From Phoronis australis (taxonomy: Eukaryota; Animalia; Phoronida), in the NCBI GenBank assembly GCA_002633005.1, contig NMRA01000331.1:67674-131673 (forward strand): a stretch of DNA of 64,000 nt. Direction: 5' to 3'. Below the pieces are notes generated by a model, which was not told the DNA's origin, searched no databases, and worked only from the letters and a program-made list of their open reading frames with translations. Made by a program: the position numbers and the translations under genes. Below, in pieces: positions 1 through 64,000 of this stretch; the stretch's first letter is position 1, and every line of letters starts with the position of its first letter.

Positions 1-70
1 GTCTTGGTGAAGTATTTGAAAAATGTGCCGAAAAATGTAAAAAACTTAAGGATTCGAAACACATGGGATA

Positions 71-224
71 AATACAAAACGTACCTCTATTGGCGTACAT
101 GAAGTAATATCCCACTCGACCTTATTCCGCGTATCGACCTCGACCTTCGCTCTCGGTCGATACGCGGAATAATGTCTCATGGGATTTTACTTCCTGTACG
201 CAACTTTCGATACGTTTTGTGTAT
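71..224. repeat. Imperfect palindrome / hairpin element (MITE-like)
   Basis: TTATTCCGCGTATCGACC (122-139) is the exact reverse complement of GGTCGATACGCGGAATAA (155-172); arms extend imperfectly to TACAAAACGTA / TACGTTTTGTGTA. Confidence 0.8.
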
Positions 225-463
225 ATATGAATTATGTTCTGAAATCCAACAAAGGAAATCAACGTAAAAAATATGGCGCACTTTCAACATAGACGTCACA
301 CTTCACATCTGACGCAAACAAGTCAAGACATTTTTGAAATTCATCCTGGTACGGGAATTGGGGATAGTTAGGTATATAAAAGATCTTAATCCCAGCCGCA
401 GAGGGTATAAAACCGCGCACCGTACCAGTGACTGCTGGCAACTCATCGGAGACACAACTTTAA

Positions 464-1778
464 AGGCGAAGGAAACCTTTTTTCATGTCACTTTTAGCAA
501 AAATAAGGTTCGTTGATTATCCCAGACACATTTGTCACTTAATTACAGCTTTGAATAATTTCTCGTCCTCTACTCCGGAAGTGACGTTTTGGGAGGCAAC
601 AGTTTCGCGCCAATTTCTTTTCATTATAGTCTGACTGTGAGAGCTGTCAAGTCAGTCATTGTTCTACCTCAGTTGTGATAAGTTCGGTCATCGTTTGCTT
701 TTCTTAACAAGTCAGTCAACATGCCACGCTGTTGCTGCGTGCCGGGATGTTCTCATTATCGTCTCACACGCGCTTTGGGTACCTTACGTCGCTTTCCAAA
801 GGATGACACACTTCGCCGAACTTGGCTAGCTCGTTCATGTAAAGAACGCAGCGCTACCCGTCCACGCAATGTACAAAGCAGTGGAGGCTTACCGAGTGCG
901 TGGCAAGCATTTTCTGCAGTCAGATTATGGCAGAGATGTGAACGCTGAATTTATGAAGGTCCCTGCGAAACAACGTCTGAAGAAGGGTACGATACCGTCG
1001 CTGTTGATTCCCGGCAGTGCCCCGTCGCCAACCCCGAGAAGTGCGTTTTTGAAGCGAGAAGCCTCGCGATCTGTGGCCACTATATACAGTGACTGAAGGC
1101 ACTTCATCTACTTTCACCCGTGCCTCCGAACGCACCCCATTGCGTGCAATTGCGGGAACTAGCAGTGATTCGCCCTGTGTTGTTGTCTCTAGCTCCGGCA
1201 GAGCCTGTAAGCAGCCCTGCAGCGATGGTGAGTAGTGGGAGTGAATACAGACCCAGTTCGACACCCAGTGAAGAGGACAGTTCGTCATCCAATGAACAGA
1301 TCGGTGAGCCGAAGTTTGATAAGTTTATTGTGGACTTTTGTATTGGAGCTATTTGGAAGGTGCCAGGTGTTTGACGAAGGAGTCACACGGCGGGATGTAA
1401 GCAGTTTGGGTGCTCAGATCACCCTCCAGTGGGAGTGTGTCGTGGGACACTCGGGCAAGTGGGACAGTTCTTCCTCTGTGCGTGAGACGATAATGAGTAC
1501 ACCCCAGTACGCAGCAACAGCGTGGCATGTTGACTGACTCGTAAGCAAAAGCAAACGACGACCGAACTTATCACAACCGAGGTAAAACTGCTCTCACAGT
1601 CAGACTATATGAAAAGAAATTGGCGCGAAATTCTTGCCTCCCAAAACGTCACTTCCGGAGTAGATGACGAGTAATTAATTAAATTACGAAAAGCAGTAAA
1701 TAAGTGAAAAATATGTCTGGGATAATCAACGAACCTTATTTTTGCTAAAAATGACATGAAAAAGGGTTGCCTTCGCCT
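464..1778 (+). mobile_element. Kolobok-like DNA transposon, internally deleted, with ~285-bp TIRs and TTAA target duplication
   Basis: TTAA|AGGCGAAGG... at 460-472 and ...CCTTCGCCT|TTAA at 1770-1782; long inverted repeats ~464-746 vs ~1502-1778; contains a THAP/transposase remnant. TTAA TSD, RR...YY ends and THAP are Kolobok hallmarks. Confidence 0.8.
721..1470 (+). pseudogene. Frameshifted THAP-domain transposase N-terminus
   Basis: MPRCCCVPGCS...RFPKDDTLRRTW (721-948) continues in another frame with KHFLQSDY...RLKKGTIPSL (THAP), then KFIVDFC/LELFGRC...LQWECVVGHSGKWDSS, a CxxGH...W-SS zinc-ribbon motif seen in Kolobok-type transposases. Confidence 0.75.
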
Positions 1779-3289
1779 TTAACATCCTTCGCCGCAGAGA
1801 TAACAACTCTTGGGCTGTCTACGGTGAGTCCATTCATTCTTGAATGATGGTTAGGTAAATTAGATCTCGATTCGCAAAAGTATAATAACCACTGGTACAA
1901 ACACGTACGTTGTATAACCTATATTTATAAATAAGTGGGTGAGGAACGCTCGTGAATTACGAGCGAATTTCACAGCGTGTACGAGCGTAACTCGCGAGCG
2001 TAATTTATGACGTCGAAACTCTCACTGGTTACAGAAACCGAGCAAGACTGAGTAAAGGTTTTATAATGAGTGCCCAGAGACATGTTTTTAATATGCGTAA
2101 ACGACTTTCAACCAATATCTTTGCTACATAGCAAAATGTATTTTTATAAAAACCACTTTCCGTTTATAGACACGACGACAATTCACAATTCCACTCAGGC
2201 CATAGGCTAATAATAGTACAATGTACCTGTAGTCGGTAAACCAACCCTATTTAAGGGTTGGAAGTCCGCACGGAGAAAGAGTAGAATCAAGTGCCATACA
2301 CATCACACTCGAATTGCAAGTCAAACATTAACCTGCACGCGTCGAAATTGCTATCGCATGAACCCATTTATCGTATGAAAAATACAGCGAATATAACACT
2401 GCATGGAAAACCAAGTCTTTCGAAAGAACTTCCTCACTCGAAGATTCGACCTTTTACTTTTCGCTGGTAGGACTCTGCCATTTGCTTTTTTAACCTACCG
2501 GTTAACGCATGAACTAAAGCATTGAATGGTGTCATTGGCTGGCATTCAGGTCACTACATGACGTCATTAGGTAAAAAACTAAGAGAAGAGGGCGAAATAT
2601 AAGCGGTAAGACCGTTTGCATTTTTCTAAACGTGTCAAGGGAATTTCATTTGGTTAGTATTTACTAAAACACACTGAACAAGAAATTTCCTCTCATTCTT
2701 TAGGTTTATATCCATTTCACCAAGGGGTGAAAAGCCCCGAGGTGGACCTTCAGCTCTGTAAGAGCTAAGTATTGTGTACATTAATTATCCATTATTTACA
2801 TGTGAAAACTGGTGGAAATAATCACACTATTTTTTCAAGCAAATTTCTACCAGGAACAATTTTAGCATTGTGAGAAAAATTTGCTGGGATTCTGTGTTCT
2901 ATCAAATTTCGCAGGACTTATTTAGGGAAAACTGAAATATTCATGAGCAGAGTTTTACTCAATTAAATTCTAAGCCAGACTGCTATGAACCAGTGGTACT
3001 ATTGTATGCACTGGCACTTATTGATTCAATGACAGACTGTTGTCATCTGTCTCACAGATGTCTGACAAAGCCTGTCGATCAGCTCTACAGAACTTGCTAG
3101 TGCTCTTGATTGCCTGGGGCACAACAGATTATTGTGAAAAAATTCTTGTAAAAAACAGCTCCGAAATTTCACTAATTTTGAAATACATGGGAAAGCTTCC
3201 CTGGCGCTCGGCCATCCACTTTCGTCCCTTCGTGTTCGTCAATCATGAGCGTAATGTACGACAGTACAGAAGAAGTGTACCACGACTTT

Positions 3290-4110
3290 TTCAGTGCAAA
3301 GTTACCACAGGGGCACCTTGAGTCAGGTCTCTAGGTCTTCAGTTCGGTATATTAAAAAGCATAAAATGATTTCAGTTGATCTCTGCAACGGGCCCACATG
3401 AGCGGCCTGCGTACGTCTGGTATAACGTGTAAATGAAAAATGAAAATACGTTGAGGACCTTTGAAGATACAGAGGTAAACATAAAAAACCTAAAATTGCC
3501 ACTAGGTGGCACAACGGTAGTCAGGTCGACCCGAAATTCGTCGTCGTCCGTTGTCAACATCATATAAACACATTTACTAAATTTAGTAAAGATCCTGCAA
3601 ACGGTTTAAGAGATACAGCCCTGATAGCAAGCGCCACTGAAGTCCAAGACGTCGGAAAATCATCATGAGCCGTCCTCCTCATAGTAAGAACATACGTGCC
3701 AATTTTCACAATAAGCCTTAGAGCGGTTTGGTTCATAGAGGGGTGGACGCCAAAAAAACAGACTCGAAAACAGTAAAAATGGCCACTAGGTGTCGAATCC
3801 ATCCGAAAATGGGAGGATAGTGTTATCTCACTAGTAGATGCCTATATGTCAAATTTCATGAAAATCCGTTGAGGACCTTTGAAGATACAGAGGTAAACGT
3901 AAAAAAAAAATAAAATTGCCACTAGGGGACACACCGGTAGTCGTATCAGTCCGAAAGTTCGCTCATGCCGTCCCATCCATAAAAGGAACACGAGCAAAAT
4001 TTCATGAACATACGTCAAAGCGTTTTGGAGATAGACCAGAGGACGCCGGACGGACGACGGACGTCGGAGGGACGGGGACGACGGCATATAAATATGTGGG
4101 CGCATAAAAA
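3290..4110. mobile_element. Helentron/DINE-like non-autonomous repeat built of ~140-bp subunits (copy 1)
   Basis: Internal duplication (GAGGACCTTTGAAGATACAGAGGTAAAC at ~3453 and ~3871), GACGGACG microsatellite and GGGCGCATAAAAA end; clear homology to 42190-42975 and similar end at ~34730. Family assignment is inferred from architecture. Confidence 0.55.
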
Positions 4111-5280
4111 TCTAGTTAGTATCACAATAATTAGGTATCATCGTAGCTGATAAAAGCATTCGGCATTCGAAGAAATGAACGCGACTGGGCTTCGACAGTC
4201 CGGGCGGGTAAAAACTTCGGTTAGATTTACAGTTCCAGACACATATTACTTGAGACTAAAGTGGTTACAAAATTAAATCTTGATTCAATAAAAGGCTGTA
4301 ATGATCACTCCCGAAATCAGGACTGCCTGCAGAGTGAGTAGGCTCGGACTCGGCTCCACAGGCCGAAGACGCCGGTGCGGGAGGGTTGAGTTCGCAGGGC
4401 CTTAATTAAACACACAATCTGCCGACACGGTAGAGCCTCACTCATTACCTGTATCATCTTTGGCCTGAGTGTCGTTTTCGCCTCCATCTCCATGCCTGTT
4501 TTCATAATAATCGTCAAGCTCGCTCTCTAAGTATTAGTAACATACCAAATCACTACTATCCGTTATTGCATTATGTGTTGCCAACTGATCAACGTCTGCC
4601 ACTGATGACATCACGTGGAAGGAAACCAATTGTTTTTCTTTTACATTCCATATTCCTCAATTATTTTCCAAAATAAGTGCTTGTTTAGCTAGATTTTGTG
4701 TTATTAAATTATTAAACAAGGTCTAAAACCTCAAAAAGTGTAAACATCCATTGTAGAAAGGCTTTAAATCACTTTGCAATAAGTCAGGTAGTATACCACA
4801 TTAATTGTAATGATTGTAAACAATTTTACACTGGCATGACTACTAAAATTGTGAGTTATAGAGTAAAATAACATTCTGTCCTAAATCATTCATTAGAGGC
4901 TGGTTATAATATTGCTTGTGCTGGTGTCTAAAGGAGGCCCCTCACATGCTGAGCGTTACCTAAACATGAACATTGGGAGTTACAGTCTCAAGCTGTAGTG
5001 ATTGGTGCGGTCCTGTTCCCATCATATTTCTCCCACTATGTACAGCCAAGGTCGCGATACTGTCCGATTTTGTCAGGATAGGATGGAATACCGTATTGTT
5101 CACTGAGTCATCGGATCCACTGGTCGAACACAGAAATCCGATTAGACTAAGCAGTGGGCAACCCGCCCATAAACTCATGAGTGTACATGTATATAAATAT
5201 GTAAATCGTGAACAGGCGCATACATTTTAAGTCTGGTCTGCCAGCCACATCACGACCTAACGAAAGTCTGAAAAGATCTC

Positions 5281-5354
5281 TGCCCCGACCGGGACTCGAA
5301 CCCCGAACCTGCTGCTAACCGTGCAGATACTCTAGTCCACTGAGCCATCAGGAC
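5281..5354 (-). mobile_element. tRNA-derived SINE head / tRNA pseudogene
   Basis: Minus strand GTCCTGATGGCTCAGTGGACTAGAG...GGTTCGAGTCCCGGTCGGGGCA: A box, B box and acceptor-stem pairing, but a non-canonical anticodon arm. Confidence 0.7.
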
Positions 5355-6095
5355 AATTGATCGAATACAGAAACCCAATCAGACTTAGCAGTGGGCTTCC
5401 CTCCCATAAACTCATCGTGAGTCTATATGATATGACGTATCAAGCTGATGATAAATGGGCATCATTCATAGCATCATTCATGGAAAACCACTTATAATCA
5501 TTTATCATTTCCTGGTGATATGACATCAAGATTGATGAAAAACCTTGCATGGAAATTTATATTCACAGTTAATAAGAATTCGTATCAACCTTTTATATAG
5601 CACCATGCCATTCACATGAATTCAAAGACATGATTGATACGGATTCATAATGCGAACCTTTTATGGTAAATTATGGCCAGTCAAAAGTGCCTGTGTATCT
5701 GTTACAGTATTCTCAAGCTTTCCGATCAGAAGGCTGATTCCCTGTCACACGTAAGTCACATGAGAACGCACGTCAGACATCTATCTGATTTATATTCTTA
5801 TCAACCTATATCTGCCTTTTTGCCGTGTGAGGCTAATTCATAGTTCGGTGATCGGAAGAGATTCAGCAGAATAATAGAATTTAGTAAATAAATCTTATCC
5901 TAATTACTTGTAAGACGGTTGACGAACTATCTTCCTTCAGTGACATTAAAATACATGTAAGACCAAGCAAGTTTGAATACACCTAAACTGACGCCCGTGA
6001 GTGAGCTTCACTCCGGACACACAATAATCTTGGAAATCTCGCTTTGTTGAAGAATAGCTTCTCTTTACAAGATGAAAGCGCTCCGAGGAGCGAAA

Positions 6096-6411
6096 CTTGG
6101 CGAAATTAACCAAAAAGATGACGATAAAGATGATGACGAAGATGACGAATATGACGACGACGGTGGCGAGGATGAACAAAAGAAGTAATAATAATATACA
6201 CATGACGAATGTAGAAGTCCGAAATCAGTAAGAAAAAGGCTACAGTCTTGAGCGACACTTGGCGAAATTAACGGAAAAGACAACGACGGAGATGATGACG
6301 AAGATGATGACGATGATGACGAATATGATGATGGTGGTGGCGATGATGAACAACATCACAACATTCATATGACGAATGATATCACAAATCAATAAGAAAT
6401 AGGCTACAGTC
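6096..6411. repeat. Tandem duplication (~160 bp x2) with (GAT/GAC)n microsatellite core
   Basis: ACTTGGCGAAATTAAC...GATGATGACGAAGATGA...AGGCTACAGTCT occurs at ~6096-6248 and ~6257-6411. Confidence 0.8.
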
Positions 6412-7012
6412 TAGTTCAATAGAAGATAAACCAACATCAATGCAGCAAGAGCGCTCAACAAAGGAACAGCGTTATCAGAAAATCTCAAATAACTCGAAAA
6501 GTAAAGGAAAACATTTTCTGAAAGCCCGTTCAAAATTCTATCTAGACTAGTGGTATCGCCTAATTCTGTAAATTTTTCGAAAAAAAATGAAATTTTACGT
6601 TTTTTTAAGAATGCAAAGTCAAATAACTCGAAAACGGTAAGTCTGAGAAAAAATTGCCATTTGAAAGAATATGCTTCAAAGAATCCACATGCAAAAATTC
6701 ACGTCATTTTCTTCTCCCGTTTAAATGGCACCTAAGTACGACTGAAAATGGATCAACATGCGCAAGATCCGCCATCTTGAAAGCAACTTCCGGTTTTTTT
6801 GGGCTGATATAATAACATGTCATAAAAAACTGATATCCGTAAAACTTCGAAGGAATTGGCCTTATAATGCGCTCTCAACAGGAGAAAATGTTATTAGGCC
6901 AAAATCGAGGTGCGCATGCGCGATCACCGATATTTCCGCCATCTTTGAACGAAAGTAAACAATTTCCGGTATACATGTAGTGCACATCACAACGGGGCTG
7001 GCAGCTACTAAT

Positions 7013-8174
7013 AGGCCTTTTGCGAGTTTATAACAATAACGCGAGATTATGTGAGACTTCACGGGAAGTGGGGCAAAAGCTTGTCGTTTGGTCATTTGCC
7101 CAATACGGTAGCAGAGTGTATTCTGTTATTGTCTTCGAGTTTTTAGCCGTTTAGTTCGAAAAATGCCCAAAAGCATTGCTGTTATGGCAAATGAACTTCA
7201 GATTCGCATTACAATACGTTCTATCGCGTGCTGTACTAATTTCGTCCCGTGTATTTTAAACGGGCGGTAGGCGAAATCCGCTCACTGGTAAAGTTTTCAC
7301 CTCGTCGAAAATACATTCTACACCTAAAATTAGCACCTAAAAGGCTCTTACTTTATTCACTGACTCTTTCTGCTTCTAAACATATCTTCGATGAAGCATA
7401 TATACGGGAATTCAGGTGACTTAGGCGAAGAATTCCAACTCCACTTTGTGGTTACTGTTAACTTTGTCCGCGCGCGCGATTACCACAATCAAGTATTTCA
7501 ACTGAGTCAGGTGAGTATGAGGCAAAGGCTAGCGCGAGACTGAGCGAAGCGCGAGATCTGGCGCGTGACCTGGCGCGTGACAATTGCAAAATAGCATGAG
7601 AAAATATCAAGTGAAATTTGTAAGATTTGTATCCCTTGGACTTTTTGTTCGTCAACAGGCGTGATTTCACGTAACTTCCTCAAAATGGCGGCTCTTTAGT
7701 GAGAGAAACTCGAGAGAACCGCGAGGTTTTCATGAATATGCTCAAGTTATTTGTAGACTAAATCGTATCCAGAGTCAGGGTATGTGTTAATTATAACTTC
7801 ATGTGCACATATGCATGTTTCATTTGATTTTATTTGCTGTATTTTGAAGTGAATATCTTTTCATGGGGATACACTATCGCCCCTGTATGCCTGCGCCATT
7901 CAGGCCTAGAGCGAGTTAAGTTCCAATTTCAGTCCGGTCACAGCTTCGCACAACATAACAAGGTCACATTTTCTTCGTGTATTCACAGTTATTCCACGAC
8001 CCATCTACCATATCTTAAGTTGTTTTAATGTTTTAAGCGTAAAATTCACCATAAGAACTCCAGTAAGTTTTAGCGTGTGTAGCAAAGACTCGGGGCAAAA
8101 CAAGAGCAATATGGCGGGTTTTGCCCCCTTTCCGGTGACGTCACAGTGACTAGCGAGAAACTCGCAAGTGAGCT
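7013..8174 (+). mobile_element. ISL2EU/Harbinger-related THAP element remnant, interrupted by a nested repeat
   Basis: Imperfect TIRs AT|AGGCCTTTTGCGAGTTT...GGGGCAAAA vs TTTTGCCCC...AAACTCGCAAGTGAGCT|AT; degenerate THAP start at 7163 (MPK-HCCYGK*TSDSHY). Confidence 0.45.
7212..7919. mobile_element. Dispersed ~700-bp repeat (copy 1), TTAA-ended DNA-transposon derivative
   Basis: Colinear similarity with 30853-31520 (e.g. GCGTGATTTCACGTAACTTCCTCAAAATGGC in both; parallel spurious ORFs MKSRLLTNKKSK / MKSRMLTNKKSK); ends in GAGCGAG|TTAA. Confidence 0.75.
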
Positions 8175-8972
8175 ATTGCAAGAACCTTTCTGCGTAAGTG
8201 ATGTGCATCTCGAACTGCTTTCCTACTCCACAATATAGAAGTGTCGACCAAAGACTAAGATTGTGGTGTCGAGGATAAAGGACTCTCATGCTTGCCGTTC
8301 CGCAATTTGAGTATGTGAAAGATGACACCCAAACTTAGGTAATGTCAAGGCTTCATACGCCAGAACTCAATGCACGATAATAGCAAACCGTTGTCTAGAC
8401 ACTAATAGACATCTGTGATACCTCATTTTTCATCAGAATTGTACTTTACTGGAACCACGTAGAAAACATTGATATCTGAAACAACCAACCAGTTTAAAAC
8501 AAAAAGAGCTCGCCACGAGCCTTGACCACCAGTCGCATTGTTCCTCCTTAGTACATGTACGTTGACGATTTAGAAAACTCGGCACGTTTGTAGCTCAAAA
8601 CCATAGCCCAGCAGTGACGCTTTCAAGTTTTGATATGGGATTTCGTACTGCGTGGACATTATATTTCGTTTTTGACCACAACTGAACAAAAGCTATTTTA
8701 ACTAATTAGTCGACATCTAATTTTTCACTCTAACAGCAGTCACTTATCAGTCTACATTGATAGTGTATAGCCTCTTCCTGGTCTCCAGCGTGCAGCCGGC
8801 TTCGTAAACTAACCACCTTGATACAACTGTAGGTGTAGTTATTTTTGTATTGATACAAGTTGTAGAGAATTCATAACATTGGTCATTTATCTTGTTATTA
8901 TTCTGTAGATAATGAGGCATTTCGGCTCAGGAAAGACTGTGGAGGAGTAATCTGTTCTCGGGGGTACTTGAC

Positions 8973-9569
8973 TATCTCGCTGGTTCCCTGCGTGCCGCTT
9001 GGTAGCCAGCACGCATGTAGCAGGCAGTAGCACGCGCTTTATCATTGGTTGATGTAACCTCAGCAGTCATTGGTTAGCCTTACAACAAAGTAAGAAAACG
9101 TCGGTCTATGAACGATTTAGCCTTGACATGCAAGTGGCGTTGCAGCAACTATTTCGTTTCTGCAGTATGCCTAATGTTAAATAGCCGCGTGCTTGAAGCA
9201 CACACATGTACAATGAACACGCCGTCATGTGGCCGATATAATTAGTGTGTTATTCACACTGTATGAATACAGGACAGCAACGTAAACAAAAATCAGTGTC
9301 TATATAGAAAGACGCACTCCGAAAAGGAGCAACCGCAATTTTCTGGGATTTATTTCTTGAACATGAATTTTAAGCACCGATTTGTCTGTACATCGGACCA
9401 CATTTACACTTCCTCCATCAGTCATGCCAGTTTGTTTGCGTGAAGCGCTGCCTGTTGAGAATTCGGCCAGCCAATCAGAAACGCCGGTGTAAAAAACTTC
9501 CCGGGGAAAATTAAGTGATACCTGCGTGCTGGCTACCACCTAGCGACACGCAGGGAACCAGCGAGACTA
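8973..9569. mobile_element. MITE with ~40-bp TIRs (Academ-like TAG...CTA ends), copy 1
   Basis: TCTCGCTGGTTCCCTGCGTG at 8975 and CACGCAGGGAACCAGCGAGACTA at ~9547-9569; second copy at 47812-48194. Superfamily tentative. Confidence 0.75.
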
Positions 9570-11559
9570 GGTGTGCTGCTGGGAAATCAGGCCAACCACC
9601 CTTTTAAAAAGCTGATAAGAAGAAACCTTACCCTTCTGGAGGGTAAGCAGGATTAAAAGGGACCAGTGTTGGGAGTTCCTTCGAAAGACGCCCTTCGGCA
9701 GAGAATTTTTGCCCATTTCTTTTTGTAGTGGTTTTAAACCACACACAACAGCAACGCGAAACAAAGATATGACCACACTCTGCACAGAATATGCAATTGG
9801 TTTGTAGTTTCATGTAGGGTGTCATTTCCAAAATGGAACAGTGACTAGGGTACGTTGCTGCAGTCAAACACAAACGAAAATCGACATCGACGGGCACGAT
9901 GCCGTAACATATCTTTGTGGAAACGTTTCACTGAAATCCTTCAATCGATTTTCAAGATGTCATCAGGAAACGCTCTTTTTCCCAAAAATACTACAAAGTC
10001 CCTTGTCAATGTCAAAATGGCCACTAAGGGGTGCTGGAAAAGTCAAATTCGCCTCCAAATCGTCTCGTTTCAAAGCATTGCCATCGCATATCCCTGGCCA
10101 AACAATCATTGAAATCAGAAACTTTCTTCCCAAAAATACTGAAAAGCCTCAACCCCGGTCCTGAGGGAGGGAGAGGTTGAAAAGATGCGAGTAACGCCTT
10201 GGTGATGCCCTACGCACTTTCGCCAAATTACATCAAAATACGTTCAAGCGATTTTAAGATATCGACAGGCAAATGGACGACATAACAAAATGGCGAATAG
10301 GGTATGCTGCAGTGGTCAAATCCGCACGAAAATCAACTGGTGCCGACGCATTGTAAATTTTTAAGTCTGACAGTGTCGAAATTCCCCAAATATCGACTGG
10401 TGCCCGCGCAATGCCGGCACACACCACTGTCTTAAGTTTTAAGGTTGTCAGAATGATTTGGAAACGCTCTTCCCCCAAAAACGAACGACTGAAAAAGCTC
10501 ATTGTAGAGAGCAAAACAGCCACTACGGGATACTGCTGTGGTCGAATGGGCCCGAAAATTGACAGGTACCGGTACATTAGCGTCAAATACCTCGGTGTCA
10601 AGTTTCATCGAAATTTGCCAATCGGTTCACTAGATAACACCCTGGTTACCCAAAACACACTGGGAAGTCATTCTGCCCCAGGGGCACGGGAGAAGCAGAT
10701 TGAAAAGAGGCATGCACACTGGTGCCAAAGCCATCAAAGTACAATCGATTGGGGTCTTCGAGATATCAAGCGGACTCCTGGACACGAGGACAAGATGACG
10801 ACAACAATCAGCAATAAAATGTAGAATCTTCTTTAGCATACGGATACAAAATGCACCCGTCTGTAAGTCATTCAACCCGAATACGAACACCTTTGCGGGA
10901 AGTTGATTGAAAAAGGTGCTCTTTCGTCGCAGGAAAAGCGGTTGCAAACAGATACGATCATGACGGCACATACCGCAGAAATTTTTGTGGGAGTGCACTC
11001 CTACAGGCCAAGAATCTGTTGTATGCAATTTGAGAATTTTAACCTCTTGGATGGGACGCCAGTCCAGTGAGTCCACTTGCGTGGCATCGACTGGCTTAGT
11101 TATACATGTACATACGACATGAAAAACTGTGAACACAGAAATTAAGTATTTTTAATCAACATTTTAGGCTTTGCCGTTGGATCATGAAACTTACAAGAAA
11201 TAAGAAATAAATGATACCTTAAACATATATACACATACATGTACATGTATTGCCTTGTTGATTTTTTCTCGTAAACTATAACTTTTCAAGTCGTTATGGT
11301 TACGTGGAACCCCAGAAAAAGTCCTAATTTTGATAATAGAGGAACTACATATCTCAGAAACTGCAAATCTGATTCATATGGAACTTTCAGACATTGCACT
11401 GTTCTTCATTTCAAATGCTATTAAGAATACACATATTTAATAACAGATATATCTGGATTAGTTAGCAGGCGTATACAGGATTCTTGAGTTGGGTGCTTCC
11501 ATTCAACTTCTTTCATAAAACGGCCTAAGTTCATAATATCCCTTACAAATCAACAGGAA

Positions 11560-12790
11560 GTGGCATTCATCCTCTACAAGACCATCATTGCAAATCAAAC
11601 ATAATCTATTATAATATTCCACTCTCTCGTGTCTTTTATCCACTTCCACTTATAGTCTGTGGTTGGAGCAACGTAACCGAGTAAACGCTTGAAGAAGACT
11701 AAGTAGCGGTAAATTAAGATATGGTGCAAAACAGTACAGAGTATTAAAGTTACAGTACTATTTAAGTTTTGCATTATGCTCAATTTCTGATCGCCAACCT
11801 TGCTCATAGCAGACATTAACTCTTTGCGCGAAGATACTTAAAAACGAGACTTCGCACGAGACACCTTGATTCAACCTAATTTCATAAAAACCGTATTTTG
11901 ATAGCAATTGTCCAAGAGAAGATACCCAGGTATTTCTCCCATTCCGAACTAAATCAGCTAACATGTAATAAGCCACTTTAGCGTATAAGGTGGCATTTTC
12001 AACAACTTTAGCCAATATTTTACACATGTGACATAATACTTTGCATAGAACGGATTAATTCCACATTCGTCCAATGCAACTGCGTTTGAGCAAGAGTTTC
12101 CAACTCAAAGAGTAATTTTACAGAATTTAATATACCGGTATACATTTTCAAGCCATTCTTTTTCTTTGAATCCCAGATTTCCGCACCGTAGCACATAGTT
12201 GACACAGCAATTTTATCAAACAGTTCAAGTGGTAGTAGACCCAATAGTTATTCCTTGCACGGGTTTCTAATTTTTCAGGTAGACATAACAGCTTCACTAC
12301 CTTGACGTGCCAGAGTTTTAGTCGCTTTGGACCAAACTAATCTCGGTGTAAAAATATTCCAAGATGTTTATATTGGGAGATAACTTCCACTAATGGATTT
12401 CCATAATACCACTTACACATGTGCTCTGAGTGGCCCGTCATTTCTAAAGACAATGATCTTAGTTTTTTTTCAGATTTACACTCATGCCCCAAGAAGAGCA
12501 AAAATCATGAAGGCAGTTTAACATTCTTTCCAAATTAATTTGAGTGCTCGAACACAGAACCATGTCATCAGCATACAACAGCGATTTGACATCCGGCGCA
12601 TCTCCATTGATACAAATAATCCTTCTAATGTTATGGGCATTATCTGGGACTTCGATAAATTCGTTCAGATACATGATAAACAATAGTGGGCTGATCATAC
12701 ACCCTTGTCTGGTGCCGACAGAACAGTCAAAAAGTCGGTTAACCGTCCTCGAGTCCTTACAAATTAAGTCCATAGGTATAGTTTACGATG
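11560..12790 (-). mobile_element. Degenerate non-LTR retrotransposon (LINE; RTE-X/L2-like) reverse transcriptase and C-terminal region
   Basis: ORF 12459-12773: GTRQGCMISPLLF...LLYADDMVL...WGMSVNLKK (RT motifs); downstream fragments LFDK...YGAEIW and WVSSLGQLLSKYGF; multiple frameshifts. Confidence 0.9.
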
Positions 12791-15299
12791 AAGGTACGCT
12801 CGTTTGCGCCATGCCTTGAAAGTTAGCAATTCCAAGTAATCTCAAAAGCCGCCTTGTTATAAGAAAACAGCTATCTGTCTTCGGGCTTTTCAAGCGATGT
12901 ACCCCACTAGTATAGTGAACCTTTACACGGTGTGGGTACCTGTACTACGTGTTTGGACTGGTCATGAGGAGTACGGCGTCGTCATAAGCAATTTGACGTA
13001 GGAATACAACACCAGTCGAAAAAAATTGTCATGGAAACCACTTGGTCAACAGCCTGCACGAGTCTCGCATTTTAGAGATTCTGAGCAGTTTCGTATGCTT
13101 CCTTAGCAGTAAGCAAAGTCAAAGCTATCCTCTGACACAGTGCTACCTATACAGAAAAGTGGCCCTGTAGAAACATGATGAACGACGCACGGAATTCCGT
13201 GTGTGGTAATCGATGGACATTCGTAATTGCCATCTTCAATTCAGGCAAATTTGACAATAAAAATATAACAAATCTAATTGTACGTATACGAAAGTTCATA
13301 TCTATCGTTAGCGACTTAAAAATACGATTTCCAATTTGTAATATTTTATTCGAAATGGGTTTTCCAGCTTTCAACCAATGGGAATGACTGAATGTTATGA
13401 CGTCGATTACATTACTTTAGCCAGTGGAAAGCCATTTTAAGCAACCTTCGACAGAACTTGCTTTCGTAACATTGTGAAAGAGTGTAAATCAAAGCAAGTT
13501 TGAGACGAGTTCAGTATGTACTGAAACGTAGTATCCGTGCACTCCTTCGAGTATGAAGCGCCAAATGGTTCGTAAATTACTGCCTTTCTGGGCGTAAGAT
13601 GTGGTAATTTTGCGAGCAGAATAGGTTGTTCAAAGAGAAGAAATTGTCATTTCCCTTTTTGTTTTTTACGTTAAATACGAAAATACAGGAGTTGAGCCTA
13701 CAAAGCGCTAGAAAGCATTATATCGGAGCGCAAGGGATTTACACATCCGTATCTGTATTGGTGCGCGAACTTTAATTTAACTATCCAAACCAGACAAGTG
13801 GGGTAAGGTTTTAACACAAAACTAGTGAATTAAATTGTGTCAACGGTTCACCGGGGTAACCTGGCTTTGCGTACGTCAACAACATACAGGGGACGAGCGT
13901 TATTGCTGAGGAACAGTAATTATAAACTTGCAAAAATTGTGGAGCTCCAACTCAACGGAATCAGCCTAGTATTTCAATCACCGAAATTACTAGATAATTA
14001 CAGTTGTACAAAGTCACCAGAATCATCACGCTGAGCAGGGCTTGAGAAACATTACCTCAAACCACCGATGCACGCCAGAATATAAGCTTGTGTTAGGCAT
14101 CATTACTATCTCAAAAGAAATGAAATACGCGCACTCCATAGCTACATGCGTGCATCACAGTATCACCCTGGTACTACGTCGAACGACTATTTCTACATGT
14201 AGAACAATCCGTTCTGTGCGGTTAATAAGCACATTTTACGCGCTAACAGCCACTTGGCGCTCCACATTCGGGATACCCATGAATCCAGGAAGTACTCAAT
14301 GTATACGCAGGTGTCGTGACTTAAAAAATTTCCAGCGAATAGGTTTTCGATTAAAATTTTATATATTTTTTAGTTCGAAATATCATAGAGAAGGATTTCG
14401 GGGGTTGGGTAAATTTCACCTCAGAATCTCCCACCCCCCGGGCTTATTGATATTCATCAAAATACCAAATCCGCGCACCATAGTCCAATAGCACCCTCCA
14501 CTTATTTCAGTGCTTTAAGAGCAGCGTCGCTCATGAAACAAGCAAATACGTTATTCTAAACGGAAAGGTAATTTTTGCGTGTTAAGAATGTGAGGAAGTG
14601 GATTGTAGGGAGCACACTACACTATTAATTATATGTGCAGTATGGCTTCTCTACAATTCGAGAGACTATCGTGACTGAGCAGCACAAACAGTTTTCAAAA
14701 CTGCGTACCATTTACAATTGTGGTGTGTATAGCGAACTTAAGGAACGATCAGACCGTTTTCAAACGTGATATGAGTGAATTTTCACTTGGACGCTACGTT
14801 GTGACAGCTGGTATGCATGTCACATGACTGACGTACTTGCCAAGATATCATAAATTCAATTAAAATGCGATCATGCTTCATGCCGTCAGTGAAAATAAAC
14901 ATGACGCTAATGTGATCAGTGTAATAAGATTTTCTTTTTAGCGACGATATGGACAAAAATAAATATGAAAACATTCCCGGCAATATCTGTCAAAATTGTT
15001 TGCTCCATATGTCGATTAAAAGAGCGACGGGAACCTGGAAGATAATGTTGCCAACGTTTATACTATACGAAAATATGTAACGAACATAAACCGACTTAAG
15101 CGACTACCACGTTGACATTTCGACCCAGCTTTATCAAGAAGCGCAGTAATTCTATGCTTTGCATTTGACATTTCATGCTTTGTTAAAATGCAACAATTCC
15201 CGTGAGTTGGATGAACAGACGTACAGTACAGTGCTACTTTTCAATTTACAACCAACAAAAATGATAACAGAAAATGAAGGCTTGAATTAGAATGTTGTA

Positions 15300-15795
15300 C
15301 TTGTTTCTTGCTGAAGATTATTCCTCAAAAGAATCAACCAGTTGTTATTCAGCATGGCTTGTTACAAGGAAAGTAAAATGATCCACTAAAGCACAGATTT
15401 AACCAGGAATTTCAGGCTTGCATGTTTGGAAAATAACTCAACCCAGTACAAGGTTGAAGTATTCTTTCACGAAGCTTTGACATTCCGTTTATGCACGAGC
15501 CGCGCACGGGTGGCCCTGAATCACACAAGCACAACCCGTTATGAATGGATGGCGCACACCTGTGTGCTTTTTTAACATTTGTCGTCTTTCTTCTGGCAAT
15601 CTCAAAAATAGACATTTTTTCACTTTATCATATTCAATCTCGCCACACTGGGTTGCGGCTATTGGTGGCAAATTGTTAACAGTATTCGCGAAGAAGTTTC
15701 AGACATGTCTCCAAGCGTTCGCAAACTTTCCCGTTAGTTGTACAGCCTCCTGTTCCCATTGCAACGATTTCGAACCTTCGGGACAATGTTCATAA
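15300..15795 (-). mobile_element. Possible degenerate Gypsy gag (SCAN-like) remnant
   Basis: Minus-strand translation SLQWEQEAVQLTGKFANAW...EYDKVKKCLFLRLPEERRQ resembles the Gypsy gag pattern W...L.GKA...YD.VK...PE.YRQ; contains stops. Confidence 0.35.
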
Positions 15796-17188
15796 AATTC
15801 GAGCAATTATTTTTCCTTTTAAAACACTCGCATGGGCATGCCAACGAAATAATACTGATCTCATTCAGATCCAAACTCGGAGTAAGAAGAGGTTTCGTGA
15901 CTTAGAACAACCTAACAGTTCCGTTATGATTAAACTTGTTGGTACTTTATTATTAGATAAAGCCCGTTATTGTTTTAGACCAAGCTATGCGCATAAAACA
16001 AAAACCCGAGACTAACCAACTTGTAGAGCCTGATGCAATGGTGAACATTCAGTACTCTCCAAGCTTAGGAATCACATCCAATTTAACAAAGCAAGGCATC
16101 TAACACCTTCCCCCGCCAGTGGATGATTGATAAATGAATTCCGGCTGTGATTAAAACGTGACGATTAATCAGTGACAAGTAATATCAGTGAAATTTTGCG
16201 ATTCGAAGTGATAAAAAACAAAACCCAAGCTACTTGGTAGTGAACGAGACTTGGAAACTTAATTCGTTATCTGCATCCTGCATACATGTATATGCCAAAC
16301 TTGAGGACAATTGCACAATAGATTACAGAAAACGAAATAACGCAAGCCAGACGCGAAACAAAAGCAATCACCTATACCAAGATTCAACACATGTGTCTCT
16401 CTTCAACTGAAACCACAACAGCATCTCGACACACGGTCTTAATTCGATGTCCCGCCGTGACCCCCCCCCNCCCCCCCCCTTCGTCAATTTAAGCAAAGGT
16501 CACGACTTACAACGTCAGAAAAACATAAGCAACACAAAAATGCGTGAAAAAGTTTATCGATTTTACCCTATCAATATCAGAAAGACAATTCATCTGATTA
16601 GTTATAAGTCTATGTGCTTTAAGTGATTATTTTCAGTTGTGCCACACCTGTGTCTCTTTCGCTTATGCAATAAGTGTGGCAAATTGTATTACCCTTAACA
16701 CTGAAATGTCATAAATCACAAACTAAATGTCAGTGCTGTGATACCTAGCGGATTTAAGTGTAGCATGCAATTCAGTTCACCCCATTCTATGTCTGCGCAC
16801 GAAAGCTCATCTATACCACGTGTTAGGCAGCCATTCGATAGGCGTTAAATATTCGTAAAAAGATATAGGCTTTCAAAAGGCATATCGGCGTTATATATAC
16901 AAGTATTAGGTGCTTACTCACAGGCGTTATATATACAAGAATTGGGTGCTTACACACGAATATCGGGTTCTATGTTAAGACATTCGCAAACTTTCATACG
17001 AATAGGGTGACCCCGTAAATTAATAACAAGTGGAATGGAGAAAAAATCAACAGCAAATGAAGTACAAACTCGAAGTAAAGCGGAATGGGTGCCATATTAA
17101 CTTCATTTGCCAAAATGTGTTTGTTACTCTTCCGAATCTTGGAATGAAAACACACATAACTTAATGCGAAATAAAAGCATATACATAC

Positions 17189-17972
17189 TTCTGGATTGCT
17201 TGCTAATATCCAATAAATTCTCCGTGTGATTAAATTGACCCGCTTCGTCAATGTTAAATTTCTTGTACTTAGGTTTGTCTTTAATTGCCTTTTCTTCATA
17301 CTCTTTTGTAAGCATGTCGAACAAGGACTGTGCGAGGAAGAACCAGTTTGTTTTAGCGCGTTTCAAGTCTTCGAAGTATGTCATGACTTTAATCCAATCG
17401 AACTGCATGAAAATAACTTTAAAAAAGTTCGCAGCCTTGTTCGACGGGGGAGTCAAGCGGGTCAGGTACTTGTAATTGATCTTTTTATTTTCACCAAATT
17501 CAGGTGCCCCTGCCTCTGGGGTAATCACTGGAGTTTGCCACGAACGGGATGAATACCGTGCAACGGGGGCCGTGCCGTAGGGTCCAGGCGGCCCAAAGAA
17601 GACATTCACATTATGAAAGTAGTAGAGGTCTATGGCTTGCAGGGGAGCAATGGCGTCCGTATTCTGTTGAGGTCCTGACCCTACTCCCGCATCGCGCTCG
17701 ATGACTGTAAAGTTGCAGCCGGGTAAGTAACCGTGATGTTGTATTAGCTCAAGCGCTGTTCTCATCGCTGGACTGCCCAACTGAAGAGGCAAGCCTACTG
17801 GATGGCCATCTATGGTGGTGTGATTGGGTAGAATGACCCCCAAGGTCACTTCAACATCCTTTCTTGTGCTGTTTGTTCTACGACCACTGAACTGCTTATC
17901 CAGCTCATGACTAGACGCCCCGCAGACCACGAAAATCAAAGTCGTTATAACTACATGCACGAGGGTACGCAT
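17189..17972 (-). CDS. First coding exon (A) of natriuretic peptide receptor / receptor guanylyl cyclase: signal peptide + N-terminal ANF-receptor ligand-binding domain
   Basis: ATG at 17972 (MRTLVHVVITTLIFVVCGASS signal peptide); motifs VTLGVILP, PAMRTALE, VNVFFGPPGPYGTAPVARYS, W.TPVIT, YKYLTRL; ends ...KQSR A|gtatgt, 784 nt = 261 codons + 1 (phase 1), matching the exon-1 boundary of vertebrate NPR genes. Confidence 0.9.
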
Positions 17973-20154
17973 GACTGAACTTGTTTTAACAAGTACCTGG
18001 CACGAGTACACGGTGAGCTTATTTGCTCAACAACAAGTACCCTAGCTTCTTATGCCTCACTATTCGGTTTGAGCTCCAGAAACTTCATCAGCATCACCAC
18101 ACATGCGCAAGGAAAGCGACTACACCCTCCACACTAAACCATCTGCGTATGACAGAGCGCTAACAAGGACGCACCTCTCTTATATTATAATAGTATTGGA
18201 AATTACATCCATTTAACAAAGGTGTTTATGTTGTCCGCTAGGCGGCGAAACTCTCTGAATATCCTTTGCTGCATTCCTGGCTCCGAGATACATCAGCGGC
18301 GTGTTAAAGTGTGACCGTTAAAAGCCTTGCCAACTTCAAGTACAGGCGTTACGTTATTAGCGAATTTGATTACACGGTCACAACACGCCGGATATAATGG
18401 AATTCATATCCAAATTAGCATTCAATAAAATGAAAAGTTCAAACGATCGAGGAGCGACAGTTGGCGAAATCGAATGAAAAATTTAGAAATGAGGTCGACG
18501 ACAAAAGGAAAAATAGCAATGACCACAGCCCTGATACCCACGGCAACAACGTCAAACCAACGAAAGTTCATTGAGGAGCCAGTCAATGAAACAGCAATCA
18601 TTAAATCAGAAAATCTCGAATAACATATTAAGAACGGTAAGCCGTACACTAAGGAGAAAACGATGACGAGGCAGTCTCGCCACCTGGTGAATGGATTGCC
18701 TGAGACTCTACAGAACATGGCCCTACACAAGGGGGTTGCGACGGGTGCGAACACCCCCCACCGGGATTTGAGGTCCCCCTTGGCAAGCCTAATTTAATTC
18801 ATATTACCTGTAGCTATACGTAAATTACTTTCGTAATGCTACTTTATTGAAGTAATTTTCTTCGTAAATGAATGTTTGTTCTCAGCTAATAGCAAACGGG
18901 CAAACCTACGATTTTAGTATTGTTGGCCGCTCCAATTACAAAGAGTGCGCGTGCAGTGGAAGGGATTCATTTCTGTGGGCACGCGTGTTGTATGAATCCT
19001 TGGCACGCGCATTATATGAACCCAGTAGGTACGTAGTAGTTCCATACACAGCAATTAGTCTTTCGACTTTTGTAAAAGAAGATGGGCAGCACAGTGCCTT
19101 TCGACCTTTCCAGTTTTCCACCAGGTGTGTGTTTACATTGTGAAAGCCTTTGAACTCAATGCCCACAGACAGCACTATATTTAAGGAGTAAGCATATTTT
19201 GCGGACAGATGGGGTACTAATTGCAAACGGTAAACCGTATTTTTATCGACAATCACCACATACGATTTTATTGTCTTATTTCTGACAGTCTATCGGTATC
19301 TATCATAAAGCTAAACAACGGTATCAATACAGTGACTATTTTTTATTTAAAATAAATGTATATGACAAAATGTAAAAAAAAAACTTGTTACATTTTTTTC
19401 AACTATCGCTTCGTTTTTGTTTCATCCCCATTTTAAATTTTCATAGCAACATAAAAGTAATACTTTTTGGTAGTTTATCTTACAAAAGTGTAACATTTCA
19501 AAATGTTTTGGAAAACAATGCACAAATCATGATATCTGAAAGTTTCAAATAAATCTGTTCAGCTATTTCCGAGATATGATGTGCCGAATTTAGCCAAATT
19601 TGGCCATTTTTATAGAGTTCGACATAATCTTAAACGACTTTGGGTGCCTGATATTTTAAATAAAGTTGTGGGGTTTTCAGTTAAAGTGTTCATCGTGGTA
19701 TTTTGTAGCCAGTAAGCCATTCAGTTGCTGTGTAACAATGCATAAACATTTGTTTAACTGAACTCGCTATGCATCTCTGCTAGCTGCTACGTCATAGACA
19801 CTTAGTTTGACGTCATTTCCTTAGCTTGTGTCACTGTACCCTGCATTGTCAGAAACATGCTCATTCGATACGAACTTCGTCTATTTCCGTGTGACGTGAT
19901 CTTTTAGCATATTTTAAACTTTTGCAATGTATTTGGTGAGTTTTAATATTTTTGAAAGAAGAGGCCATCCCGTCAAACTCTGAGGTCATGTGAATCAGTA
20001 CCGACATCTTGACCATCGTCTCCATCGCATTTCCCGTTCAATGTATTCACAATACTTCATAAATGGTTGAGATTGAACATTTCAAAGTAAGAATCAATTC
20101 TCTATGCCAATAGTACTACGCTGACAGTCTCGCGGTACAGTAAACATAGCTTAA

Positions 20155-21234
20155 AGAGTTCACACCATGATCATGTGTATCAAAAAGAATTTTTTAATAC
20201 ATCTTAAAAGATTTAATAGTGTTTAGCATACCTGTTGCTAAGAAACATGCCAAAATTTAATATTTCTTCTCTTGTAGATGTACGCAATGGGTGGAAGACC
20301 GTCTCCGCCGTTATTGTTTTTACCAGTGCGAAACTGAGGAGTTGTGAGGAAAGTTCGCGGAAAGCAGCATTTTCAGACATGAAAAATGTGCGTTTGTGGA
20401 GGCTGTAGAAACAGCAACTTAGCTGAGAACGTCTCTGTGTTCAAATTTCCTAAAGACGTGGAAGTTTCACAGAAATGGCATCGGTTTGTGTGCCACACGA
20501 GAGTGTGGAATGTCGGTGTGGAACATGCGATTCAGTTGAGAGCCATTCTTTGTTCGGCACATTTCAAGGAATCGTGTTTCTACCAAACACAAAATTGGCG
20601 TTACGATTAAGGACTCCCCATCTTGTAAGTGTATTTGCAAATTTTATAAATAACGAACAAACTGCTTCCATTCTAGGGCGAGTGATATCAGGCCTTCGAC
20701 CCCGGCCAAGATCGAGCGCTAAGACACGTAGGCTTATACATTGTGTTTAGTACGTATTCATTCCATTATGGCAATAGTGAATACGAGCGACTCAGGTTTA
20801 CTGTGGCCTTTGTCAGTGATTATTAAGTGTCTATTTTTTGAATATTGACCACCTCTTGGTTCAGTTAGTTGTGGCTCACAAGATGTCTGCAGCATTTCTC
20901 GTGCAAGTGGTCTCAAAGCCGACGAAAATTCGCTAAGTGGGAAATCGAATTCATTGTCCGATTCTTCTTCTCTGTCTGCATAATAATTGTCCAGTTCTCA
21001 CTCAGCATCGTTCTCGTCTTCTGATCTGCTGTGTAATTGATTGTCAGTTGACCAAATGTCTTCCACCCATTACATCATCTGACAGGAAACTTGGAAATAA
21101 CTAATTTTTCTTCAAAGTTAAAAAATCGCCATTATTTGGCATAAACACTGCTTACTTAGTTAGATTTTATGGTATTCATTTCATATTAGCTAACTGAATC
21201 CTCAAAAACTTTGAAAATACATGGTGGAAACACT
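20155..21234 (+). mobile_element. Kolobok-like non-autonomous element with THAP remnant
   Basis: TTAA|AGAGTTCACACCATG ... CATGGTGGAAACACT|TTAA; subterminal IR AATGGGTGGAAGAC (~20286) / GTCTTCCACCCATT (~21058). Confidence 0.6.
20386..20610 (+). pseudogene. THAP zinc-finger domain remnant
   Basis: CVCGGCRNS...SVFKFPKD...KW..FV...ILCSAHFKESCF: C2CH THAP signature, truncated before the AVPTI motif. Confidence 0.8.
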
Positions 21235-24200
21235 TTAAAGAGGCATGGAACGCGAAAGCTCGTCAAAAATACCTTTTAAACAACTCCTGACGAAAGTAAC
21301 ATCTGGTAGCGTCTAGTACAGAGTAATTCACTTTTGCCCTGTAAAGAAATTCCCGGAAAAAATCAAGATTTTTGAAATATGCGCAAAGGAAAACCTCTGT
21401 GGTTACCAAAGAGTTCCTAATTATCCCTCCCACTTATGATAAATGCGTGCATGCGCTCACAGTCAGTTGATTGAAATCGCTTGAGGTCTAAGGTGACATT
21501 TACCATAAAAGAGAAATGTGCTACGTCCATTTCTTGCCATACCAAATAAGTACACGACGAAGTGGCGACATGCGCGCACCCGGGTGATACCGCCACGTTC
21601 GCTCAATGGACGATTACAGGGACACCTGTTTCTAACGAATGAAACGGCATTATCGATTCTGAACGGTGTTTGAAATGCCCGCGAGATTCTCCCTAAAGTT
21701 TGTCTGAGATGACATAGAACAACGCGCATGCTGAATACGTTTCTGAAACTTAATAGCTCGCTTTAATTCGAAATTAATAATATCATAATATTAAAAAAGT
21801 CCATTTTAAGAAGTGTTTTTTCTTTCTTTTAGGTGATAACGTCGATTAAGGGAAATGATCCCAATGCAGTGCAAACGATCACAATTGTAAAAATCAGTAG
21901 AAAAGGTTGAAATTCTGCCAATAAAAATATCAAAATAATTCCACACCCGGTGACCAAACGCCATACCCGGGTACCCAACTCCACCAAGGATGTGGGACAG
22001 AAGTTCGGTCCCCAGTTGTGGATGGGTGTGTGGGGTTTAGGGTCGGGGGTATGGAATTTGTACCGCGAGTTTGGAGTTTGCTGCTACGGGACTGGGCTTT
22101 AGGAGACCGTAGTTCAAGTTCAAGGGCGCGGTCATAGAATCGTTTTATAACTGCAAATACGTGGAGAAAAGAAAACTTGATTTTAGTTTCAGGACGAGTT
22201 GACGAGGCCTTAAAACATATATTGTGTAGTTTAAGAAATCGATAGTTCAATAATGTTGTTACATGGTTTCTAACACCACAGTTTACTCAAAGAAAAGTAA
22301 TGAAGGTCGCGCCAATATTTTCATCTTGAATGTACGGCATGCATATTCAATCCTAATTAGCCAGTTAGAACTACATGTTCTTCCTTTTTGTAATAGTTTA
22401 AGTTTAATTATCATTTACGCACTCTTTCCTGTACCCATTGGACCTTGGGTTGTTTTCCGGTTTCATTTGACTCAGCAACGAAACTTTTGTGAAATTTCAG
22501 AAGAGAATAAATGCCTTGTAATTTTCACGTATAATATTCTATTTTTCCTTTTAGCAAGTGAGGCAATTTACATTTAGTTAGGCGATACCGAGTCAATTAG
22601 TTATGCAAACGCTCAATAGATGGCGAGAGAGTCACTTGCTCATACCTCGCGTGTTCGTAATTACTGCTAGATTTCAGCAGCCAAACAAACACGCCGTTAC
22701 TGAATAACTTAAAAATAGACAGTGTAAAATGTTTTGAAACGAGAGATCGATAATAGTTAAAATCATCCGACTTGGACGGTCGACCGAAATAGTACGTGTT
22801 GTATCTTTGCCACATTATTTATGCACAGACGAGCAGAACATGTTGCTATTTTGGCTATTTTTCTGCATTGTGCTCGTATTTTGGCCCATGCATCTATATC
22901 CTGCGACACACAGCGTTTTACAAATACAGTGGTTTATTCAAGTGTATCTCATTTTGGCGCATGCGACTACAGCTTCACCTGACAGGCCATTATCCCATTG
23001 AAATGCGTGAATGGATAAACTCAGAGTTGTTTGTTCATTATTATTGCTTTTAAGTTAATAATTAGTGTGAGATAAATTAAGTTTCTCTTCCTAAAAGTAA
23101 CTTGCTCCTCGGCTTTACTCCAATGTCGCTTCCCGGTTACAGGGGTCTAAACTGAAATCACAGTGAGTTCTATCTTCTCGAGAAGATGTTGCCATTCTAT
23201 TGAGAAAAAGATCAAAAATGTTAATTCTACGTTTCCTACTGTTGAGGTGTGTGCACTCATTCACAAAGATTAAACTAATATTAAAATAAAATTGGGTTTT
23301 GTCTGATTCTTAAATTTTCTCTTTGAAGAAAAGGTTGAAATGGAAATTAAAAAATAATGAGGTTAAAACAATGAAATACACGAGTATTAGTCGATAGACG
23401 TGCATTCATTTGAACTATTGATAAGAATGTTTACAAAACGACGAAAACAAGAAGGTCAATGCAACACCGAATTCAAGAAATACTGTTTGCTAATGATTAG
23501 TAAGTCACAACTACAACATATTGGGCATGTAACCTACATAAAAATACAAGACTTAAAAGACCATTTAAGCAACAGAACCAAACACTTATAGGCTAAGTTC
23601 ACTGCCTTTCTATAATATCAACCAGGGTTAATAGTCTGACTGGACCTAATAATCATCCCCGCTCTGTGTTTTTAGTGTGAAAATGTAACAGGGATCCTCA
23701 AGGAAGGGCATTGTTTTGCAAATTTTCCAATATCAGATGGTTTTAACATAACATACCGTTACAATTATTGTTATAAGCATAAACACGGACACGCGTAACA
23801 CACACGAGCTCGTCCTAATCGGGTTATGAAAATAAACACGAGAAAACGTTTCGTTGAAAGCGTTACGATTCGTTTGTTGTCAAACCTTACAGAGGAGGTA
23901 TTTTAACGGGTCTAACGTATGCTCCACAGCGGAGTCACTTTCATAAAAACGCAGAAACCGCAACGCAAAACGTTAATATGCTCCGATCTACAAGAGGTAC
24001 TTGTTCTATACATCAAACCGTTTTTTACTCTTGCCAAAATCTGAGACACTTGCAAGTGATTCCCAGGACCTGCTAGTCAACTAAACGTAATACATAATTT
24101 TGATTGATACTGAACTTCGGCTGAACGTATTGTATTTCTAATCGAATATTTTACGGTCTCTAACGTGTCTAGAAATACACTGGTACTGTGAATCTTATTT

Positions 24201-25185
24201 TTGTAAGTTATTAAAAGGAGACAATAATAAAGCGTTTCTATCTATCCAGTGGAGGGGTCAGCATATTTTTTTTCACGAATATGCTCGAGAATTGGTGTGT
24301 CATTCTCTCGATACTAAAAGCATAATAATGACTAAATTTAACGAAAATCAACAAAGCTGTGTGGCAAACACACTGGTGTAAAAAATACCGGTCAAAAAAT
24401 GGGGCGAAGGACTATGCGGGAGCGTTCAAACGTAGCCAAGTGCACCTGAGGAACCTCCGCTATTTTCAAGATTCAAAAATGTTCTCTTTAATACGAGTTG
24501 AACTTGAGTTACAAGGCAGGTTATGTGACTGTGACTGTAAATGGTCGATCATTTTGAAACCTGCTGTGAAAGCCGTTTAAATCACACTGTGTGTAAAGCA
24601 ACACGAATTAACCTCTGTTCTGTTTTCAACCCATGAGACCATTTACTTCGTAAGCTACCTTTCGTGTGAAAATTCTCGAAGCATTAATAATAAAAACTGA
24701 AACTCCTGACATAATTTCCAAGATACTGGGTTCCATCTACTAAGTATACAGCTTTGCGCCGATGTTAGTGGCTAAAACAGTGGTAGGATAAAATTATTTA
24801 AAGGTGTTGGAAAAATGGCGTTCTACCGTTATTTTGCTGCTAAAGTTGTGGAGCGATCTTTAGCAACGACTTTCGGCGTCATGAAATATCGCGTCACCTA
24901 TTGGCCAGTTTCTTTTTTCGCCGATTCTTCAATCAACTGTTCTTCTTTCACGAGGTTGCGTGCACGTCGCAGCTGCCAAGCTACCATCATCTCCCGAGAG
25001 ATGTCGCAAAAATTTAGGAAACGGCGCGTGCGCGTGTCACGAGCGTACTGTTTTCAAAACGAGGACATAACTTTTCTTTGTTAGAAAAGGCGAAGGATTG
25101 CGCAAGAAAATAACGTTTCTTAGATTGTTTTCCACTTAAACGACTTCATACAGTTAGCTGGCTGGCTAGGTTCCATCTAGCTCTA

Positions 25186-25652
25186 TAAATTTACACAAAA
25201 CAGGAGTTCAACAAACCATGGGGAGTTGTTCTTTCTCCCAATACCAATTACGGTGTCCTCCTTCACCGAGTTCGCAACAAATTCGCGGTCAAAGCACAAA
25301 AGTCTTCCCAAAAAGTCGCTGCGGACGGCCAGTATGCTTCACGCGAGTAGGGTCAAGGTCAAGTAGGGTACTACGGAATAATCCGATGAGTTACGAATGG
25401 ACCTCAATTGCCGGTTCATCACGGAGGGTTACGAAATGGTCTGGGTAAGTGTGGAGTTATTGATGTCGCGACCTTCCGTGACAAACTGGCAATTTCCGTG
25501 TGGCATATTGACCGTACGCAGCGACTTTTTGGGAGGATTTTTGTGCTTTGACCGCGAATTTGTTGCGAACTCGGTAAAGCAGGACACCATAAATGGTTTT
25601 GGGAGAAAGAACAATTCCTCATGGTTTATTGAACTCCTGCTTGTGTAAATTT
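25186..25652. repeat. Foldback element / long imperfect inverted repeat
   Basis: AAATTTACAC...CAGGAGTTCAA...CCGAGTTCGCAACAAATTCGCGGTCAAAGCACAAAA (25187-25300) mirrored at 25538-25652; inner arms AATTGCCGGTTCATCACGGAGGG / CCTTCCGTGACAAACTGGCAATT. Confidence 0.85.
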
Positions 25653-27197
25653 GTTGATATTTTTTTTTGTTGATATGGACGGCTGAAGTGAAGCACCCGG
25701 GGAATTTCTGGCCCCGAGTGTCATACCTCGTTGTATATATATAGTATATTGGGCACGATCAGAGGACGCCTGTGATGGCAGTGAGGAAAGCACAGATGCG
25801 TCCCGTAGATGATTGTCTATGTATCTCCAGAATGGAGTCATTAAACACCATTTTGAGTCTAAACACGTTAAACTCTATCATTTGATGCTTGAGAAAAACA
25901 CGCAAATACCGGACTTACCATATTGGCGCTCTTTCGTGTAATAAGAGTGCGAAAGCGACTTCCGCTTGGTCCCAAGTCGGATTTATGGGACAGAAATTCA
26001 GTTACTGCATAATGGTTCATTAATCTAAACAGGTTTGTTTGTTTCTGTAACCTATTAGTTCATCCCACCACACCGCAGTGGAAATTTGCCGGCATTATCA
26101 CCGTTTATACCAGTAGGTTGAAACCTTCCGCATTACATGGGATTTGTAGGTGGCGCTGAACGCCTGTCCACAAAGATCTGGTTGCCGTCTAGTAGCTTGG
26201 TGTGGCTACTTCGAAAGTCAGCTATTCTTTATATTTAACGTGACAAACAGCTCCTTCAAACGTTGTAGTCTCTTGTGACCAATTTCCAGTCCCGCCCATG
26301 TAATCAATCACCAGGACAATGGAAATTTTTCGCACTTTGCACTGGTTCAGTAGTTCACTGGTTTCTGGTCGGATGTTGCCATGATGTGTGTGATCGAGTC
26401 CCTTATCTCAATCATCTTTTGTCGTGATCACGCCTTCATGGGTCTTCCCTCAAGATGTCTCGTGAGACACGAAGTACAGGACAACTGTACTGTATATTGT
26501 GTCGCTACGTGATTTGAATATGAAGCCTGTATACTGATTTTGTGCTTCCCTCACTACTATGAGCCTGGGCCAGTTTCCATTAACTGACTGAGCCGAGATC
26601 AGCCTGCCACCAACTAGAACGTTTATCTGTTAAGACCATTAAAAACAAATGGAATTTTGTGTTAAAAAACCCTCTCTCAAGAAAAATTTGTTGACGAGAT
26701 ACTTGTCAAAATTTGTGAACAAATTCCTGTAGAAATCATCGGTAGGCATTAAACGGGAGTTTGAGGTGGATTTCGGAACTCGACTTGCGTACTTGACGTT
26801 TGCGTAGTCAGTCGAGGAACTGTGCTCAAGACAAAGACTGAAAGCGAATAAAATTTCTAAACTGCTATATAATTCACACATTTGCTTAATAAAGGAATGC
26901 CACGTATTTACATTTCGGAAACAGTATTTATAATCTCAAATACACACCAACAGAATGGGAACACCACTTGGTAGCATTAACAATGATTCCTCCCCGACTG
27001 ATCGCTAGGCTAGGCTTCCCGAAACAGTTCAAGCACGTCACACACATGTTCTGATCCTAAATTCTCGTTCGTTTTTCTCGACCATGTTTTCACATTTCTT
27101 CTCATCATTGCCTCAATAGTGATGTAACAATATGTAACAGCTGCTACCCCGTCGTCAAGACAAATAACCGGGCTTGCTGTTCCATAAGTTTCTCAAT

Positions 27198-27522
27198 GTG
27201 TGGAAACGATTCCATGACCGCCCCTTTAAATTTGTTACGATCCTCTAAACCCCATTGTTACGATCCTCTAAACCCCATTGTTACGATCCTCTAAACCCCA
27301 CTGCCAACACCAACCTCGTGATCGGTACAAACTCTATACCCACGCCTAAGGTCTGGGTTTGGACTTTGGTCACCGGGTACTTCCGGCGTGTAAGTAGTGC
27401 TTAGCAGGGTCGTGGCCAACGATATTATAGTTACACTTTAGTATTGTTGGCGCAACGTGGAATTCGTAATACGATTTGCCTTTGGTGGTCCGGGAATGGT
27501 CATGGAATCTTTTCCACCCCTG
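27198..27522. mobile_element. Small MITE containing a 23-bp x3 tandem repeat
   Basis: IR GTGGAAACGATTCCATGACC / GGTCATGGAATCTTTTCCAC; TTGTTACGATCCTCTAAACCCCA x3 at 27232-27300. Confidence 0.65.
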
Positions 27523-27717
27523 TAAATGGAGCTCCACCATGGATGAAATTGTGCATATTTAACAGGACTTCTCCGAAAATGGAAAATCCAATAAGTCCAT
27601 GATCTACGTCATATCAAGGAATTTCGTAGGTTTTGTGACAGGCGTAAAGAAAGGTAAGCTTTCTACCAGAAGCACAGAGGGAGTCGGGTCCTTTCAGGAG
27701 TTTGGAACGGCAGAGTG

Positions 27718-27871
27718 TTGGACAGAGATGACGGAAATATGTAGCGGCGCATGGAGTTGGACAGAGATGACGGAAATATGTAGCGGCGCATGGAGTTGGA
27801 CAGAGATGACGGAAATATGTAGCGGCGCATAGATTTGGACAGATATGACGGAAATATGTACCGACGCATGG
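27718..27871. repeat. 39-bp minisatellite x~4
   Basis: Unit TTGGACAGAGATGACGGAAATATGTAGCGGCGCATGGAG, contiguous with no spacers. Confidence 0.95.
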
Positions 27872-28539
27872 AAAACTGCCTTGACTATTAGTGCCAAGAA
27901 GAAATCCGTTTGCATTTTGACAGGTAACATAAGAAGTGTTCATGAAGACAGGTAACATGAGAAGTGTTTATGAATGCTGCTTTCAACAATGACAGTGACC
28001 TAAGTGACAGTGGGAATAAAATAAAATGTATCCTGCATACTTACAGAAGTCACGTGATAAAAAATGGTACTGCTTTGTATTTGAAGTCTCTAAGGTATTC
28101 AAAGAATCTACAGGGAAACTATCGTTTAATAATTGTCTCAACTATTAAACATAACTTAAAACATTACTTTGGAAATTGAGAAATAATGAGCATCAAGTTT
28201 TGTAATTAATCCCCGATTAGCGGGGTAGGATGTACAACAACCAACGACACGTTTCAGGCAAGTTTATATATCACAATCGCTGTTGTTGTTGTTACATTTA
28301 TTGTGTTGCTGTTGTATTTCTGGTCGTTGTATATTTGTTGTGTTGCTGTTGTGTTTGCTCGTCTGTTGTCGTTGTCTTCGTCGCTGTAGTTGAAGTTGGT
28401 GTCATCTACTACGTAAAGTTTCAATTGCGTAATAAATAGCTACCTAAGAATGACTGATCGCGTACAAACGTGCCTGTCTATCTGAATGTTTAGAGTCCTA
28501 AACAAAAATAGCATGTAATTATTTCCGGATATATGTAGA

Positions 28540-28678
28540 TTATTACATTGCGAAGTCGTTATCCCCGTTATCTAGAGCCCGAATGGATTTTGGAGAATTA
28601 TCGCCCCGAAGGTGATAAATCTCAAAAATCCACGAGGGCTCTAGACAAGGGGGGGTACCGACTGAGAACATGTAATAA
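28540..28678. repeat. Imperfect palindrome / hairpin element
   Basis: TCTAGAGCCC..TGGATTTT.GAGA.TTATC(G/A)CC centred on CCGAAGG and mirrored as GGTGATAAATCTCAAAAATCCACGAGGGCTCTAGA; outer TTATTACAT/ATGTAATAA. Confidence 0.8.
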
Positions 28679-29220
28679 TATATTTATACCACATACTGAA
28701 CGAGAAACATTACAATGAATCGACCTACCTTTCTCGACTCGCCTCGGCTCTGTATCTACTTTCTATGTCAGAGGCCGGGTCCGGGGTCGGAGGTCGTAAC
28801 CTTTTAAGAAAAGCCGAGCTATTTTTGTCAAATAATGCATTTACTCAAAATCAATTGAAAATTTGAACACAATAGAAATAAAGTGAGTCTATAAATTAAG
28901 GTTTAGCAACTATTATAGCTTACTACACACTTTATCACGCTAAGCTTCGACCGGGAAAATATCGTCTGCTAAAGTAGGTTACCAATAGTAACTGAGTATA
29001 ATGCTCAAGTCAAAGGATCCCGACGACACGATTCCCGCATCGGTGATTTACAAGTGAGAGGACACGAGAGAAATATTTTACTGAATTAGATATATTTTAT
29101 GGAAATTATGCGTCTTATTTTCCATAGCGTGTAAATGTAGGTACAATGCCCTTTGCTGAACATGCTATTGTTGCGCGTGCTCATTTTAGTATTCTATTTT
29201 CACGTTCGATGACGTCAGTC

Positions 29221-29292
29221 GGTGAGTGGTGTAGTGGTCAAGTCGGCGACTCTAAACTCTTGCGTTCCGGGTTCGAATCCGGCCTCGGTTAC
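29221..29292 (+). mobile_element. tRNA-derived SINE head
   Basis: A box TGGTGTAGTGGT and B box GGTTCGAATCC at tRNA spacing; cloverleaf degenerate. Confidence 0.6.
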
Positions 29293-30167
29293 CCGCCAAA
29301 ATGTCATCTCTCTAGTGAGATAACTAAATGGGTTATTACACGTATCTGCCATTCTACGCTAATATTGTGGTGTAAACGCTATTATTAAGTACACAAGAAA
29401 GTGGCACTCTTTCAGGTTCCTTCCCTCTGGCATTACTCTGGCCAAGGGCTGGTGTCTACAAATACACACTTTAATTTTTGTATCGTAGAAAGTTCGCAAG
29501 CATCGGAGTCTTGACACTTCGACCAACTACAGCATCTAAGTCACAGTGCTCAAACTGTCAGTTTGCAGCAGCAAATTTGATTTGTGGAGTTTGCCACTGG
29601 AGATATAAGCATAGTTTTTTTTTTTTTAAAGCCAGCTTCAAATTCACTCTTAGACATGGATTTTACATTATCTGTGCTTTAGTCTGAAGTTAGTTTTAAT
29701 GACCAGGTGAATGTTTGAACCTGCCAGCCGGCTATCACAGTTCTGTCGACCATTAATTGATCATCTCTGGATGTCAACCACAGAAGTTTGGATGAAAACA
29801 GCCAACAGTCATCAAGAGAGTTTTAATCCGATTCATCTTTCTTTTTCGATCAGACGGTGATAGTTTTGACCTGTTTTATATTGAGCGGCGCTGAAACATT
29901 GCATCGATTGAGCCTCTGACGACTCGAGGGATCATTAAGCCAATTACAAAAGCACATTTTCTGTCATTAATCTTTCGTGTAAAGAACCAATTACGCATCT
30001 AGAAAGGAGGTGCGCCGCTGTTTTACACATGTTCTCTGCTAACGTTTAGAAGTCTTTGATCCCGACATGTATTGCGGTATTGCTCCCTGGGGGCGCTCTC
30101 AGCATCAGGGTTAGTACACGTTTGTTCGTGACATTATCGGCGAGAAAAATGGATTTGTGATATCAAC

Positions 30168-30236
30168 CTTAGCTCGGATTCGAACCTCCAGTCCCTGTAA
30201 TCGCAGTCCAAGCTCTATTTGTGTAGCTAAACCCCA
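30168..30236 (-). mobile_element. Degenerate tRNA-derived SINE head
   Basis: Minus strand TTTAGCT...TAGAGCTTGGACTGCGAT...GGAGGTTCGAATCC. Confidence 0.5.
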
Positions 30237-30852
30237 CTCGAAACATGGTAGAGTAAGCGGTTTAGCTGGTAACGTCACCGGCATTCATTACAGCGAACGC
30301 ATGACAGTCAACGGCAAAATTGGCGATTTGTAATAAAATCATAAAAACACAACGGAATATGTTGTTTTGCAGCTACTTATTTCAAACAAGTTTATATACT
30401 TTCATCTAAGCCATCTTATTGAAAGCTGCCATAAACCCGACGTCCGTTGGCGCAAAGGACACATAATACTTATAGTTTCCGGTTCCATGGTAAGTTCCAA
30501 GTGAATTATGAAACTTGAGATTTCATACACGAGTTTTCTGGTTAAATTGATACAGCTTAGATTTTTAATTTACGTTTTGAAATAAAAATTTGGAAAATCA
30601 AAAGAAATTCTGATTTCATCCTGAAAGTGAATTTTGGACGGCCAATATTCCTTGGTTAAAATTTTTGCGATCACGTCACTAAACAACCTTACAACCAATC
30701 ACAACACTGCCATTCTAAAGAATAACTTGATCAGTTGAGATGTTGTAACCCATTCGCGCTCATGGTTGGTCTATTTGTTTGGGGCAGTCGTTATCGCGGG
30801 CGACCTACGGTGTAGGCAACACGTAGCCCCTCGGTTGGCCATTTAGGGGCTC

Positions 30853-31520
30853 CAATACTTCCATGCGCTTTCTGTACGCATTTCGTTACATGTATTTTAA
30901 ACGGGAGGTAGGCCAAATCCGGCTACCGATTTTGAGCTTTCACCTTGTCAAAAATACATTCCACACTTAAAATTATCTCTTAAAAAGGCGCTTACATTTT
31001 TCATTGGTTCTTTCTTCTTCTATAAATATCGTCGATAAAGTTTAGTTGTGAGAATTAAGGTGACTTTGGCGAAGAATTACAACTAAACTTTTTTGGTTGC
31101 CTCAACTTTTTCACCACGCGCGCAATAACCTTAAGTAGGTCAACTGAGTCACGTGAGTTAGGCAAAAGCTAGCGTGAGACTGAGCGAAGCGCGTGACACT
31201 AGCGCGCGACACTTGCAAAATTGCATGGGAAGGTATCAGTTGAAATTTGTAAGATTTGTGTTCCTTGGACTTTTTATTCGTCAACATGCGTGATTTCACG
31301 TAACTTCCTCAAAATGGCACCCGGTAAGAGAAACTCGAACAAACCACGACAGATTTTCATCGTTTTGCTGACTAAATTGTATCCAGAGTCATGATATGTG
31401 TTAATTATAACTCCATGTTCCAACATGTCTGGTTCATTTGATTTTATTTGCTGTATTTTGAAATCAGTAACTTTTTGAGGGGCTGTACTATCGCTCCTGC
31501 ATGCCTGCGGCTTCCAGAGC
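30853..31520. mobile_element. Dispersed ~700-bp repeat (copy 2)
   Basis: Same orientation and colinear with 7212-7919. Confidence 0.75.
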
Positions 31521-32372
31521 GATGTAATTGCCTACCTATTGTGTAGTCGGTTTTAGCTCCCGCGATTACTATGCGCAAGGCACCTTCAATATCTGTTAGA
31601 CGCATTTTGATTCGATGTTTGGCACACAATAACAGCAGTGCCGCCTGATCTAAACACCGTTAGACTGGTGCACCAGCTACATGCTACATGCTACATGCTA
31701 GAATGTTGACTGAATGTTTGACGATTCTAGTTTCAGTATAGATTGGAAAATGAAACATTGGAACATTGGTTAATATACTTAAAATTTCACAATTCCATTT
31801 TAAGTGAACCATGAAATATTGACTATTTTGTTCTTTAAATTTTGTGTTGAATATTGGGTTTTCTAATTTTATCAAACGTTCAAAGTTTTAATATTCAAAT
31901 TGAAAATGAAAATTGAACTGAAACAATGCACACGGATTTATCAAATCTGCAGTAAATTGTAATGGCACATCTTGTCACCCCATCTATTCCACAGTTTGCA
32001 AAGCTGTGTACATGTAGGCCTACGCGATACTGCGTGTAGGCCCTAGTGAAGACATGGGCGAATCCAAAATGCGAGGAGTAGAGGGTGGTTGAGGTGTGCG
32101 TGGCATGGGGTAGGATACGCAAATTCCAGGTTGAGTGGAGTGGTGGGCTGCTGAAGCTTAGAAGGGGGTGAGTCACGGGGCAATTCCTCAGGCGGTCATA
32201 CTGAAAATAACCCGCCTCTACAAGCAATATCCACTGATAGGCCTGGTCTTAATCCACACAGTCCGTAAAGAAGAACAAGAACGTGCTGCGATGTTTGATA
32301 TTAAACTTTAAGTAATTCTTATCTGAATAATTTGGTTAAGTGTGCGTTATCCATCCACAATTTATACGAAAT

Positions 32373-33096
32373 CATGAGCTGCGTACCACAGGGGGGCTGG
32401 GGGCTATAGCTCCAGTTTTTTCAGTGCTGCGGCGCCTATGGAAATCGGTGCTTTTCATGATGACGAATGTTGTTCCAGCAACAACTTGCATGGCCCAAGT
32501 TAACTGCAGAGCTCAAATTTCGTTCGACATAGCCACAGTTGGCAAAATGCTGAGAGAAACGTCAGTTCCACCTTGAGTAATAAGCCCCAGGCTATTAACG
32601 TACATAACCTTTATGTTAGTCGTACAAGAAATGTATCCCATGAAAATTGTCGCATGCTTTAGACCTCCCAAGACACTTCGGATGTTTCCGTAGCCTCAAA
32701 TTATACGTCGGGGATATTCAATATATGAGCGGGTGCGAACTTCAATCACTACAGCAACTCATGTGACTCTCAAATCGGAATGCGACAGGGGTTAACAGTA
32801 CACCGGGAAGCAGAAAAAGCACTTAAAGTGACCGTCGCGTACTACTTTTGAGACAAGCTAGGCTGAAGCCATGATTTTAGATTACATTCCGATTTCGCAC
32901 ATGCGCAGATATGCAACACTTTTGAAGAATAATTTGAGGCAACGAAAATGAATGAGACGTGACGAAGATTATGACAACGACGAATAGGACGACGACGACG
33001 ATAATGAAGATTAATGATGACGACTAAACATGGGCGGCGCACCTCAGAAATAAGTGGGGGCTATGGCCCCCAGCCCCTTATGGTGCGTCGCCTATG
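32373..33096. mobile_element. hAT-like MITE with GC-rich TIRs
   Basis: CATGAGCTGCGTACCACAGGGGGGCTGGGGGC vs GCCCCCAGCCCCTTATGGTGCGTCGCCTATG; a related mini copy follows at 33101-33162. Confidence 0.45.
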
Positions 33097-33520
33097 TGAC
33101 CATGGGCGGCACAGCACTGGCATCTGTGGGGCCCCCCAGTCCCCTATGGTACACCACCCATGCTAAACTGGTTAAGAAACATTGACATGTACAGTAGATG
33201 GTAAACCAAAAAGTGCAGTTAATGAAAGAGCAGCCACCAGAAAATCTCCAAGAAATGAGAATTGTAAATTGTAAACCAAAAACGATAGTACAAGCTTGTA
33301 TAGTTTGACAAAATCTACACACATATCAAATTTCAGAAAAAATCCTTAAATTGTATTGGAGTTATGAGTAATAGTTCGGCAAATCGAAAGTTTGACAAAT
33401 GGCTTCCACAGCGCAATTTAATATTTGTTTACGCTCAACCAAAAATAATAGTCCTCGAACTGTTAACAAGTTACATGTTCTTGTACAAATTCCATGTCTA
33501 TGAAGATAGCATGCAAGCAT

Positions 33521-33577
33521 TGTCATGTCATGTCGTGTCATGACATGTCATGTCATGTAATGCCATGTCATGTCATA
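33521..33577. repeat. (TGTCA)n microsatellite
   Basis: tgtcatgtcatgtcgtgtcatgacatgtcatgtcatg... visible directly. Confidence 0.9.
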
Positions 33578-35101
33578 TGAATCATGACTGGACACCAGTA
33601 CGTTGATTTAGGTGTAAAATTTCTTGAGGTTTAATGATGATTTAAACTAGAAGAGAAAACAAACTGGTTTATTGAGGTACTTTCTATTATTATTATTATG
33701 TGTAATTAGAGTACGGTTACAATTGAAACGCCACCTGTCTTGTTTAATGAGAACCATTTAAGCCCTGAGTGACGATATCAAAAAGTGCGTCAGGCATAAA
33801 TGTCGGGAAAGGGCATAGCGGGAATTCAAGTTCCAATGAGAATATTCTGAAAATGATATGTTTTTATCTGTATAGTACTGTAAATATAAACTCGAGTCTA
33901 TATACATGGGTGCTGAAATGAAGTGTGTCCTGTTCCTCACGACCTAGATTTTGTTAGACACTCGCGTATCCTAATCATTTTGGGAAACCCTACAAAGAGT
34001 AGAAAACCTTAATTGTGGCTACGAAAGTAGGCTCACGGGCTTATCTTCGAAATTTTCCCAATAATAGACAGGTGGTCTTATATTCATGCAAAATGCATGC
34101 AAGAAACGTGTAGTCGAAAACTAATCAAACCCCTGCCAGTTACCATCTCTGTTTGCCCTCGCAACGTCTACTTCATTATAGTTCGAGCGACGACATCCTA
34201 ATCTTGATGTTAATTATCTCTGGTAATTACCGCGGGCGAACATGTATATTAAAACATGATACAAAACACCTGTATGGCTTTTCACAACAAACAGTTAAAC
34301 CACGGTCTCCCCGTAAATTTTAACGCGTTTTGTCTACAAAGGCTCTCACCACTCGATCGAGATGTAAGTCCGGGTACTTTGTCTTCTACCGACTTACAGC
34401 TGGACCCTGTTGGAAATCAGTGCCGCAATCACTGAACAGGTTTGTCCGGTATAAATCAAATCTTTATTGAATTTACCTGTAAAACTTACCACCATAACAC
34501 AAGACACTCCACATTCGTTTCTTGAAAACTTAGGTCATATGATATCAACGAATTAAATGAGACATATATGAAATAAAGCAAATTAATTATATTGGAAAGT
34601 TGCATGATCCGTTGTAGTGATGCACCACACCCTTGTGCCAAATTTTTTCTAAATCCGACAACGGGTTTTTGAGATATCGAGCGAACAAAGGGGCAACAAT
34701 ATGCGACCACATTATTTGGGAGCATAAAAAGCCTACTAGACGATGTGAAAAAGTGCATTAGTTTTCGATATGGTTCACACCTGATGGTGGTACTTGTAGA
34801 AAATATATTCTGCTCATGATGGGAAATATCTAAAACTTCGGTTAATATGTACAACCAGATTTGCGAAATGTATTTGTAATAAAAAGTATTTCGTGTGTAG
34901 TTTCACGTCCCAAAGCTGTGACATCGTATAAGAAGCAATTTTATTAATTTATATATTTCCTCATTATTAAAGTACTTGCTTATAATTGGTCACAATTCTT
35001 AAGATACGGGCATTAGGGACTATCGCGCACTTTCGCTAAGTGCTGTACATTTGGATGTGTTTGATGTTGGCAATTGTAATTGATAAATACTTCATGATAA
35101 A

Positions 35102-35647
35102 TTACTTGACTAATGAGATGGCAACTGAAAACAATCCTTTAATTTGCATATCACCACTTTCAATATTACAACTTGTCCGTAAACGTTCACGAATTGTTCC
35201 TACTAACACTGTTATGGAAAGCCATTCAGTATCGTTCAATCGTAATGAATTGTTCAAAGTTAACTGCATGGATTGAGTCAAAACGTAAGTGTGGCAGCAT
35301 ACAGGCAACAGAAATTGACTCAACACATCACTCATCACTGGTAGGTGGTAAATGTTCACTTGACCATATTTCCATTGGAGGCAATGAGTATCGAATAAAG
35401 ATTCGTCAACTTTGTACACCACTTTTGAGGCTGTCGAGAGGGGTGCACTCCTGGTTGTCGAATTCGTTGGAGGAGACTGATCAAAACTGTAGCACTGGGA
35501 GTTCTCTCCTGGTATTCGCTCATAGTAGCCACTCGGCTGTAGGGCGAACTTAACGTCTGGCACCCAGATTACATACAGTAGAAACAGGGCGCAAGTTAGC
35601 GGAAATTCGCGACAGGCATTCTTCAAAAATCGTATTCCGCCAACCAT
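35102..35647 (-). CDS. Candidate orphan coding exon (181 aa, hydrophobic N-terminal segment)
   Basis: True ATG in CAGC-ATG-G context; FPLTCALFLLYVIWV hydrophobic stretch; longest non-repeat ORF apart from the two NPR exons; same strand as them. No family recognised. Confidence 0.3.
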   Translation of the reverse strand: MVGGIRFLKNACREFPLTCALFLLYVIWVPDVKFALQPSGYYERIPGENSQCYSFDQSPPTNSTTRSAPLSTASKVVYKVDESLFDTHCLQWKYGQVNIYHLPVMSDVLSQFLLPVCCHTYVLTQSMQLTLNNSLRLNDTEWLSITVLVGTIRERLRTSCNIESGDMQIKGLFSVAISLVK

Positions 35648-36579
35648 GCTGGATTTGATTTTGGCAGTCAGCCAGCGTGAAACAATCTCCGTGCATACAT
35701 GCTTACATTAGTAAGCTCAAACGAACCAGTTCATAGGTTGTGTTACTGCCGACAAACCAACCACGTAGAAGTCAATAGTTTGACCTGGATCGATGAAAGT
35801 ACACCCACTAACTCGATGTCAATAATATTTTCACAATTCCGTTATGGATGACTTATTCATCAGTAGCATCATAATTTCAGTCCTGTCAAATTCGGAATCG
35901 GCCGTGACGAATGACAATTCAACAACCAGGTCGACATCATTAACGCTAGTAAATCGCTAGAAAAGCGAAATCTTGCGATATTCTGAGAGGTATCGCCGTG
36001 TATCTTCAACGAGAGCACGTGATTACGGCCAGATTTTATCGCGCGAGACAGTTATTGAGCTCTAAAGAATTTCACCTTGGTTTTCATGTTGAAATTATGT
36101 AACAGTAAAACAGTTGATATACTTTTTCCCGAAAATGTATGAACCGTATTATTTGCGGAATTCGAGAATCAATTCATAACAGCAAAATCGCCTCGTGGAC
36201 ATTTTGCTTACTAAGAGAAAATAAAATTCTTGACTCCAGTCTCATTGTGAAGAATTGTGACCAATGCAATGGCTAAACCGGGGGAAGGGAGAATTGAGTC
36301 AGTGCTGTGGAGTTATCAAAATTATGAAAAGCAGGTCTAAAATTATTTTTATACTCATAAAAGAGTTGCAACTCGTGCATTTGAATTCGACTTTGAAGTT
36401 TCAAGTTAGCGGTCATTAAGTGGTAACTTATATTTATATTCATTTAGCTAAATCGTAATGTACTTGAGTAAAAATCAAAGAAAATCTGGCGCATCCTCTG
36501 GAACAAGGAGTCCAACTTCAGAAATTGGATTTCGGCCCCTGGAAGCAGAAATTAACTGCGCTAATAAATTCAAGATGCC

Positions 36580-37180
36580 AACTGTTCAGTCGGTATAGCT
36601 TGCGTAATCACGCCTGCACTGCATATTGGTAACCCGTGGTTAAACCTGCTGGCGAGGTGATGTTCAGTTGGTCGACAAGTTGAACAGTTGGCAGTATCGT
36701 ATGATTGGCAATTCACAGAGAAGGCAGTTGGTATTACTAAGGAGGGAATTGATTCAGAATTTGAAATCCTTGACAGTTTTTTAATATTATACCGTTTTAA
36801 CCTTAGCTTTTCATTCAAAATTTGCGAAAATGGAACTGGTTTGAAAAACGCTGGGTTTTCATTTTCGATTCCATCTCTAAACAACAAAGGAGCTTAAAAT
36901 TCGTGAGGCTTTACACATCAGTTGGTGCAAGCCCATCTCAATACGCAACTGACACACCACAGGTTGTCATTGTTGGTCTAGTTCATTGTCACTCGCTGTA
37001 ACTGACTGTATCTGTGCTTCATTACTTGTTGGTGGGCCCAGCGAGGTGGCCACTGTATTATCACCTCTGAGGATGGCATTGAATAAATGACACCGAAACA
37101 TGTCAAGTCTTAAAACCGTTGTTGTTTTCTTGAATCCACAGCATACTTCAATTGTTATTGGCTCACAGGAACCGGGAATA
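36580..37180 (+). mobile_element. Penelope-like element 3' remnant (GIY-YIG endonuclease end + hammerhead-like motif)
   Basis: Fragments HIGNPWLNLLAR, FEILDS and KELKIREALHISWCKP-LNTQ (36887-36948), followed by CTGAGGA...CCGAAACATGTC at 37067-37104. Confidence 0.65.
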
Positions 37181-38049
37181 GCACATACACTAGAGGTTAT
37201 CTCAAACTTTATTTACTGGTCTCCATTCTAACTCGTATATCAAAAAACAGGCTTTGTCAACAAGTAAATACATACATTTTCTGAAAGAAAAAAGTTCAGG
37301 GATTATAAAAATATATTTTATATTTATGTGTCATTATCATTATCATCAAGTTAACACCTATTCAAGTCAAAAATTCATGTTTAAGAAAGGTACAATTATA
37401 GCAAAATAACGCCTCGGTCGATTTCAATGAATCCCTTTTTAAATGAAAACCTAAAAAACACTAAGGAATTTTCGATTAGTCTCTTAATTTGGTTTCTATG
37501 ACAAAGTAACTCGCAAGACGTACGGTATTTTTGTAAAAACAGCAGTCGCATTCGTCTTTGTTACATTACGTAAAAATAGGCTTTTGTATAACAAATCGTA
37601 AAAGCGTATTAATTTATGATGAATAAATATTAAGTTGGCAAAGTTTCAGCGAAATCCACCGAGCAGTTTTCGAGAACTCGTGTTCCAAAGTTCCAATTAC
37701 GTCGATTTGCCAAAGCCAAGAAATGGCCAACTTAAACTTAAATTTGAATTTGCAGTTCATAATTAACTTAATCATCGCTGAAACGTTAACTTTGTTACCG
37801 TCTCCAGTCCGACATGGCGGGATCAACGTTTGGCCTACTTTTGAGTTGGTCAATAGTTCATTGTTGTACACCAATTGCGAAATGGATAACAGAAAACGAG
37901 TCGGTGGTTAAAGCATGTCGTGAGCATGAGATCGAAACAGCGAAATGTCAAATTACCTATCAAATTAAGGAATTTGGATGAGGATTTATCTCTTTTCACA
38001 ACTTGCTGTGTTCGTGAACGCAAAGTTATAAAAGTGCCAGGCAGCTCGG

Positions 38050-38607
38050 AGCATTCGTTCTCAACGGTCGTTTGAATGCAGACGCACAACTCCGAGAGCT
38101 GAACTCCCTTAGGATCAAAACTACGTTTTAGTAATGTCTCTTCAAACTGTAAATGTGGTGACCATCAGTCTTATCCTCATGTTTTCTTCAAATGTCCCCC
38201 ATCGAATACCTGAGAGACTCACTCTTTCGAGCACTCAATGAAAACAAATCAATTGTAAAAGTTCTCAATTCTTGTAATAATATCCCTACTTAAGTTACAT
38301 TATTATTGAACGATAGTCCTAACTTTGACCTTGTTCCCGATGAATTCCTCGTAAGGCAAATTTTTATGTATCGCTTATAAATATTGTTGCTTCTGATTTC
38401 CATACATGTGTCTGTACATTTTTTGTTTTCTTTGCTCGTAATAGAATATCTAAATATTGGAATACTTTTATTAGATACTACTTACATGTATATACCTCTA
38501 TGTATATTATTTTCATCTAAGATACAATGCTTCGTGATTTCTGGGCTTGTCATTATTTCTTTGTACGTTATGTGTATTCTTCAATAAATATATATCACTT
38601 TAAAAAA
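38050..38607 (+). mobile_element. LINE 3' end with CCHC zinc knuckle and A-rich tail
   Basis: 38121-38198 encodes LRFSNVSSNCKCGDHQSYPHVFFKCP; 3' tail TCAATAAATATATATCACTTTAAAAAA, with a second tail copy at ~38888-38960. Confidence 0.6.
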
Positions 38608-41581
38608 TGCACGAGTTGAGACAAGAAATTTTAGGTATTGTTGGGGTCGTCAACTGCGAGTTTTATTATTCACTCATTTATGTTTACAACTCGTCATGTC
38701 ACTCCTCTGGCTCTATCACAAAGACATACAGTAATCTTCAGTTGATACTACAGCATAACGGAATGTGTAAGTAGTTTGAGCCCTAGTTCAAAGCTTTTCC
38801 ATTACTAGTGAGGCTAATCCTCAAACACAAATCAGGAGTTGGAATCCACCTTTATCACACAAAGCTACCACGCATAGGAAGCCGATTGATTTCTGGTTGT
38901 GTCATTATTTCTTTGTATGTTCTGTGTAATTTTCAATAAATATATATCATCTTAAAAAAACTACGTTTTGTCTTCGTTTTCCCCAGCATCCTTCCATCAT
39001 ATGTGCACCTCGTTGACTCAATATTATCAAAGATTTTATAGTATCTTTGATATTATGGTGAGTCACAGCCCTTTGAACTGGTAGTAAACAAATTTCCACA
39101 CGAGTGTGCGGTTCCAAGGTGGTTCTGCTAAAACGCTTTTTCGGTATACATTTCGTATTTGAAGTTTTCCGAGAATAAAGATAAAGTGTTTTGGTAGACA
39201 TATGTGAAATATTGTAAAAATGGCCAAGTTTTGTAAATAAGGTTTGAGATATCCTTAAACAGTGGTGTCTTGCTCATTGAGTAGCTGGGACAGAGCGACA
39301 TGTTCGATTGTTTTGTATATATTGTACATGCTGACAGTGATATTTACTATCAAAAGTATAATCGTTTCTGGTATGCGAATGCTAAGGGCTAAAGTTGACA
39401 TCAAACAAGGTAGCTCTACAATGATACCGTGGTCTAGCAGTACGATCCATGGTGTTACATAGCTTTGCAAAGTAGTTAGAACAAGGACAACCAAATGCAG
39501 TGGTGAAATATCAAAGATAAACATGGTGTGAATAATAACACATGTATTGCGTGTGTTTACCTCCTGAAACATTTCTCACGGATATGAATACTGGCACTTA
39601 TGGTTATTTAAAACCGAAACACAACTACATATACTGTATGCTCCGATGAAACACGGTTTCTCATTCGTCCGACTTTTCCTCTTAAAAGATTGTTAAGTTT
39701 GGATTTCAGTAAAACAAAAGGACAGACGTGTATGGTAAGATTGCATTAGTACCGAAGCATCTACATAAGACTGTACACAGATAGTCTTACCAAATTTGTT
39801 TTCAGTATGTTCTGTCTATCCCCTTGTCATGTTTTGCCCTAAAAATCTTCTGGACGGCAGATTCCAAGAAACATTAACATTACTATACTAGTGGTCTAAG
39901 GAATTTTCGCCCTGCACTTCATTAGTTCCTATGGCCTTTTTCGACACATTAAGTAAATTATGATTCTAAACACAGGATTATCTTCAATTGTCAGAACTTC
40001 AGCATGTCGTCCAGTTTACTTCTTAACCAAAGTTTAAAACGTGCATTGTTGTGTTGTGAGCCAAAGACAAGAGGTAATAGAAAACAAGTTAATAATATAC
40101 TGACGTCATGGCCTGTGACATCGCTGAATGACACTAATACAATATGCATGAAATTAGACGTATTTTACACATTCACCGAAATGCAACTGCACTTACGTCA
40201 GCTTGCTGCGCCGAAGGCAACCATTCTGAATACACGATTTCACGATTTCTCGTATTGTAAGTACGTATCCATGTACTCAGTCGAGGTTAAAAGAAAGTTG
40301 CCTTACTAAATTTCTCCAGGTGAGGATTGATCGGAGTAACAAATGTTAATTTCCTACGCGTTTGAATGGGTCTGCACATCTATTGTTGTCAGAATCTACG
40401 TTCGTTGACGATAAATCGGTGCTCACTACTGGAACAACGTGTTTGAAGTTAAAAGAGCTTCAGAAGCGGTAACTTCCCTTGAGATTCTAGTGGTGAAAAC
40501 GGTTGCCTGTAATATGCAGCATAACTGGGAAATGCAAGTTAAATATGAGCAGAGCCTTAGAAATCGCTTTCTTATTATATCCAGGTTTTCATCCATTCCC
40601 TTGCAAACATTCACTACTAGCAAGACCGAGCTTAGAGGAGCAGGAGACACCTTTGTGCAATGCTCGACCGTCTGACAGTAAAGCCAGGATTCGAACCCGC
40701 CTCCCGTTCAGTAACGCTAGGACCTCGCTAAAAAGCAAGACTTCGCGAGATTACGTGAGATATTGCCGTGTATTTTTAATGAGAACACGTGACTTTGACT
40801 AGGTTTTAGCTAGGTCCTAGCGTAGGTCCTAGCGTGTACGAAACGCACGCCGGGTCTCCAGAACTCAAAACAGATCCACACTGTCTCCTGGAGGAATGCA
40901 AGTCATACTATTTCCCAACCAGTGATGCCGCGTACAGACAGAGAAGACTTCTTACGACCAATCAGCAGGAAATATCAAGTTGCAACAGGGTTAGAAACCT
41001 GACTATCAAAATATTTTCGTGGTTAATTTGAGGGTATTTTTAATGTTTGTTGGATTTTCCTTGGGAGGTAGTGCTCAGCAAATATCTTACAGTTCAGAAT
41101 TGAAAAATAACCATAATACTGCGATATTTAGTGTAAAACACGATCTTACTTAAAAGTGTCAATACTGCCGCAGAACCCCACACGACCAACAGTCCCGTTT
41201 CTTATTTTTATAGAGATCTGTTATTTAGGACCCTACAAAATGTCCATATTCGGAACATCATATCTCAGAAATGGCTATTCGGGTTCATATTGAATTTTTA
41301 GAAAGCACGCTGTTACAATCTCCCATTTCTACATGAGGGTCTATCAAAAACAGAACATCTCTGATTTTTACGAAAAAACAAGTTGCACAATACGAAATCG
41401 AAATTATTATTTAGAAAAATATTACATCTTTTTTGACATTTTATCTGAAACGTTTATATTTAATGAAATTACTGTGATGTTGTTGATATCGCTGTTTCGC
41501 TATCAATCTACATTTCTTTTTTTACGAAATTTTAATAAAATGGCATGGTCACACGACTAAATTTATTTATATCTTATTTCA

Positions 41582-42090
41582 GATACCAACCTTAAATTTA
41601 ATATAGACATAGATCACATCACAAAGAAGTTGTCAAAGCAAATCGACGTACTTAACTTCTACGTAAATTTCTTAATCTCATCACTCATAAGACAATATAC
41701 CATTCTATTACTCAGCCTGATATTTATTATTTTTACCGGTTTGGGGACATACCAGCGTCACACTTGTTAGCAAAGTCCAGGTAATCCAAAATAGAGCCGA
41801 CAGGGCTATTCTGGGTACTAGAATTGGGAACCCCGGGTCACCGACCTGTACAAACTTGAATTTATGAAAGTAAACAGAAATAAATATCTCTCTACCTGTT
41901 GCATGTACAGATGTATCAATGGCTTGGCTCTAACATGTCTCATCCTCAAATTCAGTTGCAGTCAAGCTATATACTGTACCTGTTCTTCCGTTGCTGGTAA
42001 TGTTTCATGCACAAAATTAAAACCGAGAACAGCAAGATATCTTTTATATATGCTGCCGTTGCAATATGGAGCTCTCTTAGACTCGAAATT
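41582..42090 (+). mobile_element. Degenerate L2/CR1-group LINE ORF2 C-terminal remnant
   Basis: DTNLKFNIDIDHITKKLSKQIDVL..LRKFL...IYHSITQP..Y...VWG...KVQVIQNRADRAILG across frameshifts. Confidence 0.75.
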
Positions 42091-42189
42091 AAACGGTAAG
42101 ATTCAATTAATGAGCACCGAGCTTAGAGATGCGCCCACGAATGCATCGCTAACTGTGTGCTTCTGGGGGTGTGTATTTGTATCATAAAA

Positions 42190-42975
42190 CTGACCACTAG
42201 ATGGTGCAAAATACATAGAATCCATCCAAAACGGGAACATGCCATCGCTCTTTAATAGAAAGTTAGTTAACAAATTTCATAAAAACCTGTCAAGGACTTC
42301 AGAGAAGCAAAGGAAAACAAAAATGGCACTAGGAGGCACCACAGCAGTCAAAATCCTCGAAAATCATCGTCAACCATCCTCTTAACACTAAGAACATATG
42401 CCAATTTTCACAATCATCCTTATAATGATGCAGTTGATAGAGAGGCGGACTCTAAAACAACAAAAATGGCCATTAGGAGACACAGGAGGATAATGTCATC
42501 TCATCAGTAGATGCCTACGATCAAAATTTTATGAAAATCTGCTGAGAACCTTTGAAAATACAGAGATAAACGTAAAAAGAACTAAAATTGCCACTAGGGG
42601 GCACACCTGTAGTCAGATCCACACGAAAGTAGTCGTCGTCCGTTGTCAAATTTATATAAATACACTTGCTAAATTTAGTAACAATCCTGCATAGTTTTAA
42701 GGAGATACAGCCATGGACGCAAAACAACTGCCACTAGGAGGCGCCACACTACTCGAAGTCGTCGGAAAATCGTCGCCATCCGCCCTCTTTAAGAATATAC
42801 ACGCCAATAACCACAATCATGCTTGGCGTACTTTGGTTGATAGGGGGACGACCGACAAAAAACGGACTCGAAAGCAGTAAAAATGGCCACTAGGTAGCGC
42901 AAAATGCCTTGAATCCATCCGAAAACAGGAGAATGGCGTCATCTCATTAATAGATGCCAGTGTGCCAAATTTATA
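42190..42975. mobile_element. Helentron/DINE-like repeat (copy 2) with six CCACTAG(G/A)NGGC-type motifs
   Basis: Homologous to 3290-4110 (e.g. TCGTCGTCCGTTGTCAA, CAGTAAAAATGGCCACTAGGT, GAATCCATCCGAAAA); subunit spacing 121-156 bp. Confidence 0.6.
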
Positions 42976-45900
42976 TTGTAAATCGACACATATCGGCGTC
43001 AATGAAATCAAGGCAGGAAACTTTATCAGTAAAATGCGCTTAAATACTCTGTGTGGGTTTATCTCCACCAGCAGAGCGTCAGACTGTGACTGAGGGTTGC
43101 AGGTTTTATTTCGAGTAGAGACTGAACTCCAAAAATCAGTTCTTTCGACGATAATTTCCCTTTAACACAAATATGTCACATACAGACGCATGCGCCTATT
43201 TCCGGAAATAGGCGAAGCTCTACATGTAGCCGCCTAATACGGCACAGGAAAACTTCTTCGAAAGCAGCTCTAAACGAATGGGTCCGTTTTAATCGTGCCG
43301 ACTCTCTAAAAGGACGTTTTATCATGCTGACAAGTTCTAAAAGGACAATTTCTACTTAATGAACTCCTTATCACTAGTCTCTGTATCTAATGCATTGTGA
43401 AAGAGAAGGGGTTCCTTAGGTTAGAGTTCACCTACTTTTTTTAACTTGGAGGATACACCAGATCTAATGTTCTCTGTCAATTCTCTTGCTTATTTTAGTA
43501 CGCTTCTTTTTTCCTATTATTGGTTATTTCTTTTCAGTCTCTGGTGTGTGATTAGTCTGATTAGTGTGATTAGTCTCACACCCGTTTATTGGTGTGAGGA
43601 CATGTTAATAGACGTATGTTCACGACTGCCGTGATTTCCATCAGCTGTTGTAAACTGTCTGTCACGTGTGTACTTGGTATTTAAATTTTTATCAACCAAA
43701 CCGACATTGGATTTACCGAGGCACTGTTAACAATTAACAAAAGACTTTTCAGTTGTTTGTCTTCAAATCTCCGACCAAGCAAAGCAAACCCTACAGAATT
43801 TCGAGACAGAAGCGTACGCACATAGTTCAGTAAAAATTGGTTTTCATCGTTCATTTACAGAACCTTCAATTCTAAAGGTCATTTTCTTCGTTCTCAGAGC
43901 ACGGTGTTCCTCCGTGGAAGGCAGCGTTGATAGTCGGTTCATTAAACTGCTGTATAAAGCTCTCTAACCCAGTAATATGTACAGACAGCATAGCTAGAAA
44001 CCAAGTGTAGTTTCAGACAAAACATGCCCCCAATCAGGATATTGCATAACACCAGAAGTTTTACACCACGTGCGGCACAACAGGTCTTGCGGCAACATGT
44101 TTGTTGAGGATCCTTGTGGAAGGCAATGCACAGCACTTACGAGGTTATCCTTTTCAAAATATAAAACACGAAAATGCTAGGATTTCCTATCTCACGTCCG
44201 AATGCGTTTGATGAAGAACGAAATGTGTGCCTTAACAGCATTGTGTGAGAAGAACTGTAGTTTCCCCTGCCCCCTCACCACCCCCATGAGTTGACCGTCC
44301 ACTAGGCGAAAGTGACATATATAGGTAAATACATGCGGATGCGTTGCGGATGACGATGCCTTTCTTACAGACAGAAATGGTTTGAAGCACACTGTGCTTA
44401 ATTAGTTTGTTTTTGCAAAATTTGAAGACTTTCAAAATACTGAACAGAATTTTTTTTCCAAACTTTAGATTTTTTTATGTCTCATTCGGTCGTAGTTCGA
44501 CTCGGACAAAATAAGTTTCTTTTGTTCTCAGAAGATTAGTATACCAAAAGCGATTCTTAAATCGCAGAAGGTCATCGTATACAACAACCCAGAGGCATCG
44601 TAAAAAATTGAGATTTTTTTCACTGTGATTGCGAATGTAAACCAGTCGATATAAATTCGGATTTTCCTAATATTGAGTCATGAGTTTTCGTACATAACAG
44701 TGATGTTGTTTTCGAAATTTCCTTATAGAAACCATCAATGTATGAGCGATAATGAACACAAATAATGAGCTTCACACAGATTTAATTTCAATTCGGAAGT
44801 GTTTGTTTTCACCTTCAGAGTAATTAGTTTAGTTATGACAAACCGTTCTACACTTAAGTTTTATCTAGTATTTACCGACTGAATGGAAGAGGTGACGGAC
44901 TACCGTATATAATCCCATCATAATTAGGCAATACAATATGACAATTTAAAAAATGTGACATTTTATAGGCTAATAAATGAAATAATCCGTAAGACAGCAA
45001 ATTAACTGAAACATGCGCAGCTGACAGAATTAGTGATTGTTTTCAAGAATACAGCAGAAAATAGCATATTTGGTTCTGGTCTGTGTTCTTTTTTGACAAT
45101 TGATGCAGTGATGCGGTATTCTAGTGCTACATTTTGTCAGGAAGATCACCTGTGTTGCAGTGTGCTGTGTTGCCGAACACCATGCCTGAACTCTAAAATC
45201 ACTTGCCAGGCAAAGTGAGCTTGCGTACAAGACGGTTCCTGAAAGTCACGTGGTTCAATAGCCACAGAAGAAAAGCACTCACGTAGGAAAATCGAAACAG
45301 TTTGTTTGTTCAAACCAGTACGCGTTCGTGAGTTTGTTAATGCGTTGTTCATTTCTATAAAAGGGGATGGTAGCCTAACTACACTGAATACATCGCACAA
45401 AACTTAGAGAATTTTTTTGCAAAAATAGCTTCAGTAAAACGGTCTGGTAGGCGCTTTGTTCTTCGAACAGTGAGGCGCAAGTTTCAAAATGAAGCAGAAC
45501 CAATCATGCATTTTTGGCCTGACATATCTTCGTCCGGAATGTTAGAGCACAGTCAGCGCCCTGGAATAAAAACACTTGTTATTTACTTTTAAAGGGGGCA
45601 CTTACTGAGTTGGCTAGCCATTTGTGTTGTTCCTTTTCCGCATTTTAATGGGACACAGTTAGTTTTAGAGTCGACAAACGGGATTGTTGTAAGATTACCT
45701 TCTTCTAGTTATTGGCTTTGACCACTGCTACAAAACGGCAAAATGGCTCTCAACTCATTCGCTAGTATAAACCGAAATTGAGACCGTTGACCTTATCGGC
45801 AAAACACGCTAAAGAACCCAGGTACTTGCTGCATTGCTTTTAGTTCTACTAAGTGTGGGACTGTGACAGCTGAGGTTGTCGATTCGAATCCGTCATGAAG

Positions 45901-46071
45901 TTGATGTCAAAATATGCAACCTCGTGGCCGATCAAAATGAGCTGTAGAGTACAAGCACATACATAATTATTTATTAGTTTTTTTGTTCCCATTCTGTTCT
46001 GTTTAAAGTCGATTCATCGGTGTCTAGCAACTTCTTATTGGTCCATAAGCAATAAAATACAAAAATTGTCA

Positions 46072-46136
46072 AATAAACACAGAAAATCAGGAACCCCAAC
46101 TGGGAATCGAACCACAGGTCTCTAGATTGCTGGTTG
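46072..46136 (-). mobile_element. tRNA-derived SINE fragment (3' half of head)
   Basis: GGAACCCCAACTGGGAATCGAACCACAGGT shared with 51335-51366; minus-strand B box GGTTCGATTCC; matching A-box half on + strand at ~46230-46272. Confidence 0.6.
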
Positions 46137-47135
46137 CATATGTCCAAATTTCGTGTGAATAAGGCGAAACGCCGCTCATGGAATGTTTGACATAACAATT
46201 GGCTGCAAATAGTAATTGCACAGATATCGGGTCCTCAGTAACTCAGTGTTAGAGCACTTGACCGGCAATCTACTTACTAACTGTACAGTATGTTACGCAG
46301 TCTTAACAATGATACTTTACACTCATTAGTAGCACGTGTAACAGATTGGCTAGCAGTCCATTCAAAAGTGTTAACAAATGAGCTAAACTAACGTATTATC
46401 CGCTTCTATAATCGGAAGCATTTTATACCATAGCAAAGACTCCAGCCGCTGATATCGGCGAATGTTCACATGTACTACAGCCGGTCGTCTTTGTGTGTTT
46501 GCTTGTTTTCTCGCCACTGACGCAATATAGCGCGAAAAGACTACTTCACATCTCATTAGGCGTGTTTATTGTTGCATTCTAAATCAATAATAGGACTATC
46601 TGGATAGTTCAGTTTTTGCAAGGAAATGAAAATGATCTCAATGCGGATACAGAAATTAATTGGGTCACTCACCTCAAAACAATATGTTATTGGTTGAAAC
46701 GATTACGGTCGTAAAATGAGTCTTTACGCATGTAATTTACGAGCGTAATTTACGAGAGACACTTTCCGCACAGGGGCCCAACATGAGATGAGACGTGTGA
46801 CGAGCATTCACATGTGACTTTTCTTCAGGCGGCAGACGTTCTATATGCCTTCTGATCGGAACACATGTGAATGCTTTATCAGTCATCAAAAGTGATTTGG
46901 TCATTGTGGCAGCGCAATGATGGTGATGAATGCAGAAGCACTTAAATCGCAGGATTTCATCACCGGCGTTGCAAATGCATTCTGGGGCGGTTGTCGGCTA
47001 GTAAACATCCGATGACCTTTTAATTTGATTTATGGTTTGCGTTCTAATTGGTAAGATTTAATTTCAGCGTGATCGGATGGCAATTGCCTGTAAAATCTTT
47101 CGAGCAAAAGAATTGCTAATTTGTGTGTTATTTCG

Positions 47136-47339
47136 ATGCATTTTGAGGCTTGCTTTCAGTGTATGATGGTTGCTTGGTCGTTTTGATACCAAAATTCACG
47201 ATGTAGTGAACCTGAGCTTTTTAGAATTTTGCTCAAGATGCATTTTGAGGCACGCTTTCAGTGTATGGTGGTTGCTTAGTTGTTTTGATACCAAAATTCA
47301 CGATGTTGTGAACCTGTGCTTTTTAGAATTTTGCTCAAG
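47136..47339. repeat. 102-bp tandem duplication
   Basis: GATGCATTTTGAGGC...TTTTAGAATTTTGCTCAA twice in tandem. Confidence 0.9.
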
Positions 47340-47811
47340 ACGTGGTGTCGTTTTCCATCATTGTGTTTACACGTCACCAAGTTATCTATGATGTCACCGA
47401 GCCAACAAAAGTCCCACAATACAACTAAAAAACGACAGCAGCCCTTAGATGAATCCCCTGATTAGGGCCTGACCGTTTCTCTGTTAATTTGACCTTTAAC
47501 CTCTGTATTGCTACATTACGACCTGATAAACACAAATTACCACTGAACCACTGAAAATCTAAGATAACCCATGATTCCGTTTTCGAAAACGCCTTTACTT
47601 TTCCAATTTTTTCAGGAACACTAAAGTGAAAATGTCATTGGCGGCGCTTCGTTAGTCGTCCGAAAAGTGTCGAGTTCCATATCAATACAAACACATCAGC
47701 GTAATTTCATACAAATCAATCAATCGGCAGATACTGAGAAGTACACAAACAATCGACAAAGAACAACACTAGTACTTGTCTATTTTCGACCTCTAGAAAC
47801 CCAAAGCGTGT

Positions 47812-48194
47812 TCTCCCTGATTCCATGCGTGCCCGCTAGGTGGTAAAGAACACGCAGTTATCGTTCAGTAGCAAGCGTTTTATCACTGGTTGATATAACC
47901 TTGACAGTCATCGGTTAGCTTTACAATAAAGAAGAAAAATGGCGAACTATGGACGATTTTTAGCCTTGTCAGTGGCGTGACAGCTTAAGCACCGATTTGT
48001 CTGTGCAACAGACCACAAACTATATCCACATTTACACTTCCTCCATTAGTCATGCCAGTTTGTTTACGTAAAGCGATACCTGTTGAGAATTTGACCAACC
48101 AATCAGAAACGCCGGTGTAAAAAATTCCCGTGGAAAATCAAATGAAACCTGCGTGTTCTCTATCCCCTAGCGGACAAGCAGGGAACCAGCGAGA
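47812..48194. mobile_element. MITE copy 2 (internally deleted relative to 8973-9569)
   Basis: Shares CCACATTTACACTTCCTCCAT, CCAATCAGAAACGCCGGTGTAAAAAA and the GCAGGGAACCAGCGAGA end. Confidence 0.8.
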
Positions 48195-49650
48195 AGCGGG
48201 TTTGAAGTGAAAAGTACACCGTGGCGTGTACGTGAAAAACTAATCCAGTGAGATGCCATGATTAAAACAAATGCAAAACGCCCTCAAAATACAATTTCAA
48301 GTGCAATATATCTCAGCAATGTTTCTTTTTCCACTAAGAACGGTTGAGAATGTAGAACAAAGATCAGAGGAAAGCAGGCATGTTGTTACACTAGTGTATC
48401 TGTTTAAGCACGATAGGACAGATTTAAGAAAAACGTGTCAATGAATGGGTTATCATCTCATTTGTCATGCTTTCCTTTCAGCAATCTAACGGAAAAAGTG
48501 TGTAAGTTCCCACAACATTGTATCACATCACGTCCTGGCTTTGATCAAACTTCGAGATTTATGGGAAATTTATCTATAAATGATGGCGTCTGGTTTAATG
48601 TGACATTATTACACGCCTCGAACTTATCGACAACTCGATCAAGAAATCCTAAATTTGAAATTCATAATAGTCTCGCATACTCGTATGTGGTCATAGCACA
48701 ATTTTTCTTTCGAGCAAAACTGCCCTTGGCCGCAACGCCACCTCTGGGAAGAATGGACTTGTGAAAGGATGATGACGCGACACGAACAAGTCCTGGTCAG
48801 TGACTTACATGTACAGGGGTCCTGGATTTGGGAACCAGTTTGGTGCTCGTTATTCAACAGAGAACATTGGTTCTGAAAACGCAGGACCTCTGTAAGTAAC
48901 TATTACACAAATCCGCGTGTGGTCACGAGCATGCATGCCTCGTTTTGGGCGTTTGTCGTAAACATCCTCATTTCTACCATAAAAACTCAAAACGTGTTAA
49001 TCTTAACAGGCTTCTTTCAAATATTTACAAGTATTAACTTTGTCAACGCTATACCGACCGAGGATATTTTGAGGAAATGATATCTGTGTCCCGATTGTGT
49101 TGACAGCTTATCCAATACACATGTGACCACACATGTAACAATAACCAGCAACGACTATTCATACCTTCTCAAGGTTTTAATGGTTTTAACTTTAAAAGAA
49201 GTACTTAATACAATTATACAATATTACTTTCAAGAAGACAACCTGACTTTTTTCACCTAATGAATTTCCTAATCGAAGATGCCAAAGCGGGTAATACAAA
49301 ACCCACACAACCGTGGTTTTGCAGTCTTCGATGCGTTGCTGCTAGACTCGTTGTCATGCCAACGAATTGGGTGCCAACTTACATCATTACAATTGATACA
49401 GGGTTCGATAATCGATAATGGTCAAGAACGGTATACGGAAATCAAAATACAGCTCGTGAAAAAAACAACTGCTTCCACGAGACAAGAAACCGAGTACAAA
49501 CCACTGCCCCCCAACCACTCCCCTCCCCTAGCTTTCGGAAATTGTTGACACTTCTCATACAATACCGTCGTTATTGTAAGTCTTTGACTCGCAGTGCTGG
49601 GTCATTGATTTGATAATAATACGTTCATGTAGTATATTATACTGTCATGT

Positions 49651-50004
49651 ACTTATTTCAGTAATCTTCATAGACAAAACGTTATTTAGGACCTTAGAGA
49701 AGTGTATATATCTCACAATTACTTATATCAGTAATCCTCATAGACAAAACGTTATTTAGTACCTTAGAGAAGTGTACATATCTCACAATTACTTATATCA
49801 GTAATCCTCATAGACAAAACGGTATTTAGTACCTTAGAGAAGTGTACATATCTCACAATTACTTATATCAGTAATCCTCATAGACAAAACGGTATTTAGT
49901 ACCTTAGAGAAGTGTATATATCTCACAATTACTTATATCAGTAATCCTCATAGACAAAACGGTATTTAGTACCTTAGAGAAGTGTAGATATCTCACAATT
50001 ACTT
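49651..50004. repeat. 70-bp minisatellite x5
   Basis: Units start at 49651, 49721, 49791, 49861, 49931 (ACTTATATCAGTAATCCTCATAGACAAAAC...TCTCACAATT), near-identical. Confidence 0.95.
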
Positions 50005-51315
50005 TGTCTATACTTACGTAGGTATTTGGCTAAATGCACAGACTTGTCGATAACGTCCAATTATAAAGAAAGAATGCTAGCCAATTACATCTTCATATAC
50101 CCATAAAATAATTGAGATTCAAGCCACATTTTCTACTAATAGATAGTAGAGCTAACGTTAATAAGTGAAGGATAGGAACTAAATGCTACATGGATGTCGA
50201 CTTGCTACGATGTAATTGCTGCCTTGGTTTCTTATTCATTCCTTTAAATTTGATGAAACGGTTAATAGCATAGACTGAAAGGTTTCTATAACCATACCTT
50301 AAAGCTAGATAACATTAGTCTAAGAAAAAAACGACTGAACTCAATCTCCTTTTAAAACTTGATATGACTGATTGTAATAATAGGCTTGAAGATGGGTCAA
50401 AGTGGTATGCCCACTCATAATAAACAAAAATATTCCTTACCAATTTAGTGAATGATGAAAACAGCATCCAGTCCAGTCGTATGTTTCCTGATAACCGACA
50501 TGTATTTTTACTGTTCAGTCAGCATTTATACGTTAGTAGAGTGCAACAGTTGTGAATCAAAATTGGTGAACTAAATGTATAAGCTGTCACGTGATAGGCA
50601 AGACAATTTGATTTACAATGTACACATCTTGACCTCATGACCATAGAATATAATGAATGGGAATGTCGATATTGAGATATTTGTTCGCAATACAAATCAC
50701 GTCATTACGACCGGATAGGACGAGTTAGTATTTGGCATTTCTTTATAGACACCATACAAAAGAGATTGCTAGTAATCAAAGACCCCTCCACGAGTTTCAA
50801 TCTTTCAAGCTGGCTTCTGCGAACGAAAAGAGCAGCACTTACCGGGGAGGAAATAACTGCGATTACAGAACCGGGAAAGAAACGCAAAGGAAATATCTAT
50901 GCAACTTAAGGGCATTTTCTTAAAAATTTACAAGACTTTGATTAACATTTATCTGTCCTAATAGCCTACCTGTTTGTTCATTGAAGGCAATTACTTCACA
51001 GTTTATATGTAAATACCACTGAGACGCCAAGGCCGAAGGCACTACAAAGAATTGGTGAACAAGGAGCAGGAGGATCAACCTCGCTCACGACAATCTTTCG
51101 CATACATGAGTACAAGTTTTTTCTTTTTCTGCGGAATGCACCACTATTGACAAAAATTCAAATGTTGTGAATTCTCAGACGTTTCCTCCAACATCACATT
51201 TGTGAAAAAAAAAGTTTTGTCAGAAAACGAAGCTAATTCACAAGAATGCGAAGAACTAATTTAAAAGTTTATGTAAATATATAGACCCTGAGGTTGGCCT
51301 ATAGAGAAATATATC

Positions 51316-51388
51316 AAATAAACACAGAAACACCAGGAACCCCAACTGGGAATCGAACCACAGGTTTCTAGATTCCCGGTCTAGTGTT
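51316..51388 (-). mobile_element. tRNA-derived SINE fragment
   Basis: Near-identical to 46072-46136. Confidence 0.6.
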
Positions 51389-54300
51389 TTTTTTTTTTTG
51401 TAGAGGACACAATTCCCGTTGCGTATTTCAATGGGTAGTCAGTTGGCACTAAATAAGCTGCCTAATCCAGCTTTATGTTAGTTAACAGGAACAGAACTAT
51501 TCTTCAGGGCAACTTTGTTCCAAGTAAACGGAAGTAAATCCCCCATTACGTGTGAAGTCACTAGATTGTTTCACGAGTCAGAATGCCCCGGTATGACGTC
51601 ATCACTCATCAAATCTGCTACTGGTTATGACTCACGATAGTTGTCTTTCGCCTTCTAGGTTGCAACACGATAAGGAGAACCAAGCTTGTGTGGCACCACA
51701 TTTACTTGTTAAAAGATTCGCGACTCCGTCATATCTCGCGGCCTAACGCGATCTACGTGAGGAGGATTTATAACTTCCGGTATCTTTGTTTTATGTAGCA
51801 ACAAAGGTAAACTGTCGTTTTTATTTCGCGCATTTCAAGCATATTTTAGTTTGAAATTTACTTGCTGTGGTACATGCAAAATAAATCTCGTATACCCGCC
51901 ACAAAGGTCGGATTTTTGATACGAAACGCGCCGAAACTAACTTGAGATGTTGCTGTTGATCGGCCCGAATACTGCGACAGTTCAACACATGAATCGAGAC
52001 TTATGGTTCAAAGGAAAGCTTGAATTAATTAGATAAATCTTGTTATCTGGTTGAATTCGCAGGCGTTTACGGTGAAATTTAGTTTGAATTTTGTGATTTT
52101 GTAGGAATTTTGGGTCGACCTAAATGTAGTAGTTTCTCATCTGTAACTACGTCTAAAATACAAACCAATAAGGCCAAAATTCAGCAAGAGGTGCTGGAAA
52201 ATGAAAAATATTCCAGCGAAATATTTTATTTTTTTCTGTCTATTGATATCTATTACAACAAATTTGGGCATAAATGAATATTTTTAAAAATCGAAGTACT
52301 GCGAGCACTTCACACATTTTTCACTCACCGGTAAATTCTTGTGACTTGCAGTTTAGGTATAAACTTTCACCTGCTAAATGGCCGTAAATGAACCGATTTT
52401 AATGATATTTATATCAAACAGTTTGCTAAAAAATCTCTTTTAACCCTGAGTGTAAACTTTTCTTTTTTATAGACGTATGAGAAAATGTTGGGTTTTTTTT
52501 TAACTGACTTCCTTGTCAAAGTTTTTCCTCTTGGAAAGCAGTGCACACCATTGATGGAATTACCCTTGTTAAAAATTTGATTGCTTTAAATGTGGAAGTT
52601 TTTGTAAGTGCAACATTCTGATGCTCAAGCTATGGGCGTTCCTGTATGAATTCTCAGGTAAGATAAATGAAGAAAAAATTCTACGATATAAAGATTGGTT
52701 GAGAAACTCTATTTTGGAAAACAAATAGTATGCAAAGGGAGTTTTTGTATTCTTTTCTCAGAAATGTATGCAACATTTTATGTAATATTGTTTTTTTTTC
52801 CAGTTTTTCATTGTAAAAATCAATTCCACTGTATATTTAAAAGTGATATATATTTATTGAAGAACACACAGAACATGCAAAGAAATAATGACAAACCCAG
52901 AAATCGCGAAGCCTTATATCTGGGTTGTAAGCAATTCATAAATGATACTAACATACATAGAGGTATATACAATTAAGTAGTATCTAATATAAGTATTCCA
53001 ATACAAACTGGTATATCTGTGGTGCCAATTTTCGCTCAACGATTGTAAAGTAAGGCAGGGGAGTCCCAGACCCCTGATACTTACTAATTGGAACTAGGAA
53101 AATAAAAAAATGAAAAATGTCTATTTTGTGTGTGTTGTGCTGTCTTTCACTGTCGTCACGGAATTTGGTGATGTTTCAAAAACAAAGTCTGTTGGTAACA
53201 AATGTAAATTTCACTCTGACAAACTATCATGCTTTAATAGAAATGAATGCTCTGCGGTCAAAAGAAACAAAGCAGTGCATTGTAATGGTTTCTAACACAA
53301 GAGCAACTGTGTGTTATTCAGCTACAAAAAGCCAAGACAGATATCCAGACGGTAATTTTTTTCCTGAATCACCACCACCTTGCCAGTCAAGAAGTACTGA
53401 CAATGTTGCAAGATGCAGGTGGTTTTCAATCTGTTTTCAGTACCATAACACAAATCTCGTGAAGGAATGAGATGATAGCTTTCACTAAGTAACTAGGCAT
53501 TATATTTCAATCAGAGTACATGTAAAATATCTGATAACCACTAAAAATATAGCTGACAGAACACCTATTAATACCTAAGGAAATTTTAAGTATTTCAGTC
53601 TTTCCATCTCATGTTCTCTGATTTCAAATTTTGTGGTATTTTGTTTCATTTGGTGGTTTTATTTCATGTTAATATGTAATTGGTTTTCTTCTGCAGGCAA
53701 AATTATAACACTTAAAACTGCATTCCCTTCACTTGTATAAAGTCCAAAAAATAATTTTAAAAATTGTACTATACAAGTTCCCTCTCTGTTGGCGTCCAGC
53801 ATTTCAGTCACAAAACACTAACGAAAATAACAGTTAGGTCCTTCCAAATTTTAATCATGTCTCTTGGTCAGTTGCTTTAACAATGTTCTGTTGAGTGTCG
53901 AAATTTGTTCCGAGGATACGAACGGAATGGAATAAGGATTGTTAGCAGCAAAGAGTGTCGTGTATTGGACCAATTTTGCATAACCATAACTATGTTTAGA
54001 AGTTGCACTACAATGTACTTTTAGCCTATTGTAATTGTGACAGCAAGTTTTGACACTCAGGTTTTGCGAATGATGTCAATGTTAGCCATTGGTGCTTCCC
54101 CCAGGGACAAATATTTATTGCTACAAATTCATTTTTGTTGGTTAATACTTGTGCTTATTTTTATGAGTTGATTTGCATGGTGTTGTATTTAAGCAAACAC
54201 TGATACTACTTGCATAATATATCAGCTGATTTGACTGAAAGTGTAAACACGGGAAGATCACCTGACGACGTTTCTGGCGGTAACTCACAGCATGGCTGAA

Positions 54301-54528
54301 TTATTGTGAATGTTTTTAAATGACATGACGGAGAAAAATACACGCATTTTATTCATAGAAGACTTAAAAACTTTAAAAATTGGGCTATTAGACTACTTAC
54401 TTAACCAAATCTTGAAACGAGTGAACGGCCGGTCCGTAAAACCGGAAGTTTTCTATCCTGCCTGTGCAGCGCCCTCTCATCGTCAGTGCTTATGTCCTTT
54501 GGTCCGCAATGTGCTCAACGCGCTCTGA

Positions 54529-54560
54529 CGGGAGTTGACCGTCCCTATCTATAGTCTATG
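54529..54560. mobile_element. P-element-like terminus
   Basis: ...CCGTCCCTATCTATAGTCTATG; reverse complement begins CATAGACTATAGATAGGG, typical of metazoan P-type TIRs; partner end not confidently found. Confidence 0.3.
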
Positions 54561-56579
54561 GTGGCACTAAGCATTGGCGGATTTCCTATAGCCTGAGCTC
54601 AAGCTCGGGCCCCTTGTTCCAAGCACTAATTTAAAAAACACGTTTTTGATTTTGCCTTTACTCGTTTGTGTTCACTTGTCACCAGTGCATTGTTCGTCAC
54701 TATGTGCTTATAACTTATAGCCATCTTTTAAAAATGTCTAAGCTCAATTGTCGACACCGCGCTATTCTAGCATACACTGGTTGACCTTAGATCATAGGCC
54801 ACACGTTAAGTAAATACGTGACCGGAACAAAAATGCTGTTTTTATATTTTTGTAAAACCATTTATCCGTGACTTGTTTTTAATTAACAAATGTCACAGGA
54901 AGCACAATGGCGGACTTGAGCGCTGCAACTGGCAATATAACGTGGTATAAATCATATTGCCCCATTTGACGTAACTTTAGGACGCCGTACACTGTGACTC
55001 AAACAGACCCCATAGTCCGAACAGTCAGTGAGCCGTGGCAGTGAGTTCGGACGCGATTTTTTGTATGTGTAAGCAACGTATTATAAGCCGGTCGATGAAC
55101 TATGTTTGGCGGTCGGTGAGTCGTACTTGACAGTCAGTGAGCCGTGTTTGCCGGTCGGTGAGCCGTGTTTGCCGGTTTACAAGTGAAGGAACTATTTTAA
55201 AAAGTGTCGTTTGGGTAGCCTGAAGTTGGACTACATAAACTTGACCAAATTGGTTAATTAAAATGGAAAGGTTTGTTTCGACTAATAAAGCCGCCCTGGA
55301 ACAAAAAATGTTGTTTCAGTTGTATTGGATTACCCAGATAGTAATAGCAAGAAAACACGATTTAAACACTCTAACTAACGCAGACACGTCAAATACGTGA
55401 AAGGGACATTGTTAGCGAGAAATGTGATTTTCTGAGGTCCGCCCCAGCACGATATCGACCCTGGAACCCCCTGATGCAGCCTAGTGGTCTGTTGTCGGAG
55501 CTAAATTCCACCCAATCGATTAGTGTAGGTTTATTTCAAAGATGCACTTCGCTCCGTTTAGCTGGCTAAAAACGGAAACAATATCCGGGAAAATACTGTA
55601 CTCACTACTTGGCAGTTGTATGCGATCACTGCTGGACTTGTTTAATTTGGTCTCTCAGCTACATATGTTTGAAGCTCGGATTTGACGACACTGGCAAGTG
55701 AACTTTTTGGTATGGAACCCAAATGCAGCAGTCTGGTCGATACGGTTATCCCCCTTTGTGACACCTTACACCAAATGTTTATTCCACCGCTACGGGTTTA
55801 TCATACAAGGTAAACTAGCTAATTGTACCGGCAAACACGTGTTAACGTTACATTGATGAAGAGGAATCACGCAAGACAACTCTCCACTTACGCTAGACAA
55901 AACATGTAATGTCTGGGCAATCTTTGTTTTTGTTGAATAAAGGCTCAGTTTTATTTATTAGGGAGGACTTGACTACAATAAAAAGCATTGCAAGCACAAC
56001 ATATATTAGCGAGACGCCTGAAATGTTCCCTCAGTCTAAGACCACCGTTCGGGCATTCGTATCTTAGCTAGCCAAAAATAAAAAATGGGATTGTCGGGTC
56101 AGATTTGATGGTAATTCTGTGGAGCAAATAGAGACCACAATCCAGGCCCTTGTAGGTCCCCCGAAAATGAATAAAATGGGATGTGTGAGGTCGGGTTGGA
56201 ACTTAAAAGTGTGCTGCAAACCCAACGCAAGATATGAATAAACGTTAATTTTGGGGAAAACGTCAACTGTTCGACGAGAATAGTTGGCGGTCACTCTGAC
56301 TAGTGAAGTCATTTATATAAAAAATACTTTTGCTGCATGAATATTTAGAAAAACGATTTTCAAAATTGTAAGCTGCAAAGCTGGAGTATGAGGCAAAGGT
56401 TATAGTGAATCCGTTTAGGACAAAGATTTCACTTAGGGCATAAGACGCGTTTGAAATGTAATCTCGTGACCAAGACATCCGCTTGGAAATGCAAGTTATG
56501 CGCAGGCCTTTTCATCAACCACCACCAGACGTGCGTTACGACGAATACAAGGCCTCTCTGCAAACGAACAGCCAGAAAC

Positions 56580-56643
56580 GCTCGGGGTAGCATCGCGGTA
56601 GCATCGTGCTCGCGGTAGCATCGTGCTCGGGGTAGCATCGTGC
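56580..56643. repeat. Short 18-bp tandem repeat
   Basis: GCTCG(G/C)GGTAGCATCGT repeated ~3.5 times. Confidence 0.8.
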
Positions 56644-57445
56644 ATTTATTTGTTATCGCAGCGCAAGTCATTAATACCAAATTAAGTCAGATTTCCATGA
56701 TAACATATAAAGAGACTGAAATAAACCCTACTAAACACTACACAAATGCATTAGAGGGATTAGTGTACGTTATTACACCGACCAGAGTTCAACATTATTT
56801 ACAGTGTACTCTAAACTCTGTACGAACTCTATACTAACTTGGTACTATCAGAGTGAAACTAAAGGCTCGGTCATATACAGTAAATAACGGGAGCATCGGA
56901 GGCACATGATGTGGGAAAGATGAAATAATAGGCGTAGCAAACACTGTTTAAAAGTAAAGATTGGCATTTCCATCGACAGCAAAAGTTATTCAAATGCAAG
57001 TTTAATAGTCGGGGGAGGTGGCAGTGAAACATTGTAACCACCGCCAGGAGGAATGGGGAAGGGAGCGGGGAATGATATGGATGTTGGCCTAATGTGACGT
57101 GTCCAAATGTCATAAGCAGTACTTTGGTACTACACGAACCTCATTATTTTCACGGTCAAACTTTCTGGTGAACCTGGTAGTCACTAAACGAATCGTTTGA
57201 CAAACCCCGACCCTATCTCGACATCACCAGTCCTAGTCAAGGGAGCTGAGATAAAACCAACGTTTTGGCTTTATTAGGTCAGTGTTGTAAAATGATATTC
57301 ACTCCATCTGTTAAATGAGTTGTGTAAATAAAGCCTGATTAACACCGGGAAGTTTCAATAGCACAACTTAACAAACATTCACAGCACTATTGATTAATGT
57401 TCGAGCAGTTTGTGAGAGCAAAATTAAAGTTTGAAATACACTTAC

Positions 57446-58160
57446 TTGCGAATTTGTTCCCGATCTCTTCTTTCAAGACTTCAGAGATATCTTGTACGTT
57501 GGGTTTATAAATCGAAAAGTCGTAATACTCGCCGGGACCAGCGCTCACTTTTGTTATGTTAATAATGGCGCTCACGGCGAGATAGCAGAATTTTGGCGAA
57601 ATATTTTCATGGGAAAACGAGTCGTAGATGATTTTAACATATTTCCACTGAAAGAACGAAGTTATGGAGCCAACAGCACGGGCGAGTGTATTGAATGTTG
57701 CTCCGACCCTTGTCAGAAGGGAATACTCGGAACCGGTATGTTTAGGGCTGCCGAAATCGTGAGCAAGTCCTGCAGCAGTAACAACGGATATATTCCAGGA
57801 GGACGAGGAAGCATATCGTGCTACGGGGGCAAGGGAGTAATCACAGCAGGGACCGAAGAATACGTCGACCCGAGGCTTAAGGCCTCTGACGAAATTGAAG
57901 GCTTCGATGGGGCCGTTCGTTGGTGAGCATTTCGAATCGGCATATTGAACTGAAATTGTGTGGTTGTGTATCAATTTGTTCTCGTTCACGTATAGTATTC
58001 CAAATTCTATCGCAGGGGCAACGCGGGATTTAGCAAATAATCTTTGGCTATCATCAGGTAGAATTGCTGCTATGCGGACTTCGTCTGCTGCGATGTGATG
58101 ACGACACACAATACATAACTGAGTTGCCAAAACCACGGCGAATACACGTTCCCGATTCAT
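57446..58160 (-). CDS. First coding exon (B) of natriuretic peptide receptor / receptor guanylyl cyclase: signal peptide + N-terminal ANF-receptor ligand-binding domain
   Basis: MNRERVFAVVLATQLCIVC signal peptide; VRIAAILP, RVAPAIEFG, ADSKCS, VDVFFGPCCDYSLAPVARYA, WNISVVTAAG, YSLLTRVG, FCYLAV; ends ...NKFA A|gtaagt, 715 nt = 238 codons + 1 (phase 1). Confidence 0.92.
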
Positions 58161-59895
58161 GTTGATATCTTGATGGCCTCAGCGCGACTACCATCAATTG
58201 CTATACATCCCAAGATAATCTTTCCGAGTTCGTCTGTCCCGACCATAAACTCGTTGTAGGCCTATTGAGCGACGATACCAACTCCTGTAAGTTTCATCAA
58301 ACGCAATCGTGAGTAAACTCCGCAAGTGTTGCCAGTTGGTCGAAGGCAAATGGCGAGTGAATTCGTATCTTGTGTTGACACAATATTAGTTGCTGGTATG
58401 TAAGATTCTCCGTCCAAACAAAGCCTTATTACACGGCTAACCTGCTTGTGAACACATTGTTCAACTCTGAGATAAAGCCGAGCTATTTGATTTAGCACGC
58501 AGAGCAAAAGTCAATAATTGCCGAGTACCTCTCTGAGACTGACGCAGCCACGAGCTACAGAATACGCATTTACTCCAACCGGAATCTCAACACAAACTGC
58601 ACCACGCTTCCGAATACTGTCTGTTCGGTGAACTCACAGATGACAGTGTTAGGGTTTATTCAAACTGATAACAGGTTCGCTTCAGATCAACACTTCATCG
58701 CTTACTTACAACCTGCGTCGAATATAAACCTGATCTTTCTCAACTAGCAATTTTATATCTCATAAAAGCCTCGAGCAAACCACATTCCCGAATCGTGTTT
58801 ATCTATTTTCACCGGCATGAATAGAAAGTGTAGCATACTAAAGATACCTCTTGAACAACACATAACCATGTAAAGGCTTAAATTGCACCCTCGAATCTCG
58901 TTCAGTGGGGGCGACCTCACAGTGTTTATTGGGTCAATTGGAACAAAACTGTCTAAAATAAGTGCCGCAAGAAAGCCACATATTATGAGTTTTTCTTTTA
59001 TTCAACTTCCAATATTTAATTGTAACCACTAACGTCGTCGTTCAATTAATATTTGGGAAACATCTAAACTTTATTGTCCATTTCAACAAAAGATGAGTTA
59101 AACGACAGCGGTTGTTTAATTGGACAACAGAGTTTAATGATATTATCCCTTGTCATCAACGAGTATTCCAAGGTTACTGTTCATCACAGTCTCCTGTCCG
59201 GCTCCCACCTCTACCGAGCCTCACGAGATCACTCCCCGAAACCATAACACTGGTTTGTATTGTTATAGAATCCACAAAATGTAAGCACTATTTGTCTACG
59301 GTTACGTAAACGTAAGTCCCGGTATTTCCAATGTAGTTATCTGCAGCCTGTCCCAGAAAAGCCGATAATGACACAACTACACCTGTGGACAACTAGTTTA
59401 ATAGAGCGTCATCTGACGACAAATTTAAAAACTACTTTAAGTGATCAAGCTTGTTAGGTCAGTGAAATCGGCAGGCATGTCTAAATGTACCATATCCACA
59501 GTGACAATCTCACATTAGCAACCAGAATGAATTTAGCTCTGAACTTAGCTGCTGAAGGTCAATTATTGGTGTGCCAATAGAAATCAAGTACCATTAAAGC
59601 TGTTGTTCGCATTGTTTAACTGGTTACAAATCAAAGTTCAAATTAAGTCACATTTTGTACTCGGTCTCATAATATTCCTTACGGTGATAATTTTTTATTT
59701 CCAACAAGAACATCGAAACAATAAGCGACTCAACAAAACGCTACCAAGTTTATTGAGGTTGGCAAAAGCTAGAATTCTCGCGAAGTTCAAAATGGTGCAT
59801 TGCCTTTGACTCAATGATTTGCCGACTCATTCGGCAACAACTCAAGATTGGATGAGCGTGGCAATGCCCCTTTAAAACTCGATGTCATTTTTTAT

Positions 59896-60157
59896 TTTGA
59901 AACAAGGCGATAAGTTGAAACAATGCGATAAGTTGAAACAATGCGATAAGTTGAAACAAGGCGATAAGGTTGAACAAGGCGTTAAGTTGAAACAAGGCGA
60001 TAAGTTGAAACAAGGCCAAAAGTTGAAACAAGGCGATAAGTTGAAACAAGCCGATAAGTTGAAACAAGGCGATAAGTTGAAACAAGGCGATAAGTTGAAA
60101 CAAGGTGACAAGTTGAAACAAGGCGATAAGTTGAAACAAGGCGATAAGTTGAAACAA
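59896..60157. repeat. 18-bp minisatellite x~14
   Basis: Unit TTGAAACAAGGCGATAAG; produces spurious periodic ORFs (LKQGDK)n. Confidence 0.95.
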
Positions 60158-61110
60158 CACAATTGGGGGAAAAGTTATAAGTAACGTGGTTTGCGTTAAA
60201 GACTAATCAAAAATGAAACGAAAAAAAAACTTTAACTCATGGAAGTAAATGTTCAAATTAACATAAAAAGTTATGATTTGCAATAACAGGTTCATTCATT
60301 ATAAATAAATCAATTTTATCGGGTGTGCCACTGTTATAACAACCAACGGCGAATTAAGAAAACAGACGACACCGCTAAGAGCAAGTGCTTTTGAAGTCTT
60401 CAGCCGATGAGATTATGGCAAATATCATGAATTATGTTATCGTTCTAAACCTAGCATAGTCATCAGTTTCAAGAGAATGTATAAATTGCTTGACAGCTGA
60501 TGGAGAATATGTAAAGGACTATCTGTAATTCACCATTTTGGCAAACAACACTTCAACCCGGAAAAATAGGAATGTGTGCATTAAAATCTGCAATTACCAA
60601 TATCAATATCAATAGCTTGCCAACGTATTATTACCGATCATTACAAATCCACCTACAAAATGTGTGTTTATTCAGACCTCTGTACAGACAATATTTGAAG
60701 CCAATCCTAATACCCAACGTTACTAAGGACGATAGAACGCGCGATTTAACTGAATCCTGGACAACAGATTTTGCTTATGCGGCAACATAACAGTGAAGCA
60801 TGAATAAAAGTTAAATAGAATCAGACGAATTTTATCTCAGGCAACACCTCAACAGTTATTTGCACCTTTTCATTTTATGAAAAATACAAACTATTCTTTG
60901 TTTTCGCAAAAATCTGCAAAGCAAATGACCATCCACCTCCCTATTGAGTCACGTAACATTCAGGTAGCGCCTTACTCTAAACTTCACCTTACTATATACC
61001 CGCCACAACTGTAAATGATAATTAATGAGTTGGGCATGATATTCAAAAATACAATAATCTCGTAACAATCGCCCCCAACAACTGCGTAGATTAGCAGTTA
61101 CAATGTCGCA

Positions 61111-61315
61111 GTATAAAATGGTCACTTACTTAGAGACGTGGTAAGTTGGTTGCAAGCGTTTCGACCAGGTCCGCCAAGTCTTTATCAATGAATGAGGAGT
61201 TTCCCGCCTTTCGCTGGTTAAGGAAACTGCTCATTCATTGATAAAGACCTGGCGGACCAGGTCAAAACGTCTGCAACCAACTTACCACGTCTCTAAGTAA
61301 GTGATTATCTTATAC
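61111..61315. mobile_element. Inverted pair of Penelope-like pLTR fragments with hammerhead-like motifs
   Basis: ~90-bp arms (TCACTTACTTAGAGACGTGGTAAGTTGGTTGCA / TGCAACCAACTTACCACGTCTCTAAGTAAGTGA); each arm has TTGATAAA-GACC(T)GGCGGACC(A)GGTC-(G/A)AAAC. Confidence 0.7.
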
Positions 61316-63376
61316 AATGCCTCTAGAGACCAATGACTAACCTATTCTCCAGAACAGTTATGATGTGTAGCTCATTGGGCTTTAAAGCGTAACTCACTTA
61401 ATAAGTTGTGCTTTTACCAGATAACTTTTTATTTCATCTCAAGAAATTGTACAAGAATTGATATAATTCGCAAATCGAAAACATTATATGCAGATAGATT
61501 AACAATTATAATAACAGTGACTGTATAAAGGATGATTACTGACATATTTCAATATTGCAAGAAACAATTTCTGTAAGACAATTTCTGTAATTTCTGTGGA
61601 CCGGTAGGGTTCATGTAAGCAATAATTTTGTACTATCGCAGCTAAACATTTGACAATACCTTGACAGTTTCATCGACAGTCACTCGGCTTGATCACGATA
61701 AATTCGACTGAAAAAACGTATTTTGGAAAGCGAGTATTTGATCGATATTATTCATTTTTTATTTTGAGATTCAGCGTGGAAGCAGATCAGTTAAAGCCGC
61801 ATCAGATAAACCCTTGTTTTATATCAAAAACGAGTTTTGATTTAGGCCAATGTCATTATAAAGTTGATTTCAGCTTAATTTCGAAGTAATCTCTGGGTAG
61901 AACGCTGGCAATTCGTTATTTCTTCAGACTAAGCTCATAAAATTTCAAGCCACGAGCCAGTGTCTCATGCTATATCGAATGGGCATGTCTTTCAAAGGCC
62001 TGAAATCACATCAAATTTGACCAAGAAACAGTTCGAGACAAATTTTATGACCGTAAGTGGCCTAAATCAAAACTTATTTTTGACAGAAAGCACGGATTCA
62101 ATGCCACTGAAAACAATGGATTTACGCGTAAATCAAACAGAAGTAAGCATAAGCAGCCTGCACGGCATTGCAAAAAAAAATTCTAGACAGGTTACTCATG
62201 GGGAATCTTGTTTGTTTTAACATTGCGTTTGTCAGAAAATATGCTTCAAACTCTTGAACAAGGCATGTCCTGCCTATTTTTTTCTATGATACTGTATCAG
62301 GGGTGAAAATTCCAGCCAGTATTTCTTCACAAAAGAGATTCATTTTATTTCAGTAAATATTTGTGGGACCCGAAAGCAAGCGCAGCCTGTCTTCAACTGT
62401 GTTCCAGAAATGCCTTCCATGATCTGATTCTTGTAAACTCATAAAATTAATGCTCATGCCAGATAAAAGAACATAACTGGTTCTGGTCTGCGTTCATTTC
62501 ATCTTGAAACATGCGCTTTGTTGAGTGCATGACCACATCGCTTTTCGCGAAGTTTTTTAACACAGTAGCTTTACAATTTAGCGACAATCAGCTCGTAAAA
62601 TGATCCCAATTGATATTAAGGGGTTTCAAAAGGCACGTGACACGATTTTAATCTCGGTCAGTCACCTCTTAACAATTTAAAATACCATGTCACCGCATCG
62701 ATTCTCAAATGAAAGCGCAAACGATCACGGCACCGACGTCCACGTAAAACAAACGATAAACCGAAGAAACTGCATTGACGAAGACGAGAGTACATTCTCA
62801 AGCATGCGTTTTGGTCATAAAAATGATGTCTCTTTAAGTTTAAACAAATAATGAACAATCGAGAGTTACACATAGGCAAACTCCCTTACATGCAAGTCAG
62901 AATGACCCCCAAACCTCAAAAATATTACCAACTTCAAGACTCGTTGCTGTAATTTTTAGTACAAACTGAATTCATTTAGCCTCGCCTGAAAGTCAGCGTC
63001 ATTGAAGCAGAACCGCTGAGGGAGAGTACCTCTAATTTAGATGATCTTGGCATTTAATCACGATATAGGTGTTAAGTAGGAAACGCTGTAAGCACGTGTA
63101 GGTACAAGATGCATCATCTGTAGTTGAGCGATTAAATGTCTTGACAAAAATACAATACACTGATGAAAAACAGGTTGAAAAACATGGTGGTCCATCAATC
63201 GTCATCCCTTTACGTAAAAGAGTTGTCTGAATGTCTGCATCTCTTCGTACATGAAACCCATTTACACCCTTACATTGCTCGTTAGACATAAAAACAACCC
63301 TCCCCCCCAGGAGAAACAACTTTGCGTCATTTAGGCCTACCAGGTTACCTGTGACCAGGATCCCAAACACATTCAT

Positions 63377-63940
63377 ATTGAGTGAGTGAACATTGGTGAG
63401 TGAACATGGCTGAGTACACATTGGTGAGTACACAGTGGGTGAGTACACATTGGTGAGTACCCATTGGTGAGTACCCATTGGTGAGTACACATTGAGTGAG
63501 TACACATTGAGTAAGTACACATTGAGTAAGTACACATTGGTGAGTACACATTGAGTGAGTACACATTGAGTAAGTACACATTGGTGAGTAAACATTGAGT
63601 GAGTACACATTGAGTAAGTACACATTGGGTGAGTACACATTGTGTGAGAACACAATGGGTGAGTACACATTGGTGAGTACACATTGAGTGAGTACACTTT
63701 GGTGAGTACATATTGCTGAGTACACAATGGGTGAGTACACATTGGTGAGTAAACATTGAGTGAGTACACATTGAGTAAGTACACATTGGGTGAGTACACA
63801 TTGTGTGAGAACACAATGGGTGAGTACACATTGGTGAGTACACATTGAGTGAGTACACTTTGGTGAGTACATATTGCTGAGTACACAATGGGTGAGTACA
63901 CATTGGTGAGTACACATTGGTGAGTACACATTGGTGAGTA
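63377..63940. repeat. 14/15-bp satellite (GAGTACACATTGGT / GAGTACACATTGAGT)
   Basis: Dozens of units; includes a 161-bp higher-order duplication (63586 and 63747); abuts a CAGTGGCGGATC hAT-MITE-like start at 63942. Confidence 0.95.
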
Positions 63941-64000
63941 CCAGTGGCGGATCTACGTTTTCAGCAAGGGGGGGTTAGGATTCCCGCCAAGGTCGAATCC

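What the first reader, a model, noticed from the sequence alone, without database searches (positions are those of the whole stretch)
17189..58160. Two interchangeable-looking first exons of a natriuretic-peptide-receptor / receptor guanylyl cyclase: possible variable-exon / constant-region receptor locus
Seen: two paralogous, strongly diverged exons on the same strand 39 kb apart, each with its own ATG, signal peptide and N-terminal ANF-receptor ligand-binding region, each ending in a phase-1 GT donor at the homologous residue (SR-A|gtatgt; FA-A|gtaagt). I found no exon-2-like (C...R..M...G.YVFF), TM, kinase-homology or cyclase (VYKVETIGDAY, PRYCLFGDT) sequence between them or in the 17 kb downstream; the interval is transposon debris. 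Established: vertebrate NPR1/2/3 exon 1 has this extent and the rest of the gene needs many more exons; clustered protocadherins and UGT1A use promoter choice among variable first exons spliced to shared constant exons. Inference: exon A lies inside intron 1 of the exon-B transcript and both splice to common downstream exons, giving receptors (and possibly heterodimers) with different ligand-binding lobes on one signalling module. I am not aware of this being described for this family.
Basis: partly seen in the sequence, partly recalled or inferred. Interest (0 to 1): 0.9.

Follow-up and report, generated by a model that had tools for sequence, protein, structure and literature searches.

The report
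Hormone receptor gene with swappable sensors
One invertebrate receptor gene has two very different first exons, both expressed and both spliced to the same second-exon sequence, so it likely makes two cGMP-signalling receptors with different predicted ligand-binding surfaces; public gene models show the same layout in 15 other species.

Summary
Confirmed. Both exons are real ANF-receptor first exons (minus strand, about 22% identical overall, phase-1 GT donors), and no downstream receptor exon lies in the window. RNA tests the splicing directly. Six reads leave donor B (57446) and one transcript contig leaves donor A (17189) into the identical 30 letters. These read as the conserved exon-2 start of NPR-type guanylyl cyclases and are absent from the window.

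The layout is not a local accident. In 15 of 21 testable species (molluscs, a nemertean, a horseshoe crab), database isoforms share a constant part at least 99% identical under first parts only 21-49% identical. The first exons fall into two old classes, and the window has one of each. All 18 receptor residues named at the peptide site in the NPR-A structure passages I read map inside the variable exon.

Different ligands, heterodimers, per-cell choice and this organism's cyclase domain are inferred. Ten literature searches found no description. C. elegans gcy-28 (isoform-specific promoters) is a partial precedent whose primary papers I could not read.

The parts
17189..17972 (-). Variable first coding exon A (proximal, class R side of the tree, ends ...SKQSR). 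Hydrophobic N-terminus plus N-terminal part of the ANF-receptor ectodomain. Lacks the three cysteines most relatives keep.
   Evidence: predicted model pLDDT 89 with best fold match NPR-A ectodomain
17973..18185 (-). Transcribed 5' leader of exon A (minimum extent)
   Evidence: X4 contig 3 lies whole on 17730-18185; X1 reads reach the bin 18053-18173
17183..17188 (-). Phase-1 splice donor of exon A (gtatgt), used
   Evidence: X4 contig 1 (4305 letters, depth 70) leaves at 17189 into the exon-2 sequence; X1 and X2 depth falls to zero 3' of the donor bin
57446..58160 (-). Variable first coding exon B (distal, class E, ends ...EIGNKFA), 48% identical to a Patella vulgata NPR1-like isoform; keeps the three conserved cysteines
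58161..58600 (-). Transcribed 5' leader of exon B (approximate; last covered bin 58499-58619)
   Evidence: runs X1 and X2
57440..57445 (-). Phase-1 splice donor of exon B (gtaagt), used
   Evidence: 6 reads of X2 leave at 57446 into the same 30 letters, agreement 1.0
1..17188 (-). Part of intron 1 shared by both transcripts; exon 2 and all constant exons are inferred to lie beyond position 1
   Evidence: no exon-2 match in the window; position of exon 2 inferred from strand
18186..57445 (-). Part of intron 1 of the exon-B transcript, holding the likely promoter of exon A; no further receptor exon

Best explanation
Two paralogous first exons, both transcribed, are each spliced to the same second-exon sequence of an NPR-type receptor gene, likely from separate promoters, so one gene likely yields two receptor guanylyl cyclases that share an inferred transmembrane, kinase-homology and cyclase module but differ in the predicted ligand-binding surface. 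A transcript starting at B is inferred to splice over exon A (more than 57 kb of intron), and one starting at A uses its own donor. Both donors are phase 1 and complete the same first exon-2 codon. The variable exon corresponds to NPR-A mature residues 1-208, which hold the peptide contacts, so promoter choice would set which ligand switches on cGMP in a cell. Co-expressing cells would probably also form A/B dimers through the identical intracellular parts, giving an asymmetric site. Shown: exons, expression, shared 30-letter exon 2, same pattern in other species' gene models. Inferred: promoters, cyclase in this species, ligand differences, heterodimers.
For: Identical 30-letter loose end at both donors (6 reads, X2; 1 contig, X4). 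It reads IVVLCASPDS; 7 of 133 relatives begin exon 2 with IVVLCASPDSV and most others with a near variant. It is not in the window at up to 3 mismatches. The X4 contig continues 4067 letters past donor A, enough for the 810-893-aa constant part of relatives. Reads are strand-consistent on both exons in X1-X3. 15 of 21 species with two or more usable records (61 named species examined) have isoforms with a constant part at least 99% identical and first parts 21-49% identical: Mercenaria 4, Patella vulgata 3, Argopecten 3, Mytilus edulis 3. Class E is a starred clade (99, SH-aLRT, quick tree) with mollusc, brachiopod, nemertean, leech and millipede rows. The 18 receptor residues named at the ANP/DNP site in the passages read (62-195) all precede the exon boundary at 208/209, which I counted on the alignment.
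Against: The two junctions come from different runs, and A's from a single assembled contig. The raw-read loose end at 17189 is not among the rows shown (17 rows were cut off). Only 30 letters of exon 2 were seen, no constant exon is in the window, and no genome was held. Database isoforms are automatic models whose read support I did not see, and 6 of 21 testable species showed no such pair. No shared promoter element: the upstream alignment score of 23 was matched or beaten by 178 of 200 random pieces. Both exons are used in the same bulk samples, so exclusivity is not shown. In C. elegans, gcy-28.c and .d behaved alike when overexpressed (PMC9249223 passages), and the ODR-1 ectodomain is dispensable (PMC5225109 passages). 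Exon A is a long branch (1.66-1.82), has lost three conserved cysteines, and 2 of its 4 coding differences in X4 are amino-acid changing (too few to judge selection).
Confidence: 0.85

Rival explanations
1. The splicing is as described, but the exon choice matters for where the cyclase is made, not for what it senses: both ectodomains bind the same ligand, or work without one.
For: gcy-28.c and gcy-28.d differ in expression pattern yet had the same effect when overexpressed. Some nematode receptor cyclases do not need their ectodomain. No ligand is known for these receptors (PMC6878697, part 1 of 6 read).
Against: Duplicating and keeping a whole 220-260-codon exon is not needed for a promoter swap. 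The two classes have stayed distinct across phyla and bivalves keep up to four versions. The divergence covers the peptide-contact region.
Confidence: 0.25
2. Two separate paralogous genes whose exon-2 starts are identical through recent duplication or gene conversion, placed together by nesting or by misassembly.
For: Only 30 letters were compared. The junctions come from different runs. Abalones hold several paralogous constant regions. No genome was available to count exon-2 copies.
Against: No exon 2 lies between or after the two exons. The 30 letters agree at every third codon position. The only N in the window is one base inside a G run. The shared-constant pattern recurs in 15 species, with consecutive accessions in Patella vulgata.
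Confidence: 0.05
3. The shared part is a cyclase-less binding or clearance receptor like NPR3, or exon A is decaying and only B gives a working receptor.
For: Exon B alone scores better on NPR-C than on NPR-A (66 against 38 bits). Exon A lost three conserved cysteines and evolves fast. The constant exons were not seen.
Against: 7 of the 10 longer matches to B other than the fish protein and the two exon-only models carry kinase-homology and cyclase domains. The A contig has 4067 letters past the donor. A has an open frame, is expressed in all four runs and gives a confident NPR-like model. Hagfish NPR3 does not fall in class E.
Confidence: 0.07

Closest known systems
C. elegans gcy-28 (receptor guanylyl cyclase; isoforms .c and .d)
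   Same: One receptor-cyclase gene with isoform-specific promoters, different 5' coding primers, one shared 3' primer and different expression.c broad.d in few neurons including AIA (PMC9249223, passages).
   Different: How much of the ectodomain differs, and whether its alternative exons are homologous to classes R and E, was not seen: the three primary papers were not held. That gcy-28 is the NPR1/2 orthologue is recalled; one Haliotis isoform of this family is labelled gcy-28-like.
Vertebrate NPR1/GC-A, NPR2 and NPR3 (PDB 9bcl, 1dp4, 1jdn)
   Same: Same ectodomain family and fold. The Patella isoform aligns with human NPR1 from residue 67 to 1057 at 1035 bits.
   Different: A single coding first exon per gene in mammals (recalled). 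Natriuretic peptides are described only in vertebrates, and protostome pockets share at most 4 residues with the human one (PMC6878697). Class E holds no chordate row among the 7 tested.
Clustered protocadherins, UGT1A, chelicerate sDscam, insect Gr39a-type loci
   Same: Tandem paralogous 5' exons joined to common 3' exons (sDscam and protocadherins: abstract starts of PMC4835542 and PMC9258826 in listing; UGT1A recalled; Gr39a named in an unchecked earlier finding).
   Different: Here 2 exons in the window and at most 4 seen per locus in relatives, not tens. The constant part is an inferred signalling enzyme. No shared promoter element was found, and stochastic per-cell choice is untested.
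RefSeq 'atrial natriuretic peptide receptor 1-like isoform X1...X13' models of molluscs, Lineus and Tachypleus
   Same: Same boundary and same two exon classes.
   Different: They are automatic annotations; none of my 10 searches found a paper that interprets them.

Membership tests
NPR-type receptor guanylyl cyclase | ANF-receptor (periplasmic-binding-fold) ectodomain | tested here: met
   PF01094 above cut-off for both exons; PDB hits are NPR-A and NPR-C only; the model of A matches 1t34 best, E 1.3e-13, TM 0.66
NPR-type receptor guanylyl cyclase | Continues into the conserved exon-2 sequence | tested here: met
   loose ends, translated; matches relatives' exon-2 starts
NPR-type receptor guanylyl cyclase | Signal peptide | tested here: inconclusive
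   hydrophobic N-termini seen; helix 2-28 in the model of A; no signal-peptide predictor available
NPR-type receptor guanylyl cyclase | Single TM helix, kinase-homology domain, cyclase domain | not testable with these tools
   outside the window, no genome; inferred from relatives and from the 4067-letter remainder of the X4 contig
NPR-type receptor guanylyl cyclase | Conserved ectodomain cysteines in exon B | tested here: met
   C at all three conserved columns
NPR-type receptor guanylyl cyclase | Conserved ectodomain cysteines in exon A | tested here: not met
   A has N, G and W where 40, 40 and 35 of 44 class-R and 40, 39 and 31 of 46 class-E exons have C; typical rather than strictly defining, since some relatives also lack them
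NPR-type receptor guanylyl cyclase | Activation by a natriuretic-type peptide | not testable with these tools
   needs a bench assay; PMC6878697 argues that non-vertebrate receptors use other ligands
Variable-first-exon / constant-region locus | Tandem paralogous first coding exons on one strand, same phase, no constant exon between | tested here: met
Variable-first-exon / constant-region locus | Each variable exon spliced to the same constant exon | tested here: met
   30 of 30 letters identical; limited to 30 letters, from two different runs
Variable-first-exon / constant-region locus | Own promoter for each exon | tested here: inconclusive
   coverage ends about 200 and 450 letters 5' of the ATGs, with no joint or 5' loose end listed for B; no start-site data
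Clustered-protocadherin-type locus | Conserved promoter element before each variable exon | tested here: not met
   1.5 kb upstream regions align no better than random pieces; a short motif could be missed with two sequences
Clustered-protocadherin-type locus | Stochastic, cell-specific promoter choice | not testable with these tools
   bulk runs X1-X3 hold both exons; X4 contigs showed A only, which does not prove absence of B
NPR3 / clearance receptor lineage (for class E) | Class E exons group with vertebrate NPR3 | tested here: not met
   NPR-C scores 307 bits on the E profile and 325 on the R profile; hagfish NPR3 lies outside the E clade

The most novel reading that the evidence does not exclude
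The NPR-type cyclase gene has been a one-gene, many-sensors locus since before molluscs and arthropods split. An ancestral exon (class R) and an expanding set of class E exons give it several ligand specificities, and mixed dimers with asymmetric pockets, on one cyclase. Chordates (amphioxus with three tandem exon-1 copies, bichir with two) built the same device independently. The missing invertebrate ligands would then be several, one per exon class.
Probability: 0.45. Interest if true: 0.88.

Novelty: new variant of a known kind. Interest (0 to 1): 0.76.

Why it matters
The ligands of invertebrate natriuretic-peptide-receptor relatives are largely unknown. Earlier comparisons of binding pockets did not mention isoforms (PMC6878697: no occurrence of 'isoform'). 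If one gene carries two to four pockets only about 30% alike, deorphanising screens and pocket comparisons must be done per first exon, and gene counts understate receptor diversity. It also explains a common annotation artefact: many 220-300-aa 'receptor ligand-binding-region' orphan proteins, and fused double-exon models, are likely spare first exons of this gene. Natural isoforms that differ only in the first part of the ectodomain are a ready-made swap experiment on how ligand binding is coupled to the cyclase.

Tried and rejected
Whole-genome look for exon 2: no genome held. Longer-homologue search with exon A: none among 1375 candidates, weak evidence. The run search listed no indexed RNA holder; the four runs were added by species label. 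Class E = NPR3 lineage: suggested, not supported; rejected. Shared promoter motif: none. The conservation counts are void because 23 rows lacking exon 1 were included; one search dropped them (92 of 115 kept) and is used instead. The Lingula row P0054 was mis-split (duplicated exon 2 in the model) and corrected. Both trees are 'quick' trees with SH-aLRT only, the careful search did not finish, and exon A is a long branch whose place within the non-E side is unsure. The single N at 16470 lies in a G run and was not treated as a scaffold gap. No complex prediction was run. Primary gcy-28 papers (Tsunozaki 2008, Shinkai 2011, Ortiz 2006) were not held. No supplements were read; gcy-28 exon maps or mollusc isoform tables in them could bear on novelty. 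Earlier-findings look-ups showed nothing on this family's first exons.
Full report
Observation. The window holds two minus-strand exons as described: A (17972-17189, 261 codons plus one base) and B (58160-57446, 238 codons plus one base), each followed by a GT donor. Both match Pfam ANF_receptor above its cut-off and each other over a 107-aa core at 36%. tblastn with 9 longer relatives, and a profile of them over 3458 stop-free frames, found nothing else of the receptor; exon 2 onward is 65-71% identical (whole-protein figure) among relatives and would have been seen. The best matches of B are mollusc NPR1-like cyclases at 38-48%, so the source is probably a lophotrochozoan (inference). No genome was held.

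RNA. Four runs with the same species label were laid on 3.6 kb around each exon (about a fifth of each raw run was read). On B, 23, 31 and 14 reads of X1-X3 cover 57446 to about 58600, nearly all on the expected strand, with none in the flanks. Six X2 reads leave at 57446 into one 30-letter sequence. On A, X1-X3 cover the exon at similar depth. A 4305-letter contig of X4 (depth 70; RNA is the tool's guess for this run) lies on 17189-17426 and leaves at 17189 into the identical 30 letters, with 4067 letters beyond. With the last exon base these read IVVLCASPDS, the exon-2 start of the family. The string is not in the window. In X1 the mean depth of 0.7 in the bin holding 17 exon bases of 121 equals about 5-fold over those bases, the same as the next bin, with zero beyond, so reads stop at the donor (my arithmetic). 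Limits: the raw-read loose end at A is not among the rows shown (17 were cut off), the two junctions come from different runs, and X3 has a few intronic reads down to about 16843. X4 laid nothing on B, which does not prove absence.

Generality. A search with the constant ectodomain part of a Patella isoform gave 468 proteins, of which the best 120 were listed. Splitting 133 stored proteins at the exon-2 start showed many groups with near-identical constant parts and unrelated-looking first parts. Of 61 named species, 21 had two or more records with a first part of 190 aa or more, and 15 of these had a pair at least 99% identical behind and 21-49% identical in front: Patella vulgata, three Haliotis, Biomphalaria glabrata, three Mytilus, Argopecten, Mercenaria, Mya, Ostrea, Saccostrea, the nemertean Lineus and the horseshoe crab Tachypleus. 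The three Patella isoforms have consecutive accessions. These are automatic models; I did not see their read support. A scan of 1.84 billion representatives with exon A gave 442 hits; most of the 150 listed are 200-330 aa, and many end a few residues after the exon-1 boundary, as expected of orphaned first exons. Five predicted proteins are fusions of two or three exon-1 copies without exon 2: Lingula, Batillaria, Bulinus, the bichir Polypterus and amphioxus.

Two classes. Trees of first exons (78 and 36 rows, quick method) split them into class E, which holds window B and rows from molluscs, brachiopod, nemertean, leech and a millipede (support 99-100), and the rest. Among 92 exons kept, 44 of 45 class-R exons end in Arg and none of 47 class-E exons does. 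Window A ends in Arg and scores 134 against 101 bits for R over E, but it is a long branch. Vertebrate, hemichordate and amphioxus rows fall outside E, and the bichir and amphioxus copies group by species, so those duplications look independent. Most same-constant sets hold one R and one or more E exons; the Tachypleus pairs are both R. The idea that class E is the NPR3 lineage was tested and not supported.

Mechanism. On the alignment of the Patella isoform to human NPR1 the exon boundary falls at mature residue 208/209 by my count, which reproduces the paper's Phe165, Phe166, His185, Glu187 and His195. All 18 receptor residues named at the ANP/DNP site in the passages I read lie between 62 and 195 (bioRxiv 10.1101/2020.07.09.196394, section 7 and passages; the list may be incomplete). 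The variable exon therefore corresponds to the peptide-contacting part, and the constant exons to the rest of the ectodomain, the membrane helix and the intracellular enzyme. Exon A gives a confident model (pLDDT 89, 90 sequences) whose best match is the NPR-A ectodomain, yet it lacks three cysteines kept by 67-91% of relatives in each class, so its pocket probably differs. I commit to promoter choice selecting the ligand-binding surface of one cyclase. I put the one-gene architecture at about 0.93 and real ligand differences at about 0.65. Heterodimers are plausible because the intracellular parts would be identical, but they are untested.

Comparison and novelty. The design works like protocadherin, UGT1A and sDscam loci but is not filed with them: it has few exons, no shared promoter element and untested per-cell choice. 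The nearest same-family case is C. elegans gcy-28, whose .c and .d isoforms have their own promoters, different 5' primers and one 3' primer (PMC9249223, passages); a functional role for a splice variant is noted in PMC5290486 (passages). Ten full-text searches listed no paper on variable first exons of NPR-type cyclases outside that case. Other papers seen: PMC6878697 (part 1 of 6 and passages); PMC5225109, PMC12923798, PMC1435932 and PMC7560641 (passages); PMC4835542 and PMC9258826 (listing only). Subscription papers, the three primary gcy-28 papers and all supplements were not seen. Verdict: real, supported by RNA, widespread in gene models, and apparently not described as a system; a new variant of a known kind, interest 0.76.

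Noticed in passing
proteins P0139 (Polypterus senegalus, KAG2462139.1) and P0159 (Branchiostoma lanceolatum, CAH1254748.1): Predicted proteins made of two and three tandem exon-1 copies with no exon 2 between them: the same genomic signature in chordates, apparently from independent duplications. Splicing untested.
   Followed up: partly
window 17189-17972 (-): Exon A has lost all three conserved ectodomain cysteines, which would likely leave the exon-2 cysteine unpaired in that isoform. 10 of 150 distant hits also lack the GPxC motif.
   Followed up: partly
window 16843-17188 (-): A few X3 reads run into the intron 3' of donor A (mean depth up to 1.7): unspliced RNA, or possibly a short form that would encode a secreted half-ectodomain.
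   Followed up: no
run X4 against window 56200-59800 and 16480-20080: X4 contigs hold exon A joined without a break to the constant part and nothing of exon B: a hint of sample-specific exon use, not proof.
   Followed up: no
Haliotis proteins (P0004, P0006, P0015, P0023, P0029 and partners): Abalones show about five paralogous constant regions, several with more than one first exon, so gene duplication and exon choice multiply.
   Followed up: no
proteins P0127 and P0129 (Patella caerulea), P0054 and P0140 (Lingula): Ab initio models often join the class-R exon to the constant part and leave class-E exons as nearby orphans, which suggests the order E...R...exon 2 seen in this window is common.
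   Followed up: partly
window 460-1782: THAP-domain fragment (682-945, +) between 84%-identical inverted repeats (460-767 and 1482-1782): likely a decayed DNA transposon.
   Followed up: no
window 12462-12782 (-): Reverse-transcriptase fragment, Pfam RVT_1, E 1.3e-14.
   Followed up: no
window 5280-5355 (-): tRNA-like sequence called Thr with anticodon GGT, low Rfam score of 37 bits; probably a pseudogene or tRNA-derived repeat.
   Followed up: no
window 63377-63941, 49650-50004, 59897-60157: Tandem arrays of 15/29, 70 and 18 bases; the first gives three long repetitive open frames on the minus strand.
   Followed up: no
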